The notes under the pieces: generated by a model | Told to the model about the DNA's origin: nothing | Databases searched by the model: none | What the model saw: the letters and a program-made list of their open reading frames with translations, nothing else | From: an uncultured Planctomycetia bacterium | GTDB taxonomy: Bacteria; Omnitrophota; Gorgyraeia; 1-14-0-20-64-10 | Reading direction: 5' to 3' | Length of the DNA stretch: 29,189 bases | Assembly (NCBI GenBank): GCA_964553935.1 | Contig: CAZKNC010000001.1 | Location: 1-29,189 of the forward strand | In this document: piece after piece, positions 1 to 29,189 of the stretch | Layout: every line of letters starts with the position of its first letter | How positions within the stretch are numbered: the stretch's first letter is position 1 | Translations under genes and position numbers: made by a program

Positions 1-1869
<1,869 letters not shown>

Positions 1870-1932
1870 TAAAATAGAGTGAATGTAGTCAAAAGTCTGT
1901 GTTGCATATGATATACTTATGTTATGGATAGA

Positions 1933-1947
1933 AACATCACAGATGTT
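1933..1947. promoter_or_regulatory. Perfect inverted repeat AACATC-aca-GATGTT overlapping the Fic gene start; candidate autorepressor operator
   Basis: 6-bp palindromic arms at 1933-1938 and 1942-1947 in AT-rich DNA, overlapping ATG 1943 of an HTH-bearing gene. Confidence 0.4.
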
Positions 1948-2860
1948 ATATAGCCATTTCCCTCTATCTGACAAGGACAAGCTCAATGCTTTGATCCAGC
2001 AGGCGGGGCTTAAGCGGACCGAACTGGCCCGGCTGATTGAGGTTCCGTACCAGACGCTGTACCGCTGGTTGGAGCAGGGGGTCCGGCCCCACCCGTTTTC
2101 TTCGCGGCGGATCGATGAGTTGTTCAAACACCACATGGATTTAATGCCGGTCGTGGAGAAGGCGCAGAAAGACCTGGGCGACCCCATCCGGATCCTGAAA
2201 GAAGATCAGGCCGTGCGGGACCGGTTCTTCCTGGAGATGACCTACCACTCCAACGCCATTGAAGGCAGCCGCATGACGATGAAAGAAACCGAAAAAGCGA
2301 TGGCGGGGAAGTCGGTGCCCGGCAAAGAACCGTTCGAGGTGTTTGAAGCGGTGAATCACAAGAACGCTTTGTTAGAGGTCATGGAAAGGATCAAACCTGG
2401 CTTCCGAATCGATGAGGAGTACGTGTTCAAGCTCCACTCCATCGTGCTGTACAACTTCCACGACAAACTGCCGGGCAAGTACCGCACCGGCCACGTGAAC
2501 CTGACCAATACCGACAAAGCCCTGCCGTCGGCCCAGCAGGTCCCGCTCCGGATGGCGGAATTTTTCAAAGAGGTGAACCATTCCGGCGACAAGCCGGTGG
2601 TCAAAGTGGCCCGTGACCATTACGAATTCGAAGCGATCCACCCCTTCTTTGACGGCAACGGCCGGGTGGGGCGCCTGCTGATGCTGACCCAGCTTTTGAG
2701 CCGCGGCTACCCGCCGGCGCTCATTCGGCTGGATGATCGGTATGCCTACTATTTCGCGCTGGGCAAGGGGGATATGGGCGACTTCAAGAACCTGGTGCAG
2801 ATGGTCTGCGAGAGCGTTTTGCGCGGCTATCATCTCCTCAGACCGGAGAAATCGGCGTAG
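1943..2860 (+). CDS. XRE-type HTH fused to a Fic (AMPylase) domain
   Basis: N-terminal LNALIQQAGLKRTELARLIEVPYQTLYRWLEQG is Cro/XRE-like. Inhibitory motif SNAIEG at 2249-2266; canonical Fic loop HPFFDGNGRVGR from 2639. The start could also be 1919. Confidence 0.92.
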   Translation: MLYSHFPLSDKDKLNALIQQAGLKRTELARLIEVPYQTLYRWLEQGVRPHPFSSRRIDELFKHHMDLMPVVEKAQKDLGDPIRILKEDQAVRDRFFLEMTYHSNAIEGSRMTMKETEKAMAGKSVPGKEPFEVFEAVNHKNALLEVMERIKPGFRIDEEYVFKLHSIVLYNFHDKLPGKYRTGHVNLTNTDKALPSAQQVPLRMAEFFKEVNHSGDKPVVKVARDHYEFEAIHPFFDGNGRVGRLLMLTQLLSRGYPPALIRLDDRYAYYFALGKGDMGDFKNLVQMVCESVLRGYHLLRPEKSA

Positions 2861-2976
2861 CCGGGGTATCTATTTTCCGCGTGATGATGTATAGTTAGAG
2901 TGTAGGAGGGAGGGAAAGACGAGTTCCTCCTGCGAAGTGAGTGAAGGAGGCAACAAAGATGGTGTACGGCGCAGTT

Positions 2977-3017
2977 TGAACGGGCGGGTGTCGCGAGACG
3001 AATTCCCCGCCCGTTCA
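2977..3017. terminator. Strong GC hairpin in an intergenic region, possibly an intrinsic terminator
   Basis: TGAACGGGCGGG (2977-2988) pairs perfectly with CCCGCCCGTTCA (3006-3017). There is an inner GTC-GCGA-GAC stem-loop, and an A/T-rich tail TTATTT follows. Confidence 0.55.
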
Positions 3018-3210
3018 TTATTTATAGAATTCCTTCCGCAGCGCTTCACATTTACCGTTCCACCTAACCCAAGCTAACCGCTCTAGATCCCGCTTGATCT
3101 AAATAGTAGACAGATGTATCCTATCTCCAGCAGAAGGTTGCTTCATGCCGAGTCCCATAAGAGTAAGTATAATTATATGTATAAATAACCATATATAGGG
3201 TATACTTTTT

Positions 3211-3495
3211 ATGGATGAGAGCTGGGGAAGGTTTGTTTGGGATGTTGAAAAGGAACAAGAGAATCTCCGTAAGCATGGTGTTGATTTTCGAACAGCAGCT
3301 AAGGTTTTCAGTGATCCGGACAGAAGAATTTACTTGAATGTCCAACATAGCGCTGAAGAGGAGCGGTATTTTTGTCTTGGCAAGGTAGAAGGAAGGGTCT
3401 TAACGGTCCGATTCGTCTATCGAGCAGAAAAGATCCGGATCTTTGGGGCCGGCCATTGGAGGAAAGGGAGGGCGCTTTATGAAAAAGAAGATTGA
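3211..3495 (+). CDS. brnT: BrnT-family ribonuclease toxin
   Basis: F-x-WD..K...N..KHGVDF..A..VF.DP, HS..EERYFCLG and VLTVRFVYR..KIRIFGA match the BrnT pattern; 94 aa. Confidence 0.9.
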   Translation: MDESWGRFVWDVEKEQENLRKHGVDFRTAAKVFSDPDRRIYLNVQHSAEEERYFCLGKVEGRVLTVRFVYRAEKIRIFGAGHWRKGRALYEKED

Positions 3496-3718
3496 TTCGG
3501 ATATGCCGCATGGAGAAATGATCCGAATACGGGATTTTCTGCCTCCGCCCAGCGAGTTGGTGGTTGAGGAAGATACGGCCAAGGTGACCATCGCACTCAA
3601 GAAATCGAGCGTGGAGTTTTTTAAGCGCGCAGCCATCAAACACCATACGAAGTATCAGAAAATGATCCGCGAACTGTTGGATCAGTACGCCTCTCGCTAC
3701 CGCTCCAAGGTGGCATAA
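3479..3718 (+). CDS. brnA: BrnA/CopG-like (ribbon-helix-helix) antitoxin
   Basis: ATG 3479 overlaps the 3' end of brnT. DFLPPPSEL...KVTIALKKSSVEFFKRAA...KYQKMIRELLDQY is the BrnA-type RHH C-terminus. Confidence 0.85.
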   Translation: MKKKIDSDMPHGEMIRIRDFLPPPSELVVEEDTAKVTIALKKSSVEFFKRAAIKHHTKYQKMIRELLDQYASRYRSKVA

Positions 3719-3727
3719 CATCAAAGG

Positions 3728-3840
3728 ATGGTTATGAAACCAGTTCGAGCTAAGACGCATGAGGAGGTTTTAAAACCGCTCCTCAAGGATTCCAAGTTTC
3801 GAAAGGGTTACGAAGCGGATGCGCTTAAAAGAGCAGGCAA
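3728..3840 (+). pseudogene. Probable truncated N-terminal fragment of an HTH antitoxin/regulator
   Basis: MKPVRAKTHEEVLKPLLKDSKFRKGYEA resembles the helical N-terminus of HigA-like HTH proteins. After ~35 aa the frame runs through a REP-like hairpin and the csp promoter, and no HTH follows. Confidence 0.4.
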
Positions 3841-3907
3841 ACGAGATGGAGGTTCCTTATTAAGCCGACGAGTGTACGGCGGTTCCGCCCGGCTCGATGC
3901 GGCCGAA

Positions 3908-3937
3908 TTCGTCCTTCGACAAGCTCAGGACGAACGG
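3908..3937. repeat. REP-like palindromic element TTCGTCCTTCGACAAGCTCAGGACGAACGG
   Basis: Arms TTCGTCCT (3908-3915) and AGGACGAA (3927-3934). The core CTTCGACAAGCTCAG matches a widespread intergenic repeat type I recognise from many bacteria; only one copy in this window. Confidence 0.6.
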
Positions 3938-3961
3938 TTGGGAAGGAAGGCGAGAAACTCC

Positions 3962-3990
3962 TTGACAGGGGGCGGAGGAGAGGGTACTCT
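3962..3990 (+). promoter_or_regulatory. Sigma70-type promoter for the cold-shock gene
   Basis: TTGACA (3962-3967), 17-nt spacer, TACTCT (3985-3990). Implies a ~150-nt 5' UTR, as is typical for csp genes. Confidence 0.65.
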
Positions 3991-4051
3991 TACCTCTGTA
4001 GCACGAGTAAGTTTGAAACGTTGTAGGCAGGAAACGATAGGCAGGACCTAT

Positions 4052-4093
4052 ACGACTGCACGGCTCTTACTCAAGCGGCAGTCGTTTTTGTTT
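4052..4093 (+). terminator. Intrinsic terminator-like hairpin inside the predicted csp leader
   Basis: ACGACTGC (4052-4059) pairs with GCAGTCGT (4078-4085), followed by TTTTGTTT. Confidence 0.5.
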
Positions 4094-4146
4094 ATCCGCA
4101 CTCCTACATACGACACATAGAGGAAAGGAAGGTTAATCAATTCAGC

Positions 4147-4350
4147 ATGGCTAAAGGTACAGTGAAGTGGTTCAGCGACCAGAAGGGCTATGGGTTCGTC
4201 ACGCCGGAGAATGGCAAGGATGTTTTCGTCCATTTCTCCGCGATTCAGGGAGAAGGTTTCAAGACCCTGCGCGAGGGCGAAGCGGTGGAGTTTGACATCA
4301 CCACCGGCCCCAAGGGAGAGCAGGCTTCGAACGTGAGGCGGGTCTCCTAA
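4147..4350 (+). CDS. cspA: Cold-shock protein (CspA family)
   Basis: GTVKWF, RNP1 KGYGFV, RNP2 VFVHF and [10 protein letters not shown]; 67 aa. The exact paralog is not assignable. Confidence 0.97.
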
Positions 4351-4393
4351 GGTCGAAAACGCGTCAAGCGCGTTCTGACCACGGGTTTTCCAG

Positions 4394-4428
4394 CGGGCTC
4401 GGGAGTCATCCCGGGCCCGTTTTGCTTT
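4394..4428 (+). terminator. Rho-independent terminator after csp, facing the convergent DUF502 gene
   Basis: CGGGCTCGGGA-gtca-TCCCGGGCCCG stem followed by TTTTGCTTTT. Confidence 0.8.
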
Positions 4429-4438
4429 TGGAGGGGGC

Positions 4439-5074
4439 CTAGAGCGACTTGCTGCGGGAGAGAGCGGCCAGGGAAGGAGTGACCACCCCGCCGGAAACGA
4501 CCAGTTTCAGCGCTTGCTCGGTAGACATTTCCAACGGGATGACGTCGTTGGGTGGTGCGAAGATGATGGGACCGCTCCAGGGAGAGGGCGGGGTGGGGAT
4601 GAGGATGGTCAGCAGTCTTCCACCGATGGCGGGTACCTCCGATTCCCCTGTGACGAACCCGATCGAATACAGCCCCGGCCGCGGATAGACCACCAGCACC
4701 ACACGGCTGATTTTCGTCTGGGATTCGCCTTCTTTGGGGAAGAGGAACTGCGTGAGTTGTTTGATCGCGGGGTAAATTTTTCCAGCCACTGGAATCCGGG
4801 TCACCCACATGTCCACGGTCGGAAAAAAAAGCTTCCCGGCCAAATGGGTGGAGACGTAGCCGACCAGCACCAGGATGACCACCGTCAGGATCAATCCCAG
4901 CCCCGGGATCGTGAAGCCCAGATAGCGGCCCAGCGTTTTCCCCAGGATTCCATCGGAGAACTGAAAGAGTTTCATGACCAGATAAACGGTCACTGTGATG
5001 GGGAAAAGCGTCGCCAAACCCGCGACCAGATAACGGCGTAAGCTGTGCCGAAAACGAACGGAAAGGGAACTCAT
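4439..5074 (-). CDS. DUF502-family membrane protein
   Basis: Two N-terminal TM helices, RIPVAGKIYPAIKQL, VVLVVYPRPGLYSIGFVT and PTPPSPWSG (variant of PTTPNPTSG). Confidence 0.88.
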   Translation of the reverse strand: MSSLSVRFRHSLRRYLVAGLATLFPITVTVYLVMKLFQFSDGILGKTLGRYLGFTIPGLGLILTVVILVLVGYVSTHLAGKLFFPTVDMWVTRIPVAGKIYPAIKQLTQFLFPKEGESQTKISRVVLVVYPRPGLYSIGFVTGESEVPAIGGRLLTILIPTPPSPWSGPIIFAPPNDVIPLEMSTEQALKLVVSGGVVTPSLAALSRSKSL

Positions 5075-5141
5075 GCTACGCCCATGTTATCCGGACAGCC
5101 GGGGCGCGTCAACCGCCGGCTTTTGATAGGATAGTGGTGAA

Positions 5142-5753
5142 ATGGACGCCTTCCTGGAGCTGTTCTCAAAACTGCATGAGATCGACGCCCTTATTCGATG
5201 GGGCGGCTACACGCTGCTGTTCGCGATCGTTTTCGCCGAGACGGGCCTGCTCATCGGGTTTTTCCTGCCGGGGGATTCGCTTCTGCTGACGGCCGGCCTG
5301 CTGGCCTCGGTGGAAGGCAGTCCCTTGGCGATCGGGCCGCTGTTGGCGGTCTTGAGTGTTGCGGCGGTGCTGGGCGACAGCACCGGGTATGGGATCGGCG
5401 CTTACGTCGGACCCCGCATCTTCAATCGGGAGGAATCCCGATTTTTCCATCGCAAACATCTGTTTCGTGCCCAGCGTTTCTATGAAAAATACGGTGTTAA
5501 AACGATTGTGCTGGCCCGGTTCGCGCCGATCGTCCGGACGTTCGCGCCCACGCTGGCCGGAGTGGGGAAGATGCATTATCCAACGTTCCTCGCGTTCAAT
5601 CTGGTCGGCGGCGTGGCCTGGGTCTGTTCGATGACGCTGGCCGGCTATGCGCTGGGGACGATCATTCCCGACGGCCGCCGTTATTTCCCCTGGATCGTCG
5701 GGGCGGTGATCCTGCTGTCTTTGCTGGCGCTTAAGGCCTGGAAAGACGAATGA
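5142..5753 (+). CDS. dedA: DedA/VTT-domain membrane protein
   Basis: FAETGLLIGFFLPGDSLL, GDSTGYGIG and ARFAPIVRTFAP motifs. Confidence 0.93.
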   Translation: MDAFLELFSKLHEIDALIRWGGYTLLFAIVFAETGLLIGFFLPGDSLLLTAGLLASVEGSPLAIGPLLAVLSVAAVLGDSTGYGIGAYVGPRIFNREESRFFHRKHLFRAQRFYEKYGVKTIVLARFAPIVRTFAPTLAGVGKMHYPTFLAFNLVGGVAWVCSMTLAGYALGTIIPDGRRYFPWIVGAVILLSLLALKAWKDE

Positions 5754-7093
5754 GCGGGATTAAAAGAAGCCTCTCGATCTCCTGGAAAGAAGGGATCCCC
5801 GCTTCGGCCATGCTGGGCATTCTGGATTATTACTTGGTTCCTTATGGGCTGTTCCTGGGGGCCAGCACGCGGGGAATCGGGTTTTTGGTGGCGCTGCCGC
5901 AGCTGCTGGCTTCCGCGGCTCAATTAGCGGCGGTCGAGCTGGTGCGGCGGGTGGGGAGCCGGCTCCGGTTTGTTGTTCAAATGGCCTCGGTTCAGGCGGC
6001 TCTGCTGATCCCGATGGCGGCCCTGGCGCTGGTGACCGGGCCGAACCGAGTCGCCGCGCTGGTGGCGCTGGCGATCCTGTTCCGCGTGGTGAACAACCTG
6101 ATCGGCACGGCCTGGGGAAGTCTGACCAGCGAGTACCTGCCGGCTGAAAAGCGGGGATCTTATTTCGGATGGCGGTCACAGGTGGTGGGGATCGCCTCAC
6201 TCATCGGGGTGGGGGTGGGCGGCGTGCTGCTGGCCCGGATGGAAACCGTCTCTCCGGCGCTGGGTTTTTTCCTGCTTTTTTTACTGGCCGCGTTGCTGCG
6301 GTTTGTTTCTGCCGGTTTTCTGGCGATGATGACCGACCTGCCGATGTCCAGGCCGCCGGGATCGGATTTCACGTTCGTCATGTTCCTGCGCCGGTTCCGG
6401 AAGAGCAATTTCGTGAAATTCGTCCTGTACGTTTCGGCGATCATCTTTTCCACGCATCTGGCGGCTCCCTATTTCAACGTCTACATGCTTCGGGATCTCG
6501 GCTGGAACTACTTCACGTACATGGTCGTGCATCTGGCGGCGGTTTTTGCGGGGTTGGTCGCCATCCCGATCTGGGGCCGGCACGCCGATGTGGTGGGAAA
6601 CGTCCGGATCCTCAAAACGGTCGGCTGGCTGGTTCCTTTGATCCCGTTTCTGTGGCTGGTCTCCAGCAGCGTGGCCTACATTTTCGCGGTGGAACTGTTC
6701 GCCGGGTTCTGCTGGGCCGGCTTCACGCTCTGCTCCACGAATTTCATTTACGACGCTGTCGCGCCGGAAAAACGGGTGCGCTGTCTGGGCTATTTCAACC
6801 TGTTCCAGGGGCTGGCGATCTTTCTGGGCGCTTTGCTGGGCGGTTTTATCGCCGATCGCCTGCCGCCGCTCAAGGGGTATCCCATCCTGACGCTGTTCGT
6901 GATTTCCGGCCTGCTTCGGCTCGCGTCGCATCTGGCGCTGGCGGGACAGTTCCGTGAGGTCCGGGTGGAAGCGCGGCCAGTGTCCAGCGTACGGCTCTTC
7001 TTCAGCGTGGTGGGGATCCGGCCGGTGGTCGGGCAGGACACCGAATGGGGAGTATTCCCGTTGACGAGAAAACTGCGGCGGCGGGCCTGGTGA
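5750..7093 (+). CDS. Major facilitator superfamily transporter, substrate unknown
   Basis: About 12 hydrophobic segments in two halves, WGSLTSEYLPAEKRGSYFGWR and WGRHADVVG loop motifs; ATGA overlap with dedA. Confidence 0.88.
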   Translation: MSGIKRSLSISWKEGIPASAMLGILDYYLVPYGLFLGASTRGIGFLVALPQLLASAAQLAAVELVRRVGSRLRFVVQMASVQAALLIPMAALALVTGPNRVAALVALAILFRVVNNLIGTAWGSLTSEYLPAEKRGSYFGWRSQVVGIASLIGVGVGGVLLARMETVSPALGFFLLFLLAALLRFVSAGFLAMMTDLPMSRPPGSDFTFVMFLRRFRKSNFVKFVLYVSAIIFSTHLAAPYFNVYMLRDLGWNYFTYMVVHLAAVFAGLVAIPIWGRHADVVGNVRILKTVGWLVPLIPFLWLVSSSVAYIFAVELFAGFCWAGFTLCSTNFIYDAVAPEKRVRCLGYFNLFQGLAIFLGALLGGFIADRLPPLKGYPILTLFVISGLLRLASHLALAGQFREVRVEARPVSSVRLFFSVVGIRPVVGQDTEWGVFPLTRKLRRRAW

Positions 7094-7821
7094 AAAAATA
7101 CAAGTGGTTCTGGGCCGCTCTGCTGGCCGCGGCCGCGCTGTTTCTCGCGCGCGGCTGGATCGTCCGGTCAACTCTGGCCGCCGGCGTTCGCGCGGTAACC
7201 GGGCTGGGCCTGCAGATCCGGCGGCTGGACATCTCTTTGCTGAAGGGGCGGGTCTCCGCGCGGGAAGTCCAGCTGCTGAATCCCAGGGGATTCGACGAGC
7301 CGGTGATGGCCGATCTGCCGGAGCTGACGGTGGAAGCGGACCTGCCGGCCTTCTTGCGCGGGAAAACGCACCTGCAGCAGCTGACGGTGGACCTGCGCCG
7401 GTTCAACGTGGTGAAAGACGCCGACGGCCGCCTCAACCTGGACGCGTTGGCCTCCGTCCAGAAAGCCAAAGAAAAGAAACCGGCTCCGAAACCGAAGCGG
7501 GAGTTCCGAATCGACCGTCTGCATTTGAAGGTCGGGACCGTGACCTACCGGGACGATTCAGGGGGCAAACCAGGTCCAGTGCGGGAATTCCCGGTGAATT
7601 TGGATGAGCGGCATGAAAACATCACCGATCCGGCCGCGCTGGGCGCTCTGATCGTGTCTCGCGCGCTGTTGAAGACGACGGTGGCTCGATTGGCGCAGTT
7701 TGATCTTGCCGTGCTTCAGGACTATGCGGGGACGCTTCAGCAGGCGGGGGAGAAGGCGCTGGAAACGGTCGGCGGCGCGGTGGAGGGGGCCTTGGACAGG
7801 TTCCGGAAGGTGATAGAATAA
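7090..7821 (+). CDS. Short AsmA-like protein with an N-terminal membrane anchor
   Basis: GTG 7090 overlaps the MFS stop (GTGA). One TM helix is followed by beta-rich segments (LQIRRLDISLLKGRVS, LNPRGF, LNLDAL) typical of AsmA N-terminal domains. Confidence 0.7.
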   Translation: MKKYKWFWAALLAAAALFLARGWIVRSTLAAGVRAVTGLGLQIRRLDISLLKGRVSAREVQLLNPRGFDEPVMADLPELTVEADLPAFLRGKTHLQQLTVDLRRFNVVKDADGRLNLDALASVQKAKEKKPAPKPKREFRIDRLHLKVGTVTYRDDSGGKPGPVREFPVNLDERHENITDPAALGALIVSRALLKTTVARLAQFDLAVLQDYAGTLQQAGEKALETVGGAVEGALDRFRKVIE

Positions 7822-7827
7822 ACGCCT

Positions 7828-9222
7828 ATGGCGAAACGATCGAAACCCACCCGTATTGAAAAAGACAGCATGGGATTGGTCCACGTTCCGGCGGACGCCC
7901 TGTACGGCGCTCAGACCCAGCGGGCCGTCGAGAATTTCCCGGTCAGCGGGCTGACCTTTCCGCGTTCGTTCATTCGCGGATTGGGGCTGGTGAAAGGATC
8001 GGCCGCTGCCGTCAACCGGAAGCTGAAACTGATGCCGGCTTCCGCGGCCTCGGCGATTGAGGCGGCCGCCCGCGAGGTCGCCGAAGGCCGGCATGACCGG
8101 CATTTCCCGCTCGACGTTTTCCAGACCGGCTCGGGCACCAGCACCAACATGAACGCCAACGAGGTGATCGCCCGGCTGGCCGCCCGGCGGCTGGGACGGA
8201 AAGTCCACCCCAACGACGACGTCAACCGCAGTCAATCCAGCAACGACGTGATTCCGACGGTGATCCATGTTGCCGCCGTGCTGGAGGCGACCGAACGGCT
8301 TTTGCCCGCGCTCGAGCATCTGAGGCGGACGATCGACCGGAAGGCGGCTAAACTCGACCGGATCGTGAAAACCGGTCGGACGCACTTGATGGATGCCATG
8401 CCGGTGCGGATGAGCCAGGAGATGAGCGGCTGGAGCGCTCAGATCGGCCATGGAGCCGACCGGGTCCAGTCGGCTCTGCCTCGGTTGTTCGAGCTGGCGA
8501 TCGGCGGTACCGCGGTGGGGACCGGAGTCAACGCGCATCCGAAATTCGGCGCTGGCGTGGCGGCGGAGCTCAAGCGCCGCACCGGCCTGCCGTTTGTCCG
8601 CAGTCGGAACACTTTCGAAAGTTTGAGCTCGCAGGACGCCGCGGTGGAATTGAGCGGCCAGCTGAAGGTCGTGGCCGTCAGTCTGATGAAGATCGCCAAC
8701 GATCTGCGCTGGATGAACAGCGGGCCGCACGCCGGCATCGCCGAGATTCACCTGCCGGATCTTCAGCCGGGCAGCAGCATCATGCCGGGCAAGGTGAATC
8801 CGGTCATCCCGGAATCGACGGCCATGGTCTGCGCCCAGGTGATGGGCAACGACGTGACGATCGCCGTGGCCGGGGCTTCCGGCAACTTCCAGCTCAATGT
8901 GATGCTGCCGGTCGTTGCTTACAACCTGCTGCAGAGCATCGAACTGCTGGCCAACGCCAGCCGTTTACTGGCGGACAAGGCGATTGCCGGCTTCGGCGTC
9001 CATGAAGCCCGGATTGCCGCCGTCCTCGAGAAGAACCCGATCCTGGTCACGGCGTTAAATCCCTTGACCGGCTACGAACTCGGTGCCAAAATCGCCAAGA
9101 AGGCCACACAGGAAGGCCGGCGGCTTCTGGATGTGGCCGCCGAAATGACCTCACTCCCGCGCGAGAAGCTCCGACAGGCACTTGACCCACGCCGGCTGAC
9201 CGACGGCGGAATCCAAAAGTAG
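7828..9222 (+). CDS. fumC: Class II fumarate hydratase
   Basis: Signature GSSIMPGKVNP, plus FQTGSGTSTNMNANEV, HPNDDVNRSQSSND and GRTHLMDA. Confidence 0.95.
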   Translation: MAKRSKPTRIEKDSMGLVHVPADALYGAQTQRAVENFPVSGLTFPRSFIRGLGLVKGSAAAVNRKLKLMPASAASAIEAAAREVAEGRHDRHFPLDVFQTGSGTSTNMNANEVIARLAARRLGRKVHPNDDVNRSQSSNDVIPTVIHVAAVLEATERLLPALEHLRRTIDRKAAKLDRIVKTGRTHLMDAMPVRMSQEMSGWSAQIGHGADRVQSALPRLFELAIGGTAVGTGVNAHPKFGAGVAAELKRRTGLPFVRSRNTFESLSSQDAAVELSGQLKVVAVSLMKIANDLRWMNSGPHAGIAEIHLPDLQPGSSIMPGKVNPVIPESTAMVCAQVMGNDVTIAVAGASGNFQLNVMLPVVAYNLLQSIELLANASRLLADKAIAGFGVHEARIAAVLEKNPILVTALNPLTGYELGAKIAKKATQEGRRLLDVAAEMTSLPREKLRQALDPRRLTDGGIQK

Positions 9223-9255
9223 TCTTTAAACGAAACGACAAGGAGTTCAATCGAA

Positions 9256-10242
9256 ATGTCCATTCGAACGACCGTTATCGGCAGTTATCCTAAAGTCACG
9301 GAAACCGGTTCCGACAACCTCCCCGGCACCATCGACAAATGGCAGCGCCAGCTGGTCAACGACCAGGGGTTGGAGCAGGAGCTCCAGAAGGTGATCCGGC
9401 GGGTGATCCGGGAGCAGGAAGAGGCCGGCGTCGACGTGATTTCCGACGGGCAAATCCGCTGGGAAGATCTCAATCACGCGATCGTTCGCGGCGCCGAAGG
9501 GCTGGGCCGGGGTACCCTGCGCCGGTTCTTCGACAACAACGTTTACTACCGGCGCCTGGAATGGAAAAACGGCGTCTCCTGGAAGAAAAGCGCGGCGGCA
9601 GAGGAGTTCAAATTCGCTTCCGGCGCGGCAGCTAAGCCGGTGAAGGTGGCTCTGCCCGGTCCGCTGACGATGGTGGTTTCCACCGAGCCCAAGCCCGGGC
9701 AGACTCGCGAGCAGCTTTTCACCGCGTACGAAGGCCTGCTCCGCAAAGAGATGCAGGAGCTGGAGAAGGCCGGCGTCAAGGAAATCCAGATCGACGAGCC
9801 GTCGCTTTCCGCGGGGGAACCGCTGTTGGAGCAGACGATCGCGGCAATCAACCGGATCTTCGACGGGGTGAAAGCCCGCCGGTGGGTGGCGGTCTATTTT
9901 CAGGACGTTTCAACGATTCTGCCGGCATTGGCCAAGCTTAAAGCGGAGGTGCTGGCACTCGATCTGGTTTCCGCGCAGGAGAAGAACCCGAGTCTGCATT
10001 CCCGCGTCGCCGAATGGCTGAAGTCCGGTGCCTGGAAGGGGGAAGTGGCGCTCGGTTTGGTGGACGCGCGCAACACCAAGCTCGAGGATCCCGCGGATCT
10101 CAAAAAGAAAATCCAGTTCTTCGCGCAAGCCGTTCCGGTTCAGCGGCTGTGGCTGTCTCCCAACTGCGGACTGGAGTTCCTTCCGCATGAGAGCGCCGTC
10201 CGGAAGCTGAAAGTTTTGCGGGAGACCGCTCAAACTGCTTAA
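9256..10242 (+). CDS. Cobalamin-independent methionine synthase-like barrel without Zn ligands (MetE N-terminal-half-like)
   Basis: TTVIGSYPK, QEEAGVDVISDGQIRW, RFFDNNVYYR, LPGPLT and IQIDEP are present. The H-x-C position reads YFQD, and the end reads PNCGLEFLP. Confidence 0.75.
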   Translation: MSIRTTVIGSYPKVTETGSDNLPGTIDKWQRQLVNDQGLEQELQKVIRRVIREQEEAGVDVISDGQIRWEDLNHAIVRGAEGLGRGTLRRFFDNNVYYRRLEWKNGVSWKKSAAAEEFKFASGAAAKPVKVALPGPLTMVVSTEPKPGQTREQLFTAYEGLLRKEMQELEKAGVKEIQIDEPSLSAGEPLLEQTIAAINRIFDGVKARRWVAVYFQDVSTILPALAKLKAEVLALDLVSAQEKNPSLHSRVAEWLKSGAWKGEVALGLVDARNTKLEDPADLKKKIQFFAQAVPVQRLWLSPNCGLEFLPHESAVRKLKVLRETAQTA

Positions 10243-11089
10243 GCTCGGCGCGCACATGTCGGTGGCCGGCGGATTCGAACGGGCCATCGAGCGGGGGCTG
10301 AAGGTCGGTTGTCAGACGATCCAGATTTTCACCAAGTCGAACAACCAATGGGCGGCGCCCCCGATCACCGGTGAGCAGGTCAAGCCGTTTACCCGCGCGG
10401 GCAAGCAGAGCGGCATCAGCCCGATTTTTTTTTTTTTTTCTTATCTGATCAATGTGGGATGTCCGGACAAGGCCACTTACGAGTTTTCAAAAAAAGCGCT
10501 GAAGGTGGAAGTGGAACGGGCGGAAGCCCTGGGTCTGGCGTTTCTGGTCCTGCATCCCGGTTCCCATAAGGAAGCGGGAGAGGAGCCCTGCATTCGGCGG
10601 ATCGCGGACACGGTGGCCTGGGTGCTGGATCAAACCAAGGGTGCCCGCGTGAAGGTGTTGTACGAGAATGCGGCGGGGCAGGGTTCCTGCGTCGGGCATC
10701 GGTTTGAGCATCTGGCGTCGCTTTTGAAACAGGCCGGCCATCCGGGCCGGACCGGGATCTGCCTGGACACCTGCCATCTTTTTGCGGCCGGCTACGACAT
10801 CCGGACGAAAGCCGATTACGAGCAGACCATGGCGCAGTTCGACCGAATCGTCGGTCTGGACAAGATCCAGGCGATTCACCTGAACGATTCGAAAAAAGAG
10901 CTGGGCTCCCGCGTGGACCGGCACGAACACATTGGGCAGGGGGAAATCGGGTTGGAGGCGTTCCGTTGCCTGCTCAACGACAAGCGGCTGAACCACTTGC
11001 CGATGGTGCTGGAAACGCCCAAAGACGAGGAATGTGCCGAGGATGTCATGAACTTGAAGGTTTTGCGGGGGCTGATCGCGAAAAAATGA
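10235..11089 (+). CDS. nfo: Endonuclease IV (AP endonuclease); start uncertain (CTG 10235 or ATG 10256); internal poly-T likely an error
   Basis: LGAHMS, QIFTKSNNQW, VLHPGS, ENAAGQG, CLDTCHLFAAGYD, HLNDSK, DRHEHIG and LETP. Confidence 0.93.
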   Translation: MLKLGAHMSVAGGFERAIERGLKVGCQTIQIFTKSNNQWAAPPITGEQVKPFTRAGKQSGISPIFFFFSYLINVGCPDKATYEFSKKALKVEVERAEALGLAFLVLHPGSHKEAGEEPCIRRIADTVAWVLDQTKGARVKVLYENAAGQGSCVGHRFEHLASLLKQAGHPGRTGICLDTCHLFAAGYDIRTKADYEQTMAQFDRIVGLDKIQAIHLNDSKKELGSRVDRHEHIGQGEIGLEAFRCLLNDKRLNHLPMVLETPKDEECAEDVMNLKVLRGLIAKK

Positions 11090-12108
11090 TGAATAAGAAG
11101 GGTGTCGTCATGATCTCCGGCGGCTTGGACTCCACGCTGGCCGCGCGCGTCCTGTTGGACCAGGGGGTGGAGCTGTGCGGGGTTTATCTTTCGGCGCCCT
11201 GGGGCTGCTGCGACAAGACCAAGGCGATGAAGGTGGCCCGCTCGCTGGGGATCGATTTCATGGTGGTCAAGCTGGACGAGGAATACATCCAGGTTTTGCG
11301 TTCCCCGAAGTACGGGCGCGGAGCCCATATGAACCCCTGCATCGACTGCCGGATTTACATGTTCCAAAAATCCAAGGAGCTGATGGAGCGGATCGGCGCC
11401 TCTTTCCTGGTGACCGGGGAGGTGTTGGGCCAGCGGCCGATGTCTCAGATGAGGCATTCGCTGGCGCTCATCGAAGAGCAGGCGGGACTGCAGCGGCGGG
11501 TGGTCCGGCCGCTGTCGGCCAAGCTTTTGCCGGTCTCCCTGCCGGAAGAAGAGGGGATGATCGACCGGGAAAAATTGCTCGACTGGAGCGGCCGGTCTCG
11601 CAAGCCGCAGATGCAGCTGGCGCTCAAATATGGGATTCTGGAATACCCGAATCCGGCCGGCGGCTGTCTGCTGACCGACGAGCAGTTCAGCCAGCGGGTG
11701 AAGGATCTGTTCGATCACCAAGAGGAGATCGATCTGGAGGATATGGAGATGCTGCGGATCGGCCGGCATTTCCGCGTGGATGAAGCCACCAAGCTGATCG
11801 TGGGCCGCAATGAGCAGGAAAACATGACGCTCGAGGAATACCTGTCTCCGGGGCGCGTGCTGTTCCAGCCGGATGATTTTCCGGCCCCTTCCGTCCTGCT
11901 GGTGGGTCCGCCGAATGACGAGGCCAACCAGACGGCTGTTCGGCTCATCGCCCATTACAGCCGGACCGACAAGGTGCCGGCCGGCGCGCGGATTCGGATT
12001 CGGATCGGCGCGGCCCGAGATGTGGAGGCCCCGGTTCTTATGGAAGAAAGCGTTCCGGCCGGGTTGGCACTGGAAGCCGAACAGGTTGAAAGAATGCGAG
12101 TCGCATGA
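11086..12108 (+). CDS. PP-loop ATP pyrophosphatase, ThiI/MnmA-like tRNA thiolation enzyme without THUMP domain
   Basis: SGGLDS PP-loop, NPCIDCR, TGEVLGQRPMSQ, RPLSAKLL, YPNPAGGCLLTD and C-terminal GRHFR/IVGRNEQEN. ATG 11086 overlaps the nfo stop. Confidence 0.75.
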   Translation: MMNKKGVVMISGGLDSTLAARVLLDQGVELCGVYLSAPWGCCDKTKAMKVARSLGIDFMVVKLDEEYIQVLRSPKYGRGAHMNPCIDCRIYMFQKSKELMERIGASFLVTGEVLGQRPMSQMRHSLALIEEQAGLQRRVVRPLSAKLLPVSLPEEEGMIDREKLLDWSGRSRKPQMQLALKYGILEYPNPAGGCLLTDEQFSQRVKDLFDHQEEIDLEDMEMLRIGRHFRVDEATKLIVGRNEQENMTLEEYLSPGRVLFQPDDFPAPSVLLVGPPNDEANQTAVRLIAHYSRTDKVPAGARIRIRIGAARDVEAPVLMEESVPAGLALEAEQVERMRVA

Positions 12109-12860
12109 GTGACCCTCAGGCAACGGCAGGCCACAAGCCGGCTTCAAGCGCGGGTCCTGAGGCCGAGAAGCCCTCGATCCCCCAGGACCCGACCTTTGTC
12201 GATTTTCTCTGTTTTTCAATCGACCCGGCGTTTCGCCGCCTGCCGGAAGCCGAGCAAAAACAGCGGATCGAGGAATTCCTGCAGGCGCTGGAAAAGAAAC
12301 GGAAGGATGTGGACCTCCGGCCTTACCTGGGGATTGGCCTGCGCAGCGACACCGACTTCTTCTTCTGGGCGATCGCCAAGGATCTGGCGCCGTTCCAGCG
12401 GCTCACGGCGGAGTTGATGAGTACGGGGTTGGGCGGCTATCTGCGCTTAAGCTGGGTTTTTGTGGCGATGACGCGCCCTTCCGTTTATAATCCGGCGCAT
12501 CTCCCCGCCTTTGAGACGGGCGAGAAGCCGCGCCGGTACCTGTTTCTGTATCCGTTCGTGAAATCGCGGGAGTGGTATTTACTGCCGTTTTCGGAACGTC
12601 GGCGGATGATGCAGGGCCACATGAACACCGGCGAGCTGTACCCAATGGTGCGGCTCAACACCACCTATTCGTTCGGCCTGGGAGACCAGGATTTCGTGCT
12701 GGCGTTCGAAACGGATGAGCCGGCCGCGTTTGAAGATCTTGTGCAGCGCCTTCGGGAATCGGAGGCCAGTCGCTACACGGTTCGAGACACGCCATTCATT
12801 CTCGGTCTGCGGTGCGCCGACGGCCGGGAACTCATGAAAGGATTGGGTTTTCTATGTTAA
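12105..12860 (+). CDS. Chlorite dismutase/coproheme decarboxylase superfamily protein (Cld-like)
   Basis: YPFVKSREWYLLP..ER..MM.GH (proximal His), NTTYSFGLGDQDFVLAFETD and LRESEASRYT. Confidence 0.85.
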   Translation: MSDPQATAGHKPASSAGPEAEKPSIPQDPTFVDFLCFSIDPAFRRLPEAEQKQRIEEFLQALEKKRKDVDLRPYLGIGLRSDTDFFFWAIAKDLAPFQRLTAELMSTGLGGYLRLSWVFVAMTRPSVYNPAHLPAFETGEKPRRYLFLYPFVKSREWYLLPFSERRRMMQGHMNTGELYPMVRLNTTYSFGLGDQDFVLAFETDEPAAFEDLVQRLRESEASRYTVRDTPFILGLRCADGRELMKGLGFLC

Positions 12861-13831
12861 ACACGACCACGGTAGGGAGCTTTCCGAAATCCGAGCAGTT
12901 GAAGGCCGCGCGGGCCAAGACCCGGCGCGGACAGATGGACCGCCAGGAGCTGTTGAAACTGGAGCAGGCCGAGACCAAGGAATGGATCGAGATCCAGGAG
13001 AAAATCGGCCTGGATATCCTGGTCGACGGCGAGATGTACCGCGGGGACATGGCCACCTATTTCGCCGAATACCTGGGCGGATTCGCGATCAGCTCGCTCG
13101 TGCGCTCCTACGGCAACCGCTACTACCGGAAACCGATCGCCAACGGCCCGATCCGCTGGAAGGGACCGATGACCGTGGAATTTTTTTTTTTAATGATGCG
13201 GCGACCACCGAGATCTACACGATATGGCACACTCTTGCCCTACACGATGATGGACTGGTCTTTCGACGAACATTATCCGAACCGGCGGGCCTTCTGCCTG
13301 GATCTGGCGCGGGCGATTCACGAGGAGGTCAAGGCGCTGGAGCAGGCGGGGGCGCAGTTCATCCAGATCGATGAACCGGCGGTTTCCACGCGGGTGGAAG
13401 AGCTGGACCTGGCCATCGAGGCGATGAAGATCGTGACACAGGGCGTCCGCGTGAAGACGGGAACTCACATCTGCTACGGGGATTTCGAGAAGGTCTATCC
13501 CAAAATGCTGGACCTGGCGGTGGACCAGTTCGACCTGGAGTTCACCAACTCCAACTTCAAGCTGTTGGACGTGATCCGGAAAGTGCCCTTCACCAAGGAA
13601 GTGGCGTTTGGCGTCGTCGACGTCCATTCGCACCGCGTCGAATCCGTCGAGGAGATCGCGGCGAATATCCGCAAAGCGCTGGAAGTCTTTCCGCTGGAGA
13701 AGATCACCATCGACCCGGACTGTGGCTTGAAGACCCGGCTCAAGGAAGAATCGATTGCCAAGCTCACCAACATGGTGGCGGCGGTCCGGCAGGTGAAGAA
13801 AGAGCTCGGTGTCCCGGTCGCGGGTTCTTAA
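12854..13831 (+). CDS. Cobalamin-independent methionine synthase catalytic barrel (MetE C-terminal-half-like); contains adapter contamination
   Basis: TTVGSFPK, DILVDGEMYRGDM, VRSYGNRYYRKP and IQIDEPA. Zn ligands are THICYG (H-x-C), the Glu of DLEF, and PDCG. Confidence 0.88.
   Translation: MLNTTTVGSFPKSEQLKAARAKTRRGQMDRQELLKLEQAETKEWIEIQEKIGLDILVDGEMYRGDMATYFAEYLGGFAISSLVRSYGNRYYRKPIANGPIRWKGPMTVEFFFLMMRRPPRSTRYGTLLPYTMMDWSFDEHYPNRRAFCLDLARAIHEEVKALEQAGAQFIQIDEPAVSTRVEELDLAIEAMKIVTQGVRVKTGTHICYGDFEKVYPKMLDLAVDQFDLEFTNSNFKLLDVIRKVPFTKEVAFGVVDVHSHRVESVEEIAANIRKALEVFPLEKITIDPDCGLKTRLKEESIAKLTNMVAAVRQVKKELGVPVAGS
13181..13247 (+). other. Illumina adapter contamination: poly-T + P5 + 8-nt index + start of the TruSeq Read 1 primer
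   Basis: T11 at 13181-13191. AATGATGCGGCGACCACCGAGATCTACAC (13192-13220) is 28/29 identical to P5; GATATGGC occupies the index position; ACACTCTTGCCCTACACGA (13229-13247) is 18/19 identical to the TruSeq primer. Confidence 0.97.
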
Positions 13832-14543
13832 GGAACTCGGGACCCGACCGGTTTATCTGGACGAGGCCTGGCATTCGCCGCAAGGCCGGGCCATCCGGGA
13901 GGTAATCTACGGCAGTACCGACGGGCTGGTCACCTCGCTCGGGTTCGTGATCGGAGTCTTCGGAGCCCTTCATGACAGCCGGATTATCCTGATTACGGGG
14001 ATTGCGGGCGCCACTGCCGGGGCGCTTTCCATGGGTTTTTCCGCCTACATTTCTTCCAAATCCCAGTCGGAGTTTTTCCTGGCCGAGATCGACCGCGAAC
14101 GCCGCGAGATGCGGGAGATGCCGAACAAGGAGAGGGAAGAGGTTCGGAAAATTTACCGGGCCAAGGGCTTCAAGGGGGAGGAACTGGAGATGGTCGTCCG
14201 CCGCATCACCTCCGATCCCAAGGTCTGGCTGCGCTGCATGATGGAAGAAGAACTGGGCTTGATCGTGGAAACGTTCGATACGCCGTGGATGGTGGGGGCC
14301 ATCACCGCTGCTTCCTACACGCTGGCCGCGTTTCTGCCGATCCTGCCGTATGTCTGGAAAATACCCGATCAGGCGTTCATTTGGTCCGTTGGAATATCCG
14401 TCGCGGTTCTTTTCGGTTTGGGGGCCGCCAAAACCAAGCTGACCAAACTGTCTCCCTGGCGGAGCGGATTTGAGCTCATGACCATCGGTCTGATTTCCGC
14501 GGGGGTCGGCTACGCGATCGGGCGGCTGACCGGCACCCTATAG
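13809..14543 (+). CDS. VIT1/CCC1-family Fe/Mn transporter
   Basis: REVIYGSTDGLVT, AGALSMGFSAYIS, acidic cytosolic ERREMREMPNKEREE and EEELGL. The GTG start overlaps the metE 3' end. Confidence 0.92.
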   Translation: MSRSRVLKELGTRPVYLDEAWHSPQGRAIREVIYGSTDGLVTSLGFVIGVFGALHDSRIILITGIAGATAGALSMGFSAYISSKSQSEFFLAEIDRERREMREMPNKEREEVRKIYRAKGFKGEELEMVVRRITSDPKVWLRCMMEEELGLIVETFDTPWMVGAITAASYTLAAFLPILPYVWKIPDQAFIWSVGISVAVLFGLGAAKTKLTKLSPWRSGFELMTIGLISAGVGYAIGRLTGTL

Positions 14544-14552
14544 ATTCCTGGC

Positions 14553-14581
14553 TTGACATGCGCGAACGACCTTTGTAACAT
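14553..14581 (+). promoter_or_regulatory. Sigma70 promoter for tRNA-Glu
   Basis: TTGACA (14553-14558), 17-nt spacer, TAACAT (14576-14581). Confidence 0.75.
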
Positions 14582-14609
14582 TCCTTACGATGAATACCTT
14601 AGAGTTTAT

Positions 14610-14682
14610 GGCGCTATCGTCTAGTGGCCTAGGACGCATCCCTCTCACGGATGAAACACGGGTTCGATTCCCGTTAGCGCTA
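14610..14682 (+). tRNA. tRNA-Glu (anticodon CTC); CCA not encoded
   Basis: Acceptor stem GGCGCTA/TAGCGCT, D-loop CTAGTGGCCTAGG, anticodon stem CATCC/GGATG with CTC at 14644-14646, and T-loop GGTTCGATTCCC. Confidence 0.95.
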
Positions 14683-14692
14683 GGTACATAAG

Positions 14693-15043
14693 ATGATGAC
14701 CTGCATCTATTGCCAGCGCGAATTTGAGCCGTCCAAGTACCGGCGCACCCGTCAGCGGGCGTGCGGTGATCCGCCCTGCCAGAAAAAGCGTCAGCGGGAC
14801 AATCTGCTGGCCTGGCAGGAGAAAAATCCCCTTTACTACCGCATCAAGCGGATGGACCCGACCTGGAGAGGCAAGGCGCGCCTGCGGGCCAAGCGCTGGC
14901 GGATGGCGCACCGCGACAGGATTCAGGCCTATCGCACGGCGACCATGGATCAGTATCGGGTCTACATGCGGGAATACATGCGGCGGTATCGGGCCGTTTC
15001 AAAGACCAAGCCGGTCCAGCCGCCGGCTCCAACCCAAATTTAG
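14693..15043 (+). CDS. Small basic hypothetical protein with a putative Zn-binding C-x2-C-x16-C-x4-C motif
   Basis: CIYC...CGDPPC followed by an Arg/Lys-rich helical tail; lies between the tRNA and the next gene on the same strand. Confidence 0.65.
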   Translation: MMTCIYCQREFEPSKYRRTRQRACGDPPCQKKRQRDNLLAWQEKNPLYYRIKRMDPTWRGKARLRAKRWRMAHRDRIQAYRTATMDQYRVYMREYMRRYRAVSKTKPVQPPAPTQI

Positions 15044-15055
15044 GAGAGACGGCTC

Positions 15056-15313
15056 ATGAACAGTTCCTCGTTCAAAATTCTTGGAATCCTGTCGGTGGTG
15101 CTGAAGGTCTATTCTTTTTTGACCCTTTTTCTCATGGCCATCGGTGTGGTCGGGATTCTGATGGCGGGAGAGGCGACCGGCCCCCAGAAGTTCCAAATCC
15201 TGCTCAACATGGTTTTGGGCGGTACTCTTTTCTTCCTGGTTCTTTACACGCTGAGTGATCTGGTTCGGTTGATGCTGAAGATTGACGCTCAGACAAGTAA
15301 AGAATCTTCATAG
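15056..15313 (+). CDS. Small two-TM hypothetical membrane protein
   Basis: SD-like GGAGAG upstream, two hydrophobic helices and a C-terminal DLVRLMLKID motif. Confidence 0.7.
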   Translation: MNSSSFKILGILSVVLKVYSFLTLFLMAIGVVGILMAGEATGPQKFQILLNMVLGGTLFFLVLYTLSDLVRLMLKIDAQTSKESS

Positions 15314-15374
15314 CCAGCTAACGATATCGTCTTCCAGAACCGTCTCAAGCGTTCGGAATATCTTTTTCGAATGC

Positions 15375-15403
15375 TTGACTTCACAGAACCCATCGGGTAA
15401 CCT
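15375..15403 (+). promoter_or_regulatory. Sigma70 promoter of the TolC-MFP-RND operon, embedded in repeats
   Basis: TTGACT (15375-15380), 17-nt spacer, TAACCT (15398-15403). The -35 overlaps an 11-bp inverted repeat (15345-15355/15368-15378). Confidence 0.6.
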
Positions 15404-15425
15404 CTTCAACAGAAGAGAGACGGTT

Positions 15426-17210
15426 TTGAGACGGTTAATCCCACACTGGCTTTGTTTGACCTGCGGGTTCCTCTCGGCCTGCGGCGCGTTTGTCTGCCCG
15501 GCTTTTTCTGAAGATCAAACAATTACCCTCCAATCGGTTCGAGTTCTCCCCACCCTCGACGGCGATACGGTAGAAATTCAGTCCGATCAGCCCTTCTCAA
15601 TCGTCACTTACACGCTCTCTAATCCGGACCGGCTCATCATTGATCTTCTGGAAACCAATGCTTGGAGCTGGAGCGATTCGGTTTTGCCGGTCTCGGGTCA
15701 GCTCGTCCGCTCCTGCAGGTTTTATCCGCCGGCCGGGGCCAAATCGTCCGAGCAGGTCGATTATCTGGAACTGGTTTTGAAGGAACCCGCCGAGCATTTC
15801 GTGGAACCGGTTTCCGGGAAGCTTACCGTGCATCTGCGGCCAAAAGAGCCGTTCCTCCCGCCTACCCGCGGAGAAGCGCCCATCCTCGCACCGGTTTCCA
15901 CCCTGTGGAGTCTTCAGCAGGCCGAGCAGTTCGGCATTGGGCGGCATCGGCCGGTGCGGATCGCGCGGGAGGAGATCGAGCTGGCTCACGCCAAAGTGCG
16001 GGAAGCGCGCCGGGCGCTGTATCCGGCGGCCACGCTGAAATTCAGCTGGACCAACGGAACCGCGTCCCAGGTGGATTTCTCCGAATACACCACCGGTCTG
16101 CAGTTGGAACAGCCGCTCTATTATTCCGGCCGGCTGATGGAGGCGTACCGGCAGTCCCTGGTGAATCTGCAGGTGGCGGAGAAACGTTCCGGCAAGGTGA
16201 AAGCCGATTACGCCGTGGAGCTGGCCCAGGAATATTTTCAGCTCATCAGCGCGAAGGTCAGCCGCCGAGCCCAGGAGGGGCTGGCGGCAGAAACTGAAAC
16301 GTTCCTGGAAAAGGGGAAAGCGCGCTTCGAGAAGAAATTGCTCACCCAGCTGGAAATCCTCAACATCCAGTCCCAGGTCAACCAAGCCCGATTTCAGCGG
16401 GCCAACGCGGACAACGATGTCACCCTCGCGCGGCTGAAGTTTCTTCAAAAGCTGGCTCTGGAGCCGGGCACCTCCGTCGACGTTCCGGAAGAGTTCCAGA
16501 CGACTGCCCAGCAGGAGGTTGATCTGGAGGAAGCCCTGAAGCTGACGGCCCGCTACAAGCCGGAGATCCTGGTGAACAGTCTGCTGGTCAAGTTTCATGA
16601 ATACGAGGAGCGGATTGCCAAGGCGAAGCTCAAGTGGAAGGTGGATCTCTCCGGCTTTATCGGCGCTTCGGCGGCGGCGTTTGAAACCGAGCCGCTGGAC
16701 GCGGGAGAGGATTATTTCGTCGGTTTCAAGGCCACGCGGGCATGGGGCCCGCACAGCGCCACTGCTTCGGCGACCAAGACCAAAACCTCGCCGCGGCTGG
16801 GGCAGACCACCCGGACCGACTCGACCGTCTACTCGACTGAGATGGGCCTGTTCGACCAGCTGCAGGGCCTCACGGAAATCCAGCAGTCGCAGGTGAATCT
16901 TGAAAAAGCCCGGCGCGACTTGGAGGAATCCAAGAGCGCGGCTTTCCAGGAAGTCCATGAGTCTTATATCAGCTACCAAAAGGCGCGGCTCCAGCTGCAG
17001 TACGCCGATCAGAAGATCGCGTTTCGGGAGGAGCAGGTCAAGATTTTGAAAGCGCAAGCCTCCGTGAATGAAGCCCTTCCTTCGCAGGTTTTGGAAGCGG
17101 TCGTGAAGCTGACCGAAGAAAAAGTGGCCAGAGCGCAGGCGATGGGCAGCTACTACGCGGCGTTGGCGAAGCTCAACAAGGCCGTCGGCCTGCCCGGACA
17201 TTACCGTTAA
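15426..17210 (+). CDS. AMIN domain fused to a TolC-family outer membrane channel
   Basis: TTG 15426 after GAAGAG, then a signal-peptide-like segment ending PAFS. The AMIN-like region includes VEIQSDQPF..YTLSNPDRLIIDL. TolC-like repeats include EARRALYPAATL, LEQPLYYSGRL and YYAALAKLNKAVG. Confidence 0.85.
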   Translation: MRRLIPHWLCLTCGFLSACGAFVCPAFSEDQTITLQSVRVLPTLDGDTVEIQSDQPFSIVTYTLSNPDRLIIDLLETNAWSWSDSVLPVSGQLVRSCRFYPPAGAKSSEQVDYLELVLKEPAEHFVEPVSGKLTVHLRPKEPFLPPTRGEAPILAPVSTLWSLQQAEQFGIGRHRPVRIAREEIELAHAKVREARRALYPAATLKFSWTNGTASQVDFSEYTTGLQLEQPLYYSGRLMEAYRQSLVNLQVAEKRSGKVKADYAVELAQEYFQLISAKVSRRAQEGLAAETETFLEKGKARFEKKLLTQLEILNIQSQVNQARFQRANADNDVTLARLKFLQKLALEPGTSVDVPEEFQTTAQQEVDLEEALKLTARYKPEILVNSLLVKFHEYEERIAKAKLKWKVDLSGFIGASAAAFETEPLDAGEDYFVGFKATRAWGPHSATASATKTKTSPRLGQTTRTDSTVYSTEMGLFDQLQGLTEIQQSQVNLEKARRDLEESKSAAFQEVHESYISYQKARLQLQYADQKIAFREEQVKILKAQASVNEALPSQVLEAVVKLTEEKVARAQAMGSYYAALAKLNKAVGLPGHYR

Positions 17211-17224
17211 CCCGAGGAGTTCGG

Positions 17225-18433
17225 ATGCTTAAACGTCTCCGTGTCATTCTGATTTTCGGCTTGGTTCTTTTCGGGGGATTTGTCCTCGTCAATGGGCTGC
17301 TGCCTAAACTGCTCCAGGGGCCCCAGGTGACCCGCTTGCCGCCGGGAGTCCGGCCGGCCGGGGCCCCCACCGTTTCCGAGGATGCTTTGCCGATCCCGGT
17401 GCGGATTTTTAAAGCCGCGCGGATCGAATTCACCGATCTCCTGCCGGTTTTGGGGACCGTGCGGGGCCAGTCGGAAGTGGAGCTGAAGTTCGAGGTCAAT
17501 GGCACGCTCAAGAACTTGGATTTCCGGGAAGGGGATCTGGTTAAAAAAGGGCACGTGATGGCAATCCTGGACGACAAAGAGCCGCAGCTGAAGCTGGAGT
17601 ACGCCGAGTCCAAGAAACAGACGGCGCAGGCCCAGCTGAAGCTGGCCCAAAAACGGCTTTCGGTGAACGAACAGCTCTACCGGCTGGGAGCGATCATCCT
17701 GCCGAAGCTGGAAGAATCTCAGATCGAGGTTGAACAGGCCCAGACGCAGGTGGAAACGGCCGTCAAAGAGGCCAACATCGCCCGGAACGACATCGCTCGC
17801 ACTGTTCTGAAAGCTCCCATGGACGGAGTGGTCGGCACGCGGCAGGTTGAGGCGGGGGAATACGTCAGCCCTCAGTCGGTGATCGCCACGCTGATGGAGG
17901 TCAGCTCGGTCTTCGTCGAGGTGGGAATCATCGAGCGGGACATCGAGCGGATCCGGCTGGGACAGCGGGTGAAGGTCACGGTCGATTCTCTGCCGAACAC
18001 GACCTTTGAAGGGCGGGTCGACAACCTGGCTCCGCTGATCGAAGGGAAGTCCCGCACGCTCACCGCGAAAGTGAAGGTGGAGAACGCGCAGGGACAGCTC
18101 CTGCCGGGCATGTTCGCCCGCTGCGACATCGCGGTGTTCGAAAAACCGGACGCATTGGTCGTTCCGACCGCCGCGCTCAAGGATGCGGACGGGGATGGCA
18201 AGTTCGAATCGGTCTTCGTGATTCAAGAGGAGAAAGCGGTCTTAAAGCCGATCACGCTGGGCTACCTCACCACCGATTACGCGGAAATCACGCAGGGGAT
18301 TCAGGAAGAAGAGCAGGTGGTGACCGAAGCCCGCGGCAACCTGAAAGAGGGATCCGCCGTCACCTTCCTCGAGGAAGAGGAGGCGGCGTTCCAGCGAACC
18401 GAACCGGACGCGGGCCAGGAGGGTCCGCGGTAA
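17225..18433 (+). CDS. RND efflux periplasmic adaptor (membrane fusion protein)
   Basis: N-terminal TM anchor, lipoyl halves (FEVNGTLKNLDFREGDLVKKG; LKAPMDGVV), an alpha-hairpin and LLPGMFA. Confidence 0.93.
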   Translation: MLKRLRVILIFGLVLFGGFVLVNGLLPKLLQGPQVTRLPPGVRPAGAPTVSEDALPIPVRIFKAARIEFTDLLPVLGTVRGQSEVELKFEVNGTLKNLDFREGDLVKKGHVMAILDDKEPQLKLEYAESKKQTAQAQLKLAQKRLSVNEQLYRLGAIILPKLEESQIEVEQAQTQVETAVKEANIARNDIARTVLKAPMDGVVGTRQVEAGEYVSPQSVIATLMEVSSVFVEVGIIERDIERIRLGQRVKVTVDSLPNTTFEGRVDNLAPLIEGKSRTLTAKVKVENAQGQLLPGMFARCDIAVFEKPDALVVPTAALKDADGDGKFESVFVIQEEKAVLKPITLGYLTTDYAEITQGIQEEEQVVTEARGNLKEGSAVTFLEEEEAAFQRTEPDAGQEGPR

Positions 18434-18437
18434 ACGG

Positions 18438-21400
18438 ATGAGTCTGACCCGCGCCAGCATTCGCCGGCCCGTCACGACCGTCATGATGGTCCTGGGGGTC
18501 GTCCTCCTGGGCGTCATCGCCTGGACCCGTCTGCCCCAAGAACTGTACCCGCCGATCAATTACCCGCAGTTGACCGTCGTGACCCGCTACAAGGACGCGG
18601 CTCCCGAAGAGATCGAACTGCTGGTCACCAAACCGATTGAAGAAGTGGTCGGCACGGTCTCGGGTCTGCGCCGGATCAGCTCCATCTCGAAGGAAGAGAT
18701 GTCCCTCGTCATTGCGGAATTCAACTGGGATACGCAGATGGATTTCGCGGCGCTGGGCGTGCGGGAGAAAATCGACCTGATTAAAGAACGCCTCCCTCGT
18801 GGTTCGGAAGACCCGGTGGTCATCAAATACAACCCCTTCGAACTTCCGGTGATCGTGCTGAATCTTTCCGGAGAACGCCATCCCCACGAACTTCTGACCC
18901 TCGCCCGCAAGCAGGTCAAGATTGAGCTGGAAAAACTGGAAGGGGTCGCTGTGGTCAACCTTTCCGGCGGGCTGGAGCGGGAGATTCTGATCGAGGTGGA
19001 CCAGGGCCGCCTGCAGGCGGCCGGCCTGCCTATTTCCCACGTGGTTGACGGACTTTCCAAAGCCAACCTCCATTATCCGGCCGGCACCATCAAGGAGGCG
19101 TTCTACGAATACCTCATCCGGACGATGGGGGAATTCTCGCTGGTTCGGGAAATCCCCGGCATCGCCGTGGGCGTGGATGAGAAAAAGGACGACCCGGAGA
19201 AGGAGTTCCAGAAACGGATGGAACGGCAGGGCCCTCTGGAGAAAGAAAAGGGGCTGGGCCCCCAACAGCGCCTCATCCTGCTCAAGGATGTGGCGACCGT
19301 CAAAGACACTTATCGCGATCGGGATTCCATTTCCCGCTACAAAGGCCGGGACAATGTCAGTTTGAGCATCCAAAAGCAGTCGGGCGCCAATACCCTTCAG
19401 TTGGCCAAGCAGGTGAAAGAGGCCCTCGGCCGGATCCGCCAATCGCTTCCTCCCGGCATTGAGCTCAGCGTGGCTTACGATCAATCGCTGGCCATCGAGA
19501 GCTCGGTCAACGGGGTTTTGATCGAAGCCCTGCAGGGCGGCGCGCTCGCGTTCGGGATTTTATTCCTGATCCTGGGCAATCTCTGGTCCGCGATCAATGT
19601 GTCGTTCGCGATTCCGATTTCGATCATGGCGACGATCGCTCTCATGTATTTCAGCGGGATCACCATCAACGTGATCTCCATGGGCGGGCTCGCTCTGGGG
19701 ATCGGTATGCTGGTCGACGCCGGCATCGTGGTCGTGGAAAACGTTTCCCGTTACCGAGAGAAAGGAGTTCCTCCCCGCGAAGCGGCCATCGAAGGAACCG
19801 CGGAGGTGGCCAGCGCGATCGGCGGGTCGGTCTTGACCACCATCGTGGTTTTCCTGCCGATGGTGTTCGTGGTCGGCATCGCCGGCCAGTTGTTCAAAGA
19901 GCTGGCCTATACCGTCACCTTCGCTCTGCTGGCCAGCTGGGTGGTTTCCCTGACGCTGACCGCATTGTTTGCTTCCAAGTACCGCGGTTCAGGACGGAGC
20001 CGTTCTCCCATCGAGCCGATTCTGCAGCGGCTCTACCGGGCGGACCAACGCGCGGTCCAGTGGTTTCTGCGCAACCGGATGGTGGGCGCAGCGGCGATGG
20101 TCGTCCTGCTGGTGGCGTCCCTCGTGGTTCTCAAAGGGCTGGACCGCGAGGTATTGCCGCGAGTCGATCAGGGCCAATTCATTCTCCGTGTGGATCTTCC
20201 CCCCGGCACCCGCTTGGACGTCACGAATCGGGTGGCGACCCGGGTGGAGAGGGTCCTGCAGGCCATGCCGGAGGTGCGGGACCTGACGGTCACGATCGGT
20301 TCCTCCAAAGAAAAAAGAGCCGAAGAGCTTCTGGAAACCCTGGGTTCTCACCAATCTCAGATCCTGGTGAATCTTTTTGGAAAACCCCAGCGCACCCGGA
20401 AAACGGCGGAAGTCGTCCAGGAGCTGAAGGAGACCTTGGGCCGGGAACCTCTGGAAGGAGCCGAAATCGAGTACCTTCTTCAAGAGTCGATTTTTAAATC
20501 AGCTTTCCTGGCCGGGGCGCCGGTGGTGGTGGAGGTCAAAGGGACGGACCTGGGCCGGTTGGAGACGCTGGCCCTCGGTATGCGCAAGGAGATGGAAGCG
20601 GTTCCCGGATTGTACGGCGTAAAAACCAGTTTGATCCCGCCCTCTCCCGAAACCAAAGTCCGAGTTTTGAAAGACCGGGCCGCTACCTATCATCTTTCGG
20701 TCAGCGACGTGGCGCTCACCGCGCAGACCGCCTTCAAGGGATTCATCGCCACCAAATTCAAGGAGGAAGGCAAAGAAATCGACGTGCGGGTCCGCCTGCG
20801 GGAGCAGGATCGCCGAGATATGAGCCGGATCCGGCAGATGCTGGTTCACTCTCCGCTGGAGATCGACGTGCCGCTGGCGGAAGTGGCTTACCTCTCTCTC
20901 GGAAAAGGTCCGACGGAAATCCGGCGCATGGATCAACAAAGGACCGTGCTGGTTTCCGGGCAGGTTGCGCGCAGGGCGCTCAGCGACGTCCTGAAAGATG
21001 TCGAAGCTGTTTTGAAGAAAGACAAGGTTCCCACCGGCTACAGCGTGGCGATCACCGGAGAACGGGAAGAGATGCAGGAATCGTTTCGGTCCCTGATCTT
21101 CGCGCTGGCTCTCTCCATCCTCCTGGTTTACATGGTGATGGCCTCGGAGCTTGAATCGCTCTGGCAGCCGTTTCTCATTATGGTGACGATGCCGATGTCT
21201 CTGATCGGCGTGGCCCTTGGATTGTACGTGACGCACACGCCCATCAGCGTCATGGTGGGGCTGGGGATGATCGTCCTGGGCGGTGTGGTGGTGGATAACG
21301 GGATCGTGCTGGTGGAATTTATCAATGAACTGCGCCGGGAGGGAATGGGTTTGGAAGAGGCGGTGGCGGAGGCCAGCCGGATCCGGTTAAGACCGATCCT

Positions 21401-22124
21401 GCTCACCGCCGGGACCACGATTTTAGGACTGCTGCCCATGACGCTGGGCCTCCAACAAGGGGCCGAGCTTCAGATTCCCATGGGCGTCACGATGATGTGG
21501 GGTCTGGCCGTTTCGACGTTCTTGACGCTGATTTATCTTCCGACCGTTTACGTGATCGGCGCGCGATTCTTTGAGAGACTAGAGCGGGTGTTCCAGGTTT
21601 CACCCATGCCTGCGCCGGCGCTGCAGATGGCCGGTCCGCTTCCATCTGTTGAGACGGTTCCAGAACCGTATCAGGAGCCGCCTCCGAAAGAGCCGCCGAT
21701 GCCGGTTGAGCCGCTGCCGGCTCCCCCGGAGCCCTCTCCTGAACTTCCGGAAATTCCGGAGGGCTACGGGAGCGAGGAAGTTGTGACCGATCGCTCTGAT
21801 TTTCCGATTATTCTCCCGGGAGAAATCTTGCTTCCTCCGGAACCGCCCGTCGAGGAGGCCTTCGCCCCGCCGACGTTGCCGGAACCTTTATTTGAGGAGC
21901 CGCCGGAAGAAACCGTTCACCCTGCTAAAGTTCCACTCAACCCGCGCCAGGAAAAACTGCTGGAACATCTGAAAAGCCACGGGCGAATTTCCCGCAAGGA
22001 ATATGTCGAGCTGACAGGAGCTTCCGTTCCGACGGCCGCTCGCGACCTGAAGGAGCTGGTCGACCAGGGATGGGTCCGAGGCGTCGGTCCGCTGGCGCGG
22101 GGAAGATACTATGTCCTTGCCTGA
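18438..22124 (+). CDS. RND permease (AcrB/MdtB-like) with a C-terminal Pro/Glu-rich linker and winged-HTH
   Basis: RRPVTT, TM4 GMLVDAGIVVVEN, TM10 GVVVDNGIVLVE and RLRPILLT. The tail from ~21604 is Pro/Glu-rich, and LNPRQEKLL...DLKELVDQGWVRGVG begins at 21936. Confidence 0.93.
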   Translation: MSLTRASIRRPVTTVMMVLGVVLLGVIAWTRLPQELYPPINYPQLTVVTRYKDAAPEEIELLVTKPIEEVVGTVSGLRRISSISKEEMSLVIAEFNWDTQMDFAALGVREKIDLIKERLPRGSEDPVVIKYNPFELPVIVLNLSGERHPHELLTLARKQVKIELEKLEGVAVVNLSGGLEREILIEVDQGRLQAAGLPISHVVDGLSKANLHYPAGTIKEAFYEYLIRTMGEFSLVREIPGIAVGVDEKKDDPEKEFQKRMERQGPLEKEKGLGPQQRLILLKDVATVKDTYRDRDSISRYKGRDNVSLSIQKQSGANTLQLAKQVKEALGRIRQSLPPGIELSVAYDQSLAIESSVNGVLIEALQGGALAFGILFLILGNLWSAINVSFAIPISIMATIALMYFSGITINVISMGGLALGIGMLVDAGIVVVENVSRYREKGVPPREAAIEGTAEVASAIGGSVLTTIVVFLPMVFVVGIAGQLFKELAYTVTFALLASWVVSLTLTALFASKYRGSGRSRSPIEPILQRLYRADQRAVQWFLRNRMVGAAAMVVLLVASLVVLKGLDREVLPRVDQGQFILRVDLPPGTRLDVTNRVATRVERVLQAMPEVRDLTVTIGSSKEKRAEELLETLGSHQSQILVNLFGKPQRTRKTAEVVQELKETLGREPLEGAEIEYLLQESIFKSAFLAGAPVVVEVKGTDLGRLETLALGMRKEMEAVPGLYGVKTSLIPPSPETKVRVLKDRAATYHLSVSDVALTAQTAFKGFIATKFKEEGKEIDVRVRLREQDRRDMSRIRQMLVHSPLEIDVPLAEVAYLSLGKGPTEIRRMDQQRTVLVSGQVARRALSDVLKDVEAVLKKDKVPTGYSVAITGEREEMQESFRSLIFALALSILLVYMVMASELESLWQPFLIMVTMPMSLIGVALGLYVTHTPISVMVGLGMIVLGGVVVDNGIVLVEFINELRREGMGLEEAVAEASRIRLRPILLTAGTTILGLLPMTLGLQQGAELQIPMGVTMMWGLAVSTFLTLIYLPTVYVIGARFFERLERVFQVSPMPAPALQMAGPLPSVETVPEPYQEPPPKEPPMPVEPLPAPPEPSPELPEIPEGYGSEEVVTDRSDFPIILPGEILLPPEPPVEEAFAPPTLPEPLFEEPPEETVHPAKVPLNPRQEKLLEHLKSHGRISRKEYVELTGASVPTAARDLKELVDQGWVRGVGPLARGRYYVLA

Positions 22125-25100
22125 TGCTTCCATCCGCCGTCCGGTTACGGTCAGCATGGTTTGTCTGGCCCTGGCGGTCCTCGGCGGGATCTCGCTAAGC
22201 CGCCTGCCGATCGAGCTGTACCCCAACTTCAGTTTCGGCGACATCTCCATCATCATCAACATCCGCGGGGGTATGCCGCCCGAGGAGGTTGAAAACCAGG
22301 TGACCCGGCCCGTCGAAGACAACGTGGGAGACGTCAGCCACCTCAAGGATATGATCTCGATTTCCGAGGAAGGCCGCTCCCGCGTGGTGCTGACCTTCGA
22401 GCCGGGCACCGACATGGATTTCGCCGCCCTGGAGGTGAGGGAAAAGTTCTCGAAAGTCCGTTCGAAGCTTCCCAAAGAGATCGAAAAACCGATCATCGCG
22501 AAATTCGAGCAGGAAGACGTGCCGGTCCTGATCCTCGCGGTCACCGCGCCGGATTACACACCGGAGATGCTGCGCCGCCTCGTGGACGAGGAGATCAAAG
22601 ACCGGATCATGCGGGTGGAGGGGGTGGCCAACGTCGACGTCGGAGGGGGGCGGGAGAGGAAGATTCTCGTCGAGATCAATCTGGAAAAGCTCCAGGCATT
22701 CCGCCTGCCGGTGGACCGGGTCACCCGGCTCTTGAGCGTGAGCAATCTCAATATGCTGACCGGAGAGATGGACCGTTCCCGCAGCAAGTATCTGATTCGG
22801 GCCATCGGGGAGTTCGAATCCATCCGGGAAATCGAGGAGCTCGGAATCGCCGTTACCCCCTCCCGTTCGGTGATCCGCCTCAAGGATGTGGCGGTCGTGA
22901 AAGATTCGTTTCTCGAGGCCACAAGCTACGCCCGGGTCAACGCGCTGCCGGTGGTCTCTCTCTACATTCAGAAGGAGACGACCTCCAACACGGTGCAGGT
23001 GGTCGGCCGGGTGATGAAGGTCCTGGACCAGTTCAAGCAGGATCCCCGTTTGCCGAAGGAGCTTCGATTCATCGTGACCCACGATCAGTCCGTGCAGATC
23101 GTTCGGGCCATTGAACTGGTGGGATCGGCTCTCATCAGCGGCGGCACGCTGGCGATCCTGGTGCTGGGGGCTTTCTTTTCCACCCATTGGATTCCGCGGT
23201 TTTTATTCATTCCGTTGGCCGCCGCGGTGACCGCGCTGGCGGTCGCCACATACCGGTTTGGGGGCATTCCGGTCCACACGATCAACGGGCTGGTCAACGG
23301 TCTTCTGGCGGTGCTGCTGCTGACGGCGATCTTGTGGAAGCATCTGCGCCTGACTTTGATCGCCGCCATCGCTATTCCCGTGGCCACCATGATCACGTTC
23401 GGGTTCATGTTCTTTCTGAATCTGCTGGCCAAGAACGTCGGTTTCATGAGTTTGACGCTCAACGTGATGACGCTGGGCGGCCTGGCGCTGGGCGTGGGGA
23501 TGCTGGTGGATAACGCGGTCGTGGTCATCGACAACGTCGTCAAGCGCCGCGCGAAGGGCGAGAGCCCGCGGGCGGCGGCCGGGGAAGGAGCCGCCGAGAT
23601 GCTGCTGGCGATCGCGGCTTCGACCTTAACCACCGTCATCGTTTTCCTTCCGCTGGTGTTCATCAACAAAGAGATCCGGATTCTGTACATCGGTTTCGCG
23701 CTCACGATCTGTTTTTCCCTGCTGGCTTCGCTGGTGGTGGCCCTCTCGGTGGTGCCGCTCATGGCGTCCCGGATTTCTTTTCCGGTGGTGACGGCCGCTC
23801 CTTCCGGACGGGGCCGCGGGCTGAAGCTGAAGGAACGCTACCGCGGATTCGTGATCGGTGTTCTGCGCTGGCGCTGGGCGGTGGCGCTGTGCGTGTTTTT
23901 CCTGGCCGCGGCCGGATTTCAGATCTACCGGTCGATCCCGAAGGAGTTTTTAGGGACCGCCGAGGCCGAAGATTTCACGGTGTTCGTGGAGCTTCCCAGC
24001 GGCGCGAAGCTGGAAATCTCCGACGACGCGGTCGCCAAAATCGAGAAGATCCTGAAAGACGTTCCGGAGATCAAGTCGGTTTCCTCCCGCGTGGAGAAAT
24101 CCTCGTCCAAGATTTACGTCAAGCTGGTCCCGCTGGCCGAGCGATCCCGCTCAACCAAGGACGTGATTGATTCCCTGCGGCCTCCGGTCGAAGAGGTGGA
24201 GCGAGGATTCCGGGAAGCGTTCGTCTACTTTGAAGAGCCGCACGAGGTGGAGTCGAACGAGGTGATCCTGGAGATCTACGGGTGGGACTATGAGGTCTTA
24301 AACCAGCTGGCCGTGGAAATGCTTAAGAGGATGCAGGCGGTGCCCGGCTTGACGGATCTCAAGATCCGCTGGCGGAGGGGAAGGCCGGAATGGCTGGTTC
24401 GTGTGGACAAGATTAAAGCCGCCCGCTATGGGCTGTCGGTGGAGGAGGTCTCCCAGTCCCTTCACGCGCAGATGCGGGGTTTGCGGGCCACGCTGTATCA
24501 CACCGAGTCCAAGGAGGTTGAAGTCGTAACCCGGCTGGAAGAGGCCGACCGCGCCACGCTGGACAAGCTGCGCCGGATCACCTTCACGCTGCCCAGCCGG
24601 GAAGTCATCTTCTTGGAGCAGGTGGCGAAGCTGGAACCGGCCATCGGCCCCTCCAAGATCTGGCGCAAGAACAAACAGCGAATGATCCAGGTCAGCGCCA
24701 ACCGCGGGCGATACGCGTTCGGGGAAGCCGCGCAGAAGGTGTACGGCGCCATTCATGAGATGCCTTTCCCCGAAGATTACTACTGGCGGTTCGGGTCCAA
24801 TTACCAGAAACTGCTTCAAAACCAGAAAGAGCTTGCTCTGGCGCTCGTTCTTTCGGTGCTGCTCATTTTCCTGGTTTTGGCTTCTCTTTTTGAGTCCCTG
24901 ATCCAGCCCTTTATCGTGATGGTTGTTGTGCCTCTGGCGGCCTTTGGAGCTTTCCTGACGCTCCGATTGGCCCATCAAGCCCTTAATGTCGGAGCTTTAA
25001 TGGGGTTGATCCTTCTGGGCGGCGTGGTGGTGAACAACGCGATCATCCTGGTGGATGAAGTGAACCGTCTCCTAGGCAACGGCTATCGGGTTCGAAGGGC

Positions 25101-25374
25101 GGCGGTTTCGGCCGCGATCAGCCGGGTTCGGCCGATCGCTGTCACTTCTTTTACGACCATCCTGGGGCTGCTTCCGCTGGCGATGAGCCGGACTGAAGAA
25201 TCCAGTCTCTGGGCACCGATGGCTTTGGTGGTTATCGGTGGGATGACCGTATCAACTTTCTTAACCCCTATCGTCGTCCCGTCTCTCTACCTGGTTTTAG
25301 ATGATCTTAAACGGATTACCCATCTGATACGGTTTAAAAAGAAGCCAAACGCTTTGCCTGTAACAGTATCATAA
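22111..25374 (+). CDS. Second RND permease (AcrB/MdtC-like) with an extra hydrophobic insertion after TM2
   Basis: RRPVTV, GMLVDNAVVVIDN, GVVVNNAIILVD and RVRPIAVT; 14-nt overlap with the first permease. Confidence 0.93.
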   Translation: MSLPDASIRRPVTVSMVCLALAVLGGISLSRLPIELYPNFSFGDISIIINIRGGMPPEEVENQVTRPVEDNVGDVSHLKDMISISEEGRSRVVLTFEPGTDMDFAALEVREKFSKVRSKLPKEIEKPIIAKFEQEDVPVLILAVTAPDYTPEMLRRLVDEEIKDRIMRVEGVANVDVGGGRERKILVEINLEKLQAFRLPVDRVTRLLSVSNLNMLTGEMDRSRSKYLIRAIGEFESIREIEELGIAVTPSRSVIRLKDVAVVKDSFLEATSYARVNALPVVSLYIQKETTSNTVQVVGRVMKVLDQFKQDPRLPKELRFIVTHDQSVQIVRAIELVGSALISGGTLAILVLGAFFSTHWIPRFLFIPLAAAVTALAVATYRFGGIPVHTINGLVNGLLAVLLLTAILWKHLRLTLIAAIAIPVATMITFGFMFFLNLLAKNVGFMSLTLNVMTLGGLALGVGMLVDNAVVVIDNVVKRRAKGESPRAAAGEGAAEMLLAIAASTLTTVIVFLPLVFINKEIRILYIGFALTICFSLLASLVVALSVVPLMASRISFPVVTAAPSGRGRGLKLKERYRGFVIGVLRWRWAVALCVFFLAAAGFQIYRSIPKEFLGTAEAEDFTVFVELPSGAKLEISDDAVAKIEKILKDVPEIKSVSSRVEKSSSKIYVKLVPLAERSRSTKDVIDSLRPPVEEVERGFREAFVYFEEPHEVESNEVILEIYGWDYEVLNQLAVEMLKRMQAVPGLTDLKIRWRRGRPEWLVRVDKIKAARYGLSVEEVSQSLHAQMRGLRATLYHTESKEVEVVTRLEEADRATLDKLRRITFTLPSREVIFLEQVAKLEPAIGPSKIWRKNKQRMIQVSANRGRYAFGEAAQKVYGAIHEMPFPEDYYWRFGSNYQKLLQNQKELALALVLSVLLIFLVLASLFESLIQPFIVMVVVPLAAFGAFLTLRLAHQALNVGALMGLILLGGVVVNNAIILVDEVNRLLGNGYRVRRAAVSAAISRVRPIAVTSFTTILGLLPLAMSRTEESSLWAPMALVVIGGMTVSTFLTPIVVPSLYLVLDDLKRITHLIRFKKKPNALPVTVS

Positions 25375-25501
25375 CCATCTCAATTAAGAATACCATCCTC
25401 GCTTAATTAGGCACTATAAGCCATCCATTCTGAAGCCCTATGAATTGTACTTAAATAAGTAATTATATAAAGTCAGTTAAAATATCTAATATAAGGAAGT
25501 C

Positions 25502-25531
25502 TTGACGATCGAAATGTGTGGATGGTATATT
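25502..25531 (+). promoter_or_regulatory. Candidate distal sigma70 promoter upstream of the riboswitch
   Basis: TTGACG (25502-25507), 18-nt spacer, extended -10 TG-g-TATATT (25523-25531). Confidence 0.5.
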
Positions 25532-25679
25532 TACACTGTCGGTCAAACGCAAGGGGGGAACAGGGATGAATTCTCATTTCATGGAACTCCGCAATTGCTT
25601 TGGTTTTAAAGGCCTCTTTTCAGTGCTGAAGGGGTTTTCTTTCGGCCATTTTGTTATGACATTGGAAAAGTATTTGAGC

Positions 25680-25709
25680 TTGATTTTATATCCAATACGC
25701 AGTTATGAT
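25680..25709 (+). promoter_or_regulatory. Candidate proximal sigma70 promoter that would start transcription just 5' of the aptamer
   Basis: TTGATT (25680-25685), 18-nt spacer, TATGAT (25704-25709); predicted +1 about 10 nt before the aptamer. Confidence 0.45.
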
Positions 25710-25725
25710 TTAGAAGTTCTACTCC

Positions 25726-25821
25726 CCGATAAAGGCAAACTCGCCGTGAGGCGAGGGCGCAAAGCCACGGATCCCGGATTCTTTAGTATTTTAGAGAATG
25801 GCGGGACAGCCGGGTTGCCGA
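25726..25821 (+). ncRNA. Cyclic di-GMP-I (GEMM) riboswitch aptamer
   Basis: AAAGGCAAAC, P2 stem CTCGCC-GTGA-GGCGAG with a GNRA loop, GGCGCAAAGCCACGG, an extended P3, and GACAGCCGGGTTGCCGA. All match the GEMM-I consensus as I know it. Confidence 0.88.
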
Positions 25822-25863
25822 CTAAAGGATAAAACCAGAAGGAACGGATGAGTCGACAGCCCG

Positions 25864-28800
25864 GTGAATAATTATCGCCACTTTTATAGGCACCATTCTT
25901 CGGTGAAAGAAAGTTCGCCGGAGGTGGAGGGCGCGATCCTGGAATGGAACGCGCCTCGCCGTCGACCTATTCTGCGTTCCGTCGCTTCGCTGACCTGCTT
26001 TGCTTTCGTCATTACCCAGCTTCCGATCCGCCCGGCCTTGGCCGTCGCTCCCCAGGAAGTCGTCACTTTGGGGAACCTCAGCAACATGACCAACGTTGCC
26101 AACCTCGCCACCTTGAATGAGCGCCGCCAATCTCTGCTGAACCGGCTGGAGCGGGAGCGGAATATTCAGGCCAGTGTGGAGGCCGGCTGGCTGACGGCGA
26201 ACGCCGGGGTCGCGCACAACCTTCAGACGCTGAACATCGACATTTCCCGGGCGCGCGAAGCGATCGAGCGGACCGGAAGCCAGGGCGCCTCAAGGGTTCA
26301 GGAGTTGGCCGGTGTGGTGGCCTCTCCCGCGACCACCGGCACGCTGGAATTCAACTACATGCCGGTTCGCAACACCGCCGGCGCCCCGGCCGGCCGCGAA
26401 TGGATGAAGATCTATTTCCGCAACAATCTGGCCAGCCGTGTTCTGGGAGAATGGGTTTCCTCCGCCGGCGGCGGTTTCCTGCGCGATACGTCCAGCATGA
26501 AGTACAACAGCAACCGGCTGCTCCAATCCTACGAGGCCGTCGAATACCGGCAGATTCCAGGCATGCTGGGCGGACGGCTGACTTTGAGGACCATCCGATG
26601 GACCGGCAACTGGACCTCCGATTCAAAATTTTACGCCAGCACGGAGACGGTTGCGGTGCGGCAGCTGCTGGACGAGCGGATTGAAACCACCACGTACAAC
26701 ACCTGGACCCAGGCCGACATCGACCGCTTGCTGACCAAGCTGGCCGAAGTGGAAAGCAAGGTCACCTCGGCCGCCGAGGTGGCTTGGGCGGTGGCCATGC
26801 GCAAGGAGCTGTCGGAAGGAGCGATCGCGGACGGCAAGACCACCCAATTCACCGGGGTTACGGAGCGGTTCTATGAACAGCATGATCGGAACCGCCCGCT
26901 GGCCTGGCGGCAGATCACCACCGATCCCACGGGTGTCACGGAATCGCACGTGACGGTCACCTACATGGGTCCCAAGGACAACAAGCTGTCGAACTATCTG
27001 GAAGAGGGCGTCCGAAAATCCAACCTGATCACCCAGGACGATTACGAACATTACCAGGCCTGGCTGGCCCAGGTGACCGCGGAAGGGACTTTGAGCGCCG
27101 AGCAGTTGACGGCGCTGAAGGCCGCCATGGACCCCATCAAGCCGGGGCAGACGACTGAGACCTTCTTCACCACGGAGCGGACGTATTTCGATTACACCAA
27201 GGACGGCGACCCGCTGCATTTCAAGGAACGGAGGGTTTCGTCCGATTCTTCGGTGGTGACCGAGACCGACTCCACGCTGGTCTACGATGAGCAGCGGCGG
27301 GTGGTTCGGCAGACGGATGTCCGCACCGAGAACGGCGCCTACACCTCCAAGGATATGGAAGCTTTTTGGGCGATGGTACTGGAGGCGGAGCGCAAGGGGA
27401 TCGATGCCGTGGTTGCCGAAGCGGAGTTCGCCGGGGATCTGCGCCGGAAGCTGGAGACCGGAGAGCTCTCCGCCGGGTCGGCCTTCAGCCGGACGGTCGG
27501 GGTGGTGCGCGAGAGTTTCTTGTACAACGAAATGCTTCAGCCGGTGGAGTGGCTTCAAACCACGACGACCGGCGGCACGAAACTGGTCGAGCATTATTTT
27601 GCCTATCACAACGACGCGCAGGGACGGAACCTGGATCTGCTGATCTTATCCGATGAGGAGACCGTCTACACCGCTGAGGATCAGGAACAGCTGCGCCGGG
27701 AAGCGCGGGCGATTCTGAACGCATCGGATTCTAATGACGCGGACCGAGAAGCGGCCCGCGAGCTGCTCCGCCAGCTGAACAGCGGAGATTTTCCAGCCGT
27801 CTTCCGGCGGTCGAGCGTCCGCTACCGCGGCGAGATCGTTTACAACGCGGCCGGGCTACCGATCCAGTACACCGAATATTCCACCTCCAACGCGGACCAG
27901 CTCCTGACCGTGACCGAAGCTCAAGGCCTTCAGTACGACACCAATGGACGGGAGCTTTCCGGTCTTCGGATCACCCATCGGACGGGAGTCGGCACGCGGA
28001 CGGTTTACCGGCTTCCGGACGGGGCGGAGCTGACTCCTTCCATGCTGGAGCAGATGCTGAGGACCCATTCCAGCAGCGGTGACCGGGCGACTCTTCAGGA
28101 GTTGATCGATGCCGGCTTGATCCGAGCTGTCGGCGCTCAGGACAACCCGTTGACCGAAGAGCAGATTGAACAGATCCTGCGCGAGAATCCGATGACGACG
28201 GACGGCGAACCGCGGCCCATGACGCTGCAGGAAGCGATGACGGCGAACTTGCTGGTCCTCTCCGGCTCCGGCGGCGTCTTGCTGGACGAGGCGGCGGTTG
28301 TCCAACTGCTCCGAGAGCAGTCCGTTGCTCCGAACATCGCGACGCTGGAAGAGATGATCGCGCTCGGGCTCATTCAAGCCGACAGCCAGGTTCCGTTCAT
28401 GCTGGATCAGAGAACCATCTCGTACCGGCATGAGACGGTTTATGACAGCATGGGCCGCATCGTCTCGGTGGTGGAAAACAGCGTCGATCCGTCCAGCGGC
28501 CTCCAGACGACGACCCGCTCTTACGGAACCACGTACGACTCCGAAGGAAGGCAATTTTCTTCTTTGACGGAGAGCCGACAGTACGGCAGAACCATCCGGA
28601 CCGGGCTTTTCTTTACCGGAACGGAGAACGAGCTCGATCCGATCGAGCTCCATACGGAGATCGAGCAGAACGGCCTTTCACTGAGCCAATTGATCGAGCA
28701 GGGCGTGATCGAGCGCCGCGAGGTCGACACGGAACTGGATCAGACCACCTTCAGCTACCGCCAGCAGACCCGCTATTACGATTCCAACCAGGTGGAGGGT

Positions 28801-29189
28801 TTCACCGACATCGTCAACACGCTGGGTTTCGGCAGCGATAACATCACGGAGCGGCAGGCGGCCTCGCTGATCCGCTTCAACGACGCGGGCCAGCAGGTGA
28901 GCCAGCTGCTGGTGAGCACCCGCATCGGCACGGACACGCGCACGGTCCACAAATTTGACGGTCGGGACCTCACCTATCTGGATGAGGAGTTCCAGGAAGC
29001 GCTTCATGAAGCCGGCGGCATGAAGCAGCTGATGCGCAGCGGCCGGATTACCGTGGAACATAGGCCGACCGTGGTCAATACCCGGACCTCCACATTCCGC
29101 AGCCACGTGGAGTACGACCGGTCCACCGGTTTCCTCAAAAACCAGGCTGACTTCTCCAGCGGAGACCTTAACCACGGCGTCAATCGGGC
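25864..29189 (+). CDS. Very large exported protein with YD-like/helical modules, 3'-partial (absent from the ORF track); start uncertain (GTG 25864, 25903 or 25924, or CTG 25939)
   Basis: Manual translation of frame 1 finds no stop from 25852 to the window end (more than 1080 codons from any candidate start). Signal-peptide-like RRRPILRSVASLTCFAFVITQLPIRPALA, then recurrent YD-x-x-GR motifs. Confidence 0.9.
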   Translation, partial: MNNYRHFYRHHSSVKESSPEVEGAILEWNAPRRRPILRSVASLTCFAFVITQLPIRPALAVAPQEVVTLGNLSNMTNVANLATLNERRQSLLNRLERERNIQASVEAGWLTANAGVAHNLQTLNIDISRAREAIERTGSQGASRVQELAGVVASPATTGTLEFNYMPVRNTAGAPAGREWMKIYFRNNLASRVLGEWVSSAGGGFLRDTSSMKYNSNRLLQSYEAVEYRQIPGMLGGRLTLRTIRWTGNWTSDSKFYASTETVAVRQLLDERIETTTYNTWTQADIDRLLTKLAEVESKVTSAAEVAWAVAMRKELSEGAIADGKTTQFTGVTERFYEQHDRNRPLAWRQITTDPTGVTESHVTVTYMGPKDNKLSNYLEEGVRKSNLITQDDYEHYQAWLAQVTAEGTLSAEQLTALKAAMDPIKPGQTTETFFTTERTYFDYTKDGDPLHFKERRVSSDSSVVTETDSTLVYDEQRRVVRQTDVRTENGAYTSKDMEAFWAMVLEAERKGIDAVVAEAEFAGDLRRKLETGELSAGSAFSRTVGVVRESFLYNEMLQPVEWLQTTTTGGTKLVEHYFAYHNDAQGRNLDLLILSDEETVYTAEDQEQLRREARAILNASDSNDADREAARELLRQLNSGDFPAVFRRSSVRYRGEIVYNAAGLPIQYTEYSTSNADQLLTVTEAQGLQYDTNGRELSGLRITHRTGVGTRTVYRLPDGAELTPSMLEQMLRTHSSSGDRATLQELIDAGLIRAVGAQDNPLTEEQIEQILRENPMTTDGEPRPMTLQEAMTANLLVLSGSGGVLLDEAAVVQLLREQSVAPNIATLEEMIALGLIQADSQVPFMLDQRTISYRHETVYDSMGRIVSVVENSVDPSSGLQTTTRSYGTTYDSEGRQFSSLTESRQYGRTIRTGLFFTGTENELDPIELHTEIEQNGLSLSQLIEQGVIERREVDTELDQTTFSYRQQTRYYDSNQVEGFTDIVNTLGFGSDNITERQAASLIRFNDAGQQVSQLLVSTRIGTDTRTVHKFDGRDLTYLDEEFQEALHEAGGMKQLMRSGRITVEHRPTVVNTRTSTFRSHVEYDRSTGFLKNQADFSSGDLNHGVNR

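Follow-up and report, generated by a model that had tools for sequence, protein, structure and literature searches.

An MdtBC-like RND pump of Omnitrophota is probably co-regulated with an adjacent riboswitch-controlled giant protein rather than exporting it

Tripartite pumps of the MdtABC-TolC (E. coli) and MuxABC-OpmB (Pseudomonas) type are encoded by two adjacent paralogous RND genes with one adaptor gene, and RND porter domains (AcrB, MdtBC) take small substrates from the periplasm or the membrane. In the LapA/LapEBC system of Pseudomonas, a giant repeat surface protein is encoded together with a TolC-family channel and an adaptor, and works with LapD–LapG; the giant, LapA, is an adhesin under c-di-GMP control that a TolC-like channel retains. 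Giant proteins have also been described in Omnitrophota, whose complete genomes hold a median of 2 proteins of ≥10,000 aa (doi 10.64898/2026.06.07.730766). Around the published giants lie type II/IV secretion genes upstream, and PilZ and sugar transporters downstream (doi 10.1101/2023.11.21.568195; doi 10.64898/2026.06.07.730766); the words RND, TolC, efflux and riboswitch are absent from the text of both papers.

Here we analysed a stretch of 29,189 nucleotides of an Omnitrophota contig (hereafter the window), for which a sequence-only reading had proposed a wall-anchored RND machine dedicated to exporting or anchoring a neighbouring giant protein. Its parts list was borne out. An AMIN-bearing TolC-family channel (OEP), an adaptor, an RND permease with a winged helix-turn-helix (wHTH) tail (RND1), a second permease with extra transmembrane (TM) helices (RND2), a c-di-GMP riboswitch and a giant signal-peptide open reading frame (ORF) are all present and co-oriented on the + strand. 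The proposed start at 15338 was too far downstream, as the operon begins with a zinc-ribbon gene at 14693 and includes a second small gene. The GC content drops to 0.48 at 25001–26000, around the AT-rich spacer that carries the sigma-70-like promoter. The locus comprises the following features:

14693–15043, +, small1, a 116-aa basic protein encoded directly 5′ of OEP
15056–15313, +, small2, a small membrane protein of 85 aa with two hydrophobic segments
15376–15404, +, promoter-like element TTGACT-N17-TAACCT, 5′ of OEP
15417–15436, +, site 1, operator-like tandem repeat GAGACGGTT-TT-GAGACGGTT, overlapping the OEP start codon
15426–17210, +, OEP, TolC-family channel (Pfam OEP, E 2.3e-29)
about 15510–15850, +, N-terminal AMIN domain of OEP
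17225–18433, +, periplasmic adaptor (membrane fusion protein; Pfam HlyD_D23, E 7.3e-32)
18438–21569, +, permease core of RND1, 12 TM (ACR_tran, E 1.6e-226)
21570–21917, +, cytoplasmic Pro/Glu-rich linker of RND1, about 115 aa, from the translation
21936–22124, +, C-terminal wHTH of RND1 (HTH_DeoR, HTH_24)
22111–25374, +, RND2 permease (ACR_tran, E 1.7e-211)
23167–23301, +, RND2 insert (about 45 aa) that adds a pair of hydrophobic helices between TM2 and TM3
25362–25381, −, site 2, operator-like tandem repeat GAGATGGTT-AT-GATACTGTT, spanning the RND2 stop codon
25502–25531, +, sigma-70-like promoter TTGACG-18-TATATT with extended TG (10/12 consensus matches)
25725–25823, +, c-di-GMP-I riboswitch aptamer (GGC variant model, Rfam RF03167)
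25852–25866, +, sequestor strand GUCGACAGCCCGG with the GUG start, pairing with the aptamer 3′ strand 25809–25822 (MFE fold)
25864–29189, +, giant secreted repeat protein, 5′ part (GTG start, ≥1108 aa)
25957–26043, +, signal-peptide-like segment of the giant (aa 32–60)
26284–26709, +, domain X, an N-terminal module of about 133 aa (iterated HMM)
26695–29187, +, tandem repeats of about 105 aa, at least 8 copies (repeat HMM, i-E 1e-14 to 4e-29)

The pump shares with MdtABC and MuxABC its two adjacent paralogous RND genes and single adaptor. Of the named NCBIfam models, those for MdtC and MdtB/MuxB (permeases) and MdtA/MuxA (adaptor) score near the top and above AcrB, AcrD and OqxB, all of these Mdt/Mux scores being far below the family cut-offs. 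MdtB is the best PDB match of both RND1 (9lyq_B, E 5.9e-95) and RND2 (E 8e-91), whose genes overlap by 14 nt; the gaps separating the other pump genes are short. RND1 (whole gene, 18438–22124, +) stays under the cut-off of every NCBIfam model, and the two permeases are not one-to-one orthologues of MdtB and MdtC. They also differ in the proton relay, where D-D/K of MdtABC becomes D-A/D in RND1 and D-N/N in RND2. In the MdtB alignment, TM4 of RND1 carries D-A for D-D and its TM10 a D at the position of AcrB K940; RND2 carries D-N in TM4 and N instead of Lys in TM10. Neither permease has the canonical relay of AcrB (D407-D408-K940), which leaves the energy coupling uncertain and with it the label ‘efflux’. 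The wHTH tail of RND1, the two extra TM helices of RND2 and the in-operon gene for an AMIN-bearing channel further distinguish the locus from MdtABC. The RND2 insert is seen as a gap in the MdtB and Pfam alignments; clades II and IV and L028 have it, and clades I, III and V do not.

The OEP ORF spans 15282–17210, with a probable TTG start at 15426 and a lipobox-like signal peptide (MRRLIPHWLCLTCGFLSAC), both read from the sequence. Its N-terminal domain, which in this protein is joined to a TolC-family channel, resembles AMIN of PilQ (a secretin) and AmiC (an amidase). AMIN domains are periplasmic, and peptidoglycan binding has been reported for them. In the window OEP itself the match reaches 17.2 bits, below the Pfam cut-off of 20.5, while 15 of 38 OEP orthologues are matched (best E 2.5e-7). 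A profile of the clade's OEP N-termini, searched against the whole PDB, retrieved only PilQ (4.9e-4) and AmiC (6.2e-4), both in their AMIN domains. Orthologues from other clades have TonB_C or TPR modules where AMIN sits. The adaptor is ordinary, passing the NCBIfam RND_mfp model (241.6 bits versus a cut-off of 94.9), and the earlier statement that every pump component departs from drug-efflux architecture was therefore too broad.

The RND1 tail (aa 1167–1214) matches the Pfam models HTH_DeoR (27.5 bits, cut-off 21) and HTH_24 (25.8 bits), and is preceded by a linker that is Pro-rich and variable across orthologues. Thirteen residues are invariant among 18 orthologues, including the recognition-helix motif S-x-P-T-A-A-R-D-L. 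An AF2 model adopts the canonical wHTH fold (core pLDDT about 90), with the C-terminal wHTH of Fic2 as the top Foldseek match and DNA-bound AspA and MarR/ArsR regulators among the best matches. By sequence, nearly all of its closest relatives are likewise tails of RND proteins, and on this evidence the tail is specific to this RND family. Like ToxR, CadC and TcpP, RND1 would hold a wHTH at the inner membrane and could pass a signal from the envelope straight to a promoter. In ToxR-type regulators the wHTH is of the OmpR type, lies N-terminally and comes with one TM helix, whereas here a MarR/DeoR/ArsR-like wHTH sits C-terminally on a 12-TM transporter, after a long Pro-rich linker.

Tandem repeats with the consensus GAkACnGTT-N1-3-GAkACnGTT lie 6–26 nt 3′ of the cassette promoter-like element (TTGACTT-N16/17-GTAAsCT), which is kept in eight clade II loci and falls under the threshold of a generic promoter scan. 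We found 37 such sites in 28 loci, nearly all by the OEP start, versus one in shuffled loci. Of the 37 loci whose RND1 has a wHTH tail, 22 have the repeat near OEP, as does 1 of the 10 without, a co-occurrence that comes down essentially to one loss event (clade IV). Fifteen tail-bearing loci have no detectable repeat site; in clade I, the tail is present and no repeat was detected. A second copy at the RND2 end was found in 7 of the 15 loci with a downstream giant and in none of the 24 without. The RND1 tail is the only DNA-binding domain common to clades II, III and V, and the tandem repeat is a candidate operator for it. Feedback to DNA through the wHTH, as the sequence-only reading had envisaged, fits both the operator-like repeat at the cassette promoter and the restriction of the second copy to giant loci.

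Of the two small genes, small1 has four conserved Cys (zinc-ribbon-like) and a C-terminal YMRxYMRxYR motif. It has homologues in 11 loci (clades II and IV, L016 and L071; BLASTP), overlaps the OEP start in clade IV, and has no match in Pfam, NCBIfam or PDB; judged by sequence, it is a conserved partner gene of OEP. The repeat is missing from the tail-less clade IV, although small1 occurs there. Homologues of small2 (82–84 aa) occupy the same position in L001, L004, L013 and L014, are confined to the window clade and have no family match in Pfam or NCBIfam.

Upstream of the giant gene, the aptamer passes the Rfam gathering score (69.7 bits versus 59, E 8.9e-15) and, like other c-di-GMP-I (GEMM-I) riboswitches, precedes a surface-protein gene. 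It differs from the canonical class in that its best-scoring model is the GGC variant, with c-di-GMP as the predicted ligand; the region equivalent to Vc2 G20, A47 and C92 we take, by eye, to be canonical. Orthologous aptamers are found in L004, L009, L014, L050, L070 and others. Across 11 orthologues, 89.7% of cells in the sequestor helix are paired (17–46% in slid controls), and four pairs are changed on both sides, showing covariation. In clade IV, the same aptamer strand takes part in a terminator followed by a T-run. Start-codon sequestration in clade II and termination in clade IV are thus two independent platform designs, and under either one c-di-GMP is predicted to switch the giant gene on. 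We found no strong terminator between RND2 and the giant gene, so transcription may read through from RND2.

The giant ORF runs off the contig end; its orthologues reach ≥5062 aa and ≥3424 aa, and share the start codon and the signal-peptide-like N-terminus. The signal-peptide-like segment is followed by a coiled-coil-like segment and then the repeats. Domain X was detected in 14 proteins (E 1e-37 to 1e-55, iterated HMM) and is common to the giant and to riboswitch-controlled proteins of 600–840 aa inside the cassette of a rearranged clade. In an AF2 model (pLDDT 73.7), the repeat unit consists of a helical hairpin and four long antiparallel strands with YD-like motifs, and Foldseek returned no significant neighbour in the PDB. 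The phylum, the size of the ≥5062-aa orthologues, the signal peptide, and predicted repeats of long antiparallel strands and regularly spaced helices recall the published Omnitrophota giants (doi 10.1101/2023.11.21.568195; doi 10.64898/2026.06.07.730766), from whose surroundings the window differs in having no type II secretion genes. The window giant has no Pfam domain; giants 3′ of the cassette in other clades carry the SecA_DEAD or dockerin domains that are hallmarks of the published ones.

The giant had been called a YD protein. RHS/YD proteins (the Tc toxins TcB/TcC, teneurins, Rhs effectors) likewise have recurrent Y-D-x-x-G-R motifs on β-hairpins, whereas the repeat unit here is about 105 aa long and includes a helical hairpin. 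The recurrent YD-like motifs are real, and membership of the RHS/YD family was rejected: Pfam RHS_repeat matched 2 of 16 related giants (E 0.015) and not the window protein, and in the fold search TcdB2-TccC3 ranked 7th (E 0.07, TM 0.15) and teneurin-4 18th. With the LapA system, the locus shares a giant repeat surface protein encoded with a TolC-family channel and an adaptor, and a predicted decision by c-di-GMP over deployment of the giant. By contrast, the inner-membrane part is an RND pair with no ABC transporter, the giant has an N-terminal Sec-type signal and not a type I signal (its C-terminus lies outside the window), and c-di-GMP would act through an RNA switch and not LapD/LapG.

The pump cassette is a core module of Omnitrophota, found on at least 407 species contigs, all from this phylum; it occurs in all five clades. 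A giant ORF follows it in 13 of 39 informative species loci, versus 7 of 228 other genes of the same loci (OR 15.8, p 7e-8, not corrected for phylogeny). Adjacent giants occur in clades II, III and IV, with architectures that differ by clade and are not homologous (SecA_DEAD+LysM, dockerin, TPR+GT2, YD-like), and all eight further loci found via the giant itself have the cassette upstream. In the rearranged clade I, c-di-GMP-riboswitch-controlled domain-X proteins lie between OEP and RND1. The remaining 26 of the 39 loci, including the closest relative L001 and 11 of 11 loci of the largest clade (V), have no adjacent giant; the clade V cassette is followed by genes for type II secretion (GspF, a pseudopilin). 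Across the phylum, pairing is far above chance, yet not obligatory. In the window clade, synteny extends equally to the housekeeping genes upstream (fumarase, MetE-like, chlorite-dismutase-like, VIT1, tRNA), and gene order there is therefore largely inherited.

That the AMIN-TolC channel, adaptor and double RND carry or retain the giant (or a cargo it encloses), as a counterpart of the LapA/LapE type I system that depends on Sec and is powered by RND, we consider improbable. The recurrence of the adjacency with unrelated giant architectures in three clades speaks for it, as do the domain-X proteins embedded in the clade I cassette, the type II secretion genes after that of clade V, the secretin-type periplasmic modules of OEP (AMIN, TonB_C or TPR), the non-canonical proton relay and the extra TM helices of RND2. 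Yet most cassettes, among them L001 and all of clade V, lack an adjacent giant; the giant gene comes with a promoter-like site and riboswitch of its own; the locus encodes no ABC or other protein translocase; RND porter domains are known for small-substrate uptake; the RND2 insert does not track giant presence; and nothing pointed to an RND pump being able to transport a protein of >5000 aa that is exported by Sec. On these points the claim of a dedicated apparatus is not supported, and the pump is probably not the translocon of the giants. A housekeeping efflux pump beside which giants sit by inherited order or at a site tolerant of long genes is rather unlikely. It would agree with the equal synteny of the upstream genes, with the phylum-wide cassette and with two published neighbourhood surveys that name type II/IV secretion, PilZ and sugar transport and not RND/TolC. 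Against it stand the OR of 15.8 relative to other genes of the same loci, the lack of homology between giants of different clades, the domain-X genes kept within the rearranged clade I cassette, and the second repeat copy, seen only in giant loci.

A separate question is whether the wHTH tail regulates transcription. It may instead be a protein docking module or a non-specific nucleoid tether, with small1 or another factor binding the repeat, a possibility we regard as doubtful but one to be taken seriously. Closely related wHTH modules form tandem arrays in other proteins (eight copies in P0127), in structure the tail comes closest to the C-terminal wHTH of a Fic protein, and clade I pairs a tail with no detected repeat. 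The invariant residues with their recognition-helix motif, the DNA-bound AspA and MarR/ArsR repressors among the structural neighbours, and the loss of the repeat from tail-less clade IV despite small1 argue for a regulator.

We favour an MdtBC-like pump that is probably co-regulated with the giant and probably does not export it, organized as two adjacent units that are regulated together and controlled separately; the full scheme, a pump with a feedback tail beside a c-di-GMP-switched giant, has in our judgement an even chance of being correct. Unit 1 (14693–25374) would be an operon that encodes an MdtABC-type envelope pump, tripartite and driven by protons, with a lipoprotein-like TolC-family channel held to peptidoglycan by its AMIN domain. 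By analogy with MdtB2C, RND1 and RND2 may form a mixed trimer from their overlapping genes, and the pump most likely acts on a small or amphiphilic molecule of the envelope rather than on a protein. We propose from their co-occurrence that the wHTH, on its flexible linker, binds the tandem repeat near the cassette promoter, so that transcription of the pump genes would respond to how much pump is in the membrane or to its state; the copy at the RND2 stop faces the giant gene. Unit 2, which starts at about 25502 and extends past 29189, carries a separate promoter-like site and a c-di-GMP-I riboswitch. When no ligand is bound, the aptamer 3′ strand is predicted to pair with the start-codon region of the giant; with c-di-GMP bound, it would be locked in the aptamer and the GUG start freed. 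High c-di-GMP would then switch on a Sec-exported giant β-rich repeat protein; covariation shows the helix, and the direction of the switch we infer. Through the common repeat, pump and giants probably belong to one cell-surface programme of attachment or predation.

Tail-like wHTH modules were also seen in tandem outside the pump: in addition to the array in P0127, several occur in proteins of 2496–5140 aa.

All plausible genes called as open reading frames (ORFs) in the window lie on the forward strand, in the following arrangement.

Features of the window
Within 1-14543, +: genes for aconitase, Fic, BrnT, a VTT-domain protein, MFS, an AsmA-like protein and fumarase
Within 1-14543, +: genes for two MetE-like proteins, a xylose-isomerase-like TIM barrel, a ThiI-like protein, a chlorite-dismutase-like protein and VIT1
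14609-14683: tRNA-Glu(CUC)
14693-15043, +: small1
15056-15313, +: small2
15282-17210, +: ORF of the OEP (outer-membrane channel), probable start TTG 15426
17225-18433, +: adaptor
18438-22124, +: RND1
22111-25374, +: RND2
~350 nt between RND2 and the riboswitch: AT-rich spacer
25725-25823, +: riboswitch
From GTG 25864 past the contig end, +: giant, an open ORF

Every element listed by the sequence-only reading was found again: a TolC-like channel with an AMIN region, an adaptor, RND1 with a winged helix-turn-helix (wHTH), RND2 with additional transmembrane (TM) stretches, a riboswitch and a giant gene. The remainder of the giant gene is not recoverable because the window is the whole contig of 29,189 nt. 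Upstream of the OEP, small1 begins 10 nt after tRNA-Glu(CUC) and encodes a basic protein of 116 aa with four invariant Cys residues and a YMRxYMRxYR tail, which had no match in Pfam, NCBIfam or the PDB. It is kept directly 5' of the OEP in four clades and is translationally coupled to it in clade IV. Further upstream, a low-GC island (0.48 versus ~0.60) at 3001-4000 contains a BrnT-type toxin gene (3211-3495, E 9.9e-22), overlapped by a 91-aa ORF (3443-3718) that could be an antitoxin; a Fic-domain gene (1919-2860) lies just upstream of the toxin gene. The block at 9256-14543, carrying two small MetE-like genes, the xylose-isomerase-like TIM barrel and the ThiI/NFACT-R-like, chlorite-dismutase-like and VIT1 genes, is syntenic with L001 and L004, two related loci at 63-70% RND1 identity.

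A scan of one genome per GTDB species placed a relative of RND1 on at least 407 contigs. The 80 RND1 loci retrieved belong to Omnitrophota, some being filed as 'uncultured Planctomycetia'. ORFs in these loci were labelled by BLASTP against the window proteins, and a neighbour-joining tree of RND1 gave five clades, which differ in gene order and in what accompanies the cassette.

Cassette arrangement and neighbouring giant genes in the five RND1 clades
Clade I: rearranged, OEP ... RND1-RND2-adaptor; aptamer and domain-X genes (domain X being an N-terminal module of the giant) between OEP and RND1
Clade II (window): OEP-adaptor-RND1(wHTH)-RND2; homologous giant in 6 of 7 informative loci
Clade III: order as in clade II; giants with SecA_DEAD and LysM in 4 of 6
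Clade IV: RND1 without the tail; dockerin-type or other giants in 3 of 6
Clade V (largest): order as in clade II, with the tail; no giant in 11 of 11

Synteny was assessed in both directions. In the forward direction, 13 of 39 cassettes across species loci are followed, within 1.5 kb, by the start of an ORF of 1300 aa or more, compared with 7 of 228 other evaluable genes in the same loci (odds ratio 15.8, Fisher p 7e-8, kinship ignored), so adjacency of a giant is non-random and recurrent. As background, the median complete Omnitrophota genome encodes two proteins that reach 10,000 aa (doi 10.64898/2026.06.07.730766). The reverse test, limited to the window's own giant family and to few, closely related loci, with a six-sequence domain-X alignment for the metagenome scan, found an RND permease gene directly 5' of the giant in all six metagenome loci and on both contigs of database homologues that were looked up. 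This gene is RND2 in seven loci; in the eighth it is an unchecked ORF of 976 aa. A pump dedicated to the giant, as the sequence-only reading proposed, is at odds with the distribution in that most cassettes have no adjacent giant, including all those of clade V counted here. The closest relative, L001/L002 (70% RND1 identity), keeps the upstream housekeeping genes and the cassette, and downstream carries a 978-aa PP2C-domain protein and CBM proteins without a giant.

The OEP protein matches the Pfam OEP family in two stretches (E 2.3e-29) and scores 69 bits against the curated TolC/NodT model TIGR01844 (cut-off 225) and 30.6 bits against TIGR01845 (cut-off 210). Translation from TTG 15426 begins with MRRLIPHWLCLTCGFLSAC, which reads as a lipobox-like signal. 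On its own, the window protein gives a weak AMIN match below the Pfam cut-off (17.2-17.3 bits versus 20.5), with a best E of 2.5e-7 among the orthologous proteins. A profile of the clade's N-termini searched against the whole PDB returned only the PilQ secretin (4.9e-4) and AmiC (6.2e-4), both in their AMIN regions, and by sequence the N-terminus can be assigned to the AMIN domain family. The reported role of AMIN in PilQ and AmiC is peptidoglycan binding; by analogy, the domain would anchor the OEP to peptidoglycan. The N-terminal periplasmic module is swapped between clades, matching AMIN in 15, TonB_C in 5 and TPR in 5 of 38 OEP orthologues; the clade V loci L021, L023, L031 and L034, among others, carry an exchanged module at the same position.

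The adaptor is unremarkable: it matches HlyD_D23 in Pfam (E 7.3e-32) and exceeds the curated NCBIfam cut-off for RND_mfp, so the earlier statement that every pump component departs from ordinary architecture was too strong. Both permeases match ACR_tran over nearly their full length (Pfam E 1.6e-226 for RND1 and 1.7e-211 for RND2) and align end to end with MdtB, MexB and AcrB, showing the AcrB-type 12-TM fold with two large periplasmic loops. In this fold, and in having adjacent adaptor and outer-membrane factor genes, the cassette agrees with HAE1-type tripartite pumps; it departs from them in curated family scores and in the proton relay, as follows. The nearest solved structure for both is Escherichia coli MdtB (5.9e-95 for RND1, 8e-91 for RND2). 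The top-scoring named NCBIfam models are MdtC and MdtB/MuxB, all far under their cut-offs (MdtC 376 bits versus 1774, MdtB 363 versus 1584), and RND_permease_1/2 is likewise under its cut-off (647 and 599 bits versus 1250). RND1 and RND2 are ~32% identical, their genes overlap by 14 nt (22111-22124), and the tandem pair is kept in nearly all loci. An MdtB2C-like mixed trimer of RND1 and RND2 would be a reasonable assembly by analogy, a reading that comes from gene pairing only.

The printed alignments show changes in both motifs of the proton relay. In TM4, VVDDA of MdtB is replaced by LVDAG in RND1 and LVDNA in RND2; in TM10, VKKNA is replaced by VVDNG and VVNNA, respectively. The canonical AcrB relay, which comprises D407 and D408 of TM4 and K940 of TM10, is therefore lost, with D-D becoming D-A (RND1) or D-N (RND2) and the Lys becoming Asp (RND1) or Asn (RND2). 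Because this relay is not kept, 'efflux pump' describes the architecture and proves nothing about the substrate. RND1 has one Asp in TM4 (aa 427-428, window ~19716-19722) and one in TM10 (aa 953, window 21294-21296), a symmetrical pair that presumably recalls relays of the MmpL, HpnN and Patched type. RND2 contains an insert at aa 353-397 with two hydrophobic stretches of 18-19 aa, absent from MdtB, and its Pfam ACR_tran alignment is broken near aa 340-394. Clades II and IV and the locus L028 carry the insert; clades I, III and V lack it.

The C-terminus of RND proteins is cytoplasmic. In RND1 it is extended by a Pro/Glu-rich linker of ~115 aa followed by a domain of ~62 aa, in which aa 1167-1214 match HTH_DeoR (27.5 bits, cut-off 21) and HTH_24 in Pfam. 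Thirteen positions of the domain never vary among orthologues whose overall identity is no more than 51-73%. An AlphaFold2 model from 20 sequences has the canonical H-beta-H-H-beta-beta topology with a core pLDDT of ~90. Its best PDB neighbours in Foldseek are the C-terminal wHTH of Coxiella Fic2 (TM-score 0.71), the DNA-bound centromere protein AspA and repressors of the MarR and ArsR families, all at probability 1.00 and with TM-scores of 0.62-0.71. The predicted structure of the tail is that of a wHTH domain. This differs from ToxR and CadC, which have an N-terminal OmpR-type wHTH, a single TM helix and a periplasmic sensor, in that a C-terminal domain of DeoR/MarR/ArsR type is carried on a 12-TM transporter.

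An exhaustive phmmer search with the tail against 1.84 billion representative sequences gave 548 matches at E <= 1e-3. Nine of ten top matches sampled were RND permeases or C-terminal RND fragments, and since these sampled relatives are nearly all RND proteins, the fusion constitutes a large and specific family. It comprises several hundred clusters at 50% identity in at least 407 species, and seems to be named simply 'efflux RND transporter permease subunit' in the source databases; the literature searched gave no description of the fusion. Closely related wHTH modules also occur in tandem arrays, with 8 copies in the database protein P0127 (581 aa) and 4-7 copies inside P0139, P0141 and P0236 (2496-5140 aa).

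In clade II, a promoter-like element, TTGACTT-N16/17-GTAAsCT, lies 5' of the OEP (window 15376-15404) and is followed by a tandem direct repeat, GAGACGGTT-N2-3-GAGACGGTT (window 15417-15436, +). We scanned the related loci and shuffled loci with the degenerate pattern GAkACnGTT occurring twice, 10-13 nt apart. The tandem GAkACnGTT-N1-3-GAkACnGTT was found at 37 sites in 28 loci, as against one in shuffled loci. Nearly all sites lie within ~110 nt of the OEP start, on the forward strand in clades II and III and on the reverse strand in clade V; those of clade III occupy non-coding DNA directly 3' of -10-like elements. The single 9-mer is also enriched in the window (17 matches versus 7.6 +/- 2.7 expected). 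We considered that GAGACGGTT might be an artefact of a Shine-Dalgarno sequence or of coding for an 'MRRF' N-terminus, since the second half-site overlaps the start codon in clade II. It fits a DNA-level element better, because the tandems of clades III and V are in non-coding AT-rich DNA after -10-like elements, those of clade V on the opposite strand. An inverted repeat at 15345-15378 was rejected as an operator, being without conservation in relatives.

The tandem repeat and the tail tend to occur together. A site near the OEP is present in 22 of 37 loci with the RND1 tail and in 1 of 10 without it (p 0.01), counts that ignore phylogeny and in which the correlation amounts to about one evolutionary event. 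The sole tail-less locus with such a site is L038, where tblastn shows the tail to be frameshifted. Neither tail nor tandem element occurs in clade IV, though small1 is kept. Apart from the tail, no DNA-binding domain is shared by clades II, III and V.

A second tandem site lies at the 3' end of RND2 (window 25362-25381, -) and spans the stop codon, so that the direct repeat brackets the four-gene cassette in the window. A site at this position was found in 7 of 15 loci with a downstream giant and in none of 24 without one (p 4e-4, kinship ignored); it is missing from L001, the close relative without a giant. The membrane-tethered wHTH may bind the tandem element, autoregulate the cassette and touch the giant-gene junction, a concrete hypothesis that the sequences suggest.

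The regulatory region before the giant contains a c-di-GMP-I-GGC aptamer (RF03167, 25725-25823) scoring 69.7 bits against the Rfam gathering score of 59, with orthologous aptamers at 60-72 bits. Where the GGC-model consensus has G, the window has A (ACGCAAAG) in the printed alignment, like canonical c-di-GMP-I; we take the aptamer positions concerned to map to G20, A47 and C92 of Vc2. A covariance model built from five Rfam-confirmed aptamers was run on all loci and on the metagenome loci. Aptamers between RND2 and the giant were recovered from the window and from L004, L009, L010 and L014, with weaker matches in L083 and L011; the clade IV loci L050 and L047 also have one there. In clade I they lie between OEP and RND1 (L061, L065, L070 as a tandem pair, L071, L082 and L044), and the aptamer searches found none before clade III giants. 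Rfam confirms three aptamers in L070: two in tandem (4432-4745; 69 and 71.5 bits) before one domain-X gene, and a third 2.6 kb upstream of the pair, before a 751-aa gene.

Two expression platforms were identified. In clade II, the 3' strand of the aptamer, CCGGGUUGCCGAC, is complementary to GUCGACAGCCCGG at 25852-25864, which ends at the GUG start of the giant; this start position is conserved as GUG or AUG in orthologues. The sequestor helix is 89.7% paired across 11 orthologues, compared with 17-46% in slid controls, and four of its pairs have changed on both sides. In the clade IV loci L050 and L047, the aptamer strand pairs instead with a downstream complement followed by an 8-T run, forming an intrinsic terminator. 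Because ligand binding would withdraw the shared strand, both designs predict that c-di-GMP switches expression on, and it would act as an ON signal for the giant gene. The c-di-GMP riboswitch that had been read in this region is thus upheld by an aptamer above the Rfam gathering score and a competing expression platform, with ligand binding predicted from sequence. A promoter-like TTGACG-18-TATATT with an extended TG precedes the aptamer at 25502-25531. A conserved AUG lies within AUGAGUCGACAG (window 25848-25871), 16 nt 5' of the giant GUG and out of frame with it. This AUG, shared by L009, L010, L011, L014 and L094, starts a mini-ORF of 7 codons overlapping the sequestor strand. The mini-ORF may specify a leader peptide, or its sequence may just belong to the helix.

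The N-terminus of the giant (aa 32-60) is conserved, with an RRR n-region, a hydrophobic stretch of ~20 aa and an A-x-A motif, a pattern compatible with a Sec signal peptide or an uncleaved anchor. Tat export, considered on account of the RRRP motif, is improbable: the motif misfits S/T-R-R-x-F-L-K, and the Tat pathway would hardly carry a protein of more than 5000 aa. The first 1107 aa contain no Pfam domain. From aa 278 to the contig end, at least eight tandem repeats of ~105 aa follow. An AlphaFold2 model of the repeats (pLDDT 73.7) is based on five sequences, since MAFFT put the window's paralogous repeats at orthologous positions; it has two helices and four long antiparallel strands per repeat. 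It matches the beta-helical tubules with exterior helices described for Omnitrophota giants (doi 10.1101/2023.11.21.568195). The 'giant YD protein' of the sequence-only reading holds as far as the giant ORF and its recurrent Y-D-x-x-G-R motifs are concerned. Membership in the RHS/YD family was rejected, as both the Pfam and the fold search fail: Pfam RHS_repeat has no match in the window giant and matches 2 of 16 related giants (E 0.015), and the repeat model finds nothing in the PDB at E <= 1e-3, the Tc toxin shell TcdB2-TccC3 ranking seventh (E 0.07, TM-score 0.15).

Homologue searches with the giant retrieved two proteins from the single sequence and four from a 10-sequence profile. Within its N-terminal part, domain X (aa 141-282) is a module of ~133 aa that recurs in clade I proteins of 600-840 aa (iterated HMM, E 1e-37 to 1e-55). 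At five of the six clade I aptamer loci, the gene 3' of the aptamer encodes such a protein. The pairing of a c-di-GMP riboswitch with a domain-X protein is conserved as a unit, next to the cassette in one gene arrangement and within it in another, very different one; we regard this as the strongest argument for a functional link. At L094 (9236-14341), the 'giant' gene is complete at 1902 aa and has two further ORFs behind it, one of 744 aa and one of at least 930 aa. Either the giant is split in this relative, or the break is an artefact of assembly or of a frameshift.

A pump that is co-regulated with the giant while being a mechanistically separate envelope machine is our best reading, in which we place even confidence. 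That the two are unlinked neighbours we regard as possible though doubtful; set against this are the forward test, the second tandem site and the riboswitch with its domain-X partner. A dedicated exporter or anchor for the giant, the original proposal, is unlikely. The notion that the pump exports or encloses the giant found no support: the cassette mostly occurs without an adjacent giant, no protein translocase is present and the giant has its own promoter-like site and riboswitch.

A broader view joins cassette and giant in one surface-deployment system. The AMIN-anchored TolC-like channel would let giant beta-helical proteins, exported by Sec, through the outer membrane or retain them there, with the RND pair as the driving force, as in LapA/LapE with another motor. 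The wHTH of RND1 would report pump occupancy to both tandem-repeat operators. Two inputs, pump state acting on DNA and c-di-GMP acting on RNA, would then be combined ahead of the commitment to a protein of more than 5000 aa. LapA-like type I secretion comprises an ABC transporter, an adaptor, a TolC-like channel and a C-terminal signal; unlike in that system, no ABC gene was found in the window or the related cassettes, and the giant's C-terminus, where a type I signal would lie, is beyond the contig. We hold this broader view to be a shade more improbable than the dedicated exporter. The window also differs from the giant loci of West-Roberts et al., which have type II/IV secretion upstream and PilZ and sugar-import genes downstream, whereas here housekeeping genes and the RND cassette are upstream and the downstream side is off the contig.

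Taken singly, the components belong to known classes: tripartite RND pumps, AMIN domains, wHTH domains, GEMM-I riboswitches and Omnitrophota giants. In the literature searched we found no report of a conserved RND-wHTH fusion with a matching cis-element or of fusions of AMIN, TonB_C or TPR to TolC, nor, including the text of two giant-gene surveys, of riboswitch control of Omnitrophota giants or a statistical link between cassette and giant. An RND protein with a conserved DNA-binding tail and a matching operator-like element would control genes directly, something seldom seen in transporters of any class. For the question of how Omnitrophota giants of 5,000 to 150,000 aa are regulated and deployed, the locus offers two testable handles, namely a predicted c-di-GMP ON riboswitch before some giants and a statistically strong, recurrent pairing with an envelope machine that shares a cis-element. 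If functional, the pairing would tie together second-messenger signals, transport across the envelope and the surface apparatus, predatory or episymbiotic, of an uncultured phylum.

Related cassettes have neighbours of their own. At seven clade I loci (L053, L059, L060, L064, L070, L080 and L044), a conserved leader AGGGrCTGGCA-N12-18-AGGGGGTAA, followed by a long hairpin and a T-run, lies ~60-150 nt 5' of RND1; an Rfam search at the E-value threshold assigned it to no known family. Clade V cassettes are preceded by a ROK-family regulator directly 5' of the OEP and followed by an unknown protein of 396 aa, GspF, a pseudopilin, YchF and PurH; the 396-aa protein, the GspF homologue and a T2SSJ-like pseudopilin lie 3' of RND2 in L021, L025-L027, L031, L039, L072 and L079. 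At the clade I locus L061, a prepilin-like gene is situated between the domain-X genes and RND1.

Follow-up and report, generated by a model that had tools for sequence, protein, structure and literature searches.

A winged helix-turn-helix of DNA-binding type fused to an RND permease across the Omnitrophota, and its possible role at the pump's own operon

RND pumps are among the best-studied bacterial transporters, and to our knowledge their regulation always proceeds via separate soluble or two-component regulators; nor do we know of a described transporter that senses its own abundance by attaching to the gene that encodes it. The locus analyzed here raises the question of what a domain of DNA-binding type, i.e., a winged helix-turn-helix (wHTH), does at the end of such a permease. 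In the window, which is the whole stretch of 29,189 nucleotides that was analyzed, the ORF of this tailed permease, RND1 (18438-22124, + strand), is a single uninterrupted frame of 1228 aa. It codes for an RND permease core (aa 1-1045, 18438..21572), a Pro/Glu-rich linker (aa 1046-1166, 21573..21935) and the C-terminal wHTH with its stop codon (aa 1167-1228, 21936..22124), all on the + strand. The core was assigned to the RND permeases (HAE1-like) by Pfam from a full-length ACR_tran match above the gathering score (E 1.6e-226; 754.9 bits vs a cut-off of 28), which spans aa 1-1040 and reaches position 1019 of the 1021 positions of the model. From the last TM helix the tail extends into the cytoplasm, as a first-pass annotation of this DNA had proposed; this side is given by the established AcrB topology and by an Arg-rich stretch after TM12. 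The start that the same annotation had assigned to the feature (21604) is one base off the frame, in which the codon begins at 21603, the feature itself being as described. The acidic pair of the AcrB proton relay in TM4 is Asp407/Asp408; RND1 carries the sequence LVDAGIVVVEN and its paralog RND2 the sequence LVDNAVVVIDN, with a single Asp each at the presumed position of this pair.

The continuity of the frame, which had been read from this one sequence, holds across homologs, with no stop or frameshift at the fusion. The terminal wHTH is kept in 118 of the 120 closest RND1 homologs (48-74% identity), and it lies at the C-terminal end of a long RND frame in 80/80 genome loci, wherever the contig allows; these 80 loci are those kept out of 115 confirmed matches in species-representative genomes. 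Nearly all carriers of a tailed RND1 belong to Candidatus Omnitrophota, and the search for the same architecture in other genomes, which had been suggested as a check, revealed the fusion in hundreds of homologs. Tail-less orthologs also occur (P0081 and P0092); their contigs stop at the operon edges, with the promoter DNA outside them. In one locus (L053) RND1 is broken into two reading frames. The tail overlaps the start codon of the next gene, again as first described: this ATG (22111) lies inside the codons for the terminal YYVLA and the stop, so that the two frames overlap by 14 nt, and this overlap with the wHTH codons is a conserved arrangement. No stand-alone copy of the wHTH was found beside any operon in the genome loci examined. 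A read-through or assembly artefact was ruled out by the in-frame fusion across independent assemblies, despite unlike linkers, and the earlier argument against a chance read-through is reinforced by the terminal domain common to these homologs and loci. The wHTH fusion is under selection across the phylum Omnitrophota. No published RND permease with a HTH was found in the full-text literature on RND/winged helix/Omnitrophota and on Omnitrophota efflux, in agreement with the earlier statement that no characterised RND transporter is known to have such a domain.

When the terminal 62 aa (coding nucleotides 21936-22121, stop codon 22122-22124) were analyzed, Pfam, profile, AlphaFold and fold searches all pointed to a wHTH. 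HTH_DeoR matched aa 1170-1213 with 27.5 bits in the whole protein and 33.6 bits with the domain alone (cut-off 21), and HTH_24 matched aa 1167-1214 with 25.8 and 31.2 bits, respectively (cut-off 21.9). The AlphaFold model (pLDDT 94.8) consists of three helices and two strands (H6-18, H23-30, H34-46, E50-53 and E61-64), and the domain that the first-pass annotation had named, and whose sequence it had quoted exactly, is thereby upheld. Its fold matches were the wHTHs of MarR, ArsR, AspA and Fic2 (TM-score 0.73-0.84, normalised to the query), and the AspA and MarR matches are DNA complexes (AspA-DNA and MarR-DNA); profile matches were the HTHs of CAP, AsnC and Fic. The likeness to the terminal wHTHs of Fic and 'RecG-C' proteins, which had also been claimed, was recovered: the Fic protein 8cil was matched both by sequence (E 0.005) and by fold (TMq 0.84), DIP2311 (3lmm) was matched by fold, and outside the RND permeases the nearest relatives are wHTHs of proteins made for DNA binding, namely of a sigma-54 activator, of AlbA_2/HATPase_c_4 regulators and of a helicase that carries wHTH arrays. 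Further fold matches, ESCRT-II and ribosomal protein eS25, do not bind DNA, and wHTH domains can also bind protein or RNA. Ten wHTH columns are invariant across homologs, whereas the linker before them varies between 20 and 357 aa. The recognition helix and the wing are near-invariant (S-[VI]-P-T-A-A-R-D-L and G-P-x3-G-R-[YW]-Y), and the invariant residues S33, T36 and R39 align with CAP S179, T182 and R185, which we take to be DNA-contacting positions. The domain carries a net charge of +4 in the window copy (pI 9.9) and is net positive in 118/118 homologs (+2 to +13, median pI 10). For the DeoR-type wHTH of CbFic2, DNA binding has been shown by experiment (PMC10628234). On its modelled fold and its sequence relatives, the RND1 wHTH is of the DeoR/MarR-like kind, i.e., of DNA-binding type. 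RND1 is not a full-length DeoR-family regulator, because the HTH lies at the extreme C-terminus and Pfam gave no match in RND1 to the DeoRC effector-binding/oligomerisation domain, so that only the DNA-binding module is common to both. Likewise, no Pfam match was obtained in RND1 to the OmpR-type Trans_reg_C, or on the tail to FeoC (PF09012) at E up to 0.1.

The linker measures 121 aa by domain boundaries, close enough to the ~110 aa first estimated for the tether, and 118 aa as delimited in the homolog comparison. In the latter delimitation it contains 29% Pro, 20% Asp+Glu and 3% Lys+Arg. Its net charge is -20. With no predicted secondary structure and an AlphaFold pLDDT of about 50-70, it is predicted to be disordered. 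Within it lies a short linear motif, PELPEIPEGYGSEEVVTD (aa 1101-1118, 21738..21791, + strand), which is conserved in 37 of the 40 closest homologs with E, P, G and E invariant, and the homolog comparison delivered a second small island, PEP (21837-21845, + strand). A pattern search did not find the peptide PELPEIPEGYGSEEVVTD in more distant homologs, and the AlphaFold model of the whole tail showed no confident contact between this peptide and the wHTH. The conserved acidic peptide of the window's clade may be a site for a partner, for a protease or for self-inhibition.

The operon encodes, in this order, an outer-membrane factor, an adaptor, the tailed RND1 and the untailed RND2. The TolC-like outer-membrane factor (15426..17210, + strand; OEP E 2.3e-29, TolC family) starts with a TTG codon (15426) and has a weak AMIN-like domain at its N-terminus (Pfam E 0.0055, below the cut-off). 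It is followed by the periplasmic adaptor, or membrane fusion protein (17225..18433, + strand; HlyD_D23 E 7e-32, RND_mfp 241.6 bits with a cut-off of 94.9). RND2 (22111..25374, + strand) is a paralogous permease of 1087 aa, 33% identical to RND1, and it lies directly 3' of the tailed gene in every locus that extends far enough. The adaptor and the outer-membrane factor, which complete a tripartite set with RND1, are encoded by the same genes in related loci. Upstream of the operon lie the genes of a conserved small basic protein of 116 aa with four Cys near its N-terminus (14693..15043, + strand), homologs of which adjoin the operon or the motif described below in 14 loci, and of a conserved small membrane protein of 85 aa (15056..15313, + strand), placed between the Cys-rich gene and the outer-membrane gene; the gene order around the latter is repeated in L081-L088 and L145. 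The four Cys suggest a zinc ribbon. No Pfam match was obtained for either protein with the L082 homologs, which were searched in place of the window copies. A promoter-like element, TTGACT and TAACCT with a 17-nt spacer (15375..15403, + strand), was picked by eye from aligned upstream regions, and the pattern TTGAC(A/T)-N17-TAnnnT is kept in most of the related operons compared; a consensus scan missed it because the -10 hexamer matches at only 3 of 6 positions. Candidate regulators in the neighbourhood vary by lineage, with the Cys-rich small protein in some and a ROK regulator in others, and the wHTH is the only DNA-binding-type domain that is always encoded in the operon. Among the loci compared, neither a partner gene conserved beside the operon in all lineages nor a conserved protease gene in its neighbourhood was found.

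A 10-bp motif, TGAKACNGTT, has 7 matches in the window vs 0.25 expected, and 6 of the 7 lie within the operon span. At the 5' end, a single inverted copy, TGAGACGGTT (15338..15347, - strand), is located 28 nt upstream of the -35-like hexamer, and its position and orientation are repeated in L082 and L083. A tandem pair, GAGACGGTT-TT-GAGACGGTT with 11-nt spacing (15417..15436, + strand; 0 expected in shuffles), spans both the ribosome-binding position and the TTG at which the outer-membrane gene starts, and it is repeated in L082, L083, L084, L086 and L138. At the 3' end, a single forward copy, TGATACGGTT (25325..25334, + strand), occupies the last codons of RND2, and a reverse tandem pair (25362..25381, - strand) lies over the RND2 stop codon, so that together with the single copy upstream of it the arrangement mirrors the 5' end. 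This pair keeps its register, 12 nt ahead of where the stop codon ends, in L003, L005, L010, L011, L057 and L084-L086. These are the only two tandem pairs in the window, one per operon end. Two convergent copies, TGAGACGGTT on the + strand and TGATACGGTT on the - strand (21650..21673), lie inside the linker-coding DNA; all linker regions together yielded 4 matches vs 0.7 expected, Glu-Pro codons (GAACCG) favour the motif, and the significance of the copies there is doubtful. When related operons were compared, the motif clustered at the promoter of the outer-membrane gene in 11 of the 11 distinct ones with upstream DNA (RND1 identity 49-70%), while the rest of their intergenic sequence had no evident similarity; over all loci, 38 tandem pairs were counted vs 5 in shuffles. 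Position 4 of the motif (G or T) varies even inside one genome. Of the regions that the first-pass annotation had marked for binding assays, both 15338-15436 and 25375-25720 (at its start) include the motif or border on it. Loose matches inside genes come from Asp/Glu-Thr-Val codons, as in the AMIN region of the outer-membrane gene and in a downstream gene of L014, L062 and L080.

What kind of element this motif is was considered on its arrangement. The copies of a pair are in different reading frames because they are 11 nt apart, and this, together with the lineage-variable orientation and position relative to the promoter, speaks more for a site on the DNA that a protein binds than for a peptide repeat or an element of the RNA. 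In-frame peptide repeats were rejected, since at the operon ends the copies of a pair do not share a frame and one of them is outside coding sequence. The 5' copies of the window are complementary (inverted vs forward); an RNA hairpin was nevertheless discarded, since the 3' copies of L084 would pair with two mismatches and no compensation, and orientation and position vary by lineage. The motif is thus more likely a DNA site than an RNA hairpin. The idea that the operon is a mobile cassette with terminal inverted repeats was also rejected, as a transposase is lacking and synteny of the flanking genes extends throughout the window's clade.

The identity of the binder of this site was approached through operons of another order and through motif sites outside this operon type. 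In 13 operons the order is RND1-RND2-adaptor, and their recognition helix is the same as that of the window's wHTH; within about 260 nt upstream of RND1 the motif occurs in none of the 12 of these operons with a placeable RND1 start. Most of those without the motif have instead a leader with a terminator-like hairpin, and no Rfam family was detected in the operon leader, in the window or in the RND1-first operons. Furthermore, the tandem motif was found on at least 120 metagenome stretches, with recognisable operon genes on only 7, and others of these sites precede AbiEi-type antitoxin genes, parA, ndk and further genes. For one cluster of these other motif-bearing contigs, the taxonomy consists of generic names and one 'Deltaproteobacteria' label. 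Since the tandem motif is not exclusive to the operon, another binder is possible, either a soluble global regulator or the conserved Cys-rich small protein (14693..15043), a neighbour of the motif in 14 loci and a possible rival. With a recognition helix that hardly varies, the wHTH offers no covariation with motif variants.

The reading that we favor, tentatively and with somewhat less than even confidence, is that the RND1 tail, tethered to the membrane, binds DNA and regulates or anchors the operon that encodes it. RND1 is the tailed one of the two permeases in a tripartite, MdtBC-like RND efflux pump of Omnitrophota, and the wHTH would bind DNA while still attached to this pump. A domain without a dimerisation module needs two or three copies, which would come from the oligomeric permease, and the tether, which may extend up to tens of nanometres, would bring the wHTH to the nucleoid; the nucleoid region of the operon should be near the membrane anyway because the products of the operon are inserted co-translationally. 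More speculatively, the target of the wHTH could be TGAKACNGTT in 11-bp-spaced tandem pairs at both operon ends. The 5' repeats would then lie over the promoter, the transcription start and the start-codon region, and their occupancy might repress the operon, so that transcription would fall as the pump builds up in the membrane; alternatively, occupancy might physically hold the operon at the membrane. In its full form, i.e., a pump that is its own transcription factor and DNA anchor, with tethered wHTHs on the bracketing TGAKACNGTT repeats and pump number setting transcription, this proposal is possible rather than probable. That the wHTH is the sole DNA-binding-type domain always present, while the neighbours differ by lineage, counts for it as the motif binder, and the lack of the motif upstream in RND1-first operons with the same recognition helix counts against it. 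Against the main reading as such counts the existence of the tail-less orthologs P0081 and P0092, which means that the pump works without the tail.

The tail could instead be a protein- (or RNA-) binding module that docks a cytoplasmic partner on the pump, in the style of FeoC and FeoB, which we consider a rather unlikely alternative. The fold matches that do not bind DNA (ESCRT-II and eS25) fit it, the conserved linker peptide of the window's clade suggests protein-protein contacts, and a strictly conserved surface would be equally apt for a conserved protein partner. It is opposed by the best sequence and fold relatives, which are DNA binders, by a family that serves a sigma-54 activator and AlbA_2/HATPase_c_4 regulators as their DNA-binding module, and by the universal net positive charge; moreover, no candidate partner gene is conserved with the operon in all lineages, and the tail has no Pfam FeoC match. 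Also unlikely is that the wHTH binds DNA without sequence preference and couples pumps, nucleoid and membrane, perhaps for pump positioning or for chromosome organisation in very small cells, the motif belonging to another regulator. A small and basic domain, the assay of the related CbFic2 wHTH on generic double-stranded DNA, the many other gene contexts of the motif and the RND1-first operons without it upstream would all suit such a binder; a near-invariant recognition helix and wing, which suggest one specific ligand beyond backbone contacts, and the precise clustering of the motif at operon boundaries although the neighbouring genes differ by lineage, would not. Less probable still is that the tail is a precursor, from which regulated proteolysis frees a soluble wHTH regulator, signalled by the state or turnover of the pump; the protease would cut within the linker, perhaps in or close to the conserved PEIPExFGxEE peptide. 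A freed wHTH could reach sites distant from the membrane or at other places in the genome, which the release would explain, and the linker is long, exposed and disordered, with a conserved short motif in the window's clade; yet a pattern search found no such peptide in roughly two out of three homologs with the wHTH, linkers of only 20-44 aa occur, the neighbourhood has no conserved protease gene, and a free 62-aa wHTH would be without an oligomerisation domain. Finally, a mistake in assembly or sequencing, or the loss of a stop codon between an RND gene and a small regulator gene, for which only the occasional occurrence of erroneous odd fusions in metagenome assemblies and the two frames of L053 speak, is effectively refuted by the in-frame fusion in 118/120 homologs and 80 loci with wholly different linker lengths and sequences, by the conserved start overlap and by the lack of any operon with a stand-alone wHTH copy alongside.

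What is new here is an RND permease fused to a DNA-binding-type domain, phylum-wide in Omnitrophota, the components themselves being known. If the fusion indeed acts on a candidate operator at its own promoter, it would tie a membrane machine directly and physically to the gene that encodes it. Questions that become approachable are how very small cells couple membrane-protein dosage to transcription, whether regulators tethered to the membrane work in cis on operons whose products are inserted co-translationally, and what long disordered tethers contribute. A domain of 62 aa and a DNA motif that is short and defined offer in vitro access without cultivating the organism, and hundreds of Omnitrophota proteins now annotated only as 'efflux RND transporter permease subunit' gain a function-relevant annotation.

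As in MdtABC of E. coli and MuxABC-OpmB of P. aeruginosa, the two RND permease genes are tandem paralogs behind a single adaptor gene, and the closest named NCBIfam models of the pump are MdtC, MdtB/MuxB and MdtA/MuxA. RND1 scored 376 bits with MdtC (cut-off 1774) and 363 bits with MdtB (cut-off 1584), and RND2 352 and 349 bits with the MdtC/MdtB models, so that RND1 and RND2 are not MdtB/MdtC orthologs, because these scores are far below the equivalog cut-offs. Unlike RND1, MdtB and MdtC have no cytoplasmic tail or wHTH. FeoC is a small wHTH protein that binds the FeoB iron transporter; it was at first taken for a transcription factor, and the evidence favours transporter binding over DNA binding. 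The RND1 tail resembles it as a winged helix associated with a membrane transporter, whereas FeoC stands alone as a protein and belongs to a different Pfam family (PF09012). ToxR, CadC and TcpP are membrane-integrated one-component regulators, in which a winged helix is held at the inner membrane by a flexible cytoplasmic linker. Their wHTH is N-terminal and of the OmpR type, with one TM helix and then a periplasmic sensor behind it, whereas that of RND1 is C-terminal, DeoR/MarR-like and borne by a transporter, so that RND1 is not a member of this class and may work alike. Such regulators, the subject of PMC8517210, act on promoters from the membrane. In a passage of PMC7015380 that cites Kim et al. 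2010, MdtBC is stated to function as a B2C heterotrimer, so that a constant number of tailed subunits per pump is plausible in the present case. As in RND1, the same small wHTH family is found at the extreme C-terminus of a larger protein in CbFic2 (PDB 8cil) and DIP2311 (PDB 3lmm), and in CbFic2 DNA binding by this domain controls the attached enzyme (PMC10628234). The carriers of the Fic and AlbA_2 + HATPase_c_4 wHTHs are soluble enzymes or regulators, whereas RND1 is a 12-TM transporter with a long disordered tether.

RND1, the tailed RND permease of the window, is encoded by a single unbroken ORF (18438..22124, +; 1228 aa). An AcrB-type RND permease match (Pfam, E 1.6e-226) spans aa 1-1040, so that on its sequence RND1 is a genuine member of the RND family, and HTH_DeoR (aa 1170-1213) and HTH_24 (aa 1167-1214) were matched at the extreme C-terminus, with scores exceeding the curated cut-offs whether the whole protein or the isolated tail was searched. 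A linker of 121 residues (aa 1046-1166) separates the permease core from this winged helix-turn-helix (wHTH). The interval 21604-22124, assigned to the tail in the first-pass annotation, does take in the linker and the wHTH, but it starts one base out of codon frame. RND1 belongs to a tripartite efflux operon: the genes for a TolC-like outer-membrane factor (15426-17210, +, starting at a TTG codon) and for a periplasmic adaptor (17225-18433, +) precede it, and that for a second, untailed permease, RND2 (22111-25374, +; 33% identity to RND1), follows. The RND2 ATG (22111) lies within the final wHTH codons, and the two genes overlap by 14 nt (RND1 stop codon, 22122-22124).

Relative to RND1, RND2 carries a mostly hydrophobic insertion of ~60 residues (aa ~375-435) early in the first transmembrane bundle, which could provide extra membrane-spanning segments. 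The N-terminal ~130 aa of the outer-membrane factor weakly resemble an AMIN-like domain (E 0.0055, below cut-off) and contain a conserved DGDTVEI sequence; secretins and amidases are the usual carriers of AMIN domains. Just 5′ of the operon lie two conserved small genes, one for a very basic 116-aa protein (14693-15043, +), whose four Cys near the N-terminus suggest a zinc ribbon, and one for an 85-aa membrane protein (15056-15313, +); no Pfam match was obtained for either protein when the homologs of locus L082 were searched. The operon is followed by a c-di-GMP-I-GGC riboswitch (25725-25823; 69.7 bits, above the gathering score) and by an ORF of >1112 aa that runs off the window end (25852-29189), and at the corresponding place related loci have called genes of about 2,800-9,340 aa.

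The same terminal domain was present in 118 of the 120 best database homologs of RND1 (48-74% identity, 1068-1480 aa); the two close homologs without the tail, P0081 and P0092, retain the operon layout. One genome per GTDB species was pattern-scanned, giving 115 loci with confirmed matches, of which 80 were kept. The labels were Candidatus Omnitrophota or Omnitrophica (56 loci), 'Candidatus Undivivens', which NCBI assigns to the Omnitrophota phylum (one), 'uncultured Planctomycetia/Planctomycetales' in third-party assemblies (21), and others (two). The Planctomycetia/Planctomycetales loci examined have the gene order of the Omnitrophota-labelled ones, with wHTH identity of 52-87%. Wherever the contig permits, the wHTH is the C-terminal end of a >1100-aa reading frame, and it was found in no other reading frame of the 80 loci or of the rest of the window. 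Untailed RND2 is directly 3′ of RND1 in every locus that extends that far, and the operon order is either outer-membrane factor, adaptor, RND1, RND2 (the majority, window included) or RND1, RND2, adaptor (13 loci). The fusion is real and conserved phylum-wide, and an artefact is excluded. In L053 (2579-6186) two overlapping reading frames of 666 and 559 aa make up the tailed RND1, a split that reflects either a frameshift error or a pseudogene.

Linkers of the homologs are 20-357 aa long (median 105). The window linker, delimited to 118 residues by automated homolog comparison, contains 29% Pro, 20% Asp+Glu and 3% Lys+Arg and has a net charge of -20; linkers of the window's clade are strongly acidic and Pro/Glu-rich (median net charge -15.5), and those of more distant homologs are roughly neutral Pro/Glu/Lys. 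Within the clade, the peptide PE[LV]PEIPExFG[GS]EEAVP (window aa 1101-1118) is followed ~20 residues C-terminally by an [IL]GxPEP island; 37 of the 40 closest homologs carry this peptide, and the pattern search used did not find it beyond them. In an AlphaFold model of the tail, built on an alignment of 21 sequences, the end of TM12 is helical, the linker has no secondary structure (pLDDT about 50-70) and the wHTH is confident; the isolated wHTH is modelled as three helices and a two-stranded wing (pLDDT 94.8). Its consensus, LNxRQxxLLxYLKxxGRITRKEYxxxFxxSVPTAARDLKELxDxGLIxGxGPLAxGRYYxL, includes ten invariant columns (R7, R23, S33, T36, R39, D40, G54, G59, R60 and Y62), and its net charge is positive in 118/118 homologs (+2 to +13, median pI 10).

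Sequence-profile matches of the wHTH in the PDB were the CAP/CRP DNA-binding HTH (E 4e-4), AsnC/Lrp regulators and the C-terminal domain of Coxiella Fic2 (8cil), and the fold matches were the DNA-bound centromere-binding protein AspA, operator-bound MarR, ArsR repressors, Fic2 (TM-score 0.84) and DIP2311 (3lmm). When 1.8 billion representative proteins were searched exhaustively with a profile of the domain, 276 matches at E <= 1e-10 were obtained, the best being RND tails or their fragments. The non-RND matches scanned with Pfam are AlbA_2 + HATPase_c_4 ('RecG C-terminal') proteins with one or two terminal wHTHs, proteins built from 4-8 wHTHs in tandem, a helicase that carries an array of wHTHs, and a sigma-54 activator whose usual DNA-binding domain is replaced by the wHTH. 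In Fic2, DNA binding by the wHTH switches the enzyme (PMC10628234). Hence, the likeness to Fic and RecG-C wHTHs noted in the first-pass annotation proved correct (8cil, 3lmm and the AlbA_2 + HATPase_c_4 proteins), and these relatives place the domain in a DNA-binding family context. The invariant S33, T36 and R39 align to CAP S179, T182 and R185, residues that contact DNA in CAP. The window also encodes a 313-aa Fic/DOC-family protein (1919-2860; Fic domain E 7e-22), which the RND-tail wHTH profile did not match.

Comparison of the DNA 5′ of the outer-membrane gene among related operons revealed a common promoter-like element, TTGAC[AT]-N17-TAnnnT (window 15375-15403, +), and a repeated 10-mer, TGAKACNGTT. 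In the window, an inverted copy of this motif (15338-15347, -) is accompanied by two forward copies 11 nt apart (15417-15436, +) over the ribosome-binding position and the TTG start codon of the outer-membrane gene. The layout at the operon 3′ end is a mirror of this, with a forward copy (25325-25334, +) and, overlapping the stop codon of RND2, a reverse pair (25362-25381, -). The pairs at the two operon ends are the only tandem pairs among the seven matches in the window (0.25 expected), six of which are inside the operon span. The promoter cluster was observed in 11/11 distinct related operons with upstream DNA (L082, L083, L084, L086, L087, L088 and L138, 63-70% identity where measured; L089-L092, 49-53%), no other similarity being evident in their remaining intergenic DNA; L091 has six perfect 10-mers within 300 bp. 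The stop-codon pair recurs in unchanged register in L003, L005, L010, L011, L057 and L084-L086, and all loci together have 38 tandem pairs vs 5 in shuffles. With a spacing of 11 nt, the two members of a pair are out of frame with each other and share one helix face. Orientation relative to the promoter varies between lineages, and so does position: the motif lies 3′ of the window's -10, sits between the -35 and the -10 of L091, borders the -35 of L090 and, in L145, is in the 5′ leader of the small-gene pair. Given this spacing, these frames and the variable orientation and position, neither a peptide repeat nor an RNA element fits the motif as well as a putative protein-binding DNA site does. 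Overlap with the core promoter and the transcription start is typical of repressor sites. Copies were also seen within the linker-coding DNA of RND1 (window 21650-21673; L005, 3863; L008, 5733; L013, 5525). The linker- and wHTH-coding DNA contains four (window, L005 and L008; the L013 copy is outside the stretch counted) vs 0.7 expected, an excess that may be a composition effect, because Glu-Pro codons (GAACCG) favour the motif.

The wHTH is a candidate binder of this motif. In its favor, it is the sole DNA-binding-type domain encoded in each of these operons, its recognition helix varies as little as the motif does, and the other nearby candidate binders are lineage-specific. These are the conserved Cys-rich basic protein (112-138 aa; window copy 14693-15043), whose homologs adjoin the motif or operon in 14 loci (L145, L169 and L198 found via the motif scan only), and a ROK-family regulator in L089-L091. 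Against it, the recognition helix is unchanged in the 13 RND1-first operons, and the motif was found within about 260 nt 5′ of RND1 in 0/12 of those with a placeable RND1 start; six such loci have instead a shared leader with a terminator-like hairpin. It also counts against the wHTH that a metagenome scan with the exact tandem pattern gave at least 120 stretches (L093-L212, each with GATACGGTT-NN-GATACGGTT), and that recognisable operon genes occur in only 7 of the matches listed. Genes 3′ of other listed sites include those for AbiEi-type antitoxins, parA and ndk. Since the spacer dinucleotide is strongly biased (TT, AT, CT), many of these sites are real elements rather than chance occurrences, and some are probably part of unrelated systems. 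In the long-flank Omnitrophota sequence covered (~280 kb), motif clusters away from operon boundaries are rare: one is 3′ of lnt in L092, with the same arrangement in L016, and a looser group of four copies is inside the downstream giant gene of L087.

Among the listed matches, the tandem repeat recurs beside AbiEi-type antitoxin genes (GC-rich peat contigs) and beside parA (low-GC contigs), and some contigs have 3-4 consecutive 11-nt repeat units. The shared leader (about 170 nt 5′ of RND1 in L018, L019, L049, L050, L051 and L061, where RND1 is the first operon gene visible) has a promoter of the TGGTATAAT type, a conserved GGGGCTGGCA box and a GGGGG...CCCC hairpin followed by a U-tract; it has no Rfam match and could be an attenuator or an undescribed riboswitch. 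In more distant operons (L014, L022, L027, L028, L034, L038, L040, L043, L053, L054, L062, L063, L067, L076 and L079) a conserved extended -10 promoter, TGGTATAAT, is found in the last ~40 nt of RND2, and a conserved gene starting MDKTLRSILW lies shortly 3′ of it.

The most likely explanation is DNA binding by a wHTH that stays tethered to the pump, and we consider DNA binding of any kind, tethered or released, to be somewhat favored. The wHTH would bind from the assembled pump, with the oligomeric permease supplying the multivalency missing from a 62-aa domain, by analogy with MdtB2C, to our knowledge the sole characterised pump type with two permeases. If the target were the repeat bracketing its own operon, binding would produce repression that scales with pump number and/or would anchor the operon at the membrane; this target is less likely than tethered DNA binding as such, and we hold it only tentatively. 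Among the rivals, the wHTH might be a non-specific nucleoid tether, or a protein- or RNA-binding module, FeoC being the precedent for a protein-binding role of a wHTH. Alternatively, proteolysis might release a soluble regulator from the tail.

Public databases annotate the tailed proteins only as 'efflux RND transporter permease subunit', and full-text literature searches aimed at the RND-wHTH fusion found no paper describing it. The operon architecture is like that of MdtABC/MuxABC, but the operon is not orthologous to them, because the scores here fall far short of the equivalog cut-offs. RND1 itself is not a DeoR-family regulator, although its terminal domain is a member of the DeoR-like/HTH_24 wHTH family. 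The ToxR/CadC-type membrane-integrated regulators, none of whose defining architecture is present in RND1, are the nearest functional concept for a fusion that is real, phylum-wide and uncharacterised, and that offers a concrete and cheaply testable mechanistic lead.

Follow-up and report, generated by a model that had tools for sequence, protein, structure and literature searches.

A canonical c-di-GMP-I riboswitch predicted to act at the start codon of a giant, possibly RHS-like protein gene in an uncultured Omnitrophota bacterium

How might an uncultured bacterium of the phylum Omnitrophota decide when to translate a gene for a protein of several thousand residues? The window analysed here, a stretch of 29,189 nt, ends within such a gene. 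A sequence-only reading of this DNA had proposed that a near-consensus c-di-GMP-I aptamer on the same strand serves as its leader, and on both points we agree with it. The covariance model RF01051 matched 25725-25823 (+) at full length (model positions 1-87) with 63.1 bits against a curated cut-off of 35 bits, and cmscan placed RF03167 on the same interval with 69.7 bits (E 8.9e-15; cut-off 59 bits). These scores lie far beyond chance and the aptamer is genuine. Its first hairpin (25740-25755) has a 6-pair stem closed by a GNRA loop, GUGA, at 25746-25749, whilst the cmscan alignment sets the long second stem at 25763-25816. Alignment against the RF01051 consensus predicts the ligand-contact bases to be G25734, A25761 and C25818, which we take to be the equivalents of Vc2 G20, A47 and C92. 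The first of these lies within AAAGGCAAAC and is the G that the sequence-only reading had placed there. The presence of all three canonical bases makes c-di-GMP the expected ligand, and we infer binding itself from them.

The giant ORF (25864..29187, +) runs off the contig after at least 1,108 aa and is predicted to begin at GTG 25864, the first start codon after an in-frame TGA at 25849-51. A start at this position, sharing the frame of the giant ORF, occurs in 18/18 related leaders, being ATG instead of GTG in L029 and L055, and it is kept despite N-terminal tails of 12-70 aa. Moreover, the changes that separate the window from its closest relative, L041, directly after GTG 25864 are synonymous. 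There is no well-spaced Shine-Dalgarno sequence before this GTG, as is the case for many other genes in the window. Upstream, a promoter at 25680..25709 (+), with a -35 element TTGATT (25680-85), an 18-nt spacer and a -10 element TATGAT (25704-09), would start the riboswitch transcript near 25716, and a CTTGATTTYTTATC..TATNAT block is kept upstream of the aptamer in approximately 14 related leaders. The promoter lies 16 nt 5′ of the aptamer and the GTG 41 nt 3′ of it, within a range of 28-41 nt from aptamer to start across the leaders. A further promoter lies upstream, at 25502, and read-through from it is conceivable. We do not regard the 104-aa ORF at 25518-25832, which overlaps the aptamer, as a gene; it is open in the window and in L041, but in L021 the same conserved RNA is read in a different frame.

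What, then, connects the aptamer to the start codon? The conserved expression platform is predicted to be a helix that pairs the 3′ strand of the aptamer with the start-codon region. Its 5′ strand, GCCGGGUUGCCGACU (25809..25823, +), serves within the aptamer as the 3′ side of both the second stem and P1; its 3′ strand, AGUCGACAGCCCGGU (25851..25865, +), extends from -13 to +2, counted from the start codon, and is a mimic of the second stem's own 5′ strand. Thus 25812-25817 would pair with 25857-25862 in the switching helix and with the 25765-25770 part of the second stem in the aptamer. The two strands are complementary over a 14-pair helix, which is part of the leader's minimum-energy fold (-101 kcal/mol, z = -5.05). 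A shorter construct folds to -76.4 kcal/mol with the switching helix, versus -62.8 kcal/mol with the aptamer enforced.

The helix is predicted in 18/18 leaders, at -15 to -41 kcal/mol, and across the relatives 85.2% of its cells are paired, as against 20-45% in slid controls. Double changes occur in 8 cells, a count matched or exceeded in 4/500 shuffles, and the swaps among relatives include both G-C to A-U and A-U to G-C. The 5′ strand of the second stem and the switch strand vary in parallel (CC/CC, CU/CU, UC/UC). The covariation is modest, with double changes in just 3/15 pairs, and much of the support for the helix is conservation of its 3′ strand, because the 5′ strand, belonging to the aptamer, is conserved in any case.

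We therefore favour, with moderate confidence, a canonical c-di-GMP-I (GEMM-I) riboswitch that would act as a translation-initiation ON switch for the gene of a putatively membrane-anchored and RHS-like protein of at least roughly 3,500 aa. Without ligand, 25809-25823 would pair with 25851-25865 and the 14-pair helix would hide the GTG start. If c-di-GMP were captured during RNA synthesis, the aptamer would retain its 3′ strand, leaving the start region single-stranded for ribosomes to load. The ON state would need such co-transcriptional trapping because the alternative helix is favoured by ~14 kcal/mol. Rho is encoded in the genome, and where ribosomes fail to load on the 10-13 kb message it would probably also end transcription early. 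We infer the ON direction, the kinetic control and the Rho polarity; the nature of the target gene is no guide to direction, since most class I switches of C. difficile are OFF.

A broader version would make this arrangement, throughout the family, a commitment gate for a gene that is very costly to express. Its three strands would be the 5′ strand of the second stem, the shared 3′ strand and the start-site mimic, ribosome loading would be licensed solely upon co-transcriptional capture of c-di-GMP, and Rho would abort the unlicensed 10-13 kb transcript. In several genera two fixed junction sites of the aptamer have gained multi-hairpin insertions, L024, L025 and L027 being examples; such aptamers may remain functional, and the broader version would count them as an undescribed c-di-GMP-I subclass. 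That three-strand mimicry, Rho abort and the new subclass all hold jointly strikes us as rather doubtful.

The start region contains a second initiation codon, which bears on the direction of the switch. ATG 25848, 16 nt upstream of GTG 25864, opens an out-of-frame frame of seven codons (25848..25871, +; ATG AGT CGA CAG CCC GGT GAA TAA) overlapping the start region. Ribosomes might load here, or at the GGAGG-ATG of relatives, with an outer P1, stabilised by ligand, hiding the site so that c-di-GMP lowers or reshapes expression of the giant gene. Such two-layer or inverted logic would fit the retention of the ATG in ~12/18 leaders and the way that the short ORF ends, its TGA overlapping the start (GTGA) in L046 and L054 and its TAA falling 3 nt past the start in the window. 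It would also fit the GGAGG found just 3′ of the aptamer in relatives, whose GGAG pairs with CUCC 5′ of the aptamer to form the outer P1; if this GGAGG is also a ribosome site there, ligand binding would hide it. However, the ATG is absent from L017, L019 and L026, the window has no good GGAGG at the post-aptamer site, and neither the frame, the length nor the peptide of the short ORF is conserved among relatives. The role of the short ORF is uncertain because its frame and length vary, and overall we regard this logic as improbable. We likewise rejected programmed frameshifting between ATG 25848 and the frame of the giant ORF, as the offset is +1 in most leaders and +2 in L046 and L054, with no common slippery site.

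The translational ON reading further presumes that the ligand is c-di-GMP, and here the Rfam result calls for care. The top label was c-di-GMP-I-GGC, the variant class reportedly introduced by Weinberg et al. in 2017 (RF03167), for which the window scored 69.7 bits versus 63.1 for RF01051 and passed the class's own cut-off. The aptamer might then sense the ligand proper to that class, or else 3′,3′-cGAMP. The two models have very similar consensuses overall but differ at the A47 position, where RF01051 reads CGCAAAg and RF03167 CGCGAAg. The window reads CGCAAAG, so that the G of the RF03167 consensus is absent and A25761 agrees with RF01051; A occupies this position in 35/35 simple aptamers inspected in the host genome and its relatives. 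Moreover, RF03167 gives 59-68 bits to other copies of the genome as well, although these are plainly canonical. We therefore attribute the label to overlap between the two models and rejected it. As for cGAMP, Kellenberger and Nelson, both in 2015, are said to have found that A versus G at the G20 position separates the cGAMP-type variant. The A of this cGAMP-sensing GEMM-Ib variant is absent from the window, which has G25734, and a ligand other than c-di-GMP is very unlikely. The practical warning is that, under Rfam's clan competition, canonical aptamers such as these come out as GGC variants.

The sequence-only reading had assigned the expression platform to two elements further downstream, a weak GGTGA/TCGCC hairpin with ACTTTT (25863..25885, +) and a strong Shine-Dalgarno-like string, GGAGGTGGAGGG (25920..25931, +). 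Both are present where that reading located them; their role as the platform is what frame analysis and comparison with 18 leaders led us to reject. On such a scheme the riboswitch would be a transcription-termination OFF switch, in which ligand frees the GGUGA/UCGCC hairpin and its ACUUUU, translation otherwise beginning after GGAGGUGGAGGG. A terminator scan does pick up the hairpin (25863-25879), which is also present when the RNA is folded with an enforced aptamer. However, the stem is short (5 pairs, 3 being G-C) and its U-tract poor, and with 3 such sites in the scan against 1.0 +/- 1.1 expected it is not distinguishable from chance. It also lies within codons 1-8 of the ORF, behind a start conserved in 18 leaders, and it is missing from L041 and all other related leaders, so it is probably not a terminator.

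Similarly, GGAGGTGGAGGG falls inside codons 19-23 counted from GTG 25864 and is not conserved even in L041. It encodes P-E-V-E-G, residues that align with the conserved EGAILEW block of the giant protein. No in-frame ATG follows it: the implied start, ATG 25944-25946, on which the interval of the sequence-only reading ends (25945), does not share the frame of the long ORF (25944-25864 = 80), and the only in-frame candidate, GTG 25924, overlaps the string itself. Between aptamer and start we found no conserved G+C-rich hairpin with a U-tract, only the 5-pair stem within the coding sequence, and the switching helix is not followed by a U-tract. With a gap of 28-41 nt and no U-tract there is therefore no room for a terminator, and we give the termination scheme very little chance.

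The pairing of aptamer and giant gene extends beyond the window. In 17/19 loci of the family and its sister family the homologous gene is preceded by a recognisable aptamer, and the pairing is conserved in relatives. A metagenome pattern scan returned 24 loci with only 4 genuine (L041 = L048, L046, L054); the others were rejected as chance matches in high-GC coding DNA. That the window aptamer is a relic whose regulation has been lost in this genome would find parallels in G010 and G019, the closest two homologues at the protein level, whose aptamer cores are degenerate (26-27 bits), and in L018 and L020, which lack the aptamer altogether, but it is extremely improbable for a copy scoring 63-70 bits with all contact bases, the GNRA loop and the switching helix intact.

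Lastly, we sought to characterise the protein placed under this control. It has a variable N-terminal tail, an RRRP motif followed by a hydrophobic segment, and repeated beta-hairpin/helix modules; the RRRP and hydrophobic segment are a predicted signal or anchor, which would make the protein membrane-anchored. Homologous open frames in relatives run to 3,000-4,500 aa, with a full 4,214-aa copy in G016, and the protein itself is put at about 3,500-4,200 aa there. Searches of Pfam (E <= 0.01) and NCBIfam (E <= 1) gave no match, RHS/YD repeat models included, and a sequence search of the PDB found no relative. An AF2 model of residues 160-690 (pLDDT 70-95) had as its best Foldseek matches the RHS-repeat shells 8uy4, 4igl and 6sue (E 1.6e-7 to 8.5e-6), with TM-scores of just 0.08-0.15, and on this model the protein may be RHS-repeat-like. 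The sequence-only reading had further tied the giant protein to a sessile/attachment lifestyle switch. We would treat this as surmise; the protein has no recognised adhesin domain.

The sensor is thus of a known type, whilst its target and wiring are new details. It resembles Vc2 and Vc1 of Vibrio cholerae (RF01051) in its aptamer fold, its equivalents of G20, A47 and C92, the GNRA loop on the first hairpin and its 5′ leader position, the gene behind it encoding a surface or secreted protein. Unlike these, it has a predicted platform in which the 3′ strand of the aptamer itself directly covers the start codon, with the GTG 41 nt past the aptamer, an Omnitrophota host and a target of at least 3,500 aa. 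In Clostridioides difficile, where c-di-GMP riboswitches likewise control large cell-surface proteins, most class I switches are of the terminator type and OFF, one that precedes a putative adhesin among them, and it is class II that supplies the ON switches (PMC6200980); in contrast, for the class I aptamer of the window the predicted platform is translational and the predicted direction ON. The class I riboswitch Bc1 of Bacillus thuringiensis shares a non-trivial platform, a long one with two rho-independent terminators (PMC11218506), whereas the window has no conserved terminator and just 41 nt from aptamer to start.

Giant genes described from Omnitrophota encode very long membrane-anchored proteins, as does, by prediction, the gene of the window, and some c-di-GMP connections are on record there, namely giant proteins that contain GGDEF domains and pilZ genes that follow the giant genes (bioRxiv 10.1101/2023.11.21.568195; PMC10066038). 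Neither of these two papers mentions riboswitches. The family of the window differs from the published giants in its smaller size (~3,000-4,500 aa), in lacking Pfam domains and in its neighbourhood, where an RND pump operon takes the place of a type II secretion locus.

For the uncultured Omnitrophota, a canonical and easily assayed c-di-GMP sensor wired to the start codon would offer a concrete, testable regulatory input for one conserved long-gene family. The 1.7-Mb genome contains 11 GGDEF matches, whose products would supply the ligand, and c-di-GMP-I aptamers occur in 89/121 sampled genomes of the phylum, which together point to c-di-GMP riboswitches as a major layer of control in Omnitrophota.

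The window holds a single riboswitch by cmscan (gathering thresholds), spanning 25725-25823 of the forward strand and assigned to RF03167, c-di-GMP-I-GGC (69.7 bits, E 8.9e-15). The sequence-only reading had called a c-di-GMP-I aptamer here, and the RF01051 covariance model likewise matched 25725-25823 (63.1 bits; cut-off 35). RF01051 is the parent family of RF03167 and the two consensuses are near-identical, differing at the position of A47 in the Vibrio cholerae riboswitch Vc2 (GACGCAAAgCc in RF01051, GACGCGAAgCc in RF03167). The window reads GGCGCAAAGCC at this position, i.e. A (A25761). The G expected at the equivalent of Vc2 G20 is also in place (G25734), and C25818 completes the canonical triad; we take G25734, A25761 and C25818 to be G20, A47 and C92, with the ligand-contact roles of the Vc2 structures. 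A GGC variant with altered specificity is made unlikely by A25761 and by the further clearly canonical aptamers of the same genome, which score 59-68 bits on RF03167. Since these canonical copies score on that model, and A occupies the A47 position in 35/35 simple aptamers parsed from the source genome and its relatives, the GGC label, on sequence grounds, arises from overlap between the two models and competition within their clan, with no sign of altered specificity.

An in-frame TGA at 25849-51 precedes the long frame of the giant gene, and the first start codon after it is GTG 25864. We compared 18 leaders, from 14 related genomes (L017, L019, L021-L030, L055 and L057), three metagenome contigs (L041, L046 and L054) and the window (L016). 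The motif GAGTCGACAGYCCG-GTG-R is conserved among them, and in every leader its GTG position shares the reading frame of the giant ORF, the start codon there being ATG in L029 and L055. Against the nearest relative, L041, the first codons of the window show synonymous differences (AAT/AAC, CGC/CGA, TCG/TCT). The start is separated from a conserved G(A/V)ILEW..PRRRP(I/V)LR block by an N-terminal stretch of 12-70 residues that is poorly conserved. GTG 25864 has no well-spaced Shine-Dalgarno upstream, which is not unusual as a clear one is missing from many genes of the window. The sequence-only reading had placed the expression platform further downstream, in a weak hairpin with ACTTTT and a Shine-Dalgarno-like string. 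Both are present as written; neither is conserved, the hairpin (25863-25879) covering codons 1-8 of the ORF and the string GGAGGTGGAGGG (25920-31) encoding P-E-V-E-G in the giant frame. ATG 25944 was rejected as a start, being out of frame with the giant ORF and not conserved.

The aptamer ends in a 15-nt stretch, 25809-25823 (GCCGGGUUGCCGACU), that can base-pair with 25851-25865 (AGUCGACAGCCCGGU). The resulting switching helix has 14 pairs around a single C·A mismatch, the mismatched C being the ligand-contact base C25818, and its 3′ strand spans -13 to +2 relative to the start codon. The minimum-energy fold of the leader contains this helix (-101.1 kcal/mol, z = -5.05), and a shorter construct folds at -76.4 kcal/mol with it as against -62.8 kcal/mol with the aptamer pairs enforced. 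An equivalent helix is predicted in 18/18 leaders (-15 to -41 kcal/mol). In alignment A1, 85.2% of cells pair; shifting the partner by 1-3 columns lowers this to 20-45%. Both-sided changes occur in three pairs, among them G-C/A-U at columns 10/74 and A-U/G-C at 17/67, and double changes in 8 cells, a count equalled or exceeded in 4/500 shuffles; the sequences are related, and covariation support for the helix is moderate. Moreover, the second aptamer stem has its 5′ strand repeated in the downstream strand, and changes in one are matched in the other in three clades (AGCC.CGG with CAGCCCGG, AGCU.CGG with CAGCUCGG, AGUC.CGG with CAGUCCGG); such parallel change is expected if both compete for a shared partner strand. 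An intrinsic terminator would have no room, as the aptamer lies only 28-41 nt from the start and no U-tract follows the switching helix. In most relatives an outer P1 is made up of a GGAGG directly 3′ of the aptamer and a CUCC directly 5′ of it; this pairing explains the conservation of the GGAGG, which is too far from the GTG for Shine-Dalgarno use.

We propose that without c-di-GMP the switching helix would form and bury the start codon, whilst c-di-GMP bound during transcription would let the aptamer retain its 3′ strand, leaving the start region free for translation. As calculated stability favours the alternative helix, the aptamer would have to be trapped co-transcriptionally, which would fit the very slow ligand release reported for Vc2. 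A 10-13 kb message lacking ribosome loading would presumably be exposed to Rho, which the source genome encodes. An ON switch is thus the most likely reading of the sequence, its direction not being certain. OFF switches predominate among the class I riboswitches of C. difficile and include one that precedes a putative adhesin (PMC6200980). A short ORF that spans the start begins at a conserved ATG (25848); its frame and length differ between lineages.

Homologous aptamers of several genera have one or two additional hairpins, inserted at two fixed junctions, between GAUAAA and GGCAAAC (L024, L025, L026, L028, L046) and between GGGGACG and CAAAG (L024, L027, L030). The first junction is closed by UCC...GGA, the inserts are often of the type CCGCCAA-N5-7-UUGGCGG, and Rfam scores of such aptamers fall to 25-40 bits or nothing. 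The closest protein homologues, in G010 (L017) and G019 (L019), keep the promoter, switching helix and GTG; their aptamer core is decayed, with GGGGUAGAGUAGCU for the GGGGACGCAAAGCY found elsewhere (26-27 bits). A block of ~45 nt, RATTKRAAAAGATTTT-N3-4-CTTGATTTTTTATC, including the -35 box, is far better conserved than its surroundings in the window (25660-25692) and ~14 related leaders, and could be an UP element or regulator site. Downstream of the RND operon and upstream of the riboswitch promoter, 25502-25656 holds a second near-consensus promoter (TTGACG-18-TATATT, TG extension), followed after ~95 nt by a terminator-like hairpin (25625-25646) and T-run. A consensus-like promoter recurs at this position in relatives, suggesting that 25502-25656 may be a small RNA gene.

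Matches to the giant gene were found in 19/20 genomes of the family; the one in G002 is weak, limited to the N-terminus and to another giant ORF. The sister family contributes one more homologue, and a search of 19 other families in the class found none. The aptamer is recognisable before the giant gene in 17/19 loci: 11 score at least 36.7 bits on RF03167, four score 26-34 bits owing to insertions or decay, and two (L024, L028) have no Rfam match and are recognisable by eye only, owing to insertions or an N-run. It is lost in L018 and L020. In the window the gene follows an RND efflux operon (OEP, adaptor, two AcrB-type permeases), and a permease gene ends just upstream in L020 and L056-L058 also. 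Homologous open frames encode 3,000-4,500 aa, with a complete copy of 4,214 aa in G016; in L030 (G008:C11) the gene is split into 676-aa and 2,924-aa frames, by either a frameshift or an assembly error. The window frame runs off its contig and probably continues on C66 (C66:1-7323). The two overlap over the window's final 171 nt, at 91% amino-acid identity, and C66 then adds at least 2,389 codons, interrupted by an N-run and a frame change. This continuation includes a DUF5722 domain (137 bits), absent from the full-length G016 homologue; a strain variant or a scaffolding artefact may account for the join.

Sequence searches of Pfam, NCBIfam and PDB with the giant protein found no relative. 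Residues 160-690, modelled with AlphaFold2 (pLDDT 70-95), are predicted to form repeating modules, each of four long beta-strands and two helices, and the best Foldseek matches of the model are RHS-repeat shells (E 1.6e-7 to 8.5e-6, with low TM-scores). The protein looks like an N-terminally anchored, RHS-like, extracytoplasmic giant.

Across the phylum, 89/121 sampled genomes contain c-di-GMP-I matches over cut-off, up to 12 per genome, mostly preceding small secreted proteins. The best-scoring repeatedly precede a ~100-aa protein with the motif GRVVALLTRDEIDFIDRLSKDALFSTG (C58:3899-3984 (-) in the source genome, and L068, L070, L071, L073, L077 and L097), which appears to be a conserved riboswitch target. 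Two further copies in the source genome have different platforms. At C128:2168-2251 (-), a downstream CGGCGGUCU pairs with the aptamer 3′ strand and is followed by UUUCUUU, giving a terminator from aptamer sequence, whilst C180:272-346 (-) has a strong stand-alone terminator.

The source genome (metagenome-assembled, 1.69 Mb, 340 contigs, 59.8% G+C, the window being its longest contig) carries at least 11 GGDEF-domain matches and 6-7 c-di-GMP-I aptamers, a content indicating that c-di-GMP signalling is in use. c-di-GMP-I riboswitches before surface proteins are already known from V. cholerae, C. difficile and the B. cereus group. Giant genes of Omnitrophota have been linked to c-di-GMP via GGDEF domains and pilZ neighbours (10.1101/2023.11.21.568195), and our literature search found no riboswitches in connection with them. 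The sensor type is known; the start-occluding platform is neat and its target noteworthy.

What the first reader, a model, noticed from the sequence alone, without database searches (positions are those of the whole stretch)
26872..29189. Regular ~110-aa module: paired YD-like hairpins alternating with helical inserts
Aromatic-D/N motifs come in pairs about 30 aa apart: 26872/26962, 27193/27283, 27523/27604, 27841/27934, 28441/28534 and 28777/28876, with the next at 29113 (e.g. YDEQRR, YNAAGL, YDTNGR, YDSMGR, YDSEGR, FNDAGQ). Gaps between pairs are 77-81 aa, except one of 169 aa, and contain amphipathic helices. Classical RHS/teneurin YD shells are near-continuous beta repeats. A YD spiral decorated with periodic helical domains would be a distinct architecture.
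Basis: partly seen in the sequence, partly recalled or inferred. Interest (0 to 1): 0.65.

Follow-up and report, generated by a model that had tools for sequence, protein, structure and literature searches.

The report
Beta-hairpin stalk with regular helical inserts
The repeat is real: the front of a roughly 4,200-residue exported protein of an uncultured Omnitrophota bacterium is built from ~110-residue modules, each with four beta-strands and two helices, but a very similar architecture was already predicted by computer for Omnitrophota giant proteins, so this looks like a new member rather than a new kind.

Summary
**Observation: confirmed.**
- All 13 motifs are in frame at the stated coordinates.
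- Modules repeat every 106-112 aa, with one of 200 aa.
- Profile-profile E-values between modules are 1e-8 to 1e-16.
- There are two flavours: type A (aa 323-645) and type B (aa 646-1069 and beyond).

**Structure.**
- AlphaFold2 with 12 homologues gives mean pLDDT 85 and pTM 0.73.
- Each module has four long antiparallel strands (two hairpins) followed by a two-helix insert.
- In 10 of the 13 motifs the aromatic residue ends a strand and the next 4-7 residues (mostly D/N-x-x-G-x) are the turn.

**Relation to RHS/YD proteins.**
- Foldseek ranks RHS toxin shells and teneurins first (E 1e-8), but TM-scores are only 0.07-0.12.
- No RHS/YD sequence model matches.
- No RHS core domain was found downstream.
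- This is therefore an RHS-like sheet, not a demonstrable RHS member or cocoon.

**Context.**
- The window ends inside the gene. It continues on contig C66.
- One relative has a complete 4,214-aa frame.
- The family is largely confined to one Omnitrophota family.
- A c-di-GMP riboswitch precedes the gene.

**Prior description.** West-Roberts et al. [quoted passage not shown]

**Verdict.** New member of a known kind. It is most likely a rigid stalk or tube scaffold.

The parts
25725..25823 (+). c-di-GMP-I-GGC riboswitch aptamer in the 5' leader of the gene (context)
   Evidence: Rfam RF03167 scores 69.7 bits against a gathering score of 59, E 2.4e-16. The same family is found upstream of 5 of 11 homologues.
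25864..29187 (+). N-terminal 1108 aa of the large exported protein, cut by the contig end
   Evidence: Open frame with no stop before the window end. Contig C66 overlaps the last 172 nt at 97% identity and continues the frame for 7.3 kb. Homologues continue with the same consensus after aa 1108. One relative has a complete 4214-aa frame.
25969..26043 (+). Hydrophobic signal or anchor segment (aa 36-60, ILRSVASLTCFAFVITQLPIRPALA), preceded by the conserved motif EGAILEWNAPRRRP
   Evidence: Read directly from the sequence. Conserved in all 12 homologues. Assignment as a signal peptide or membrane anchor is inferred.
26659..26829 (+). Module 0: a helical hairpin of the type A kind, preceded by a different beta part
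   Evidence: hhalign of block 0 against type A module 2 gives 94.6% probability, E 6.6e-8, over 57 columns covering only the helical half.
26830..27150 (+). Type A module 1 (aa 323-429): strands 332-341, 344-354, 357-367, 375-387; helices 391-407, 412-422
   Evidence: AF2 DSSP. hhalign to A2 and A3 gives 95% probability, E ~2e-8.
27151..27480 (+). Type A module 2 (aa 430-539): strands 430-444, 450-459, 465-474, 480-492; helices 495-510, 517-532
   Evidence: AF2 DSSP. hhalign results.
27481..27798 (+). Type A module 3 (aa 540-645): strands 540-554, 559-569, 572-583, 589-601; helices 604-619, 625-640
   Evidence: AF2 DSSP. hhalign results.
27799..28398 (+). Type B module 1 (aa 646-845): four strands (646-660, 666-675, 681-691, 697-716) followed by three tandem helix-helix-short-strand mini-domains (aa ~725-837, nt 28036-28374)
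   Evidence: AF2 DSSP. The dot-plot diagonal at offset 84 scores 52. The number of mini-domains varies from 1 to about 6 among homologues.
28399..28734 (+). Type B module 2 (aa 846-957): strands 838-860, 866-874, 881-891, 897-917; helices 926-936, 940-945
   Evidence: AF2 DSSP in two independent models. hhalign to B1 gives 98.7% probability, E 2.4e-16.
28735..29070 (+). Type B module 3 (aa 958-1069): strands 949-971, 977-987, 994-1005, 1011-1031; helices 1041-1050, 1053-1058
   Evidence: AF2 DSSP. hhalign gives 96.6-96.9% probability.
29071..29187 (+). Start of the next hairpin unit (aa 1070-1108; strands 1062-1084 and 1091-1100), cut by the contig end
   Evidence: AF2 DSSP. The sequence continues on C66.

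Best explanation
**What it is (shown).**
- The region is the membrane-proximal scaffold of a large exported protein. A homologue has a complete 4,214-aa frame.
- The protein is conserved in one family of Omnitrophota.
- At least seven tandem modules of about 110 aa each contribute a four-stranded antiparallel beta-meander. The meander consists of two hairpins whose turns carry an aromatic-D/N-x-x-G motif.
- Each module also has a two-helix insert in the connection from strand 4 to strand 1 of the next module.

**How the modules fit together (inferred from the model's secondary structure).**
- The beta parts of successive modules pair into one continuous, very polar sheet. Locally it resembles the strip that forms RHS and teneurin shells.
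- The helical hairpins and mini-domains sit outside this sheet, on the edge opposite the YD-type turns.

**What it does (inferred).**
- The array acts as a rigid stalk or open tube, not as a toxin cocoon.
- It holds the downstream ~3,000 aa away from the cell surface, towards a host or prey cell. That downstream part includes a DUF5722 domain (glycoside-hydrolase-like, my reading of that family).
- Synthesis is switched by c-di-GMP through the riboswitch in the leader.

**How it compares.** It is the same kind of structure as the "antiparallel beta-helix with exterior paired alpha-helices" predicted in Omnitrophota giant proteins.
For: **The repeat is significant.**

**The model is confident.**
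- AF2 model of aa 323-1108: mean pLDDT 85.4 and pTM 0.73, and no 10-residue block at a module junction falls below about 65.
- Fragment model of aa 846-1108: pLDDT 86.2, with the same elements.

**Indirect evidence that the sheet is continuous between modules.**
- Strands 4 and 1' in type B modules are 20-23 residues long. Strands 2 and 3 are only 9-12 residues, so the long strands must pair with each other across the module border.
- In the fragment that lacks the preceding module, residues 846-851 of strand 1 lose their strand state.

**The sheet is polar.** Strand residues are 30% hydrophobic, with T 15%, V 11% and R 10% the commonest.

**Closest solved folds.** Foldseek against the PDB ranks 4igl and 6h6g (RHS BC toxins) and 7ban and 9g2f (teneurins) first, at E 1e-8 to 1e-6.

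**Family context.**
- Homologues with frames of 3,000-4,500 aa occur in 18 of 19 other genomes of the same family.
- The riboswitch is present upstream.
- DUF5722 is found on the continuation contig at E 5.9e-40.

**Remote relatives.**
- The type B profile matches a 21,903-aa frame that holds aspartate-rich, calcium-binding-like repeats resembling dockerins (read by eye) in another Omnitrophota family: E 3.2e-6 by HMMER and 69.5% probability by hhalign.
- It also matches continuous hairpin-repeat proteins of Elusimicrobiota MAGs at 95% probability, E 4e-8.

**Prior description.** bioRxiv 10.1101/2023.11.21.568195.
Against: - No coordinates were available, so tube, spiral or flat-ribbon geometry is unmeasured.
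- The alignment behind the models has only 12 sequences from one family.
- Foldseek TM-scores to every solved structure are low: at most 0.12 for the whole model and at most 0.34 for the fragment, where the best matches are BamA barrels.
- Homology to the published tubule examples was not tested directly, because their sequences and models were not at hand.
- The stalk function, surface location and c-di-GMP response are all inferred. There is no expression or localisation evidence.
Confidence: 0.6

Rival explanations
1. It is a true but diverged RHS/YD cocoon that encapsulates and later releases a toxin domain, as in TcB/TcC, T6SS Rhs effectors and WapA.
For: - The hairpin turns carry Y-D-x-x-G-R motifs.
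- RHS shells and teneurins are the top Foldseek hits, with probability 0.99.
- PF05593 appears at E 0.26 in 2 of 12 family members.
- Unchecked earlier notes on relatives propose a polymorphic-toxin-like tail.
Against: - No PF05593 or TIGR01643 hit falls in the window protein even at E<=10, while PF05593 does ring above its cut-off on another contig (C192) of the same genome.
- hhalign of the module profiles against that C192 protein gives under 1% probability.
- No model of the RHS core domain matches in the continuation contig or in the complete 4,214-aa homologue.
- The array lies at the N-terminus with about 3,000 aa after it, not directly before a C-terminal toxin.
- TM-scores are 0.07-0.12.
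- A profile search of 1.84 billion proteins returned only 40 hits. None of the 8 distant ones scanned carries RHS_repeat.
Confidence: 0.08
2. The modules are independent small alpha/beta domains, arranged as beads on a string. Each would be a four-stranded sheet packed on its own two helices, and AlphaFold has over-regularised them into one continuous sheet.
For: - Each module has its own helical pair.
- Modules and mini-domains have duplicated independently.
- The alignment is shallow, with 12 sequences.
Against: - Strands of 20-23 residues flanked by partners of 9-12 residues cannot be satisfied within a single ~110-aa domain.
- There are no low-confidence linkers between modules, and pTM is 0.73 over 786 aa.
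- Strand 1 frays when the preceding module is removed.
Confidence: 0.15
3. It is a membrane-embedded beta-barrel or an outer-membrane insertion domain.
For: For the two-module fragment the best Foldseek matches are BamA/EspP barrels (E 0.01, TMq 0.33). TonB-dependent receptors follow the RHS hits for the full model.
Against: - Strand residues are only 30% hydrophobic, with T, V, R, E and S the five commonest residues.
- Regular soluble helical inserts interrupt the sheet.
- None of these matches reaches E<=0.001 at fragment level.
Confidence: 0.03

Closest known systems
"Antiparallel beta-helix" tubule with exterior paired alpha-helices, predicted in Omnitrophota giant proteins (West-Roberts et al. 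2023, bioRxiv 10.1101/2023.11.21.568195, Fig. 5)
   Same: - Same phylum, and both occur in long exported proteins.
[quoted passage not shown]
- The authors also likened theirs to RHS repeats.
- The type B module profile remotely matches a 21,903-aa frame holding dockerin-like repeats (read by eye).
- Both have a link to c-di-GMP: PilZ genes in the published cases, a riboswitch here.
   Different: - The published examples sit inside proteins of more than 30,000 aa and span about 1,500 aa. Here the array is the N-terminal ~1,100-1,300 aa of a ~4,200-aa protein.
- Two explicit module types and a Y-D/N-x-x-G turn motif are defined here.
- A hollow tubular shape could not be checked here.
- The published description is itself only a computer prediction.
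RHS / YD-repeat shells (TcB-TcC of ABC toxins, e.g. PDB 4igl, 6h6g; teneurins, e.g. 7ban)
   Same: - Polar antiparallel beta-hairpin strip with an aromatic-Asp-x-x-Gly turn.
- These are the best Foldseek matches, at E 1e-8.
   Different: - No match to PF05593 or TIGR01643, and no RHS core domain.
- Regular two-helix inserts every four strands.
- Strands of up to 23 residues.
- TM-scores of 0.07-0.12, and no evidence of a closed cocoon or of cargo.
Continuous YD-like hairpin-repeat proteins of Elusimicrobiota and Omnitrophota MAGs (e.g. MBI4397317.1, HOW28885.1), all annotated as hypothetical
   Same: The hairpin pair is homologous to the type B modules (hhalign 95%, E 4e-8; HMMER 1e-18 to 1e-12). 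They carry the same YDxxGRL and YNxLGQL turns.
   Different: They are near-continuous repeats of about 65-70 aa with only sporadic helical inserts. The window's family inserts helices after every second hairpin.

Membership tests
RHS / YD-repeat family (Pfam PF05593, NCBIfam TIGR01643) | Multiple matches to the RHS_repeat or YD_repeat models above the curated cut-off | tested here: not met
   - The window protein has no hit at E<=1 in Pfam or NCBIfam.
- A six-frame PF05593 scan of the whole genome at E<=10 gives nothing in 25864-29187. It gives three hits above cut-off on contig C192, which shows the test can work in this genome.
- 2 of 12 family members reach only E 0.26.
RHS / YD-repeat family | RHS-associated core domain (autoproteolytic) followed by a C-terminal toxin | tested here: not met
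   No RHS-type NCBIfam or Pfam model matches in the continuation contig C66 or in the complete 4,214-aa homologue. The gene's own C-terminus is not assembled.
RHS / YD-repeat family | Beta-hairpins with the conserved Tyr-Asp at the turn | tested here: met
   In 10 of the 13 motifs the aromatic residue is the last residue of strand 1 or 3, followed by a 4-7-residue turn, mostly D/N-x-x-G-x. 8 of the 13 aromatic positions are invariant in 12 homologues.
RHS / YD-repeat family | Closed spiral shell superposable on solved RHS or teneurin shells | tested here: inconclusive
   These are the top Foldseek hits (E 1.3e-8, probability 0.99), but with TMq 0.12, TMt 0.07 and rmsd 36 A. The two-module fragment gives 4igl at E 0.021 and TMq 0.25, behind BamA. 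No coordinates were available to measure closure.
Omnitrophota antiparallel beta-helix tubule (West-Roberts et al. 2023) | Long single-chain antiparallel sheet with regularly interspaced exterior paired alpha-helices | tested here: met
   DSSP of the pLDDT-85 model shows the pattern of four strands plus two helices repeated seven times without low-confidence linkers. That the helices are on the exterior is inferred, not measured.
Omnitrophota antiparallel beta-helix tubule (West-Roberts et al. 2023) | Hollow tubular overall shape | not testable with these tools
   The tools return no model coordinates. Only DSSP, pLDDT and Foldseek tables are available.
Omnitrophota antiparallel beta-helix tubule (West-Roberts et al. 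2023) | Sequence or structural homology to the published Archaeovorin-type or Dockerin-type examples | tested here: inconclusive
   The published sequences were not at hand. The type B profile hits a 21,903-aa frame holding dockerin-like repeats (read by eye) in another Omnitrophota family at E 3.2e-6 and 69.5% hhalign probability.

The most novel reading that the evidence does not exclude
- The hairpin repeat of this protein and its Elusimicrobiota and Omnitrophota relatives would be a separate superfamily of YD-like strips that no curated model captures.
- It would build open-ended, cargo-less tubes or stalks instead of closed toxin cocoons.
- In this Omnitrophota family the strip would have acquired a helical hairpin after every second beta-hairpin. 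This would act as an external brace or docking surface whose copy number (1 to about 6 at one site) tunes reach or binding.
- The whole device would be deployed on a c-di-GMP signal for contact with a host or prey cell.
Probability: 0.3. Interest if true: 0.6.

Novelty: new member of a known kind. Interest (0 to 1): 0.38.

Why it matters
- Omnitrophota are ultra-small, uncultured and probably host-dependent bacteria. How their very long proteins work is an open question.
- This family offers a compact and tractable example of the predicted "beta-helix with exterior helices". The array is about 1,100 aa, has sharply defined ~110-aa modules and gives a high-confidence model.
- A two- or three-module fragment could be expressed and solved. 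That would give the first experimental test of a fold so far known only from prediction.
- It would also clarify whether YD-type strips can form open scaffolds as well as toxin cocoons.
- The result shows that current RHS/YD sequence models miss a whole group of YD-like repeat proteins.

Tried and rejected
**Sequence searches that found nothing useful.**
- BLAST-level self-similarity and paralogue search. tblastn of the protein against its own genome finds only itself and the C66 overlap, so the repeats are too diverged for BLAST.
- The search for related loci in genome contigs with the single protein found no confirmed relative.
- The search for homologous proteins gave only 2 hits in each of two searches, because of its length window and word index.
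- A profile search of PDB sequences gave only a chance hit at E 0.92.
- Pfam and NCBIfam scans of the window protein, all 12 homologues, three distant relatives, the C66 continuation and the full-length homologue found no RHS/YD family at a meaningful E-value.
- hhalign of the module profiles against the canonical RHS-repeat protein on contig C192 gave under 1% probability.

**Structure searches that found nothing useful.**
- Foldseek against viral predicted structures gave nothing meaningful.
- Foldseek of a two-module fragment, meant to raise the TM-score to RHS shells, gave no hit at E<=0.001 and only generic curved beta-sheets.

**Practical limits.**
- Model coordinates are not exposed in the Python box, so pitch, radius and closure could not be measured.

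**Readings rejected.** A membrane barrel, and a classical toxin cocoon. See the rival explanations.
Full report
**1. What is at the coordinates**

The finding lies inside a single open frame, 25864-29187 on the + strand. It is 1108 aa long and has no stop before the window ends.

- The window is a whole contig (C1) of a fragmented metagenome-assembled genome of 340 contigs, 1.69 Mb and 88.9% completeness.
- Contig C66 overlaps the last 172 nt at 97% identity. It carries the frame on for its entire 7.3 kb, across two 10-N scaffold gaps, and is itself open at its end.
- The homologues continue after aa 1108 with the same consensus as C66, so C66 is the continuation.
- Relatives have open frames of 3,000-4,500 aa. 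One is complete at 4,214 aa.
- Database names of relatives ("Candidatus Omnitrophica bacterium") place the organism in Omnitrophota.

**2. The observation**

- All 13 motif coordinates are in frame and carry the quoted residues.
- The dipeptide count alone is unimpressive: 15 observed against 8 expected.
- The internal repeat is real. Four dot-plot diagonals score 47-52, beyond the maximum of 44 seen in 30 shuffles. The next-best diagonals cluster at offsets of 104-114 aa and their multiples.
- I aligned 11 homologues (41-53% identical to the window protein), cut the alignment into module blocks and compared the blocks by hhalign. This resolves two module types.

| Module type | Residues | Similarity between modules |
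|---|---|---|
| Type A | 323-429, 430-539, 540-645 | 95% probability, E ~1e-8, ~100 columns |
| Type B | 646-845, 846-957, 958-1069, and the start of a fourth | 97-99% probability, E 2e-16 to 5e-10 |
| A against B | hairpin part only | 75% probability at best, 41 columns |

- A partial "module 0" (aa 266-322) shares the type A helical hairpin, at 94.6% probability.
- 8 of the 13 aromatic positions are invariant in all 12 sequences.

**3. Structure**

- AlphaFold2 on the 12-sequence alignment of aa 323-1108 gave mean pLDDT 85.4 and pTM 0.73. No low-confidence linker separates the modules.
- A second model, of aa 846-1108 alone, gave pLDDT 86.2 with the same elements.
- Every module is strand-turn-strand-turn-strand-turn-strand followed by two helices.
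- Mapping DSSP onto the sequence shows that the aromatic residue ends strand 1 or strand 3. The next 4-7 residues form the turn (TKDGD, DEQRR, DAQGR, NAAGL, DTNGR, DSMGR, DSEGR, NDAGQ and others). Both YD-type turns therefore lie on one edge of the meander.
- The helical insert replaces the turn between strand 4 and strand 1 of the next module, on the opposite edge.
- In type A the helices are 11-17 residues long. In type B the insert is a mini-domain made of an 10-11-residue helix, a 6-residue helix and a short strand.
- The one long gap (module B1) holds three of these mini-domains. Homologues have from one to about six at that site.
- Strands 4 and 1' in type B are 20-23 residues long, while strands 2 and 3 are 9-12. 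The long strands must therefore pair with each other across the module border.
- Consistent with that, residues 846-851 lose their strand state in the fragment that lacks the preceding module. This is indirect evidence for one continuous sheet.
- The strands are very polar: 30% hydrophobic, with T, V, R, E and S the commonest residues.

**4. What it resembles**

- Foldseek of the 786-aa model against the PDB puts RHS BC-toxin shells (4igl, 6h6g) and teneurins (7ban, 9g2f) first, at E 1e-8 to 1e-6. TM-scores are only 0.07-0.12 and rmsd is about 36 A. TonB-dependent barrels follow.
- For the two-module fragment nothing reaches E<=0.001. The best matches are BamA barrels (TMq 0.33) and 4igl (E 0.02, TMq 0.25).
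- The similarity to RHS is therefore local, at the level of a curved antiparallel hairpin strip. It is not global.
- Sequence tests for RHS membership fail:
  - No PF05593 or TIGR01643 hit falls in the window protein.
  - A six-frame PF05593 scan of the genome at E<=10 gives nothing in the window, although it rings above cut-off on contig C192.
  - Only 2 of 12 family members reach even E 0.26.
  - No RHS core model matches in C66 or in the complete homologue.
  - hhalign against the C192 RHS-repeat protein gives under 1% probability.

**5. Relatives**

- A profile search of 1.84 billion representative proteins found only 40 at E<=0.001.
- The close ones are family members.
- The distant ones come from Elusimicrobiota and Omnitrophota MAGs and are all annotated as hypothetical. 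They match the type B hairpin part many times over.
- They are near-continuous ~65-70-aa two-hairpin repeats (YDxxGRL ... SDSPD..TT ... YNxLGQL) with sporadic helical inserts.
- Eight of them were scanned against Pfam at E<=0.01 without an RHS hit. Three of these were scanned again at E<=10 in Pfam and NCBIfam, again without an RHS hit.
- hhalign of the type B profile to one of them gives 95% probability, E 4e-8, over 249 columns.
- Within Omnitrophota, strong matches are confined to the window's own family (18 of 19 other genomes) and one genome of a sister family, plus a single genome in another class at E 6e-25.
- Weak matches (E 3e-6 to 4e-4) fall inside very long frames elsewhere in the phylum. 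One is a 21,903-aa frame that also holds aspartate-rich, calcium-binding-like repeats resembling dockerins, as read by eye.

**6. Prior description**

West-Roberts et al. (bioRxiv 10.1101/2023.11.21.568195) report AlphaFold2 predictions in both subtypes of Omnitrophota giant proteins. [quoted passage not shown] They explicitly liken these to RHS repeat proteins. Earlier notes of this scan on other genomes reached the same comparison. I treat those notes as leads only.

**7. Context and likely function**

- A c-di-GMP-I-GGC riboswitch (RF03167, 69.7 bits) sits 40 nt upstream of the frame. It recurs upstream of 5 of 11 homologues.
- The second RND permease gene lies immediately upstream in three other genera too.
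- The protein starts with a conserved basic motif and a hydrophobic segment (aa 36-60).
- Downstream of the array come about 230 aa of undecorated hairpins, proline-rich linkers and a DUF5722 domain at E 5.9e-40. By eye, Gly/Ala-rich hydrophobic segments and a peptidase-like stretch follow.
- My reading is that the array is a rigid stalk or open tube that projects these distal parts from the cell surface towards a host or prey cell, and that it is made on a c-di-GMP signal.
- The structure of the modules is shown, at prediction level. The continuity of the sheet is supported indirectly. The exterior position of the helices, the overall shape and the function are inferred.

**8. Verdict**

The alternation of hairpins and helices is real, and RHS and teneurin shells are the nearest solved folds. 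Membership of the RHS/YD family is not met, and the architecture has been described before by computer prediction.
- Novelty: a new member of a known kind.
- Useful additions made here are the precise module anatomy, the two module types, the position of the YD-type turn, the variable mini-domain copy number and the riboswitch control.

Noticed in passing
window 25725-25823: A c-di-GMP-I-GGC variant riboswitch (RF03167, 69.7 bits) lies 40 nt upstream of the frame. The same family lies upstream of 5 of 11 homologous genes (L008, L009, L010, L012, L013).
   Followed up: partly
window 29017-29189 and L015 (G000:C66) 1-7323: The window ends at an assembly break inside the gene. C66 overlaps by 172 nt with 5 mismatches, which suggests strain heterogeneity. 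It continues the frame across two 10-N gaps that shift the frame, and it is open at its own end.
   Followed up: yes
window 28036-28374 (aa 725-837): The helix-helix-short-strand mini-domain (LxxLLxxxS...ATLxELxxxGLI) is present three times here. In homologues it occurs from once (L010, L012, L013, L014) to about six times (L007), so it behaves as an independently duplicating unit. It gives weak, non-significant hits to winged-helix-type models (RAMA 0.0031, AbiEi 0.0016, GntR 0.13).
   Followed up: partly
window 22111-25374; L004 2-1096; L010 1-858; L013 4716-5204: The second RND permease gene lies immediately upstream of the large gene in three other genera as well (61-79% identity). The order pump, riboswitch, large gene is therefore conserved.
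   Followed up: partly
L015 (G000:C66) 2613-7322: The continuation carries a DUF5722 domain (E 5.9e-40). By eye it is followed by Gly/Ala-rich hydrophobic segments and a peptidase-like stretch (HLPDHWLTFLGV...). No Pfam C39 hit was obtained at E<=0.1.
   Followed up: partly
G000 contig C192 (3241 nt, minus strand): A separate open frame of at least 1080 aa holds two repeated blocks of unknown type, genuine RHS repeats above the Pfam cut-off, and motifs such as LLPADEATLRSLVESGTVEL that look like the helical mini-domain (hhalign E 0.06, not significant). It may belong to this or to another long protein.
   Followed up: partly
P0014, P0024, P0032 (Elusimicrobiota and Omnitrophota MAG proteins): These are long, near-continuous ~65-70-aa two-hairpin repeats (YDxxGRL ... 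SDSPD..TT ... YNxLGQL). No Pfam or NCBIfam model recognises them even at E<=10, so they appear to be an unmodelled YD-like repeat family.
   Followed up: partly
L025 (G086:C3:64000-83999): This is part of a 21,903-aa open frame in another Omnitrophota family. It mixes aspartate-rich, calcium-binding-like repeats resembling dockerins (read by eye) with the same hairpin repeats, and has at least one helical insert resembling the type B mini-domain (SLDEFKNVVDENGI).
   Followed up: partly
window 18438-22124: The first RND permease carries a C-terminal DeoR/winged-helix match (aa 1170-1213, E 2.7e-6). Another finding of this scan has already reported this.
   Followed up: no
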